A DNA stretch of 64,000 bases from Trypanosoma brucei (GCA_000002445.1 CM000207.1:96001-160000); one strand, 5' to 3'. Counted from the first letter of the stretch, positions 1 to 64,000 are shown. The notes: generated by a model not told the origin, from the letters alone. Made by a program: numbers and translations.

Positions 1-60
1 CTTTTGTCATTAACAAGGCGCCTCTATTGCTTGCAGTTTTTGTTTCTAGGATAAGACTTT
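1..60 (+). pseudogene. VSG: 3' terminal fragment of an upstream VSG (GPI-signal tail coding region), truncated by the window edge. Its 3' UTR follows to about 165.
   Basis: Translation ...PLLLAVFVS.. plus a downstream UTR closely homologous to the VSG end at 6905-7060 (cctcttttgcttgcagtttt...tttaaga..tattggtaaa). Confidence 0.5.
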
Positions 61-317
61 TAAGATTTATTGGTAAAAGCTTTTTGCCCCATTTTATAAA
101 ATTTATGATACTTTCTAAAATTGCGCAATTTTGACATGTTTTAAACTTGTAAAAAAATTGGCATATTTTTAAACGACAAAAAAATGTAGTTTTGGTACAA
201 AAATGGACTATGGTTGTAAAGTAGCAGAACGATGGGGTAACTTTTTCCTTGCTTTTCAGAAATTCTTCTAATATTGTTTATATTATGGATATGAGTAAAG
301 GTTATTAATAACATTTA

Positions 318-395
318 TAAAATTAATAATAATAAATAATAATCATAATAATAATATGAGTATGTATATTCTAATATTATAATAAGAGGAGTGGT
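318..395 (+). repeat. 70-bp repeat (VSG upstream recombination repeat), about 1 copy
   Basis: aataataataaataataatcataataataatatgagtatgtatattctaatattataataagagg: a TAA/TGA triplet run followed by GTGTATATAC..AATATTATAATAAGAG. Confidence 0.85.
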
Positions 396-1542
396 GGTGA
401 AGAATAAATGAACAGAAGAAATGAATTTCTTTAAAAATGGCAAAGTCACAATAAAAGTAAGTAAATTGGTGTGACGGTGAGAAAGAGAGAAAAACTGAAG
501 AGATAAAACAAGGAGTTTTATCAATAGAATGGGGAGCGAAAGAGAAAAATCAGGAAGTGAGGAAAAGGAAAAAGAACGATGGAATATACTGAGTTTTAAA
601 CACAATCATATTGATTGGCATGATTATACAAAAGGGTATGGAAAGTGAAATGAGGGAGAGAGTATGTGCGCTGTGGAGAAAACAAATAGAGTTTCTACGT
701 TATATGCAGGAACAGTACGAGAAGAGAAAATATAAGAAAGAAAAAAACAGAGTGAAAGAACTTGAAGAACTGTAGAGTAGCACAGAGGTTAATAATACAA
801 CAGTATGTTGCGCTCCTCATTTCAGACAAAAATGGGCTGATGCTGCTGCGGAGATAGTGAAGACTGTATTTTGTAATCTGATTCTTGATCATAATATCTA
901 GCTATAAATAAAAATAGATGAAAGGAAGTGGATAAATGTGATGTCATGTTAAAGTTTTCTTATCATTTTTACTATTAAAAGCCAACATTTGAGTCAGCAA
1001 CAATATGGTATTTTTTGGAGAAAGATTTTAATACTGAGATCACAAATGGATTTCTGTGAGAAGCAAAAGAATTGTTAAAATCGGTAAATGCTTAAAAAAG
1101 CATGTATGAAACAATCGGGAGGCTTTTTTCAAGTGAAGAGAATCAATAGTGATACTCTTTCGATTCCATATTGATGTGCTTTCCAGACATGAAGAACTCT
1201 CATAGAAAGAATATATTGTATAAAAGGTGTCGCTAACGCCAATATAAGTGGTTTTATTGACAAGTTAAAGGCAGCAATGAAGTTATATTCGGACAGAAAA
1301 TCACTGACTATTAAGCATCTGACAGAGTTATTTACGAAAAAAACGTGGCTAAAACACAAAGTCAATCTTATTCACGAACAACACAAGCGCTTCTTTGTCA
1401 TAGCACCACCATAAAAAGGAAGCTTTTCGACAGTAGCGGCTGAAAAAACATAAGATTCAAATTTTTAGGCATAGATATGTGTGCGGTTTTCTTACTTGGA
1501 ACAGAGGCTCAGGCTTGCGGCGGCACAGAGTATATTCAATGT

Positions 1543-1565
1543 ATATATATATATATATATATATA
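1543..1565. repeat. (TA)n microsatellite
   Basis: gtatatatatatatatatatatatagg, read directly. Confidence 0.9.
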
Positions 1566-2167
1566 GGGAACGACGAAGACGAGCAAGGCGGCAATATCAG
1601 ACTTCCTTGTGAAAAAATTGGCAATCAAAACTATAACCGTGCTTGTATTTACAAATTTTTATAAACGTCAAAAACACTTGCAACACAATTGAAAAAGCGG
1701 AGCTGAGAAGCCGAAAAAATTAATCTAAATAAACTGAACGCCGAGTTTGAAACATCGATTCAAGCACTCACGACAGACAAAATATCAATAGAAAATTTGC
1801 GCTTACTGAGCACCAGGCCACCGTGAGCAGATGAACCGTTCCTAGCTTACAAGTGTAGCCCGGGCACCACAGAGCATATCGCAGCAGCCAATAAGCAGTA
1901 GACAGTCATAGCGCAGGCAGGCCCAACGCCAACCGAGGTGATATTTAATCGCAAGTTTAGGCAAACACACGCCATGCATGTCAACAAACCTCTTTATATT
2001 TGTCACTTCTTTCTGAATTTTACTGATTACTTTTGTAAATGAGCGCCAAAGATTTTGTTTTAAAAACTAAGCTACTGTAGGCAGGGTTCCTACAATAGCA
2101 CAGGGAACTGAAGCAATTTATAAGATTATAGCGATTCCAGAAGCGCGATACATAAATTAATCAACAC

Positions 2168-3697
2168 ATGTCCAGTGGAACCGTCATTCTGACCTACATA
2201 CTTCTAATAAGTGCGTCACAACGCGACAGACGTCAGCTGCAGAAAGCATCGCTCTGAAAAACACGGTGTGGCAACCCATTTGCCAGCTATCAGAAGAACT
2301 GGGAACTCTTCCAGGCTTTGCGCTTGACCAAGCAGTGCAGGCGCTCAAAGCGGCACAAACTTTCGACATGGCTTCACAGCGGGCGCCATATACGCAGCGA
2401 TCAACATAGGGACACTTCTAGCCGAAAAGGCGACCCTTCTAAAAGATTATTACCCCTGGCTAGCTTCCAGGGCCTACGAAAAACTGAAAACCTCGGCCAT
2501 AAAAACTCAATTAAAAGCCGCAACAAAAAGAGCTTACATAAAGGGCAGAATGGACGACTATCTAGCGCTGCTCGCGCAGTCAACGACAGCATCAAACAAT
2601 GCTTGCTTACTGCCCGGAAAAACCAACGACGACGCCGCTGCTTACACAAAGGGTGCAACGATTGGTACAACGCCGTGCAAGCTACAGAGCCCAAGCCTAA
2701 AGTCGACAGAACGGTTTTCGTCGGAGCTAACAAATGACGGATACAAAAACCTAGCCAAGGGGGCTACGGCAGGAGACAACCACCAACAGGCCGACGGCGG
2801 CGACGGCAACAAGTGCAAACTTCTCAGCGGCTACAACACAAACGGCTATGCAAATTGCGGCGGTCTGACAACCAGTCCCAAAGTAATGGCCGGTTATATC
2901 GCGATACCAAACACGGCGAACGGAATAACCCTAGAGACAAAAGAAAACCTCAAAACAGCAAACAGGGAAGATACCAAGCCGTGGTATGAAGCCTTTGAAG
3001 CAACAAACAGATTAAGCACAGCGAACGACGTAGAGTTCCGCAACGATACTGGTGACTTACACAGGAAAACAACGCTTAAAGCCGCTGTCAAAGTGCTCTT
3101 GCTAGCCAAGCCCAAAGCGACTGACACTGACATGACAACGGCAATAGACAAGATCTTTGGCAATAAAACCGACGAAAAGAGAACGAATCTTGAAAATGCG
3201 ATAGATAACACAGAAATCCCAGGTGAAGTAACAAAGCAATCAGAAACGACGAGACTCGGCTCTATAACACACCTCGCAAAACTAAGTGAAGGACTGGCAT
3301 ATAAGCTCACAAAAGACCTCGAAGAAGATGCCAAACCGAAGGAAATCCCCAAAGAAACCACCGTCACAGACAAAGATTGCGTTTGAAAAAAAGGAGAAGA
3401 CTGTAAAGGGGATTGCGAACTTGTAGAAGAAGTTTGCAAACCCATAAAGAAAGGAGATAGAGAAAACAAAGAGAAAGATGGGGGAAAGCCCTCAGATAGG
3501 TGTACAAAACACGGCACTGACAAAACCAAATGTGAAGCTGAAAAAAACAGCAGGACAAACCCCCGTTTGTAGTTTCAGTAGTGGAAAAAGATAAAGAGGA
3601 TGACAAGGATGCAGAAATGTGCCGTGATTCCAGTTTTCTCGTCAATAAGAAATTGGCTCTGATTGTTTCTGCTTTTGTGGCTATGGTAGAATTTTAG
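2168..3697 (+). pseudogene. VSG: VSG pseudogene. N-terminal domain (A-type-like), Cys-rich C-terminal domain and GPI tail are spread over 3 frames.
   Basis: ATG at 2168 with signal-peptide-like MSSGTVILTYILLISA, then an in-frame stop. The long ORF 2550-3386 reads ..MDDYLALLAQSTTASNNACLLPGKTNDDAAAYTKG... The C-terminal domain ...CTKHGTDKTKCEAEK.. and tail SSFLVNKKLALIVSAFVAMVEF* end at 3697 in another frame. Confidence 0.8.
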
Positions 3698-3949
3698 CCT
3701 TTTTTTAGTTATAAAATTCTAATTATTCTCGTACAAGTTTGTGTGACTTATTATATTTATTAAAATTGTATATTTGTTTGCAGTGGTTGACAAATATTTT
3801 AAAATTGGATAAATTTTTAAAAATATAAAATTTTGGTATGAAAGTGGCCTATGTGTGTAATAAACCGAATTATAATGTACGAAAAATGAAGTAATATTAT
3901 GTGATTTTCCTAAATTGGTTAATTTTATGCATATTAGAAGTAAATTATG

Positions 3950-4020
3950 GTTATAATTATTATTATTATGAAAGAAGAGCGTCGCGAGTGTATATTCTAA
4001 TATTATAAAAGGAACAGTGT
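3950..4020 (+). repeat. 70-bp repeat
   Basis: ggttataattattattattatgaaagaagagcgtcgcgagtgtatattctaatattataaaagg. Confidence 0.8.
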
Positions 4021-5528
4021 AGCAGAGCAACAGGAAAGAAACAGTTAAAGCACTTATAATTTGCTGTCTGCCATAAGGTGGGTTAGTGAATGTGGCAGGG
4101 AGTGAGTAAAAAAGAGCAAAATAACAGCATTGAATGAAACGGAGAAAGATAAAGAGAAATGGAGATGGAATATGCGCAGTTTCAAACACTAGTATAGCGA
4201 TGGATATCATCATACAAAGGAAGTGATGTGTGATAAATGAAGAAGAGACATTGTGCAGTGTGCATGGCAAGTGCAATCCACATGTTTTATGCACAAATAG
4301 CAACAGAAAAACGCTGATGGTAAAATAAAGAGTAAAAAAACTTGACGCGTGACAGTGAAGCACAAAGATTACAAAAGAATAAACATGGCAAATGATCCCC
4401 GTATTTCAATTTAAAAAATATAGATGTAACCGCATATATGATAGCGTATCCTAGTATCTATTCCTCAAAAAGAACATGACAAAGAAGAAGCATTAAAAAG
4501 GAAAATTGGTAAGTGTCATGTAATATTTAAATGTTCTTTTCATAAGATATCGTAATAATAGTTAACACTTGTCGAAAAAATATAATATTATTGGTAGGAT
4601 CATTTTACAACTATGAATACCAGCGGCTTACCCTTAAAAACAAAATAATTATAAAAATTTAAAGCTTCTTAAAATAGAAAATAAATGAAGCGATAGAGGC
4701 TCTATACAAAGTAAAGAGAATAAACAGTACTATTCCACCAATTTTGCATTGGTTTAACGGCCAAACACTAATACAGTTTAAGGTGTGCGTAATTCATATA
4801 AAGATATATGTGCAAACCAGATTGGTGGTGCGAATCCGAAGAGGGAAAGAAGTATATAAAGCTCTTTTAGAATCAATTTACAACTCTCAAACATCTTCAG
4901 AGCTGAGTACGACAAATTTCAAAAAAAAAAGAAACAGTAGAGACCGCATCCGATCCGAATACGATGCTATTTTGTTAGTTAAAGTAAACGCGAAGGCACA
5001 AAATTAACAGGCGATAAATAGCGGGAGAGAGAGAGAGGGCCGTGCATGTTAAGCGTTTTAGCGGCATCAACACATACGGTATTTTCAGAGTCAACAGTGA
5101 AAAAGGTATAGCTGTAGATGCAAGACACAAGAAATATAGATGCCAACCGATATGGGTTAGAATTCAAAAGTTCAGATTCTTCGCGTAACATGCATGCTTT
5201 GTCTGACGCATAATGTGGCGGCCGAAACGCTGGAGATGTCCCTTCCATATTCCTTCCAGACGTCTGAAACAACCAACCGCGTCTTTCAGTGCATTGAAAA
5301 AGAAAACCAGAAAAAAGAGGCAGTGTCACGGCGGGGCCAATACACAACACAAATTCATTAAAAAATAAATAACTTGTAACGCTACCGTCTTTACAGCGCC
5401 AATAACATTAAGGAAAACTGAAATTAAACAGTCATACTAATACAGTCCTTTTCGGACACATAACATTTCCTATATCACTCCATTTCCACAATAAAACAAC
5501 ACAAAATATAGAAAGACAGCGTGACCAG

Positions 5529-6951
5529 ATGTTACTTAAAGCAGTCTTCCTTATGGCGTTAACGTCGAGCGGATCGTGCACGAACTTTCACACCTACGAC
5601 AAGCAAGTAGCGAGCCCTTGCGACAGCAGCCATTACCTCGACAACATGGTAGCAGCCGCCAGCGCGGCGCTCAAAGCGCCGACAACCTCAGTTCAGAAAG
5701 CGCTAGAGCAGGCAAGCCAAATGTCGCTACTGGCAGATACCGTCGACGGTGCGGAGCGCACGGCCGCGCACCTGGCAGCAGCGCTGGCGATAAGTCAAGC
5801 CGCGCAAGCAATTGAAAGCACAATCGGCCAGTGGGACAGTATAATAACTGGGATGGTGGCAGCAAGCAAGCTCGCGGCGACAGCCGCTTTAGTCGACGAA
5901 CTAGCCGAAACGACGACCACCGACATAGCGACGAAGACTACGGGAACGATCACGCCAGCAACTGATATGTCTGTGCAAGCAAAGCTAAAGCCAAACGAGC
6001 TGGGGTTTTGCAAACAGGCAGCTGGCGCATTGAAACAGACCAAAACCGCGGACAACACGCACAGTTCAACCAAAACAATCACCGCTTACGCCTTAAAACC
6101 AACACCGAAAGCCAGCGAAGCAACACGCGGAGAGAACATGGTTTGTCTTCTCACCGGAGCCAACACCGTATCCGGCCAAAAGTGCGGCACAACTGCGACA
6201 GCAGTGGGCTACAAAGGCGGAAGGCTCCTCGAAGCAACGCAAATTAAACTGACAAAAAACCCGGCGACACAGAACAAAACTACGCAGACACGACAGAAAG
6301 CGGGATTGTATCTGACAAAACGACGATCAACCAATTGTCGAAGCAGATTGCCGCAATGGAAAATGCAGCAGTCAAGTTAAAAGTAGCGGCTGCAGTTAGT
6401 CCCGAAGCAAGCGTAATCGACACAGCAACAAAAGATGCAATCGCGCGTTACCTGACAGACGAAAAAGCAGACTACAACAAAAATAAAGACGCTGTGGACA
6501 AATTTATATCAGACAACTTTGGGGAAGGCGGCAAAAATATCAAAGAAAAACTAGGCACAAAAGTCGAACAGATGAAGCCAACAAAGGCAGCTACTGGAGG
6601 AAATGGCTACGCCAAACTAACTGACCTCGTCCGCACCGATGAACTTAAGAAAGCTCAACTTTACTACACTGTAGCTGCCTTAGTCAAAGAGCAAGAAGAA
6701 AAGAAGAAAAAACAGGCAAGTCCATCATGTCCCTCAAAAGCAGACAAAGCGTCAGAACCACCCAATCAGCAGACGAATGCAAAAAGCACTTAACAGAGAA
6801 ACCCTGTAAGGATGAAAAAGGTTGCGAATTTGATGAGGAAAAACCAGAGGGTGAAAGATGCTTTCCAAAAGAAAACTCATCTACGACCTCAACAGTAAGC
6901 AATTCTATTGTGATTAAGATACCTCTTTTGCTTGCAGTTTTGACTCTATGA
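5529..6951 (+). pseudogene. VSG: VSG pseudogene with two frameshifts (frames 0, 2, 1)
   Basis: Signal peptide MLLKAVFLMALTSSGSC. N-terminal-domain ORF 5529-6380. Continuation ORF 6335-6793. C-terminal domain CKDEKGCEFDEEKPEGERCFPKENSS.. and GPI tail IPLLLAVLTL* ending at 6951. 16-mer-like tgatatattttaatag at 7039-7054. Confidence 0.85.
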
Positions 6952-7038
6952 TGAAATTTTAAGAGCTATTGGTAAAGGATTTTCGATCGTTTTTATAAAC
7001 ATTTCGTATTATGAGGAATTTCTAAATTTGATAGCATT

Positions 7039-7054
7039 TGATATATTTTAATAG
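7039..7054 (+). promoter_or_regulatory. VSG 3'-UTR 16-mer variant (mRNA stability element)
   Basis: tgatatattttaatag versus consensus TGATATATTTTAACAC. Confidence 0.6.
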
Positions 7055-7239
7055 TTTTTGATGAAAATTTAAAATTTGTTGAAAATGTGAAAGATATGTA
7101 AAATATGACAATTTTGTAATGTGTGCATGATTGTAGCCTATGGGTGTAGAGTATCATGGTGGTGGGTTATAAAAAATTAGTGATGTTCTCAAAGTTGGAT
7201 TACTTGTTTATATTATGCATATTAGGAGTAATTTAAGGT

Positions 7240-7325
7240 TATAATAACAATAAGTTTTATTATTATGATAGTTATATAAAGAGAGTATTGTGAGTGTGTA
7301 TACACTAGTATTATAATAGTTGAGA
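7240..7325 (+). repeat. 70-bp repeat
   Basis: ggttataataacaataagttttattattatgatagttatataaagagagtattgtgagtgtgtatacactagtattataatag. Confidence 0.85.
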
Positions 7326-8782
7326 CTGAAGAAGAAATGGCATTTCCAAATAATACTATTGAAAAAAATGGAAATGGTGCAATGGAAGTAAGTGAGTATG
7401 ATTGGAATGAGTAGAAGCGAACAGGAATTTTATAATAATAGAATATGCAAAGGGGAAGGAGTATACGCACTTGTGAACTAAGAAGTAAAAACAATCATTA
7501 TATTCATGTATATAGAGGCCTTTATCTGAAAGAGGAACTTGATAGCTGACACAGAAATGGTAGATACTACTTTTTACAAAGCAGTAGCAAAGGAGAGATG
7601 ATTTGTTGAAAGTTTGGTAAACAACAGCAGCAAAAGAATAGTATAACAGAGACAGTAAACGATGAAGCCAGTGTATGAGGTAAAACAATCTAATGATAAT
7701 CAACAAATTGCTTGTTGGAATACTTCTTGGACACTAGTGCCGTAAAATAAGCGATTAAGTAACATAGGAGTTTTCGATTCTTTACATCTTGCGGTACAGA
7801 TTAATAAACATGTCGCGAAAAGCACTTTCAGTACCGAATCGACCGAGCATTAGGCAATTGCGGCGCAAAGCAGCACCACCAGCGAAAAACCCCAAAAGAA
7901 GAATACGTGTTCGAGAAACACCAACTCTATCTTTTGAATTAAAGTTAAAACGAATCAAAAAAACAACAACTGAGAACCTGCAGTTAGTACCATAAATTTA
8001 ATAGTTTTTAAATATAAATATAGAAAAGCAGGGTGTAATGATAAAAGTTAACAAAACGTGTTTTTACTGTGTGAATTTCTTATGTAACTAACATCCAAAT
8101 GACAACTGTAGTGACGCTTCCTTTTATTCTTTCCTTTGAAGAGAACAGAAGCAAGAAACTATTTACACCGTCATGGCAGAATGGTCAGAATAAAAGCAAG
8201 GCAACACCCAGTACACAAAACACGATGAAAGCTCCACCCAAAACACGAGCACCAAAAAGCAATCACACTTAACCCAAATGGAAAGAAGGCACCGACGCAA
8301 AAGACAACAAACCGACTAAGCGGAAGCAACTCCAAAAAAGTTCACAATTCCGTGGTGAGTTCCAACCACTAAGCAGACGATGCGGACAGCAGAAGTTGAC
8401 TGAAACGAAAATATCTTTGACAACTACAAAATGACAATGAACACATGGTTGTGATAAGCAGCACTAGTAGATAAACAACCTCAAAATCTTGCTACAACGA
8501 AAAGGCCTATATATCAAAAGAAAATATATCTAAGAGCATTACATTCGCCCGCGTTACCAATACTCAGGCGTCATATAACGACAATAAACCAGCACTCAAA
8601 CAAAGCTTGGTATATTGAACAACAAAAAATATAAAAAACCAATAACCAGGCTTTAACAACTAGTCAATGCAGTGTTTAACCACAGCTGTTCCTAGCACTA
8701 AAATATGCTCTACAAACTTTATTATTTTTTGTTAAATTGTTAAGAAGTTAAACACAAAGCAACAAAGCAGCTACCGACTTAC

Positions 8783-10294
8783 ATGCTTCTACTACTCGCT
8801 TTAACGGCTACAATAATAAGAAATGACGCTCAAGCGCAAATACACGAAGCACCAAAAATTATAGCCTCAGCATGCGACTCAACGCGACAAACAGAACACG
8901 TGTTAACACAAATCAAGAGCAAAATTGAAACAGCATTTCAACAGATAGTTCTAGGTAAAAAAACATCCGCGAAATTGTCAGTGGCGGCGGCAGCGAGCAC
9001 AGGGGAGAAGGCAGTAGCTTACGCGGCACTAGCAGCAAGCGCAGCAGTAAAACTACAGGCCGCGGAACAAAACCTGCAAAGCAATCTGGACGCCCTCCTC
9101 AAAGGCGCGGCAGCGGCCGCCGAACTCACGGCCACAGAAGAACTTGTATCAGAGGCAGCGGACCTTTCTTTAGAAGCAAGGTCAGGGGCGCGGACATCAA
9201 CTGCATCGGGGACGCAGGGCGGTCTACCACTGAGGTTCGCAAGGTTCGGCGGTGGGAAGAGCAAATGCGACACAGCCAAGGAGGCAGCCGATCAGAGAAA
9301 AGCGGCTCCGGGAACCAAAGGCGGCGACAAAATCTCGTTCGCCCACCTGCAAAACCGACCAAAAATAGGCAACGACAAAAAGCTAGCTGCACTGTGCGGC
9401 GACGACAATACACCGCCTAACAACTGCGACGGAAGCGCGGACGCCGACCTGACCTACTTCGAAATAACAACTGGGACCCTACTCACAGAAAAGATGAAGC
9501 AGTACAACAAAGGACCCCAACCCACAGATGGATACACACCAGACACGCCGGAGCCGACAGCCTTACTGCCGAGGGAAACTTACGTAACTGGCCGGCTCAA
9601 CATTATAAAGCAAGCAGGACATGCGTACGACAGCATAACCTTTACAGCAGACAGCTTAAAAAACTCTGCGCTGGTGACGGACGGCACAACACAAGCTCTG
9701 CTAGAAACGACATTGCTCACACAAAAGGAGCGCGAACAAACCGATATACGACAAAATAAATTAGAGGAAATAACGGCCCGCTTGTATGGCAAAGCGGGCA
9801 CAGACGTCAAGGCGCGCATATGGGAGCCAATTGAAATAATACCGATACAAGCGGAAGCTACAGAAGACAACAAAGCCACAGAGCTAAAGCACCTCACAGA
9901 CATAGGCAAACTCAGACGGGCAGCAGCTTTTTACTTAGCCAAGCAAGCCACAAAAGCCGAAACTGCAGCAGTGCAGAAGGCAACGGAATCCACGGAAAAA
10001 ACAGAGAGAGCAAAAACAACAGAAAATAGGAAATATGGGGATAAAAAAGATGAGGTTTGCAAAGCCACTGACGAAAAAGATTGCGACAAAAACAAATGCG
10101 AATGGAATAAGGAAAAGAATGAGTGCAAAGTTAAAGAAAGTGCTTTTATTATTTCTGTATCAATTAAGGCGATTCTTCTGCTCAAATATTTTGGTTTTAG
10201 TGTGAAATATTTAATATTTTTTCAAATAAACTCTATAAAATTGATAGGGTTTTTTGATTTTGAGAGAATCTTATATTTTGAAAGATTATGGTAA
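8783..10294 (+). CDS. VSG: VSG, apparently full-length (503 codons), but with an atypical extended C-terminus (possible lost stop)
   Basis: Single ORF from ATG 8783. Signal peptide MLLLLALTATIIRNDAQA, N-terminal domain, C-terminal domain CKATDEKDCDKNKCEWNKEKNECKVKE. The hydrophobic tail SAFIISVSIKAILLL is then followed by about 30 extra codons before the stop. Confidence 0.65.
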   Translation: MLLLLALTATIIRNDAQAQIHEAPKIIASACDSTRQTEHVLTQIKSKIETAFQQIVLGKKTSAKLSVAAAASTGEKAVAYAALAASAAVKLQAAEQNLQSNLDALLKGAAAAAELTATEELVSEAADLSLEARSGARTSTASGTQGGLPLRFARFGGGKSKCDTAKEAADQRKAAPGTKGGDKISFAHLQNRPKIGNDKKLAALCGDDNTPPNNCDGSADADLTYFEITTGTLLTEKMKQYNKGPQPTDGYTPDTPEPTALLPRETYVTGRLNIIKQAGHAYDSITFTADSLKNSALVTDGTTQALLETTLLTQKEREQTDIRQNKLEEITARLYGKAGTDVKARIWEPIEIIPIQAEATEDNKATELKHLTDIGKLRRAAAFYLAKQATKAETAAVQKATESTEKTERAKTTENRKYGDKKDEVCKATDEKDCDKNKCEWNKEKNECKVKESAFIISVSIKAILLLKYFGFSVKYLIFFQINSIKLIGFFDFERILYFERLW

Positions 10295-10429
10295 AATCTG
10301 ATATATAATAATTCTTTTGAAAATTTCAAAAATTCAGTGAAAATGTAAATGATAGTGGCGTATAGGTGTATAAATATATGGCGATAAGAAATAAAATATA
10401 TCACTTTTTTATTATGTTTATTTTATGGT

Positions 10430-10520
10430 TATTAGTTAGGGTTATAATGCCAATAGTAAAAAATGATCATTATAGGAAAGTATTTGAGTATGTATATACT
10501 AATATTTTATTAAAAACGTT
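10430..10520 (+). repeat. 70-bp repeat (degenerate)
   Basis: ggttattagttagggttataatgccaatagtaaaaaatgatcattataggaaagtatttgagtatgtatatactaatatttta. Confidence 0.7.
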
Positions 10521-11479
10521 TGTGAAAATCAAAAGTTGTGTTACATATAAGCTCTTAATATAATGCCAAGCGTACGACGAGAGTAAGTGACTGTGATGGA
10601 AAATGAGAAATGAAGATGAAATATACGCATTTTGAAGCACACAAATAAATATTGCTGTTATCATGCACAAATATAATGATGAAAGGGACATAGGGGGAGA
10701 TGCAGAATTCATAGTATAACTCAAATTTTTCTACTATGGCATCCGCAGAGGCACGGACAGCAGAACACAAAAATTAGGAAAGAAAATATGGAGTGGAACA
10801 ACCTGATATTCCTAAATCACGGCAAATTTTAAAAGAAACATCAGGAATACCAATTCCAATTATCCTCCGTGCTTTGCTCAAAAATAGATAAATGATACCG
10901 TAGAAATTCTAGTAGAAACAACAGTATTAGTAGTTCATAAAGCAATGGTGATGAAAGGCCTGTACTCAAACCTATTTTGGTGATAAGTGACAGAGGATAC
11001 TAGTAGCATTCTTTGTAAAATGCGAACGCAGTACTGTATCTAGCCACTTAAATCCCATATTGACATATATAAATAGAAAATGTGAGTACATGGAACAGTA
11101 GATTACATGTAGTGCTCAGAAACACTATGTGTATTATGACCTAATTCTTGAAGAAAAACAATATGAAAAATAAGTTTGGCAAACTGAGTACACATCCTTC
11201 AAAAGATGTATCATAAAAATATAAAGGAATTACTTATATGCATAAACAAAAAATCCTTAGATAGACATCTTAGAGAAGAAAATGACTAATTTCCTTTACA
11301 TTTTTATGTCTTTTTTACAACTCCATCAAATTTTTAGAGATAGGTTTTGGAATGAACTTTTGTACCTTAAAAGTTTCATTATTGCCGCTGCTATTGCATT
11401 TCATGTGTTTAAGATTAATATCCCTTCAAGATTACGAAAAAATAACAAGCAAATATAATAAATAATGATACTAAGAAAC

Positions 11480-12320
11480 AAAATGTGCTTCTGGTTGTTG
11501 TTCAAACTCATGCAACACAAAGATGGTTTAGGTTAATATTGAGTGCTAAACTAAGCCATGTTGAAATTATTACAATTGTGATGGGAGGTTTGTATAACCA
11601 TATTAAAAGATCTGGATAGGTTGTACAATATTGATAAAGGCATAATGCAACTGATGAGGATATTGTAATTCATTTGGACGGGTCTGATGCTATTTTTTTT
11701 GATCGTCATAAAAATGAGATTGATGTAGAGTATTTTATATATGATAATGCAAATATAGAACAGAATATTTACAAAGAGCATGTGGAGAGATTCTATTGAT
11801 TTTTTAATGTAGGTTACAGAAAACGGAAGTATAAAAAGTTACCTCATTTACTGAAATCACCTCCTAGCGGAAAACCTTATCTTAGTGGTGGTGAGTTAAT
11901 AGCAAGAGTTTGGGAAAATTATAAATTTAATATGCATTTGGGAATTATTAAATGGAAGAGAGGAATTGTAGTCAGATCAGATAATTTACAAATTTTTCAT
12001 GATTTGTACTGAAATTAAAGAAGAAGCTGTTGTACAGAGATTTGTTTTGAGGAAGGGAGTGAGTACATTATATTATAAATAGAGATTCTTTTCCATTTCA
12101 AATAGTGAAGAAATCGGAGAGGCACCATTCATACATTTTACAGGATAGCCAATTGCGTAGGAACGGAAAGAAAAGTTGGTTTTGAAATATCTTATTTGTT
12201 ATAGAGAGCTGGAAAAGAGGAAGTTTGATGCTGAATATTTGGATAAAATTGAAACTTATGTAGTCAGTTGAGATAAATGGGGTTTTAAAGATGGAGAGAT
12301 TGTGGTGAGTCATACAAATG
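11480..12320 (+). pseudogene. Copy 1 of a dispersed ~0.75-kb element: degenerate GT31/Fringe-like glycosyltransferase relic (possibly ESAG3-like)
   Basis: Shares ...attgagtgctaaactaagccatgttgaaattattacaattgtgatgggaggtttgtataaccat... with copies at 36385 and 49255. Translations: DEDIVIHLDGSDAIFFD (DxD-like) and KLPHLLKSPPSGKPYLSGGELIARVW (YxSGGG-like). Confidence 0.5.
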
Positions 12321-12840
12321 AGGGGATTTGTTTAAGTCCGAGAAACTATAAACAACAGCAATATTCTGAGCTCAACAAGTTAGATGCAGCTAAACTGCGC
12401 AAATACCTGCAACTAGAAACGTAAAATAGTCAGCTCTGTCTACCGAACTCATGTCAAACAGCTAGCCAGCCAGCATCCAGAACTCACTCACCTAACGATG
12501 CACGTGCCCTCACAAGAAGACCGCCGCAGGCAAACATCTTTTCGGCAGCAATTGGCGCAAACCTCCATCGCAAACAGAGACGAGAAAATGGCGGTCGAAA
12601 AAACTGGCCGTGCGAACGAAAGACGTAGCCCCCTTCAAGACCCACGGCACCTGAATATTAGCAGCAAAGCAACATACTTACACAGCCGACCCGACTCGAG
12701 GTTGCAGCGAAACAAACATGAGCAGCCGCTGCAACTAAATTCAAATCCCAGAAAATACCACACCCTAATAGCAAAGCCGACTCCGCGTGTAGCTCCTCAC
12801 CAATATTTTAAAGTCGTTTTTTGACACCACATGCGATTCA

Positions 12841-14449
12841 ATGTTTAATTCAAGGAAGAAACAAGAATTTACTCATAATGAAAATAACAACACGGACCCT
12901 AGGAGTTTCAGGAATATTCTTTTGCCTATTGGAGCTCTAAGGGCAGGCAACGTCTGTGAGCTTGAAAATGCACAACAGTTCAATAACTTATTCAAGCTAA
13001 TGAGACTTCCTGAGGCCGATATTACACTAGATGTGGCGGCTGACTCAGCAGACAGCTTGTACCAAGAAATGTTACAGCTGAACATGTCAGTAGCCGACGA
13101 CCACTGGAAAAATCAGATGGCAGTAGCGCAGAAAGGTAAGACAGCGACTGACATAGCCAAAAACGTTTCGCTGCAAGTCAAAGACATAGATGGCACATGG
13201 ACAACACACAGGGACAAATGGGTAGACACTTACGCCGCAATCAAAGACGATAGCAAAACGCCACAGAAAATAAAGCAAGCGAGCCTGAAAAGCCACTCAG
13301 CTCATCAAAAAGCAGCAGCTGAGATAGCCATAAGGCAGCTGGTGCACAAAGCAGCCATCTACAAAAGTGAACTCGACAAGCTGAAAGCCACAACAGAAAA
13401 AGTAACAGCAGAACAAGCCAAAAGCAGTTTATGGAGGTGACGGTGCAGCACCGTGGTACGACACTGCTCGAGCGTGGAGCAGCTACACCCAGACAAGATC
13501 AAACGACTGTACAGAAGCAAAGGCAACGACCGCAGCGGCAACCCTGCTATGTATATGCGCCAAGGACAACAACGGCGACAACACAGAACCTTGCATTCGG
13601 ACTCAGTCAGCAAGCAACACCTGGACATCGGGCAGCACGACAAACCTAAAAACCGCGTTTGACGAGATATTAGCACACTGCCCGAAAATAAAGACAATCA
13701 AACTGACACCGGAATTTCTAGAGCAAATAGCAGCGGACCTCCGGTATGACATCAAAATAATTTCTGGTGCAGGTTATTTTGGGGCATTCAGCGCAAACAA
13801 CTGCGGCGGCCGCAGCAAACAAGGCCTGTGCGTCAAGTACAGCGGCTACACAGCAGACCCAACGACGCACAACAAAAAGTTACCTTGGGTTGATGACATA
13901 GAGGCACTGACAGCTGAACTGCGCGAGCAGCGGCAGGCCATCACCGACTTCAACCGACTTCATGAAGCACTCAAAACAACACGTCAATCTGCTTTTGCAA
14001 TAACAACCATCATGGCTGGCTACAAACCGCCGGCAGCTGCAGAGGCAGAAAAACATATTCCGACGGAAACAAGTAACAAGAGAGTCCAAACGGAAAAAGA
14101 GTGCAATAAGATAGACAAAGACACAGATTGCACAGCAACCCCAAAATGCAAATGGGATACCAAAGAAAAGGATGAGAAAAAAAGGTGCACATTGAGTGAG
14201 GAAGGCAAAAAGGAAGTACAGCAGGCAGCAGAAAGAGCAGAAGAACCACAAACTGGGTGTGCAAAACACGGAACCGATAAGACAGCTTGTAAAAATGACA
14301 AAACAGGCGACAAGCAGAATTATGCATTAAGATAGTCCAAAAATGATGAAGAGGACAAAGAAACAGAGAAATGCCGAAATAGTATCTTTCTTGTAAACAA
14401 GAAAATTGCCTTGATGGTTTTTGCTTTTATGAGTTTGTTAGCATTTTAG
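12841..14449 (+). pseudogene. VSG: VSG pseudogene (B-type-like). The N-terminus is damaged and there are multiple frameshifts.
   Basis: ORF 12841-13440 has no signal peptide but has the VSG motif ..NMSVADDHWKNQ.., and continues in other frames (13431.., 13453..). C-terminal-domain ORF 14012-14335 carries ...CNKIDKDTDCTATPKCKWD...GCAKHGTDKTACKNDKTGDKQN. Tail CRNSIFLVNKKIALMVFAFMSLLAF* ends at 14449. Confidence 0.8.
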
Positions 14450-14734
14450 CATTTTAAAACTCTAGGAATTTTTATTCAATTTTTGAAAATTTGTAAAATT
14501 TAATATATCGAGAGAATATGCCAAAATCTGCTAAAATTTAATTTACTTTACTCTCTTTTTGATGAAAATGTGCGAATTAGTGAAAGCTTTGTAAATATAT
14601 AAAATTTAACATTTTATTGAAATGTGTATGGTAGGTTCATATGGCTGCAAAACAGTAAGCTAATAGGGTGTAAGAAATGGGTACTGTATTAATTTGTTTA
14701 TTTTGGTTATTTTGTATATTTTATGGATATTTTT

Positions 14735-14810
14735 TTTGTGTTATAGTAGTAATGGTATCCCTATAGGGGTGTGTGGTGAGCGTGCATATACTAATATTAT
14801 TTAAATGTGG
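14735..14810 (+). repeat. 70-bp repeat (degenerate)
   Basis: gtagtaatggtatccctataggggtgtgtggtgagcgtgcatatactaatattatttaaatg. Confidence 0.7.
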
Positions 14811-16158
14811 ACGTGAAAACTAAATTTCAGGTTATAATAGAGGGAGTTAAATGATAATAATTGTGTAACTGAAGTGAATGAACACGATATAGAGATGGCT
14901 CAAAGAATATTTTTAGTAGGAAGGAAAAAAGACAAAGGGAAACGATATGAAGATTCGCAGTTTTGACCAAAATAGTGACAATGATTGCAATCGCCATACA
15001 GAAAGAAATTATGGAGAAACGGAATAAATGTTACTGAAAAACTGAGGTGTTAATGCATGACACAAAAATGTAGAGTTATCGGAAGTCATCTAAAACCAGA
15101 ATTGTCAATACGTTGTCAAGAATCGTTTGACGAATTTACTATTTTCTTTTAGAGAACTATAATAAATACGTATAAACGTAATATAGATAGTTCAGCTAAA
15201 AACCAAGGAAATTAGACAAAAAGTGCGGCTACGAACAGAAACAGCAATCAGCCTATAATTTTATCCAGGCTTTTGGTGTGTGCTACAAACCAAAACCAAA
15301 TTAAGACAGACTAGCTGGTCGAGGAACAATGCCTCCAACCATCAGAGGAACCTCAGCCACAAAAGTGTTGTTGCAGCACAATATAGCGTAGAAACACTGA
15401 GTCTAGGCGATCTCTACACTAAGAAACATTGAAAATGTTATAATATAGAAGCAAGAAATTGTTTTTTCTAGAATGAAGCCGTGTAAAGGCGAGAAAAGTA
15501 AGTCTAAATTTTAAATTTAGGAGATTATAAACATAATTACTTGCAACAAGGCAATTGAGTCGTTATTGTGGCAACCAAACCACTTTAGAGAAATCATTTA
15601 TAATAATTATTTTATCTTTCACACAGCTTTGTGTATATGTAACTTAAAAAAAGAAATAAACAGATTTTATCTCGATCGGAAACTTGTTCATGTACAAAAT
15701 TTACCTTGAAAAAATTTTCATGGTGCCCGTGGTTTTCTGTAGTGAAACTACCGTTTACTTAGATTTAATATATTTAACATACAATCATTTAAAGTGAAAA
15801 TTTAAATATTTTAATGATGTAGTCACTTATCTTCATTAATAGAAATAAATTGAACACACCGTAATTTGTTATACGAACTAAGACCGATTTTCGTTTATTC
15901 ACTTTTTGAAGGTTCTTTCATCCAAATAAGTTATATATTTAAAAACCTATAGTGGCATGGCGGAGGTGCTTTGTCAGCACTAGCATGATATTAATTGTTC
16001 ATGTGCAGTGTTTTGAGAACGGTGCTCAGTCTTTTAGAAATTTCTCAAATCGTTGCTATGCCATCCGCAACAGCAGTAACGAAACTACATCTAAACTCTT
16101 TTTCAACCTTTTTCAGCGCCTCGGAGGAGTTGTAGTTTAAGACCCATGCAAATAAGCC

Positions 16159-17532
16159 ATGAAATTATGTATTTTCCGTTCCGTTTTTATAGCAGTATTG
16201 CAAATTTTTGAAATAGGGGCAAGTGGTGCTGCACCACCTGGAGAAAATGCGGCAGAATTTGCCGCAGTATGCAGTTTAGTTCAGTTCGCTAAAGCAAAGA
16301 TTCCACCAGCGTCTGAACCTCAAGAAATCCAGAAGATCATCAACACATTGTCGGCGATCAACTTCACACTAATGGATGATCTGACAAGATCAACAGTTGA
16401 AAAGAACAAGTAGAAAACCTGAGAACAAATTCAATCTGAACACACAGGGGAGACATTATATTTCGGCGACCATTAGGACAAGTGGACTCGAGTAGCTAAA
16501 CTGCCGGAAACTGACCCCGAGGCTCTGGCCCTGAAAGACTGGGAACGACACAGAGCTAACAACAACTTAAAAAAACAGATTAAAAGCCTACTATAGGAGG
16601 CACTCGCGCTGGACAAAGAAGCAGCGAACGCCAAAGAAGACCTCAAAGTGGCGAGCATAACGAACCTCCAAGAAGCAGCGCTATACGGCAGTCCTGGAAA
16701 ATCGGTGGAGCTGAAAACCACGGACGACCGCAAAGGATACTTCGGCAAAGGCAGCACAGACGGGGCGGCGGCCGGCGTAGGTGCCACGGACTCACTCTAC
16801 GCGACAATACTTTGTCTATGCGCTGGGGCGACCGGCGACGAGGCGGGCGGCAAAGGCTGCTGCCTTGACTGCCAGTCAGGGGCGAATGGGGCAGCATGGA
16901 CGCCAACCAGCGCCGGCAAGGCCAGAGCCGAATTTCTAGCATCAAAGTGCCCGGCAGCCTTGATACCCGAACATCCAACAACGACAGAACTAAATCACCG
17001 GCTACGGGCCGTCTACAAGCTGGCACTAGGCACCACGAGCAACACCCAGACGATTAAATATACTGTCGGAAAAGTATCAGGCACGGGTGAAGACGGTTGT
17101 GGCGGGGAAGTCACGGGAACGATAGGCAGGTGCGTCAAATACACTGCCGAGCAAATTCTTGAAGACGAAGCCTCGCTCAAGTAGCGACAAAGCCTCAAAG
17201 CCGCCGCCAAACTTTATGACAAGCAAGCGCAGGCTAAAATAACAATGTATAGACTGGCAGACAAGCTAAGACTGATAAACGCAACAGCGGCCGCACTGTA
17301 GCACACCACACTCACTTAAACCCAAATATAGCCAATGAGCAGAACTGACGCGGCCACCAAACCAACTACAAGCTGCAGCGAACGCAAAAGCAACAAAAGC
17401 ACATGTGAAAATACAGGTAAATGCAAATGGGATGGAACTGAAGAAACCAAAGGAACATGCAAACCTAAAGAGGGAGCAGGAAAGACAAACACAGCAGGAA
17501 CAGAGGGAGCTGCAGCAACGAATGTCGAATAA
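16159..17532 (+). pseudogene. VSG: VSG pseudogene (B-type). Frameshifts are present and no GPI tail is recognisable.
   Basis: Signal peptide MKLCIFRSVFIAVLQIFEIGASGAAPP at ATG 16159. ORF 16648-17184 has GYFGKGSTDGAAAGVGATDSLYATILCLCAG..CCLDCQSG. C-terminal domain CSERKSNKSTCENTGKCKWDGTEETKGTCKPKEG ends at 17532 with no hydrophobic tail. Confidence 0.8.
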
Positions 17533-18004
17533 AAAAATGCTCTGAAAAAAAAAAGACAAATGATTTCAAAGACGGTTAAAAATGGGATGGAACAAAATGC
17601 AAATATAATTATGACTAACCTAACTTGGTATGGAAAGTTTGAAATGACCAAGAAAAAAAGCAACCTGAATCTGTGGAATTTAAAAACTCTAGAAGTTCCG
17701 GGAGAGAGATTAGATTTTACTTATGAGAGTGTTTGAGCTGACGCCTTTAAGGAAGAGGATTTGTTCAAACTATGGAAAGTGTGACCAAAAAAATAACAAA
17801 TATAATTTTGTGATTGTAAATTGATTCATACTTTATGTAGAAGAGTTGAACGACTTGAGTAAATTACTGTTATCATCAGTGACAACCATTTCTTACACGC
17901 ACACACGAAGATACAGAAGCTACATACCACCTCAAAGATTTTACGTATCAAAGGAATAATCAACAGGGAAAACGACAGAAATTAGTCTTGACTTGTGGCG
18001 AAGC

Positions 18005-19469
18005 ATGCGCATCCAAATACTCGTGAAAGTGGCAACGGCACTACTAGTACAGGCGTCACTAAACGCACCGTTCACTTTGGACGACACCAACATAGGCAGA
18101 AAAGTCACGATGGCCTGCGATGCTATGCAGTATCTGGATGCCAATACTGCCAAATACGCCGACAAAGTCCAAGAGCTGACAGCCGCGTTAGAACAGAATA
18201 TACATACACTAAAAATGTAGAAACTTCAGCACTGTAGAACAACAGGTTACGATATAAAAGCTGTCCAAGCACTCATAAGCTACCGCAACATTAATGTTAC
18301 AACAAGCAGGCAGCGTAGCAGTGGTCTCTCAAAAAGCTTTGTCCTCATCGGCCACAACAAGAAAGCAAATTGGGGTCACCTCACTATTCAGCGTCCTACA
18401 GGAGACAACTTTCAATGACGCGGATACAGCGATAACAGAAACGGCAGAAAGAACAACCCAGTCACAGTTAAGCTAAAACTAACAGCTAACTCAGGGGCAG
18501 CATGCAAAGTAGCCGAACGAGGCAAAGTAGGGGACAAAATGCATCTCCTGGGAAGCAGCAAACAGACCAACATTCCGTTGGTAGTAGACGCAACACTGCA
18601 GCCGACAAACCCAACACCTTCGCCGCAAATGAAATGCGGCGGCAAACCAAGCAGAACGAGCCCGCAATAGACGAGCGCGGCCCAAGCAGCCGGTTGCTCC
18701 GCAGAAACGCAGCCCGGCCTGATTTCGTTTTCCATGAGCAGCGGCAAAATTTCGGCAAGCAATCGGTGACCAAAACTTAAATAAAAGACGAAGCTGCTGG
18801 TGCTGGCCCTTGTCCAACAGACGAAGACATACGGAAGACAACCATCCCGACAGAGAAACAAGTACGCGCAGCAATATGCAAAGGGGACGACATTCTGGAA
18901 ACAGCAGCAGGGAAGCTAGACCAGCTCAGCCAAGCAGACCTCAAAACCAAAACGCCGCTCAAGGAAGCGACCCAAGCAATGTTTGACTTAAGTACAGACG
19001 ATGAAGACGCTTACAACAAATTGATCACTAAACTATACACCGGTAACGAAAAAAAATTCAAAAAACGTTTATAACCAACCCCGGAAAACAGACAACAGAA
19101 TATGAAGTCGGCAAATCGAAGGAGAGAAAGGCGCTCAATGAGCTGGAGAAGGAGGCGAATTTTGCATCTGGCCTTGGTCATCTTACCAAAACAGACTATA
19201 GGAACCGTAACGCAAAGGCCAAACCCGATACACAGAAGGCCATCGCAGAGGAAAAAACAGAGGAAAATAAATGTGAAAAGAAAACAACAGGGGTAAATTG
19301 TTATACTTCTGATAGTCTTGAGAAATGCAATGCTGTCCAAGGAAATGCCCCTCAGGGTAACAAAGCTCCTTGTGGATGGACAGGAGGCAAGTGCAAAGAT
19401 TCCAGTTTTCTTGAAAGTAAGAAATTTTTACTGATTGCCGCTGCCATTAGTAGGTTGGTAGAATTTTAG
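18005..19469 (+). pseudogene. VSG: VSG pseudogene, heavily degenerate, directly abutting the previous VSG with no intervening 70-bp repeat
   Basis: ATG 18005 (the track's start at 17993 is TTG). MRIQILVKVATALLVQASLNAPFTLDD... with many stops. C-terminal domain ..CEKKTTGVNCYTSDSLEKCNAVQGNAPQGNKAPCGWTGGKCKDSSFLESKKFLLIAAAISRLVEF* ends at 19469. Confidence 0.75.
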
Positions 19470-19624
19470 AATTTTAAGGAGTTTTGCTCAGTTTACTGAA
19501 ATTTATGAAAAGTTTTAACTTTTTTATATTTTAGCAGATTTTGTTGTGAAAAATGAGTAATATTATTATTTTGTTTCTTTCCTTATTTTATTGATGTATG
19601 TTGGTGTATAATAGTAGCTCTACT

Positions 19625-19700
19625 GATAATTATAATAATAATCATAATAGAATAGTGTTGTAAGTGTGTATATACGAATATTATAAAAAGAAGGGTGGTA
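19625..19700 (+). repeat. 70-bp repeat
   Basis: ctgataattataataataatcataatagaatagtgttgtaagtgtgtatatacgaatattataaaaag. Confidence 0.9.
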
Positions 19701-20482
19701 AATATCAAATGAAGGGTCAAAATTGAAACCCGAGAGATAATGAAAATGATGTAATGGGAGTATTTTAGTAAGGAAAATATTATTGAAAGAAAGGTAGAAG
19801 GACCGAGAAGGAAATCGAGACAAAGGGAATATGAGGATTTTCAAACGACAGTATGATTATGAGCGTCGTCGTACAGATGGTATCTGTGGAGCGAATAAAG
19901 GGGGAGAAACAAAGTGTAGCGGACTGGATTAATGAAGTAGCTGCATCTTACATTGAACTAGCAATAAAATATGAAAAATAAGGAATGAAAATACAGATAA
20001 TCAGAAGTGGATAAGAGGCAGTACGACACCGGATAAAATGGTACAGAAACCTTTTAAGACCTGTATTTCAGTGAAAATTGGATAGATTCTTTTGCAGAGA
20101 TGATGGTTCTGGCAGTGGCTTTTTTGTGATGGTGTAACCTAATGCACATTTGCAACAAAGTATGAACATAATCAGGAAGATGAAAGCATTTTTATGTAAT
20201 TGCGACAGAATGGTGAATTTCCTTCTTTCTTGATATATTAATAATGGCTAACACTTGCGGTATAGATGTAATATTATGCGGAAGAGGAATTTTAAAACTG
20301 TAGCTACTAATTCATTAAAATGGAAAGAAAAAGTGAAATAAATACGTATAACCTGCTTGAACAAGCTACTGTCTGCATCTTTAGGATGGATTTTTTTTGA
20401 GGTTCAGGAGTTTGAAGATGACGCCCCATAGCTTCTTTATTGTTTCTCGGTTTAAACCACAAGAGCATTCAAAGACCTCGTA

Positions 20483-20496
20483 ATATATATATATAT
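20483..20496. repeat. (TA)7 microsatellite
   Basis: taatatatatatatatatgg. Confidence 0.85.
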
Positions 20497-20894
20497 GGTT
20501 TATCGCAGAACTAATAGCAGCACCACGCATGTGCAGAGAGAAAGCAGCTCGACCAGCTCCTTTAACAGCGACGTAACGCAGGCTCAGGAAAAAACGCTAT
20601 ACACCACATACACCTTTCAAAAAAAACAGAGAAAAAAGGCGAAACGATTAGTGACAAACGGCAAAACTGTCTTGTTATTCCAATCAAAAAGATATCTGCA
20701 TATTAACAGCTAAAAATCTGCAGTGAATAGCATAAATTTTAGCCATTTTATAAGATATAGATAAAGATCAAGGTAGATTGTATTTATAAAGTGAAAATTC
20801 TTGGAGTAAGCTTCATGCATTTTATGACTCAGAAAAAACAAAAAAATCAAAATATACTCCCTTTTTATTCTTCTTGAAATCCAAAACCATCCAC

Positions 20895-20910
20895 TATATA
20901 TATATATATA
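20895..20910. repeat. (TA)8 microsatellite
   Basis: ccactatatatatatatatatagg. Confidence 0.85.
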
Positions 20911-21209
20911 GGCCTGTATGGAAAAAAAATGCAAAACAACAACAAGCACGAAAACCGCAACAAAGCAGCACCACCAAAAGCGACGACACCAACCAGTGGA
21001 CAGCTTGCTTGGAAACAACTAAAGCTGCAGAGCAGTCACACTGTCACAGAACCGATACATGAAAATTTCGTTCACTTTAGTAATCCTCAACTTGGCAGCG
21101 CAACTGCCGTTCGAATACATCAAACCCCACAAAAACTGCCACGTCAATGAAACTTGCCTGCAATGTTTTTTCAACAAAAAATAGTCATACAACAACCAAA
21201 TTTGACCAT

Positions 21210-22715
21210 ATGAGGCGCATTGTATTGCTATTTGTTAACCTTTTAGCACACCAAACAGCGGCTCAAGGCGACCACACTAAACAAGAGACCGTGGCAACAA
21301 ACGCATGCAAAGCCGCCAGGACACTACAACACATCAAGCAGCACGTGGCTGACCAACAAAGAAACAAAAAATCGCTTGTCGCTGCGTACCCCACGGCAAA
21401 ACGCAAACTTTTGGCGGTGCTCTTAGTAGAACCAACAGCAGCAATAGCAGGCCCAGCCGCAGCCGTCCTCCACTCACTTGAACAGCAGTACTCCAAACTG
21501 ACATCAGAACTAGCTAAACTCGAAGAGGCAACCAACACATCTGTAAGTTTACTAACAGAATTAGCAGAGGAACAATTGCAGTACGCAAGATTCCAACAAG
21601 CAAAGGTGAAAGACACTGACACTGGAGCCGGGGACATCCAGCAAGCCGGCGCCGCACAAAACATCGAAGTCGACGAACCTCAACAACGGCTGACGAACTG
21701 TGCTGACTTACAGGAAAACGAGAGGGCTGCGACACCGACATGGCTGACACAAGAAAAGTTCACAAAGTTAAAACTGTTTGAACTGAAAGCCGTACCCAAA
21801 GGAGGCGCAGCCAGAGCACCGCTGATGTGCAAAAGATCAGGCTCAACCTGCGTAGGCTCAAACGCAGCGGTAACGGGCCAGACCCCGGCAGGCACCAACG
21901 CAGGGATAGTCGGCGGCAAAATTTACACGGCGACAGAAATCATAGCGTCCAAACTACCCAGTGGTAAATTCGTTGACACCTCTATAACACCAGAGAAGTG
22001 AACAACGGCGACCATCAAAGCGCAGCACGCAGCCACAGGCGATTACCGACTGGAGCACCGCACTAGCAGCACTGTCATCAAAAATAGACGTGTTCAACCC
22101 CGAAACGTTTACAAATACGCCAAGTTTCCGCGAATCCTACACGCTGGCAACCAACAAAAAAATCGGCACATACGATGACAGCACAGATGGCGAAAAAGCG
22201 AAGAACGAAATAAAAAAAATTTACGGAGAAAACGCCAACGAGATGAGGACGAAGTTTTGGCAGAAAGTGGATAACACGCCACTAGCAGGGGCCGCCCTTG
22301 GCACGGACTCAAGTGGCACAATCAAAGATATCACGGACGACAAAACATTAGCAAGAGTGCTTATGTTTTACACTGTTCAATGGTCTAAGAAACTCGACTC
22401 AGCAGCACCAGCTGCAGCAGATAAGTCATTGTCAGACGACAAATGCAAAACCCACGCCACCGAAAAGGCCTGTAAATCAGATGAACAATGCGACTTTGAT
22501 GAGAAAAAAGACCCAAAGTGCTTTCTAAAAGAGAGTGTGACCAAAGACAAGAAGGAAGGGAAAGATGGTAAAACTGACTCAAAGTGCGCAGGCAAAGAAC
22601 AAGGAGAATGCGAGAAGGCAACTTGCTGAAAATGAGAGAATAATGCTTGCAAAGATTTAAGTTTTCTTGTAAATAAAAAATTGGCTCTTCTTTCTGCTAA
22701 TTTTCTGAGTTTGGT
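21210..22715 (+). pseudogene. VSG: VSG pseudogene with a frameshift between the N-terminal and C-terminal domains and a mutated stop after the GPI tail
   Basis: MRRIVLLFVNLLAHQTAAQG signal at 21210 (ORF 21147-22001). ORF 22090-22629 ends in ..CKSDEQCDFDEKKDPKCFLKE...CAGKEQGECEKATC. Tail CKDLSFLVNKKLALLSANFLSLVEF is followed by gag instead of tag. Confidence 0.8.
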
Positions 22716-22914
22716 AGAATTTGAGGCATTTTTTTCTAAAATTTATAAAATTTTAACTCTTTTTGATGAAAATGTTGAAACTCCCAAAACCCAAAATATA
22801 AAATATTGATGTAAATATCACCTCTGAGTGTTAATAATAAATTGGTAGGGTATGAAAAATGAGTGCTATTTTAATTCTACTTATCTTATCAATATTAGTC
22901 AGTCGTATAGGAGT

Positions 22915-22995
22915 GATATAATAATAATAATAACAATGATAGAAGAGTATTGTGAGTGTGTATATACTAATATTATAATAAAAGCAGTGGTGGAA
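22915..22995 (+). repeat. 70-bp repeat
   Basis: gatataataataataataacaatgatagaagagtattgtgagtgtgtatatactaatattataataaaagcag. Confidence 0.9.
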
Positions 22996-24843
22996 CAGAC
23001 TAAATGCATGATAAAAATTGGATGATTTAATTCAATGGAAAGGGTTCATTTGAAGAGAGAGAAAGGGAGATATAATACGAGTAGTTTCATACACGAATAT
23101 AACGAGGTACATTATTATATACACAGAGATGATGGAGTGGACAATGTGGAAGAGACAGAGTCGACTGTACACGCCAAATGAAGCCACTATGTTATCTGCA
23201 GAAACTGCTATATTAGAGAAAACAGAGGGAAAGAAGATAAAGAGTCAAGGAACTGAATAAGCTGTAGAGTAGCAGAAAAGGAGATGATATAGTATATATT
23301 GTGCCTGTATTTTGATCAAAAATAGATAGAAACTACCTCAAAGATAATTTTAGTGACAACTGCAATTTTTTATGGATTGCTAAACATAGTGTCCAGTTAT
23401 GAAGAATAATAAGCAGAAGGAGAAGCATGAGCAACAAGGCATTTTGTAACTGTGAGGTTATTATGAAGTCTCCTCATATATAGTTATAAGATATAACATT
23501 TATGGACACCAATATTATCATATCTATACGAGGATTTTAGAACTATGACCGCTATTAAATTACTGTGGATATCAAAAGTAACATAAAAACACGGAAGCTA
23601 CATAAAATATAACATGAGTAATATACAAAATAACTCTGTGAAGTAGAGATAATCAGCACTGATACTTCTTCAATTTCGTATTTGTGTGCATTTCAGAAAA
23701 TAACAGCATTCAAAGAGCGCACAATTTACATGTTAGGTTTTGCTGATACAAAAATAACTCAAAAGACTAATAAGACCCAAAAAAAGCTGATTATTGTACA
23801 AAATGTTGTGGAGAGTTATAAACCCACTGATAAATCTAGCATCACAGGAGAAAAGTGGAATAGTGGCCAGATCAGACAAAATAGAATCAGAGATAAACTG
23901 TTATTGCACTGAAAATAGTGTAGAAATAATCAGCCTTACAGTCCATCAGTCGACGGTAAATTGGCAAAATTATTAGACAGAAGTAAGCTGTTCCGACCTA
24001 ACAGTCAAAAGCAATTAAAGAGAAGCCATTCACCATAATCGTTTTTACTCGACACGACTTTCTGTTTCAGCATGCTTAAAGAGAGCAATTAATAAAAAAA
24101 AGGAAATAACAGAAGCAGGTAGATAGCATTTAGGGGTAGTTAGTTGAACTAAAAGATTTAGGAGCTTGGAGTCTAAAACAAAAGCGACGAAACAATCAAG
24201 CATAACTAATCGGACGGACTAAGAGACATTTTTTTCAGAAGCTAATTTACCTGCACAACTTCCTGCCGCTATAACCAATAAGCTGTCGACATTAGACGGA
24301 GAAGTAGCACAGATTCTGAGGAAAAAACACTAAGTTTAACCACATTCTGGATAATTAAAGAACCCTAACTACGACCGCACCTTATTATCAGGCATCTAAT
24401 ACCAGTACCACCTCAGCAATGTATAACACTAGAAAAAACAGGTCGAAACAGATAAAAGCATAGGATGTGCTCAGACACAGGATATATACATAGAAACAGT
24501 TAGCGCGGCCAACAGCACCAACAAAACCTTGCAAGTCCCTTTATAAAAAGCAACGAAAACTTAACATCTTCAGAGCGTGAGTACGAGATTCCTCAGATAA
24601 TAGTCACGCCGTGGAACAAAGGCGCGACAACGCCACCCATACCTTCCAACGGCCCTATAAAAATGAGCGAAACGCAGTAACAAGCGCAGCTGCGTCTTCC
24701 ATAAGATTCAATTCATGAACCAAACCAATGATAATGTATCGGTTTTCATTCCTGATTTCCTCCAGAAAGAAAATATAAGAGTAACCCCTGTAATAGGCCA
24801 GAGGCGCATAGAAGTAGTGACCACCACAAAAGCCGCTGCAGCG

Positions 24844-26541
24844 ATGGCTATGCAAATCGGCTTTTTCTTAGCAATAATCGTTTTAACAACCGGCGTCCAG
24901 GCAGCAAGTGAGAACCAAGCTGAGTTTGGGCAACTTTGTCATCTTTAACAGCTTATGACGAAACCAATAGCTCCGATCACACTAACACAAGGAGCTGGCG
25001 AGGGCACAAAAACAAGCCCACTAGCCGCAGTGCAAAACATTATGGCGAGGGCTCAGAAAATAAACATAAGCGTCGCTGAGGAAGGAATAAGCACTGTCTT
25101 GGTAGACAAAACAAAGTACAAGAACAAAGCCGCTATTGACGTCGACGCGGCAGTGAAAGGCTACTTTACAGACAAAACAGACGACGATATCACTAAACTC
25201 AGGACCAACTGCGAAAAAATAACAACAGCCAGCGGGGATTCAGCGGCGTTTCGAAAAAAATACGGCACACCACTAAACAAACAGCAAAGAGATGCGCTAA
25301 GAGCGTCGATATCAACATTGTATGTCAAACTCATAGGCTTAACAGATAAAATCAAGCAAATGACAGAGAGGGCGGTCAAGCTAATCAGCAGCACTCGAAT
25401 AGATCTATCCAAAGCAGTGTATGGCGATGCGGCAATAACGCCCATTGAAGGTCAGATAAAACCGGCAGCGCCTCTTCCAACTATAACACCCGCAAATTTT
25501 CCCTGGCACAACGCCGGAGACAGAAACGCGGTCCGCAAGACAGCAGGCACGACTGCTAACAAAGCGGGTATGGCACTGGCCACGGATATGCTCTGCCTCT
25601 GCTTAAAACATCAGGCAAGCACTCACGACACCTGCAGCAGCTCTTTCACGCCAAGCCAAGCAACGTACAACACGGGCCGTCAACCAGCGGATGCTGAAGA
25701 AATCTTCGGAAAGCTGGTAGTTGAATGCAAAGGGAACCAGCAGGCGCACTCAATACAACAGCTACCACAGCTTCTCGCAACCGGCGTAGCAGCAGTCAAA
25801 GCAAGCATGGGAACCAACCACGTAAAAGCTGCAGCTGCTGCCACAGACGCACACACACCCGGAACGAAGGCATTTTTCTATGGCCGATTCTTCCCCGGCG
25901 GCGCAGCACCAGCTTGCGACGCCAACCACGCATCGCCAAATGAGACGGCGGCGAAGGGGATATGCATAGACTACAGCGGACTTATGAAGCCAGGATCAGA
26001 CATACCATGGCTCAAGCTAGTACACAGCGGTATAAACCAGCTACAGACAGCGGAAAAAGAAGAAAGTGCGGTCATCTCGCTCGTGGGAGTCGCAGAAGGA
26101 CTGGAAACTCAGATGGGAAGCCTGCTCTTGATGAAAAGTTTATTAACTCTTACAGCAGAAACCTTGCTGACAGCAACGTCTAACCAACCATCAGTAGAGA
26201 AACAGAATAAATGCGCTAAATTCGACAAAAACGAAACGGATTGTACAAATAACAACTGCGACTATGATAACACCACAAAGGAATGCAAATCTAAAGCAGG
26301 AACAGAAAACACAGCAGGAGCAAAAGCAGCTACAACTGGATGTGCGGTGCACAAAGATGAAGCTGCTTGTCATAATTACAAAACAAAAAACAAACAAAAT
26401 TTGCGTGGAGGAAGGGAAAAGATGGTAAAGATGAAAGGTAGACCGATAAATTCCAAAGTGGAAGTTTTTTCGTAAAAAAGAAATTTACATTCATTGCTAC
26501 TGGCTTTGTGAGTTTTGTAGAATTTAGAATTCTGGCATTCT
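24844..26541 (+). pseudogene. VSG: VSG pseudogene. A single in-frame TAA sits between the signal peptide and the mature domain, and there is a frameshift before the GPI tail.
   Basis: MAMQIGFFLAIIVLTTGVQAASENQAEFGQLCHL then TAA (24946-24948), in the same frame as the 506-codon ORF 24955-26475. C-terminal domain CAKFDKNETDCTNNNCDYDNTTKECKSKAG.. The tail KKKFTFIATGFVSFVEF is in another frame. Confidence 0.8.
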
Positions 26542-26596
26542 AAGGATTTCAGACAAGTTTTATGAATTTTATGAATATTTCTGTATTTGTAAACTT

Positions 26597-26612
26597 TGAT
26601 ATATTTTAACAT
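26597..26612 (+). promoter_or_regulatory. VSG 3'-UTR 16-mer
   Basis: tgatatattttaacat. Confidence 0.7.
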
Positions 26613-26784
26613 TTTTCGATAAAAATGTGCAAAACAGTGAAAAAATATAAAATATAAAATGGTTTAAAATGTGCATGATAGTGGACTATTCGCGCAGAGT
26701 CGTTGGATGAAACAGTATGGAATAAGTACTATTTTAATTTGGTTTATTCTGCTTATTATAAGGAAATTAGTTACGGTTATCTTC

Positions 26785-26935
26785 ATGATAATAATAATAA
26801 TAGGAGAGAGTTGTGAGTGTGTATATATATTAAAATTATAATAAGAGCAGTAATAATAATGATAATAATAATAATGATAATAATAGGATAGTGTTGTAAG
26901 TGTGTGTATACGAATATTATAATAAGGTGATGGTG
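26785..26935 (+). repeat. 70-bp repeats, 2 tandem copies
   Basis: gataataataataataggagagagttgtgagtgtgtatatatattaaaattataataagagcagtaataataatgataataataataatgataataataggatagtgttgtaagtgtgtgtatacgaatattataataagg. Confidence 0.9.
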
Positions 26936-28594
26936 AAAACTAAATGCACGGCCAAAATAAAATTACTTAAAACAATTCCAAAGGTGTAATGGGAGTAAAT
27001 AAGTTGGTATGAGGGTTATCATGAGAGGAAGTGAGAGAGATTATGAAGTGTTTTATTGAAATAAATGAAGTAATATAATGATAAGAAAGTAGAATATGCA
27101 CAGTTTCAAACACATATATAGTGATGGTCATCATCATACACAAGAAAACTAATTTTACAGTGAGGAAAGACAATGTATAGTGTAAAACCGATGTGCACTC
27201 GCTCCGTTATACGGAAAAGCAGTATTAGACAGAGAAGGACTAATGCAGAGTGACGTAACGGTGTGTGAGAAAGCATAGTAAAGAAGAAAGTATGATAGAT
27301 ATCACTGATGATGCACCGTATGTTACAAAGAAATGTATAAAAACAAGCGCAGCATTGGTTGAGGCTTTTATTTAATGTGATGACAGATTATTATATCCGG
27401 CTGTAAGAATACATAACAAAGAAAATAAAAAATGCAGGCGGAAGGAATTGGCTAAGTGCAAAGTAATGTTAATATCTTTTCACAAAATGTAGTAATACGC
27501 CATAACATTTGTAGGAAGCGCTATAATGCCTTCTGCAGAAAATTTTTAAAACTATAAGTAATAATGGGTCACTGTGGATCGCAAGAACATGAAAATGCGG
27601 AAACTGTTTAAAATAGCACACAAATGAACATTAATGGAATTTTATAAAGAAAATATCAGGAGCGAGGCTCTACAAATTTTATACTTATACAGAGATGTGA
27701 TATTAAATGCATTAAATGACCGTAAAATTCAACTAAGAGTTATTGCAGCTCTGAGGTTGCCGTGCTAACTCAAAAGACCTCAGCCGAAACATAGACAGTC
27801 AGCGATAACCCGCTGGCCAAACCAACAGACCAACTGGTGTAGAATATACCAGGATATAAACGAGTGATAACGGAACACTGAGGTTCATGACAAGCAGAAA
27901 CACTACTTTGTTAGTGTAAGAAATAGTAAGACATTGCGGCTATCGCCAGGAAACACCCAATGCAAAGCATAAATTTTAAATGTCTTAGACCTGCTGACGC
28001 ATACTGTGTTTTCAAGATTTTCGTGTCTTAATTCGATACAGAGATGGGAATCAGGAAAGGTACAGATAGACAAAAATTGGAATTAAAAACGCAACACTTT
28101 CAAAAGAAAAATATTATTTAATGGTGATCAGGTGGTTGGATGGCGAAACTTAATTTTTCAAAAGCTTAACATATTAAGTAAATAACCAATTACAGTGATA
28201 ATTTATATATTTGAGAACGTCTATTGCCTTTTGGAATTATACTTCATTTGTATACCTAATCCCTTGTTTATTTTTTTAATTAGAACATTTGATATGTTAT
28301 ATTTTTTCAGATAGATATAAAGCAACCAAAACAACAGCTGCTGTTTTATCGAAGCAGCTGCATAAAACACAGGAGCAAGCTGGGCAAAAACTTAAACCAC
28401 TTGAATCTACTTGTACGACATAAGGTATGACGCGACGGCACACGACCCAAACCAAGATAGACTGACATGCACGCCGTCGGCGTTCCTGATGCACATGACG
28501 CTGGCGAAAATACAGCATCACTCACTTCCTCTATTTATCAGCTTTTTAACACAACACCTTTTAAACCTTTGATGTCAAAAAGCAAGCGTCTCAA

Positions 28595-30247
28595 ATGTCG
28601 GTTTATAAAGCATGGTCAATCCTTCTTCTTCTAAGCACTTTGAGACAGAGCGAATCATGGCACAACACGGCTCAGAAAGTAGAAAACGCGTGCCATGCGG
28701 CTTCCGACTTCAGAACATTGTACGGTGCGATCAAAGGCAAAATAGTGCAACTATCACAAGCGCAGCGAACAACCGACAAAGATTTGGCAAAGTTAACGTT
28801 GGCAGCAGCGGTACAGACAGCCAAAGGTGAAACGATTCTGACACCAGTGCTAGCAGCAGCCATAGCAAAGTCTCAGAACAACGCTCAGCAAATCACAAAC
28901 CAACTGGCGGAAGCAATAACAGCGGCGACGAAACTAGCCGAAATTGCAGGGATGCAAGAACTAGTGCAAGACACGGCTTCGCTGAAGATACCGCAAAAAG
29001 CCGACGCAACCACGCTCGGAAGTTGGCCACCACTAAACGGCTTTCCGATCAGAGCGACAGCAGACGCAACCAGCAGCCCCGAATGTATCCAAGCCAAACA
29101 CTCAACGCGCACTGACAACAGCAACCCTCCTTCCAGCACAAACGGAACGGTAATAACAGTTTACCACTACAAACCGAAAGCGGACGATGACACCACTACA
29201 GCAGGACCACGACTATGCGGAAAAGGAGGCAGCTTTACAGCGCCAACAACATGCGATGATGCAACCGCAGGCGGGACAACAAACATGATGATTCTAGAGG
29301 GCTCACTAGGGACACTGCAAGCAACTAAATTCGAGCGGGACAAAGCCGGCGCGGACGAGTACACAGCAGCGGCAACGGTGGCCGGTGGCATACTGCCAAC
29401 ACAAGCGAGCATCACAGACAAACTAAAGGGCGTCAAAGCAGCAGAAATAGCTCTGCAAGCACTCACCATTGACGGCAACAACATAAAGACCAAAACAGAT
29501 ACAGGAAGCCCGGTTTTCACAGCGACGCTCCTAAGAACCGTAGTCAGAAGTCAATCAGACAAACCGACAGCGGCCGCAAACAACAAACTAGTCTACCAAT
29601 ACGACGCAGGAGGCGCAAACACCTGCAGCACTGCCAACAAGGACGGATACATAAACTACAAATACCAATTGGAAGAACCGGCATGGGCATAACTTGGCTA
29701 CAAACACTTAAGGCTGCGATCGCTGACATTTCTAACCACGAACAGAGAGACCGCGCAATAGAAGATCTAAAAAAGGTGGTTTGACAGGCCACACAGAACA
29801 CGCTGGTAGCGTATAAGTAAGCTCAAGCTATAGCCGCGCTAAAAGACGCCACCAACCAAAAACTGGCAGAAAAACAACTGGAAGCTGTACATCAGGCAAA
29901 ATGCAAGTCTCCAGCAGCAAAAAAAGAAGAATCTCCAGACTAACTGTGTCTTTAATGCTACCTCAAATAAATGAAAAGCTAAAGCATAAGCAGAAAGCAC
30001 AACAGAAATAGGAGGGTCAGATGGGAAAAATAAGTATGACAAGACATGTGCTGATTTGAAGACAAAGAAGGTATATGAGATGTCTGACGGTCACAAACAA
30101 GCATGAAAAAACAAATTTTGTGGTTGGATAGGAGAGGATGCCGGCAGAGGTGGTAAAGGTTTTAAATACCGCACTTCCAGTTTTTTCTTCAACAAGAAAT
30201 TTGCTCTAATGTCTGTTGATTTTGTGAATTTTTGTTTCATATTATGA
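28595..30247 (+). pseudogene. VSG: VSG pseudogene. The N-terminal domain ORF is intact for 365 codons. The C-terminal domain and tail are in shifted frames with stops.
   Basis: MSVYKAWSILLLLSTLRQSES.. ORF 28595-29692. Downstream ..KNKFCGWIGEDAGRGGKGFKYRTSSFFFNKKFALMSVDFVNFCFIL* ends at 30247. 16-mer-like aatatattttaacac at 30345-30359. Confidence 0.8.
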
Positions 30248-30544
30248 TTCTATAGTTCTAATAATTTTTTTCAGTTTATAGAATTTTATGACTTTCCTAA
30301 AATCTGTCATTTTGGGACAATTTGCTGAAACGTTTTAAAGATTAAATATATTTTAACACTTTTTGATGAATTTAATAAATTACCGAAATTTTCCTAAAAG
30401 AAAAATATAGTAAAATGCGTGTAAAAGTGACATATGGATTTACAACAGAAAGATGATAGGGTATTCAAAGTGAGTTACATTCTGAAAAATTGTAATTTGT
30501 TTTATTTTGCTTATTTTGTGGAAAATAGTTAGGATAATAATAAC

Positions 30545-30700
30545 TATTATTTTTGGAAAAAGTGCTGTTAGTATGCATATACTAATATTATAGTAATAAT
30601 AATAATAATAGTAATAGTAATAATAATAATAATCATGATAATAATAATAATAGAAGTGTGGTGTGAGTGTGTATATACGAATATTATAATGAGAGTTGTA
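30545..30700 (+). repeat. 70-bp repeats, about 2 copies
   Basis: agtatgcatatactaatattatagtaataataataataatagtaatagtaataataataataatcatgataataataataatagaagtgtggtgtgagtgtgtatatacgaatattataatgag. Confidence 0.9.
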
Positions 30701-32258
30701 GCAGACACAGAATAAACGGAGGGAAGAGAGGCACTCGAAACAATAAAAGTTTTGAATAGGGGGCGTAAGTGAGAGAGAATATGGTATAATTGTCGAAGGT
30801 AAAGCACAATCACGACAGTGGGCATCATAATACACATAAAGATGATTGGAAGTGGGAAAATAATGGGGATAAAATGCCCAGCGTATTGTTTTAATTCTGT
30901 AGTTACATTTATCTGGGCCAGGCGCTACATATGTAAATCATCTAAAGCACTACTACTAATGTTCTCTTGATAACAATTTGAAGTATGCATTATTTCCACT
31001 CAAAGAAACATCATGGAAAAACAGCAAACTAATATTGACAATTATGTTTATAAATAATAACTAATGACACGAAAAGTGTAACTATCTGCCTAATTAACGT
31101 AGCTGATATAGAAGCCTCACTACCAGAAACTAATGATTGCCACAAAGCGTGAAAAAAGTGACGAATTGACCAGCACGTTTACAACCTACCAGAAAGCGGA
31201 AAGGCACATTAAAGGAACAAAGTTAAAGAAAAGATAACAGTGTTATGCGGCATATAATATAGAAGAAGTGGGCATCATGGTTAATATCCAGAAGAGTTGG
31301 AGTTGTTATTTGATAAACTCTAGATTTTCATTTTATTTCTAGAATAGATCATGTAAATGTGTGAAAAGGGTGTATAAGTGGCATATGTAGTATATATAAG
31401 ACGGGGTGACTGATGAGTAGAAAATTTCAATCTATTTTGTAGAAAACAATAGTAAATAACAGTCATTTGAAATGCTACTTCACCCCCTTGACACCATTGT
31501 GTGTAAAAATGTTTAAAAGAAGTCGACACGTACCATCACAGGCCATATACAATTTGCTCAACTGAAAGAAGTATTTTAAAAGAAGCAACACTAATACCTC
31601 CTTCTTAATGCTCAGATTATACATGTACAAAGCAAAGAATAAAACATATAAAATATGAACCTGAATTAGCAGCGCCACTAGGAAACGCAATTGAAGCGAG
31701 AGATATGACCGGAAGGCTCAACGTACCAGAGAGGTTCAAAAGAAGGCCATATTCTACACAAAAGTGGCTTGATGCGACAGAGGAGCTGGTGGCTGCAGTA
31801 GTTTTGTAACCCGATGGCAGCACACAGTGTTACAAAGTAACGCTAAGAGGTTGTCGATTTGTTTATTTTGTTTTTCTGGTAGTAGAAAATGGAAAAAATA
31901 GAAGAAAGGAGAAAGGTAAGTCCAAGTATCCTAACAAATTAAAAAATAGAAGTTGCGGTTTAACTAATGCCACACCGCACTCGGTCCAACCTTAGTGCAA
32001 CAAAAACAGTGCCTAAATTCTCTGTCAGCGCTTGCTTTCCGTTCGCCACCGGTGGCGGCAGATACGAAGCTGGTAAGGCTTCCCCTACCGAACCAACACA
32101 GTGGCCAGTATAAGCACAATCCGGCGCAGCGACGCTAAATATACGTCATTATACGCCACAGGCGGCCACACCAGAAGTTTCAGAATGGGAAAAGCAATAA
32201 ATTACTTCTGTTCCTCTACATCTTTTGCTCACAGCAGGAAGCACAAACATAGGACAGT

Positions 32259-33697
32259 ATGATCTTAACGACGAAGAGAAAACTGGAACCAATTTCAAAA
32301 GCAATTAAAGTAAAAAATATTCAGTGGGCGACAGCCGCGTCGCTCTTAAGTCTAGCTATCCTAGAAGCGAAAGCAGAATACAAAGTGTGTTCAACGCCGT
32401 GCTCCTGCGCCACACGGCTGGAGGAAGCAGTAGCTCATTACTCGCAGAAGCTAAGCAGCAATATAAACGGCCACAAAGAACAAGTGGCTGACTATACCCG
32501 CCTACTGATTTCAGCACTAAGTGACAACATAGAGCTAGCGAGAAAGGTGCGGGTAGTACTTGCAGCGGCGGGGCAAACAATAGAAGAATGTGAGCAAGAG
32601 GTGTGAACCGGGAAGCAGCCACTAACTGAAGGCCTGAAACTGTTCCACAACGCCTCGGCGAAACTGAGGACCCTCGCAAAACGCCTAAGCGTTAAACACA
32701 GACTGAAGATCTCAGCAAACTCCGGCCACGGACGGTTTACGCAATCAAGCTTTGAACAGACACCAGTCACGACAGAGCAACCTTTGGCTTGTCAAACCGC
32801 CGAGGACAAAGCCGAAACCGCATTCGACCCTGACCAAAACGATGACAAAAATAATGTAAAGGAATTCGCAAAGCACGACCATATCACTGTAACCTGCCAA
32901 ACAACATCAGCGTCGGGCACGAACTGCCAAGGTGAGACCCCTCAAACAGGTGGAGACTACATTGAGTTTGCGTTTCACGAAGCCATCAGCGCAGACACAA
33001 CCAAAGGCGTCACTGGGTGGAGCTCACCTAACGGAGGTGATGATGTCGTATTTTCTAAAGAGGTAAACATAACTAAAGGAACAAAAGAACAAAGCAGCCG
33101 AGCTCTAAACCTTCTGAAATCATCCATAACGCCGACAGCATGCGCAGTAGGTCTACAGGATTTCAATTCCATGGCCAGTAAACAAGCATTTAGGCGGCAA
33201 GCCATTCGAACCTTCCTCGCGAACCCAGATAACGAACAGAGTGAACCAACCGATGCTCAGAAACTGCAGGAAGCATTGGATACAGCTTATGGAAAAGAAG
33301 GAGACTTCAAAACCAAGTTCTGGCAAGCTGTCGAGCAGACTAAAGCAGCTGTCACCAAAAACAAGCAAAGAATCGACGTCGACATCAAGCCAAGTATATC
33401 GATGGCGTTGCTAACTGAAGCCCTGAGCAGGCGGCTAGGTGAAATGACCGCCAAAAAAAAGAAAAGTCCAGAGGCGCCAGTTGAGGGGGAAGCAGCACAA
33501 GAGACAGCCAAACCAGAAGATAAGAAAGGCGGGGATAATAAAGCTGCAACTGCAAATTGCACCAGCCATTCAACGGAAGATGCCTACACAAAAGGACAGA
33601 ATTGCAAACTGGAAAATAAGCTTGCAAATATTCCTCTATTCTAGCAAACAAGAAATTCACTCTGATGGTTTCTGCTTCTTTGGCCTTGCTGTTTTAA
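32259..33697 (+). pseudogene. VSG: VSG pseudogene with frameshifts. The GPI tail is intact in a third frame.
   Basis: ORFs 32259-32606 and 32784-33644 (..CTSHSTEDAYTKGQNCKLENK). Tail ANKKFTLMVSASLALLF* ends at 33697. 16-mer catatattttaacac at 33731-33744. Confidence 0.8.
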
Positions 33698-33699
33698 TT

Positions 33700-34100
33700 A
33701 CCCTCTTTTTTAAAAGAATTTTGCTGTTTCATATATTTTAACACCTAAATTACCTGAAAAATAATTAATTTTTTTGTCTGCCTGTAGGTGTATTTTTTTG
33801 ACTGAAATTTCTCTTTTTTTTCCAGCTCTTTTTTTAAATATTTTTAGGTTTAAATTTTTTAGGTGTTTTTTTAAGATTTTTGATATTTTATCGATTTTTG
33901 AATATTTGTATTCGAGCTATTAGTTTAATTTTTTTTAGTTTTTTTTCATTTTTCCAAATTTTTTAGCTTGATTATTATTTGAATTTTTTTAATTTTTACG
34001 GTTATAAATTTATTGTTATTTTTTAGTTTTTTTGTGTTTTTTCTGAAAGTTTGTTTAAAGTGGAGTTCAAATTAAAATAAAAAAGAAGGAAAGAAGAAAT
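33700..34100 (+). repeat. T-rich low-complexity tract (ttttt(a/g)n motifs) downstream of the VSG
   Basis: Read directly: tttttttgtctgcctgtaggtgtatttttttgactgaaatttctcttttttttccagctctttttttaaatatttttagg... Confidence 0.8.
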
Positions 34101-34102
34101 TC

Positions 34103-34135
34103 GGTTTATTATGGTTATGGTTAGGGTTAGGGTTT
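34103..34135 (+). repeat. Interstitial telomere-like repeat (degenerate TTAGGG, about 4 units)
   Basis: ggttatggttagggttagggttttt. Confidence 0.8.
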
Positions 34136-34215
34136 TTAAGTTTTGGGGGTATTTTTTAATTCTCTTTTTTTAAAATTAGGGTTTTGTGTTTTAATTCGCC
34201 ATTTTTTAATTGTAA

Positions 34216-34500
34216 GTGATGCAGCGGCTTTTTTACGTCAATCCTAATCATTTTTCTACCAGAAGACAACTTTTATTCATATTTTTCACCTGCAGCGCCG
34301 CAAGATTTGTTACTTTCTTTTTGCTTTTGTGAATTTCAGCTCTGCGTTTTGCGCTTCGCGCGGCCTTTAAAATTTAAAAAAAACGTTGGGGCTTGGCCTA
34401 TAGCGCTGCGCGCCGCTTTTCTTTTTACGCTTCAATGAGGACTTTGGCTGCGCGAAACGACTTGCTTTTCAAGAGACGCTAACAAACAAAACTTAATATT
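34216..34500 (+). repeat. Conserved ~290-bp unit, copy A (gtgatgcagcggc...ttgcttttgtgaattt.agctctgcg.tttg...gcgcgaaacga.ttgcttttcaagag...aatatttgg)
   Basis: Aligns by eye with 42387-42600 and 43102-43385. All three copies follow a TTAGGG-like tract. Confidence 0.75.
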
Positions 34501-34769
34501 TGGAAGTGGAACAATATGGAGTTCGGAAGATAAAGCCAGCCGAAATAACAGTCTGTACCGGTCGTGGCGCGGCACAGCAACCTAGCCAAAGCAAGCGGAA
34601 GCGGCAAGCGGTTAACTCCAGCGTCAGCAGGGCAATGCAGGTACGTCGCCATTCCCCAACAGATCCGGCAGCGCCAGTCAAGGATTTTAATGCAGGACCC
34701 ATAATCCCTACTGGCATAAATCCACTGCAAAAACCAACTAAGAAACACAGAAGTAGAGGAAAAGAATAA

Positions 34770-35090
34770 ATGCAAAACTCCAGCAAACAAAACAGCAGAA
34801 GGGTGTGCGGCCATTGACTATTACTATGATGAAACTAACAAAGAATACAAGACAAAACCAGGAAAAGAAAACACATCAACAGGAACAGGAAAGACAAGTA
34901 CCGGAGTAGACTGCAATAAACACCAAACACAGCGAGCCTGTGAAGCGGAAAACAAGGATGTAAAACCGGGTCAGAAAGCAGTATCTGGATGTATTGAGGA
35001 TAAGTGCAAAGATTTATTTTTTCTCTTCAGTAAGAATTTTGCTCTGATGGCTGCTTCTTTTGTGAGCTTGGTACTATTCAAGGATTTTGA
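34770..35090 (+). pseudogene. VSG: Orphan VSG C-terminal domain and GPI tail fragment (no N-terminal domain)
   Basis: ..TAEGCAAIDYYYDETNKEYKTKPGKENTSTGTGKTSTGVDCNKHQTQRACEAENKDVKPGQKAVSGCIEDKCKDLFFLFSKNFALMAASFVSLVLF with one stop. 16-mer tgatatatttcaacac at 35120-35135. Confidence 0.75.
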
Positions 35091-35289
35091 ATTTTTAAAT
35101 TTGTTATTTTGAGAGAATTTGATATATTTCAACACCTCCTGATGATAATGTGCAAATTTTAAAAACACAAAATTATAAAATTATGGTTTCAAATTGTCCA
35201 TGGTTGTATCGTACTAATTTTATAAGAATATTAAAAGATTTATAGTGTAATTTGCTTTATTTTTCTTGTTTTATGAACGTTAGTTAGGG

Positions 35290-35440
35290 TTATAATAGTG
35301 ATAGTAAGGTGAAAGATAAGAGTAAGTTGTTAGTGTGCATATACTAATAATATACTAAGAGCAGTAATTATGATTAAAGTAATCATAATCATAATAATCA
35401 TAATTGTGTGTGCTGTGAGTGTATGATAATAATATAAGTG
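35290..35440 (+). repeat. 70-bp repeats (about 2 degenerate copies)
   Basis: gtgcatatactaataatatactaagagcagtaattatgattaaagtaatcataatcataataatcataattgtgtgtgctgtgagtgtatgataataatataag. Confidence 0.8.
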
Positions 35441-36384
35441 ATGAACACAAATTGAATGCTCCAAATAATAGCACTTGAAGCGATAGCAAGGGTTTAATGA
35501 AGTAAGTGGGAAAAGTAGTGTGAGAGTGAGTGCTTGGGAGAGAAAGAGAACAAGAGGAACATTATGAAAGATAATGGAGAATAATTTTTTTAAAAAATGA
35601 AAATGAAAGATAAGTAGCTTACAATAAATACAAAACAATGTTCGTCTTTATACACAAGAAGATTATCGGGGAACAATATGAAAGAGACAAAATAGAGCGC
35701 AATGACCAACTATGGTCACCCCATAAGCTGCCGCGCACACACCACAGAAATTTGTGATGTATCAGTATTAGTAGGAGAAGATTGTGGCCAACATGTCACT
35801 GAAGATCTACAGATTTAGCAACACAAATTGTGATAACAGCAATAGTAACATTAGTTTAAAAGACACGATGATGGGACTTTCATGACAAAACAGGGTGGTT
35901 GATTAATTATTACAGGAAACTGGTAATATTCATAGAACATTTAAAATAATCAGTACAACTAGCTACTTCCATTCATATAACTATGCATAGAGGTAAATTT
36001 GAAGATTGTTAAACAGCAGTGGAATTCCTCTAGCATCTACTGAACCAGATTATACTAAAACTGATACTAAAACAAAAAGTTAGAGATGTATGATTAAAGA
36101 GGTGTTTCAGACACTGATAATACGTCATTTAACAACGAAATAATAACAATATTAATGTATTGTTATGTAAAACCAGTAGTGACTCAACATATTTTTTTCT
36201 TTTATTTGTTATGATTTTCTTATAACATTCTCAAATTTTTTAAGTAAATTAAGTCATTAAATTTGGTGTTTTGGAAAATTTACTATTACCATTTATATTA
36301 CATAAAGTGTTTCACAGTGCAAAAACATTTCCGGAAAAACAGGAAAATATAGAATAGGGTCAACATGGGAAGCCCAGAGTCTTT

Positions 36385-37120
36385 GTGATTGTCGTTCAAA
36401 TAATGCAACTCAAGAATGGTGTAGGCTCATATTGAGTGACAAACTAAGTAATGTTGACATAATTACAATTGCGACAGAAGGTTTGTATAACCATATTAAA
36501 AGATCTGGATAGGTTGTACAATATTGATAAAGGCATAATGCAAGTGATGAGGACAATGTTATTCATTTGGATGGGCCTGATGCTATTGTTAGTGATGGAA
36601 ATAAATATGAGAATGCTGTGGAATATTTGATACAAAATACTGCAGAAAATGAAGATAGGGTTGGTGAATAGGATATTTACAAAGAGCATGTGGAGAGATT
36701 GTTATTAGTTTTTTAATGTTGGTTACAGAAAAGAAGAGGATAATAAATTACTTTATTTACTAAAATCACCTCTTAGTAGAAAAAGCTTATCTTAGTGGCG
36801 GTGGTTTGATAGCAAGAGTTTGGGCATTTAAGAAATTTGAATATGCATTTGGAGAATTATTAAAGGGAAGTGGGGAGTGGTGGTCAGAGCAGAGTATTTA
36901 CAAACCATTGCTAATATGGAGTGCAAGTGAGGAAGAAACTGTAGGACAGAGATTTGTTTTGAGAAGTGGAATGATTGGGTTATATGATGAAGCGAGATTT
37001 TTTTCTATTCAATATGGTCAAAAAATTGGAGAAGCTTTATTCATTCCACTTTTATCCTCCATTGATTGCATGGAAGAATGAGGCGAAGTTGATTGTGAAA
37101 AATATCTGTTGATGTAAAGA
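36385..37120 (+). pseudogene. Copy 2 of the dispersed GT31/Fringe-like relic element
   Basis: ASDEDNVIHLDGPDAIVSD... and GYRKEEDNKLLYLLKSPLSRKSLS / GGGLIARVWAFKKFEYAFGELLKGSGEWW (ORF 36806-37081). Best-preserved copy. Confidence 0.5.
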
Positions 37121-37813
37121 ATTGGAAGGAAGGAAATTTAGTACAAGAGATTTGGGGGAACTTCAAACATACAAGATCGATAGCGAGAAATGTTATTTAG
37201 AATTTGTGGAGATTTGTTGTGAAGTGTTTAAAGCAAGGAATATTTTTAAAGCTCAAAAACAGTAAAATTAAAATTCTGAGTCAGCTCAGGGCTTGCAGGT
37301 GCACAGACTCTCAAGGATATTTTTTTATTAAAATACAATACCTACTTTTATCCAGACTATGTTAAAAACGGAAACGCGGGCACCGACAGAAGATTAGGCT
37401 GGCTTCACTACAGAAAACTACAAAAGCAATGACATCAGAAAAGTTCTCGGTTTTGACGACTTTCGCCTTTGGGATTCAATTGCGAAAACAGCAAGCACTG
37501 GCTAGAAAATAGAAGTCAGCTAGAACTGAACCTACGGCTAAGCACGACAGCGCAACACCAACCAATGCTTAGCGATACGAAAAACATTCGGCGGCAAAAT
37601 AACAGTTCAGCGAGGTGTAGTTGTCTATAAAACAATCTTTCGCCAAAGGGCTGGGACTTACTTTAAGAAAAAAAACAAGTAAATACATACAGAGCAACTG
37701 TCAAAAACTTTAAACCGCTTTCAAAGGGCTGGAGACCTCACCCTCATCGCCGGCCAACAAACCTTAAAATACAAGCACCACCACCAGACACCCTTTCACT
37801 AACATAACAGAAA

Positions 37814-39334
37814 ATGAAAGCCAGACAAATAATTACTCACCTGGCGGTGCTGTTGCTATTAGTGACCCCGCAGGCACGGGCAGCGGCACCGGCAGATGGC
37901 GACAACTTAGCGACGCTGGCGTACTTGTGCCCCGCCCTTCAGCTAGCGGACGGCGACATAACATTGCACCCCGAACAAAGCAATCTAGATGGCAGCCTAC
38001 AAGACCTGCTAGCGCTAAACATGTCACTAGCAGACGCCGCCTGGGCAGCTCAATTCAAGGCCTCACCGCCAGGTGCAACGCCAGTAGCAGCAACCGAGCA
38101 GCAGCAGAAGCAACAAGCCGGCACGCCAGAACAAATTGCTGCCTGGACTGCCGCCAAGGCCAATGTAGATAACACCGCCAAATTCAAAGATGTACTCGCA
38201 AAATACGGTTACACTCAAGAAAACGCGTCAAAGCTAATTCCTTTGAAAGGACCAATCGCACAGTACGCTGACGCGGCGTTCGGCATACAACAAGCGACAA
38301 AGACAAGCGAAAAAGACGACAAAACAGATTCAGACCTCAAAGCTTTGATAAAAACAGCAATCTACGGCCATGACGGCGGCTACGACGCCACAAAAAAGGA
38401 AGAAATGGGGCTACAAGGGACACAAAACCGGGAAAACCACTGTACAGCACAAAGTAACAGCAACCCAATTCAAACGATTTCGACTATGGTCGCTTGTCTG
38501 TGTGCCGTAAAGGACGACATGGTGTCGGGAAAAGCACCGTGCGGGCCGCACGCAGACGCAACGCTAAAATGGCAAGCTGACGGGCCGCCACAGACGCCAC
38601 TATGGCCGAAGATCCGCTCTATCTGCCCAAAAGCCGACGGCGGAACTGTAACAGCCGACAGAATAGCAGCAGCAATAGCAGCAGCAAAGATGGCTTTCTT
38701 CAGCAAAGGCAACGATCTTTATGTCGGCAAGTTCGACATGGCCGGCTGCGACGGCAGCAACAATGGTGCCTGTATAAAGTACACAGACCAGGCGTCGAAC
38801 TCAGTACCCAGCTTCAAGCAGGCCGCATGGATAGACAAACTTGAAACTGTAGAGACATCATTGCGAACGCGCCAGCAGAACCAGGACATCCAAAAGCAGG
38901 CGCAGACAAAAATAGAAACGCTCAAGCAGCTGGTCAAAGCAGCCGCCAAACACGCAGAAAAACTTACAGCGCCAACGACGCAGCACCATAGCAACCCAAA
39001 ACTAGCCACCACAAACGACAAAAATAGCCAAGCTCAGAAAACAGCAGATTGCTCAAAACTTGAAAAAGCGGAGTGCAAGCCCGATGTGGGATGCAGATAT
39101 AACGAAACAACTAACAAATGCGAAGAAGATCCAAAAAGTCCAGTTGTGCAGGCAAACAAAGAAGCTAAAGGAGGAGCAACAAACTCTGAAGGTAAGAATT
39201 ACTCTGGCAAGAAAACTGAGGGCGAATGTAAAGATAGCTGCAAATGGGATGGAAAAGAATGCAAAGATTCCATTTTCCTTTTCCGTAAAAAATTTTTCCT
39301 GATTGTTTTTGCATTTTTGGTCTTGCTGTTTTAA
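37814..39334 (+). CDS. VSG: VSG, intact (506 aa, B-type) with a canonical C-terminal domain and GPI signal
   Basis: ATG 37814 verified. Signal peptide MKARQIITHLAVLLLLVTPQARAAAP. ..NMSLADAAWAAQFK.. C-terminal domain CSKLEKAECKPDVGCRYNETTNKCEEDPKS...ECKDSCKWDGKECKDSIFLFRKKFFLIVFAFLVLLF*. 16-mer aatatattttaacac at 39399-39413. Confidence 0.9.
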   Translation: MKARQIITHLAVLLLLVTPQARAAAPADGDNLATLAYLCPALQLADGDITLHPEQSNLDGSLQDLLALNMSLADAAWAAQFKASPPGATPVAATEQQQKQQAGTPEQIAAWTAAKANVDNTAKFKDVLAKYGYTQENASKLIPLKGPIAQYADAAFGIQQATKTSEKDDKTDSDLKALIKTAIYGHDGGYDATKKEEMGLQGTQNRENHCTAQSNSNPIQTISTMVACLCAVKDDMVSGKAPCGPHADATLKWQADGPPQTPLWPKIRSICPKADGGTVTADRIAAAIAAAKMAFFSKGNDLYVGKFDMAGCDGSNNGACIKYTDQASNSVPSFKQAAWIDKLETVETSLRTRQQNQDIQKQAQTKIETLKQLVKAAAKHAEKLTAPTTQHHSNPKLATTNDKNSQAQKTADCSKLEKAECKPDVGCRYNETTNKCEEDPKSPVVQANKEAKGGATNSEGKNYSGKKTEGECKDSCKWDGKECKDSIFLFRKKFFLIVFAFLVLLF

Positions 39335-39579
39335 CATTTTAAAACTTACAATGGTTTTTGTTTATTTTTGTGAAACTTATGTTACTTTCTAAAATTTAAT
39401 ATATTTTAACACTCTTTATCAAGAATTTGCAAATTATTGTCTCTTTTTGAAAATATAAAAAATGTTTACAAACGTTTCAAATAGAAATAAAGTAGAGGTG
39501 TAATAGGGTATAAAAATGGGTGATATTCTAATTTGTTTATTCAGTTATTTTTTGATTTTATTAAATGGATATTTACTAT

Positions 39580-50338: not shown

Positions 50339-51892
50339 ATGGAACGCACCATAAGCTGGACTAATCTTTGCCCAGCTTCAGCCACGCTTATACTGTTGCT
50401 TTTGCAACTGTCGGAAGCCGCAACTACAAATGGGAAAACGCCCTGGCTTTCAGTGCGCTCTTCGACCTTTATAATCTAAGGCATGCGACCGCGCCATCTG
50501 CGCGGGCAAGGCAATTTTTTGCAGCGGATGATGTAGTAGAAACGCTTTTTAACCTGAACCTCAAAACGGTGAGGAACACGCTTCAGAGACAAAAGATGAC
50601 GATTTTAAAGGAGTTTCGGATATCTCCGGAAGGAATGTGCAGCTGCAACCATGGGTCAGCAAAGTTAAAGCTATCGATGATCTGGGCAAGTCAGGCACTA
50701 AACCGGGGCCTTATGCACCAGTTCCATCAAACCTGTACAAGCCAATAGCCAATGCTCAAATAAGCTCGATGCACGCTCAAGCGACAAAACTGCAAGAAGA
50801 ATACACCAACGCTCTAAAAGTTATACAGGAAGCGCCAAACACAGCAGCAATACACATAGCCAACTCCATATACGGCCAAGACAAAACAACGTTCGACGCT
50901 TCAGCCTTCACCAACACCAAAAAGCAGATGTGCGGTGACTGAACAAACGGCCACGCAAACCTCTACCGCAACGTAATAAACGACATGCTTTGCCTTTGTA
51001 CAGCGGACAGCAGCGAATCGGATAAAACCTGCGTGGAAAAAAACATAGGCGACGTCGCCAGCGACACAACCGAAGCGGCGACAGCAGCATCAAATCTTGA
51101 AGGAACCTGCACACAAAAAAAGAAACAAAAAAAGAGCTCTAAGAAGCGCTAATCCAGGCCAAGCTGGCGGATTTTTTCAACAACGTAGGCGCCATACCAG
51201 ACAGTCAGACTGACCCATCGGTACGATTCGTACTCGGCGAGGCGCATGGCGGTGGATGCGTAGGCTCAAGCGACACCCAATACGTAAATTACAAAGCTCA
51301 GTTTGCCACCGACGGCCGCGGCATTCCCTATGTAACCGAGATGGAGGCAGCATCTGCAGGCTTAAGGCTGGCCGCCGCATCCTACAGCCTAGCAGTCAGC
51401 ATCGAAGACGAGCTAAAAAGTCTGAAAGAGTAGGCAACCAGCCTACGAAGTGCAGCAGTCATAATCATTGCTCTACCTGATCGGACGGCTGAAGCGGCAC
51501 TCAATATCCCTAAAGAACTAAGTGAAAGTGCAGAAAAGGCTTGTAATAAAATAGATGAAGACAAATGCAACGCCGATAAAAAGTGCAGTTATGAAGCGAA
51601 AATTGATGGGACTAAAAGTGCAAATATATTGCAACAAAATACACAGCAAATGGTGTCCCTGCAACACAACCTCAAACTAAAGGAACACCTACTGTTAACT
51701 GTGCTGCCCACAATGACAGAGCAAACTGTGAAAAGGAAAATTTTGGAAAATCAAGCCCCTTTTGTGGATGGAGAAAGGGCAAAGATGGAGAACCTTATCA
51801 AAATAAAGAAATGTGTTGAAATTGAAGTTTTCTCGTCAATAAAAAAATTGCCTCTGATTGCTGTTGCTTTTATAAGTTTGGAAGCACCTTAG
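50339..51892 (+). pseudogene. VSG: VSG pseudogene (highly fragmented)
   Basis: ATG 50339 MERTISWTNLCPASATLILLLLQLSEAATTNGK. Fragments 50368-50748 and 50637-50942. C-terminal domain ..ELSESAEKACNKIDEDKCNADKKCSYEAKIDGTKS.. and tail ..KKCVEIEVFSSIKKLPLIAVAFISLEAP* end at 51892. Confidence 0.75.
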
Positions 51893-52134
51893 GATTATAA
51901 TGGTTTTATAAAAATTTGCCTAATTTTATGAAACCTTATGAACTTACCGAACTTTAATATATTATAACAAGTGTTGAAAAAATATATAATTTTAGCGGTT
52001 TGAAACTAAAAAAAAGTAAAAATTGGTTTAAAATGAGTGAAACTTACCTATGAGTGTAAAGTAGGAATATAGGGAATGCACACAAATGATATTCTGAAAA
52101 CTTTATAATTTGACTATTTTGTTCATTTTATGAA

Positions 52135-52195
52135 TAACAATAATAATAATAGAAGAGTGTTGTGAGTGTTTATATACAAATATTATAATGAAGGT
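52135..52195 (+). repeat. 70-bp repeat
   Basis: gaataacaataataataatagaagagtgttgtgagtgtttatatacaaatattataatgaagg. Confidence 0.9.
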
Positions 52196-53638
52196 GGTTG
52201 TAAAGAGTAAGTGCAAGGCGAAATAGAAGTACATAAAAATGAGTATAGTGCAATAAGTGACAGTGTGAGTGTAAAAAGAGTGTTATTAATATAAAATGGA
52301 GAAAAGGGGAAGCAAAAACGTGTAGTTTTAAATACAAATATGACAATAGGAATAATTATACACAACACGATTGTAGAAGACAATGAGGGAGAGGAAGAGC
52401 ATGGATTTAATACCAAATGAAGTAGTTATGTTATCCATGTAAGCATGAAAAGAAAAAAGTAAAAGGAGCAAAACATGGATTGGAAAAACGAGATTCACAA
52501 CATGAAAGTACAGAAGAAAATAAGTAGGAAGATTGTGCTCTTCATTTCACCAATAAAAAGATGGACGCTTCCGCGAAAATAATGGTGGCGACTGTGGTTT
52601 TAAATCTAACGCCAGATCCTAACGTTCATCTATAGAGCCTCAGCAGAGGCAGAAACGATGGATTGGATAAGTGTGAGGTAATGGCGAAGTCCTTTTCCAA
52701 TCAGATATAGTAATAAAAGTTAAAATTTGCGGGAAACAATATAATGCTATGTGTAGAAAAGGTTCTATACTAGGGTTACCAATGGATTTCCATGAAGAGA
52801 AAAGAATAAGAAGCCTGCTAAACTGCTTGAAAAAGCGCATCTGTGGACTTTTAGAAGTACTTTGCATAAAGTTAAAAAGTTTTGTGACAACGTGCTGACA
52901 ATTCTATGCAGGTACACGTGTGTAAAAATGACGCCTCCTAAAGATCATACAATTAATGAAAACTTTGTCAATGACACCAACTAAAACTGAATCTTAAAAA
53001 AGTAAAACTTAAAATGCAGCTATTCGTGATCCGCAAATTACTGTGTTTTAAACTGTAGCGCAGTTAACCCACCAGCACCACTAAAAAGAAGTTAACTCAA
53101 CAACGAAAGCTTGGAAAACAAATACTTTATTATGCTTTTTTAACCTAGAGTAGTGCAACGAGTTAACACAAAAATAGATTTCATTACAAGCGATAACTAT
53201 TATATTTTATATTAGGGAATTATTAGTGCTTGGTGAAAGAATGGAAAGTGAAGCAGCGGAAGAAAAGATAGGAATTTTATAGATGCGGGTAAACATGGGT
53301 TTAAATCTGGTACGCAATCATAAATTAGAAGTTAAAGCGTAAAAAAGTAACCCATATACGTGGGTAACCTGTGTATAGCCTGGAGACCCAAAATCGGTAG
53401 GTGCAAGATACTCAGTTTTAGTTGCTGCATACAGTGTCAGGTTTCCAGGCAGATGCTGCTAACAAAGCATGCCATGACCGCATAAGCCGTCTTGTAGCAT
53501 GGAATGACCTGCTAACACCGGCTGACCGACCATGCTACCTAGTCTTAACCAAAACAACAGAGGCTATTCAGTAAGGTGTCTCACTGAAAAGACTGGTTTT
53601 TCTATGCTTAATTGCCGCCTACAACACATAGAAGCAAT

Positions 53639-55250
53639 ATGAACAAGATTTTGCCTACAGTAGGTGAGGCAACGTCGCTTCCACGCCGAATGAAAGTCTT
53701 TTTCGCAATAATAGCAGCAGCAGCGGCACTAAAGGAGGCGGCTGCAAACGACGGCCCAGCGCTAAACATGGAAGAGCTAAATGCGGTCTGCGAGGTTTTC
53801 AATCTTCTCAAAGCTGATACGACCAAACTCCAAAAGCTAACTCTAGACGAAACCGAAATAGTCGTGATAAGAGCACTAAACATATCAGTCTCTGATCCGG
53901 AGTGGAATCAGCAATTTCCAACAGTTTCCGACCGCGGAAAAGACGCCCAACTCAGAGGAAGATCCGTGCAAGAATGACCCGAAAAACAAAAAATGCAGCG
54001 CAGAATGAAAGGCATGGGCAGCCGACAACATCAGAGCAAACACCGATGGAACGATGCCAAAGAACCTACCAATTCCCAAGGCTAAGCTAGCGACACCAGA
54101 AGGCAGGGCGGCAGCAATGCAACTGGCATCCTTAACGGCAGAGGCAGTGGCGACAAAATTGGAATTCGAACGCAGCATCAACGGAGCGCTCACAGATGTG
54201 GCATCAAGAGTCACAGCCTTGCCGACGGAAGCGATATACGGTCAGCAAACAGACGGCAAGGAAGAAAATGTCCAGTGAAAACTAGCAACGGGAAGCCAAA
54301 GACATGACATATGTGCCATGCCGAACGTCGGCGATGCATTGTGCACAAAACTAGCCTGCATCTGCAGCAAGAACAACGAAGGGACAATGACAACCGACGT
54401 ATGCGGCGCGCCAACAACACAAACAGTAACTAAGACATCACCATCGACGTACCAAGCAGCCGCGGCAACTCTATTAAAAGTCTGTCAGAAGGCCGCGGCA
54501 CAGGAACTCACACCGCACAACATACACAGATTACTAGGCAACCTAAAGTCTCTGCTGCGAACCAAAGCCAACGCCGCCAACATGGCGGTCATCCTGGGTA
54601 AGATGGGAACAACATACCAATGTGGGAACACGGCGGGCACGGCATGTGCTGACTTTACAAAAGCAGTCATAACAAAAGAAGCTAACACACCTCAGGAAAT
54701 CAAATTGGAAACGAACCTGAAAAATGCAGCTAATGCTTTAGCGCTAGCAGCAAACGCACAGGCGGCCCAAAGCGAAGCAAAGCGACGATTAATCAGTTTC
54801 AAACGAAAGGCGAAGCATCTCTTTGAACACCTGGCTACAAAAAAATGACAGCCGCACCTCAAATCACAGCCAAACAGCTCAATAGCGAAGAAAAAACAGC
54901 CAACTGCGAAGCAATAATGAAAGCAGCCAAAATGCCAATGGAAAGGCAAAAATAATGAGGATGGCACCCACTTCAAACTGAACGAAACACACGTAGTAAA
55001 ACAAACGACCCAAACAGGAACAGGAGATGGAGCTGCAGGAGCAGCATCTAAAACTGGGTGTGCAAGGCACGGAACTGATAAGGCTGCTTGTGAAAATGAC
55101 AAAACAGGGGACAAACAAAATTGTGCATGGAGGAAGGGTAAAGATAATGAACCTGATCTAGAAAAAGAAATGTGCCGAAATGGAAGTTTTCTCCTCAATA
55201 AGAAATTGGCTATGATGTCTGGTACTTTTATGAGATTGGGAGCATTTTAT
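53639..55250 (+). pseudogene. VSG: VSG pseudogene (frameshifts; stop after GPI tail mutated)
   Basis: ATG 53639 MNKILPTVGEATSLPRRMKVFFAIIAAAAALKEAAANDGPALNMEELNAVCEVFNLL. ORFs 54054-54278 and 54318-54848. C-terminal domain ..TGTGDGAGAASKTGCARHGTDKAACENDKTGDKQNCAW..EMCRNGSFLLNKKLAMMSGTFMRLGAF then tat instead of tag. 16-mer tgatatattttaacac at 55331-55346. Confidence 0.8.
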
Positions 55251-55514
55251 TATTTTAACAAATTTGTTGAATTTTATGAAATATGTTATTTTGAGAGAAT
55301 TTACTGAAATTTATGAAATTTACTAAAACTTGATATATTTTAACACTTTTGTCAAATATGTGAAAATTTTAAGAATTTGAAAATGCCAAAAATATGAAAT
55401 ATTGGTATTACATGTACGATAGTGACCTACAGGCAAAAACATTCTTTTAAGAAGATATTAAAAGTGATTACTATTTTCATTTTGTTCAAATTTTTAATTT
55501 TATGAATATTAGTT

Positions 55515-55600
55515 GTGGTTATAATAGTAGTGAAAATAATAATGATAATAGTGATATGAGTGTGTTATGAGAGTGCACATACTAATATTATAATAGGAAT
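55515..55600 (+). repeat. 70-bp repeat (last in the array)
   Basis: ggttataatagtagtgaaaataataatgataatagtgatatgagtgtgttatgagagtgcacatactaatattataatagg. Confidence 0.85.
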
Positions 55601-56339
55601 GTTTCAATAGACTAAATTTGCAAGATAGAATAAAAGACATTAAAACAATGGAAAGGATGAAATAAGAGTGATTAAGAGAGTAGGATATTGAAAGTGGGAG
55701 AGCATGAGAAATATTATTAATAGTAACACAGAAAGACATAAAGAGGAAGAAAGAGGGGGACGGAATATGCGCAGTCTCAAACAAAAAAGATGATAATGGT
55801 CGTCACTACACACAATGAAATGAGAGAGGAACAGATTATAGAATGATGGCAAATTGGTGGCACTACATCATCAGAAGAAGAAGCGATAATAGGTCAACAA
55901 TAAGAAGAAAAATATGTAAAAAAATGACTGAATAGGCGACAGTGCAGAGCATATGTAAATAGAGCATCAGGAGAAGATTGTGCTCCACATTTCAATCAAA
56001 AATAGATAGATGCGACTGTGAAGATGAAAGTGACTGTGATTTTAAATCTGATGGCGGATCCTGATGCGTCGCTGTGAAGTGGAAGAGAAAGCGGGAAGGA
56101 ATTGGTAAGTGTGAAGTATTTTCAAAGTCTTCTCATCAGATAGAGAAACAATAGCTGACATTTGTGAGCTACAATAAAATATAATTAGACGAAGTATTTT
56201 TAAAAAGTCATTGCCAATGGATCACTATGAACAAAAAATAAAAGTAATAACGCTGAAACTACTTGAAATAGCGCATATTTGGACCGTTAGGGGAACTTTA
56301 TATGATATGGAAGATTTTGTAATGATACGCTAGCGATTC

Positions 56340-59300
56340 CATATCGGCATATAGATAAGCCGACGCGATTCGAGGACATAATGATCCACATAAGGGTGAA
56401 GGCTGATGAAGCTTAACTGGGGCACATGAAGCATGGAGAAAAGAAATTCAGCATGCAGCTCAAAAAAAAAAATTAAATTCATGAGCGCAAGGGGAGCACC
56501 CACGCACATGATTTGAAACCCAAGAAGAAGGCGAATAGTTATTTCCAAAAGCAGCTCCTTTACTTTGCTATTTCAAAGACGGATACTAGAGATGAGACTG
56601 TGGAAAATAGAACAGATTAAAAACAAGAAAAATTAAATGTTTTATTTATATAGAGAAAGGTTTTCAATGTATCATAGAAATATGGGAATAACCCGATGTG
56701 GGGATATATAAAAGATTTTATAGTTGACCGACCGGATCCGTCAGGATGTCTTAGACGGATATGACTTACAAGGCAGAAGCGAAGAAAGAACAACAGCGAC
56801 GCCAGTTACCGCCTGATCGCAGCAATCTAATACGCTGGACGGTGGAACCATATCTCAAGAAAAAGTGGCCGATAACACCTGACTTCCGGCAGAAAGTCGC
56901 AACAGAAGCTACTCCAGTCTGTTGGTGAGGCAGCAACTAAAACACTGACGCGATCCATGCAAAGAACTTTTTTAAAGAACCGGTTTTACTGCAAGGAAGA
57001 AAGTAGCTTCGAAGTACCTCACCACAGTAGAAAATAACTAACCTCATCACTTCACGACCGTCTCTGGCGTTATGCAAATAATAATAGGAAATTCGCTGCG
57101 ATATGTGGCAGTGACAATAATTGCATCATTAGCTGTCGAGAGAAGTGCCTTAACAGCAAAGATCTTTCAAACGCAGGGCCTTCTAACAAACATTAAAGAC
57201 GCCGTCCGTACTGGAATATCACCAGGCATACGATGCTCGCCTTCAAGCCAACTTTTTCTCTCTTCGTGAGGAATTACTGATCCGCGGCTTACGATACCTG
57301 CTTACTTGCGAAACGTTGGGTGAGGAGTGCAAGGGATGTGCAAACATTGTATGTCACCCACCGCATTCCCCCCGTCAAATATATCGCACAATCATGCAGA
57401 AGCTCTTCGCTGTCGAAGTAGAAAGACAAAGAGAACCGCTACCACCAGTCACCCTAACTTTCTCCCCCAGTTTTTTGTTCCATACAACACTATCATCGGA
57501 CGTGCATGCCGATTCCTAGGACAGTGTTCAGCTTGAATTATGTAAGAAATTGATTGTAAGGCACTACCGTGCAAAGGGAGCCCAACTAAATTCCATGCCG
57601 CATTTTGAAGTATGAGCAGACGGATCTGTTTCCTTAGGAATAAAATCAGGGGCTGCCTCAACGACATATGGCAATGACAATCCCATCTCGACGGTTCACT
57701 GTGGAGCCGGAACAATAGCGTGTAGCTACCGACCTGAGTGCATAGTAATGTTCGAGGTTTTGCATAAAATGATAAGCATATTACAACCGAAGGGAGCTCA
57801 CCCGTGTAAAATGTCTCTTTCTACTGACCGGCGGTCGCTGTTCAAGGCACTACGAATGTGAGAAACAGCGGTAAAGGTAGGAATTTTGCGGGAGACTTGG
57901 ATAGTACTCTTGAGTATCGGATATCATAGCACCAGCATCTGCCTTCAGCTTATTTTTGGACATTGTGGTGTAGAAAAGAATGAATTGACGGACACAAAAG
58001 CGAGGGCACATGCAAACGTTCCTCAACAAGACGTCGGGTGGATACCCGACATCACTGCCTTGGAAAAGTGACACCTCAGGGTGAGCAGAGAGAAACTGAA
58101 GACACACAGGTTGGAAATGACCGGTGAATGGCAACCAACTAAAGAAGATTTGCCACTAAACCGATAGAGCAGGTGAAGTCACCAATTCCGCATTGGGACA
58201 TCGAACACATATGGATGGTTGCTGCAGGGGATAGACAAAACAGTTCCTAACAAGTGCAGATGGTGTGAAACCCATCCCTGCGGACAATACGGGAAAATGA
58301 ATTACGATAGAGCTCACATAGTGTTTCATACGAACCGAATGCACGGTGTACCCTACCATGAGGCATTGCGCCGGTTAAAACATGCTGCAGAACTTGGGGT
58401 GTTGCCTGAAATTTCACCCTATAACCCCTGCCCCCTCCACCGAAGTCGTATGCGCTCATTGTAACAAATCCTATGGAAACAAAGGAGGGCTCACATGGCA
58501 CAAAACTCGATGCCTTCACGGCAAAACGAGAAAGTTAGACGATGAAATGTCGGAGAAGCGGAAAGAAGATGAAAATATCAAACAGCACAAATGGGTTTGC
58601 GCAGAACGTGGCTTTTTCAATCCAAGAGTGCAGGTGTACTAACATTGCGCAGGCCACAGAAACACTACATGACCAACGACAGTCCCTTTCCACCCCACAC
58701 TGGCGGAACCATAATCCACACTGAATATGATAAAAAAACACACTCCAGTGAGGAATCTGTGGGTTCAAATTGATTTAGCAGAGAGGCCCGACAATACGTC
58801 ATGGAATAAAGAGCAGAGGTCAGCTTTAGCACATCATTCCAGTGGTGGAGAAACGGATAGGCAACCAAAGTGAAAACCGACCGCATCAACCCAACACCAA
58901 TGAACAAAGTGATAACACCACTAGTTCAGCCTCTGGAGAAAATGAAGCGATATATGGACCTCGCAGCTATATATTTCACACGTAAAATGGACTAGTGATA
59001 AGTCACGGGATGAAATACTGCGAAGTACAACCGCAAACGGGGTCGCGAGGAATAAAGAGGCAACGGGAACTCGAAGAGAATGCAAGTATTCCAACGAAGG
59101 GCTCCCGAGCGACGGAAACGAGAGGGCATCCAGTGAACGACCCAGTAGGCACATCTGAGCCGCTACAATGCACGCAATGTGGCTTTGTATCACAATCAAA
59201 AGGGGGAACAACACCAAGCACCAAGATTCAGCACCGCAGAGGCCATCCCCTGGATAGTAACACTGGTACAAAACGGAGCCGTTCCATCACAGAACAAGAG

Positions 59301-59891
59301 GTATCCCTCATTTGGAAAACGGTAACTATAGGTGTAAATGACACCTGTTGCACGCAATGCCGTCATACGCATGTATCAAAAGACAACCTGATGGAGCACT
59401 TCGGTGGAATGCATAGACAGCATCCCTTCTCCGTAGCAAAAGAATCTCCACCACCGCTCCGGAGCTTCAACGTCAGAGGGTTTCATCTACACTTCACGTT
59501 CGTAAACCGAAATCAGACGTCCCACTCAACATCAAGTTCATCTATACATCGCCATCAAAAACATGAAATCTGCGTTGAAAGGAAACATACACACTTCAAC
59601 TAATGCGAAGGGAATCCCACCCACATACTCGTGCGCTCAAGCCTAAAGTGCTCCGCAGTTACTTCGGGCTTGAGGGCGAAATATGCAGAAGATAGTGTTC
59701 ACCAAGGACCTTGCACAATTCCTCCTAGAAATTGAGAAACCCCTCATTCTCTTCCAGCCTGTACTTTCTTCATTCGAGAGGAACACCCCTATAAAGGAGA
59801 ATAGACTACACAAAAAGCTGCCCACTCCTCTGAATGAAAATTGTAAACTCCACTATGCTCTTCTACGTTTGGCTCAAAAAAAAAAAAAGAA
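56340..59891 (+). mobile_element. Degenerate, 5'-truncated ingi/DIRE-type non-LTR retrotransposon remnant. The 5' boundary is uncertain; the 3' end is a poly(A) tract.
   Basis: RNase H-like motif ..IFGHCGVEKNELTD.KARAHAN (57886-58071). C2H2 zinc-finger-like CAHCNKSYGNKGGLTWHKTRC (58382-58642), LQCTQCGFVSQSKGGTTPSTKIQHRRGHP and CTQCRHTHVSKDNLMEHFGGMHRQHP (58995-59603). A15 tract at 59877-59891. All ORFs are interrupted. No RT YxDD motif was found. Confidence 0.55.
59877..59891 (+). repeat. Poly(A) tail of the retroelement
   Basis: ctcaaaaaaaaaaaaaagaagagg. Confidence 0.7.
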
Positions 59892-61847
59892 GAGGCAGAA
59901 GCCTTTCACTCTCAAGTAAACTGTTTTCGCCATTACGGAAGACCGAGGACTAAAAGCTGAACGTTTGCAACTGGTCACGCATAACTAGTTCGGACATAAC
60001 ATAAAATAGTCCCTCTGGAAGCAAATATGGTGCGCTCTGACCTAGATGGCGATTCGTTGAGAGCACGTCCCGTACAGAGCACGATCTACAAAAAGAAAGG
60101 ATTACTTTTCCCCGAATGAAGTATATAAACACTAGTGGGGAACAATTATCCTTTTTATATTGCCTTGGAATCGGGAGTGTACAGCTCATTTGGGAGGGTA
60201 GGTTTCCAAAATCAGCTTTTTGCAGGGACCCGCTTGCTGCCAACAGCCTTCTGTTAAAAAATACTAATTTTTTTTTCTATAGGTGGAACGAGGTTGGTAT
60301 TACCGTGGAACTGAGAATAGATCAACGTAATGGAAATTACGCCCCGTTCATTATAATTTTGCAGTCTTCTTTAACTACCCTTTTAAAGGATCCGATTTTT
60401 TAGCACTATGAAGTATACTTAAAGCGATTTTACTGCATCCATGCACTGAAATGGTTCTACAACTAGGGCACATGGAAACGGCAATGCGCCATTCCGAGGA
60501 TTTTTTTATGGCGAACTTCATGCGGTAGCTATTAAAGCGGTGAGTGAAACAAAAAGAGTCGCTACTCACAGCAAGATTAAAATTTTGTAAAGGACGGGTA
60601 ATACTGCCATCCTACCAAGAAAACATTTGAAGGGAGTTGTTGAAAGCTTTGCTGGTGTGGCTGATTGAGGGAAAAGACCGATCCATAATGCTGTAACCCG
60701 CTGATACGGCGCCATGGTAAATACAACATTTGTTTCACTCCTGTAAATGAGAGGTTAAGCAGAAATGATAATTTTCGAGGGATCTACCACAGTGCCACAC
60801 AACTTGTTCCAAAAGACCACTTTGATTGCCAACACAACCGCTAAGATGTCCTTAAATGCAGCAACCTGAAACGCGTTTCTACGAATGTGTGGGTGACGCC
60901 CCGCACTTCCCCAATGTATCTAACTGCGTCGCGTCGCACACAATCTAGTGGAGAATGTCACACTAGTTTCCACTGCTTCCCCGTTATTCCAGCATTTGTC
61001 ACCGTTCCCACATATACTTCGCAGTTCACCTCTGAGGTGTTGTTCCACGATAGAGGTTAAAATAATTAAAAACCTTTCAACGAAAGCTAACAGTAAGAGA
61101 CAAACGCGCATTATGCATATGCACGTGCGTGCACATACTTCCATCTTTACTCTAAAATACCTCCACTTCATGAAAGAGAGAACGGACATTTCTCCCCTAA
61201 AGAGGATATTGCTTCACTCAACGCACTAGGCGTTACATCTCGGGTTATGATCCCCTCGTTCAGAAGGCACTCCAAGCTTTCTTCACACACTACACCCACT
61301 TTTCTCTACCCTTCGGTAAAGCCACTTTACTAACGCACCGTTTTCACCGTATTTTGACAATGTCACTGAAAGGCTGCGGTTTTGCAATAAGTGTCTCCTT
61401 AAAACTCCAAGAACGAACGCCTAAAATGTGAACAAAGGTGTTAACCGTATGTCTGCCGCCTTCGTCATTGCAGGGTCCCACAGGCGAATCACATCTACGC
61501 CATAACCTCAGAAGAAATATCGAGACGCAGCAACTGAGAAGCCACTATCCCCGCAAATACTTCACTTTCATACCCTGCAGATTCATAAAGCTCCTACAAC
61601 TACAAACTGAAAAGCTCTGAAATAAGCAACCGGAAAGAACTTTGCTTAGCACACGCAAACTGTACATACAAGCATTTGAAACATAATAACATTGCCACTG
61701 TCTAATGACTAGTTTTTTTTTTTCACGGAAACACAACATGTCAATACAAAAAGAAAATCATTAAGCACATGAGCGCGTGCGAACTCGCACAAAAGCATGT
61801 ATGCTAAAACATCGGTGAAAAGGAGGAAATGTATATGAACGTATTTG

Positions 61848-62831
61848 TCAGATGGAAGAATTAGCGGTGGTAACATTACCAGCAACATCAATGTCGAACA
61901 GCAGCGACGTGAAGTTGTTATGCACCTTGTTAAATTGGGAGTGAAGAGAGGTGATATTTGACACCATTCCAAGAAGCATGGAAGGTGGCTGTCCGGCAGC
62001 AAAAGGTGTGATGAGGGGGCCAAATATTTCTTGCACCTTGACTTTAAGTTGAAAAGAAGCTCCACGATCTCGAACTTCTTTCCATTCCAATGCATCATTT
62101 GAGTTCTTAACTGCACCACTCCTATACAAATTATCCCTTGGAAGGTTGAAGCACTCCCTTACAGAACCATTCTGTACTGTTACTGCAAGACAACCGTCCT
62201 TATACGTTTTGAGAGTGCTCTCGTTTACAGTTTTTGCCAGAGGGCATGTTTGGTCAGCACACGGTGTTAACAACCCCTTAACCCTTTGAAAGGTTCGTTC
62301 TTCACATTTAGCAGTGCCTCCTGCTTCTACAGCCTTAACATCATCCCAAGCTGTCCGTGTTATCTCAGCAATAGATGCATAGTATTTATTTGCTGTTGTG
62401 AGAGCATCAGGTAAATATTTCCTCACTGCCCTCACACTCTCATTAACTTCAGAAAATAATCCACCTACTTTCGCTACAAGGTCTCCCATTTCATTTCCAT
62501 AAGATATAAGCTTTTCCATTTTCTTACGTTGGTCTCCCATTGCACTACTTACAACACTCAAATATTTTGTGCTTTCACCTGTTTTACCTTCCATGTCATC
62601 CAGTATACGAGATGCATTTGCGTATACTTCCTCATTCACAAGCATTTTCCTCTCGCCATCAGTGTATAATTTATTCAACGCATTCGAGAGACAACGAAGA
62701 TAACATAAAGTCTCTTTCAAATTCTTTTTGTAATAATCGTCGACCAGCGTGCATGGACCCTCTTCCTCTGCACCACCAATGCAAATTACAAAAAGTGAGA
62801 AAGCTAGGCATCGCTCAACAATAACCTTCAT
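61848..62831 (-). CDS. Secreted, N-glycosylated protein with cysteines and unknown family (327 aa from Met 62831). It has a signal peptide and long predicted helical N-terminal region but no TM or GPI signal. It may be VSG-fold or ESAG-like, or a truncated gene.
   Basis: Minus-strand ORF 61848-62930. Internal ATG at 62831 verified (cat at 62829-62831) giving MKVIVERCLAFSLFVICIGGAEEEGPC... 8 Cys. Sequons NAS, NES x2, NGS, NIT, NFT, NVT, NSS. Ends ..DIDVAGNVTTANSSI* with no hydrophobic tail. Confidence 0.5.
   Translation of the reverse strand: MKVIVERCLAFSLFVICIGGAEEEGPCTLVDDYYKKNLKETLCYLRCLSNALNKLYTDGERKMLVNEEVYANASRILDDMEGKTGESTKYLSVVSSAMGDQRKKMEKLISYGNEMGDLVAKVGGLFSEVNESVRAVRKYLPDALTTANKYYASIAEITRTAWDDVKAVEAGGTAKCEERTFQRVKGLLTPCADQTCPLAKTVNESTLKTYKDGCLAVTVQNGSVRECFNLPRDNLYRSGAVKNSNDALEWKEVRDRGASFQLKVKVQEIFGPLITPFAAGQPPSMLLGMVSNITSLHSQFNKVHNNFTSLLFDIDVAGNVTTANSSI

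Positions 62832-64000: not shown

What the first reader, a model, noticed from the sequence alone, without database searches (positions are those of the whole stretch)
1..56300. Co-oriented array of 15 VSG cassettes (70-bp repeat, VSG, 16-mer UTR): a silent antigen archive
Every 3-5 kb the same module recurs on the + strand: a 70-bp repeat, about 1.3-1.9 kb of spacer, a VSG ORF (signal peptide, N-terminal domain, Cys-rich C-terminal domain, GPI tail), then a 3' UTR with TGATATATTTTAACAC-like 16-mer. This is the architecture of T. brucei-group subtelomeric VSG arrays. About 12 of the 15 genes are pseudogenes, which matches the known high pseudogene fraction of such arrays.
Basis: partly seen in the sequence, partly recalled or inferred. 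Interest (0 to 1): 0.5.

Follow-up and report, generated by a model that had tools for sequence, protein, structure and literature searches.

The report
Silent VSG gene array, Trypanosoma brucei

Summary
The observation and the interpretation both hold. Fifteen 70-bp-repeat loci (20 copies) lie on the + strand between 337 and 55599, spaced 3.1-5.0 kb apart. Between them are 15 VSG genes or pseudogenes: 8 with A-type N-terminal domains (one only probable) and 7 with B-type. There are also two C-terminal-domain relics and the tail of a further VSG cut by the window start. No VSG homology or self-similarity is found on the minus strand. Three uninterrupted ORFs are 100% identical to annotated T. 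b. brucei TREU927 proteins on a 3,057,547-bp record: XP_803376, XP_803378 and XP_803379.

Corrections:
- The 16-mer is recognisable at 11 of 18 VSG 3' ends.
- The spacer from repeat to gene ranges from 0.47 to 3.1 kb.
- One interval holds two VSGs with no repeat between them.
- The last repeat (55531) has no VSG after it.

The array ends near 55.6 kb, and an ESAG1-family gene on the opposite strand follows. This is already known. The only mildly interesting side observation is short interstitial TTAGGG tracts followed by C-terminal-domain relics behind two VSGs, which suggests capture of copies that were once telomeric.

The parts
1..336 (+). Tail of an upstream VSG cut by the window start. 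GPI-signal codons (..FVINKAPLLLAV..) lie at about 1-50, followed by a 3' UTR with a decayed 16-mer.
   Evidence: Sequence read directly. 21-144 is 74% identical to the 3' end of cassette 2.
337..3949 (+). Cassette 1. 70-bp repeat at 337-391. A-type VSG pseudogene at about 2161-3688, spread over several frames, with no start codon or signal peptide. The 16-mer is decayed.
   Evidence: nhmmer E 3.4e-4. Pfam Trypan_glycop E 2e-58 on stitched fragments and 2.8e-43 on ORF 2550-3386. GPI-signal hit at 3584-3688.
3950..7255 (+). Cassette 2. 70-bp repeat at 3950-4016. A-type VSG pseudogene at 5529-6948 with two frameshifts. 16-mer at 7039-7054 (2 mismatches).
   Evidence: Pfam Trypan_glycop E 1.6e-6. 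Three collinear hits to my A-type profile.
7256..10459 (+). Cassette 3. 70-bp repeat at 7256-7320. A-type VSG as a single ORF at 8783-10294. Its normal stop is lost and the C-terminus runs on. The 16-mer is decayed.
   Evidence: 100% identical to XP_803376, 'VSG, atypical', TREU927. Pfam Trypan_glycop E 5.9e-5. Translation.
10460..14762 (+). Cassette 4. 70-bp repeat at 10460-10507. Conserved spacer element at 11485-12198. B-type VSG pseudogene at 12841-14440 with at least 2 frameshifts.
   Evidence: Pfam VSG_B E 5.4e-48. tblastn to window VSGs. GPI-signal hit at 14363-14440.
14763..19622 (+). Cassette 5. 70-bp repeat at 14763-14801. Two VSG pseudogenes with no repeat between them. 5a is B-type, 16159 to about 17600, truncated at its 3' end. 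5b is probably A-type, about 18005-19460, with a signal peptide, a C-terminal domain and a GPI signal.
   Evidence: Pfam VSG_B E 2.6e-34 and C-terminal domain E 3.3e-12. The N-terminus of 5b has only weak A-type support: E 0.002 and hhalign E 0.0026. Its C-terminal domain scores E 4.8e-12. Sequence.
19623..22916 (+). Cassette 6. 70-bp repeat at 19623-19693. A-type VSG pseudogene at 21147-22716 with a frameshift. The 16-mer is decayed.
   Evidence: Pfam Trypan_glycop E 1.5e-10. GPI-signal hit at 22639-22716.
22917..26775 (+). Cassette 7. 70-bp repeat at 22917-22986. B-type VSG ORF at 24955-26475 with no signal peptide. The GPI signal is shifted into another frame (26445-26519). 16-mer at 26597 (1 mismatch).
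   Evidence: Pfam VSG_B E 2.2e-23. Translation.. The exact protein is not in the collection.
26776..30533 (+). Cassette 8. Two 70-bp repeats at 26776-26928. A-type VSG pseudogene at 28595-30238. 16-mer at 30344 (2 mismatches).
   Evidence: No Pfam hit on the ORF itself. It has 34 relatives, and 8 of the 10 scanned are Trypan_glycop proteins. tblastn to the cassette 3 VSG gives E 4.7e-15.
30534..35312 (+). Cassette 9. Two 70-bp repeats at 30534-30696. A-type VSG pseudogene at 32259-33694, with one in-frame stop and one frameshift. 16-mer at 33729. T-rich tract at 33745-34108. TTAGGG-like tract at 34109-34132. Conserved module at about 34210-34520. Complete C-terminal-domain relic at 34720-35076 with its own 16-mer at 35120.
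   Evidence: PDB sequence hits to VSG558 (E 4.1e-22) and VSG13 (E 5.2e-11). Pfam C-terminal domain E 1.8e-10 covering profile positions 1-104..
35313..39574 (+). Cassette 10. Two 70-bp repeats at 35313-35425. Conserved spacer element at 36370-37044. Intact B-type VSG ORF at 37814-39334 with a signal peptide and a GPI signal. 16-mer at 39397 (1 mismatch).
   Evidence: 100% identical to XP_803378, 'VSG, atypical'. Pfam VSG_B E 5.2e-71 and C-terminal domain E 8e-17. Translation.
39575..44046 (+). Cassette 11. Three 70-bp repeats at 39575-39842. Intact B-type VSG at 40315-41913, only 0.47 kb downstream of the repeats. 16-mer at 41978. TTAGGG-like tract at 42129-42173. Module at about 42230-42660. 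T-rich tract at 42661-43054. Second TTAGGG-like tract at 43055-43085. Module at about 43096-43440. Partial C-terminal-domain relic at about 43490-43769 with its own 16-mer at 43865.
   Evidence: 100% identical to XP_803379, 'VSG, putative'. Pfam VSG_B E 6.4e-72 and C-terminal domain E 1.5e-27..
44047..47167 (+). Cassette 12. 70-bp repeat at 44047-44111. A-type VSG pseudogene at about 45279-46850 with an in-frame stop and frameshifts. Perfect 16-mer at 46909.
   Evidence: Pfam Trypan_glycop E 3.3e-18..
47168..52125 (+). Cassette 13. 70-bp repeat at 47168-47235. Glycosyltransferase-like pseudogene at 47905-48899. Conserved spacer element at 49243-49993. B-type VSG pseudogene at about 50365-51889 in many frames. 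16-mer-like motif at 51955 (3 mismatches).
   Evidence: Galactosyl_T E 0.0011, below the Pfam cut-off. VSG_B E 6e-35 on stitched fragments. C-terminal domain E 8.4e-5..
52126..55530 (+). Cassette 14. 70-bp repeat at 52126-52196. B-type VSG pseudogene at about 53690-55238. Perfect 16-mer at 55331.
   Evidence: Pfam VSG_B E 9.5e-28 and C-terminal domain E 1.1e-19..
55531..55599 (+). Last 70-bp repeat. No VSG follows it in the remaining 8.4 kb, so the array ends here.
   Evidence: nhmmer E 5e-14. No VSG profile hits beyond 55238 on either strand.
61848..62831 (-). ESAG1-family gene on the opposite strand. It lies outside the array and marks its boundary.
   Evidence: Pfam ESAG1 E 1.8e-115. 100% identical to XP_803380 of TREU927.

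Best explanation
The window is a piece of a subtelomeric silent VSG array of Trypanosoma brucei brucei TREU927, a reference genome that is already annotated.

Shown here:
- It holds 15 head-to-tail VSG units.
- Almost every unit is preceded by 1-3 copies of the 70-bp repeat.
- Each unit ends with a conserved C-terminal domain and 3' UTR.
- All units point the same way.

Inferred from established knowledge of T. brucei antigenic variation:
- These genes have no promoter of their own and are not expressed in place.
- A gene is used when it is copied by gene conversion into a telomeric bloodstream expression site.
- The 70-bp repeat supplies the upstream homology for that copying, and the C-terminal domain and 3' UTR (which contains the 16-mer) supply the downstream homology.
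- The two intact genes (37814-39334 and 40315-41913) could be copied whole.
- The frameshifted or truncated majority can contribute only segments to mosaic VSGs.
- In an expressed copy, the 16-mer is needed for high-level VSG expression.
For: - Identity. Three ORFs are 100% identical over their full length to TREU927 proteins XP_803376, XP_803378 and XP_803379, all on one 3,057,547-bp record. The neighbouring ESAG1-family gene is XP_803380 on the same record.
- VSG domains are found in every interval.
- Twenty 70-bp repeat copies in 15 loci are all on the + strand, and the core motif is about 50-fold enriched over shuffles.
- The published 16-mer occurs at 11 VSG 3' ends.
- No VSG profile hit and no self-similarity is found on the minus strand.
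- The N-terminal domains are all mutually divergent. Self-BLAST finds only C-terminal domain, UTR, repeat and spacer similarity, as expected for a diverse archive.
- A T. equiperdum array locus (L001) shows the same modular layout.
- Literature: array structure, pseudogene share and recombination role in PMC3467770; the 70-bp repeat in PMC4858185; the 16-mer in PMC9044945.
Against: Nothing contradicts the explanation. The caveats are these:
- Silence, lack of promoters and use as conversion donors come from the literature and cannot be tested on sequence alone.
- The 16-mer is decayed at 7 of 18 3' ends, and one VSG (5b) has no 70-bp repeat of its own, so not every unit is a complete cassette.
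- The A-type assignment of 5b rests on weak scores (E about 0.002).
- The chromosome number and the subtelomeric position were not checked. Only the record length is known.
Confidence: 0.97

Rival explanations
1. The region is a bloodstream or metacyclic VSG expression site, meaning a telomeric transcription unit, rather than a silent array.
For: VSGs, 70-bp repeats, short TTAGGG tracts and an ESAG1-family gene are all also components of expression sites.
Against: - An expression site carries one telomeric VSG behind a long tract of many 70-bp repeats (39 in Lister 427 BES1; PMC4858185). Here there are 15 VSG units, each with only 1-3 repeats.
- The ESAG1-family gene lies downstream of the array on the opposite strand, not upstream on the same strand.
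- The TTAGGG tracts are only 24-45 bp long and internal.
- Most of the genes are pseudogenes.
Confidence: 0.01
2. The architecture is the same, but the DNA comes from a different T. brucei-group genome (another T. b. brucei strain, T. b. gambiense, T. b. rhodesiense, T. evansi or T. equiperdum) that shares these genes.
For: VSG arrays with the same layout exist in T. equiperdum (L001). The cassette 3 VSG has relatives at 90% identity or more in other T. brucei VSG collections (cluster 3).
Against: Four separate proteins in the window are 100% identical to consecutive TREU927 accessions on a single record. The best non-TREU927 relative of the 40315 VSG is only 71% identical. VSG repertoires differ strongly between strains.
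Confidence: 0.02

Closest known systems
Subtelomeric (chromosome-internal) silent VSG arrays of T. brucei TREU927, described with the genome sequence and in later analyses of the VSG archive (reviewed in PMC3467770)
   Same: Everything that defines the arrays matches: co-oriented VSG cassettes, 1-3 70-bp repeats upstream, a conserved C-terminal domain and 3' UTR with the 16-mer downstream, a majority of pseudogenes, mixed A-type and B-type N-terminal domains, and occasional ESAG-related or glycosyltransferase-like relics. Protein identity to TREU927 entries is 100%.
   Different: Nothing differs in kind. The local details are one interval with two VSGs and no repeat between them, two C-terminal-domain relics, and short TTAGGG tracts behind two VSGs.
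Bloodstream VSG expression sites (PMC2567434, PMC4858185)
   Same: They share the building blocks: 70-bp repeats upstream of a VSG, a VSG 3' UTR with the 16-mer, GGGTTA-like sequence downstream of the VSG, and ESAG1.
   Different: Expression sites have a promoter, a run of co-oriented ESAGs, tens of 70-bp repeats and a single VSG next to the telomere. The window has none of that organisation.
T. equiperdum VSG array on contig QSBY01000016.1 (locus L001)
   Same: It has the same cassette layout, with 70-bp repeat loci every 3-3.4 kb on one strand and both A-type and B-type VSGs. It also has the same composite: VSG, 16-mer, TTAGGG tract, GTGATGCAGCGGC repeats, T-rich tract, C-terminal-domain relic, 70-bp repeat.
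   Different: The VSG genes are different. Only C-terminal domain, UTR and flank segments align, at 70-81% identity.

Membership tests
T. brucei silent VSG array | Genes encode VSG N-terminal domains (Pfam PF00913 A-type or PF13206 B-type) | tested here: met
   Pfam hits are significant for 12 of 15 units. Cassette 8 is supported through relatives that are PF00913 proteins. Cassette 9 is supported by solved VSG558 and VSG13. Unit 5b is only weakly supported.
T. brucei silent VSG array | VSG C-terminal domain (PF10659) and a hydrophobic GPI-signal tail | tested here: met
   PF10659 hits. GPI-signal profile hits at 14 3' ends. The tails can be read directly.
T. brucei silent VSG array | One or a few 70-bp repeats upstream of each VSG | tested here: met
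   Fifteen loci with 1-3 copies each, all on the + strand. Exceptions: unit 5b has none of its own, and the last locus has no VSG behind it.
T. brucei silent VSG array | Conserved 16-mer TGATATATTTTAACAC in the 3' UTR | tested here: met
   Present with up to 3 mismatches at 11 of 18 VSG 3' ends and decayed at the other 7. The motif sequence is confirmed in PMC9044945.
T. brucei silent VSG array | Many tandem cassettes in one orientation, with a majority of pseudogenes | tested here: met
   All 15 units are on the + strand, with no minus-strand VSG hits. Four have uninterrupted ORFs, and two of those have both a signal peptide and a GPI signal. Literature figure of about two-thirds pseudogenes: PMC3467770.
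T. brucei silent VSG array | Subtelomeric position on a megabase chromosome | not testable with these tools
   All that is known is that the matching proteins sit on a 3,057,547-bp TREU927 record. The T. brucei genome is not in the DNA collections offered, and look-ups of the exact proteins returned no contig.
T. brucei silent VSG array | Transcriptionally silent, with no promoter of its own | not testable with these tools
   This needs RNA or ChIP data. The promoter scanner covers bacterial sigma-70 sites only and was not used.
Bloodstream expression site | A long tract of tens of 70-bp repeats, a single telomeric VSG, and co-oriented upstream ESAGs | tested here: not met
   At most 3 repeats per locus, 15 VSG units, and the only ESAG-family gene is downstream on the opposite strand.
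Minichromosomal VSG | 177-bp repeat core with a single telomeric VSG | tested here: not met
   Tandem Repeats Finder reports no array with a period near 177 bp, and there are 15 VSG units.

The most novel reading that the evidence does not exclude
Two cassettes in the window (9 and 11), and one in a T. equiperdum array, share a composite structure. A VSG with its 16-mer is followed by a T-rich tract. Next comes a 24-45 bp TTAGGG-like tract pointing the same way as the gene, then a conserved module of about 300-450 bp that starts AAGTGATGCAGCGGCT. Last comes an orphan VSG C-terminal domain with its own 16-mer, just before the next 70-bp repeat. The reading not excluded is that these are fossil telomere junctions. 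On that reading, a VSG was copied together with its telomere-type 3' flank and pasted over the 5' part of a resident array cassette. Arrays would then be renewed by capture of telomeric copies, and such scars could be used to date and count those events genome-wide. I found no description of this in the searchable literature, but the older trypanosome literature and the main archive analysis (Marcello and Barry 2007) could not be read.
Probability: 0.15. Interest if true: 0.35.

Novelty: already known. Interest (0 to 1): 0.1.

Why it matters
VSG arrays are the store of coat variants that lets African trypanosomes outrun antibody responses, so they matter biologically. This particular stretch, however, is part of a published, annotated reference genome and adds nothing new. 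The value of the check is to confirm that a tool-free reading recognised the architecture and the pseudogene share correctly. It also supplies an exact map of the cassettes, with type and state for each gene. If the telomere-scar composites turned out to be undescribed, they would offer a sequence marker for how array genes are replaced.

Tried and rejected
- Exact-protein contig look-ups for the two intact VSGs and for the repeated hypothetical protein returned nothing. The TREU927 DNA context therefore could not be fetched.
- A chimeric query of four Pfam-negative ORFs in the large protein search gave no hits and cost one search. This was probably a candidate-selection effect of a long alanine-rich query.
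- The PDB sequence search found nothing for the cassette 8 ORF, the 5b N-terminal domain or the conserved spacer element.
- Pfam found nothing for the spacer element, either as one copy or as a stitched reconstruction. My impression that it looks like a decayed glycosyltransferase or ESAG3-like gene therefore remains untested.
- The 70-bp core hit at 12296 was rejected as chance.
- Rfam and tRNA scans were empty.
- Marcello and Barry 2007 could not be read. Literature searches for interstitial telomere repeats in VSG arrays found nothing specific. A search for the 70-bp core as a text string found no paper.
- The expression-site and minichromosome readings were considered and rejected on repeat number, gene number and the absence of 177-bp repeats.

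Full report

Yes. The GT-rich core of the 70-bp repeat (GAGAGTGTTGTGAGTG, up to 3 mismatches) occurs 15 times, always on the + strand. Dinucleotide-preserving shuffles give 0.31 on average. Read in context, 14 of these hits have the full repeat layout, (TAA/TRR)n, the GT-rich core, then TGTATATACGAATATTATAATAAGAG. The hit at 12296 has neither flank and is a chance match.

A profile built from 13 copies finds 20 copies in 15 loci, all on the + strand. The loci start at 337, 3950, 7256, 10460, 14763, 19623, 22917, 26776/26859, 30534/30626, 35313/35380, 39575/39680/39768, 44047, 47168, 52126 and 55531. Thirteen of the 20 match by construction. The other seven are additional, more decayed copies with E between 3e-4 and 1e-7.

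The 16-mer TGATATATTTTAACAC (up to 3 mismatches) has 12 matches on the + strand, against 1.39 expected on both strands. Eleven of them lie at VSG 3' ends. Base composition alternates between AT-rich spacers and blocks of about 45% G+C that are purine-rich on the + strand. No RNA genes were found.

**2. What the ORFs are**

Pfam gives strong matches for the long ORFs:
- 37814-39334: VSG_B E 5e-71 and the VSG C-terminal domain E 8e-17.
- 40246-41913: VSG_B E 6e-72 and C-terminal domain E 1.5e-27.
- 24955-26475: VSG_B E 2e-23.
- 2550-3386: A-type Trypan_glycop E 3e-43.
- 8783-10294: a weak A-type match.

For the fragmented genes I joined the + strand stop-to-stop pieces of each interval and scanned them. 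This gave A-type domains in intervals 1, 2, 6 and 12, and B-type domains in 4, 5 and 14. It also gave C-terminal domains in 5, 9, 13 and 14. A cleaner stitching of interval 13 gave VSG_B E 6e-35.

Two Pfam-negative genes were settled by other routes:
- The 28595-29692 ORF has 34 relatives in the representative library. Eight of the ten I scanned are Trypan_glycop proteins.
- 32607-33641 matches the solved structures of VSG558 (E 4e-22) and VSG13 (E 5e-11) by sequence.

Profiles that I built from the collected A-type and B-type proteins hit only the + strand. They also located GPI-signal tails at 14 3' ends. Self-BLAST finds no inverted similarity at all. On the direct strand it finds only repeats, C-terminal domain and UTR segments and one spacer element. 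The N-terminal domains are therefore all different from one another.

**3. Where the sequence comes from**

The 532-residue product of 40315-41913 is 100% identical over its full length to XP_803379/EAN76229, 'variant surface glycoprotein (VSG), putative' of T. brucei brucei TREU927, on a record of 3,057,547 bp. Further exact matches on the same record:
- 37814-39334 is XP_803378 ('VSG, atypical').
- 8783-10294 is XP_803376 ('VSG, atypical').
- The minus-strand gene at 61848-62831 is XP_803380, an ESAG protein.

The best relative of the 40315 VSG outside TREU927 is only 71% identical. None of the partial ORFs of the broken genes exists as a protein entry. That fits their not being annotated as protein-coding. 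The window is therefore a piece of the published TREU927 genome. From memory, the record size suggests chromosome 9. I could not check this.

**4. The cassette map**

Exact coordinates are in the parts list. There are 15 VSG units:
- A-type: cassettes 1, 2, 3, 6, 8, 9 and 12, and probably 5b.
- B-type: cassettes 4, 5a, 7, 10, 11, 13 and 14.

Four units have an uninterrupted ORF of about 500 codons:
- 8783-10294 (cassette 3) has lost its normal stop and runs on past the GPI-signal position.
- 24955-26475 (cassette 7) has no signal peptide, and its GPI signal lies in another frame.
- 37814-39334 (cassette 10) and 40315-41913 (cassette 11) have both a signal peptide and a GPI tail.

The other eleven units carry frameshifts, in-frame stops or truncations. 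It also agrees with the published statement that some two-thirds of array VSGs are pseudogenes (PMC3467770).

Beyond the 15 units there are three further pieces:
- The window starts inside the GPI-signal tail of a further VSG.
- A complete orphan C-terminal-domain relic lies at 34720-35076.
- A partial orphan C-terminal-domain relic lies at about 43490-43769.

**5.

- The 16-mer is recognisable at 11 of 18 VSG 3' ends. At the other seven it has 4 or more mismatches.
- The distance from repeat to gene start is mostly 1.2-2.4 kb, but it is 0.47 kb in cassette 11 and 3.1 kb in cassette 13.
- The three longest spacers (cassettes 4, 10 and 13) share an element of about 700 bp at 70-78% identity. 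Cassette 13 also carries a glycosyltransferase-like relic (Galactosyl_T E 0.0011, below the Pfam cut-off).
- Interval 14763-19622 contains two pseudogenes. The first is cut off inside its C-terminal domain. The second starts about 400 bp later with no 70-bp repeat of its own. Its N-terminal A-type assignment is weak (E 0.002 and 0.0026).
- The fifteenth repeat locus (55531) is not followed by a VSG, so the array ends at about 55.6 kb.

**6. How it works**

What is shown here is the anatomy: co-oriented cassettes bounded upstream by 70-bp repeats and downstream by a conserved C-terminal domain and 3' UTR.

What follows is established knowledge of T. brucei antigenic variation, not tested here. 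Array VSGs are not transcribed in place. They are activated by duplicative gene conversion into a telomeric expression site. The 70-bp repeats provide the upstream homology, and their (TAA)n tracts are thought to be break-prone. The 3' end of the gene provides the downstream homology. Pseudogenes contribute segments to mosaic genes (PMC3467770; PMC4858185). [quoted passage not shown]

**7. Rivals**

- An expression site is excluded. There are at most 3 repeats per locus, compared with 39 in the main tract of Lister 427 BES1. There are 15 VSG units instead of one. The ESAG1-family gene is downstream and on the opposite strand.
- A minichromosome is excluded, because there is no 177-bp repeat.
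- Another strain or subspecies is very unlikely, given four exact matches to consecutive TREU927 accessions.

**8. Side observation**

Three short TTAGGG-like tracts lie on the + strand at 34109-34132, 42129-42173 and 43055-43085. Each follows a T-rich stretch (46-55% T). Each is in turn followed by a conserved module that begins AAGTGATGCAGCGGCT. After the last module in each cassette comes the orphan C-terminal domain with its own 16-mer, and then the next 70-bp repeat.

A T. equiperdum array locus fetched through a related VSG (L001, contig QSBY01000016.1) has the same order of parts: VSG, 16-mer at 671, TTAGGG tract at 840, GTGATGCAGCGGC repeats, a T-rich tract, a C-terminal-domain relic at about 1950-2190, and a 70-bp repeat at 2535. 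Window 41864-42186 aligns to its positions 575-870 at 71% identity.

One paper notes that the region between a telomeric VSG and the telomere contains GGGTTA-like sequences (PMC11229358). My inference is that these VSGs were copied together with a telomere-type 3' flank and pasted over the 5' part of a resident cassette, leaving its C-terminal domain behind. Cassette 11 fits a recent event of this kind. It has the only fully canonical gene, the most 70-bp copies (three) and the shortest spacer. This reading is not demonstrated. I found no description of it, but I also could not read the key archive paper.

**9. Verdict**

The feature is a textbook, already annotated part of a reference genome, so interest is low.

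Noticed in passing
window 34109-34132, 42129-42173, 43055-43085 (modules at about 34210-34520, 42230-42660, 43096-43440); L001 840-851: Short interstitial TTAGGG-like tracts lie behind two VSGs, pointing the same way as the genes. Each is preceded by a T-rich tract and followed by a conserved module that starts AAGTGATGCAGCGGCT. The same arrangement occurs in a T. equiperdum array. It looks like the 3' flank of a telomeric VSG carried into the array.
   Followed up: partly
window 34720-35076 and about 43490-43769; L001 about 1950-2190: Orphan VSG C-terminal domains, one complete and one partial, each with its own 16-mer. They sit between the telomere-like flank and the next 70-bp repeat. They are probably what is left of resident VSGs whose 5' parts were overwritten.
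   Followed up: partly
window 11485-12198, 36370-37044, 49243-49993: An element of about 700 bp is shared at 70-78% identity by the three longest spacers between repeat and VSG, all upstream of B-type VSGs. Its translations read like decayed coding sequence (for example ..DEDIVIHLDGSDAIF.. and ..GLIARVWTFKKFEYAFGELLKG..), but there is no Pfam or PDB sequence match.
   Followed up: partly
window 47905-48899 (+): A glycosyltransferase-like pseudogene lies inside the spacer of cassette 13. The Pfam Galactosyl_T match is E 0.0011, below the curated cut-off, and contains a ..KADDDIFIRV.. motif.
   Followed up: partly
window 58219-59603 (+): Overlapping ORFs carry four CxxC...H motifs resembling zinc fingers. 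The 202-residue ORF is 96% identical to a 228-residue 'hypothetical protein, conserved' of TREU927 on a 1,193,948-bp record. That protein belongs to a 21-member cluster, so this is a dispersed repeated element of unknown kind.
   Followed up: partly
window 61848-62831 (-): An intact ESAG1-family gene (327 aa, XP_803380) lies on the opposite strand 6 kb beyond the last 70-bp repeat. It is convergent with the array and marks the array boundary.
   Followed up: yes
window 39575-40314: The only fully canonical VSG (40315-41913) has three 70-bp repeats and just 0.47 kb between repeats and start codon, against about 1.5 kb elsewhere. This is consistent with a more recent arrival of this cassette.
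   Followed up: no
window 17530-18005: This is the junction between pseudogenes 5a and 5b. 5a breaks off inside its C-terminal domain and has no GPI signal, UTR or 70-bp repeat. About 400 bp later 5b begins. It looks like a deletion or recombination scar.
   Followed up: no
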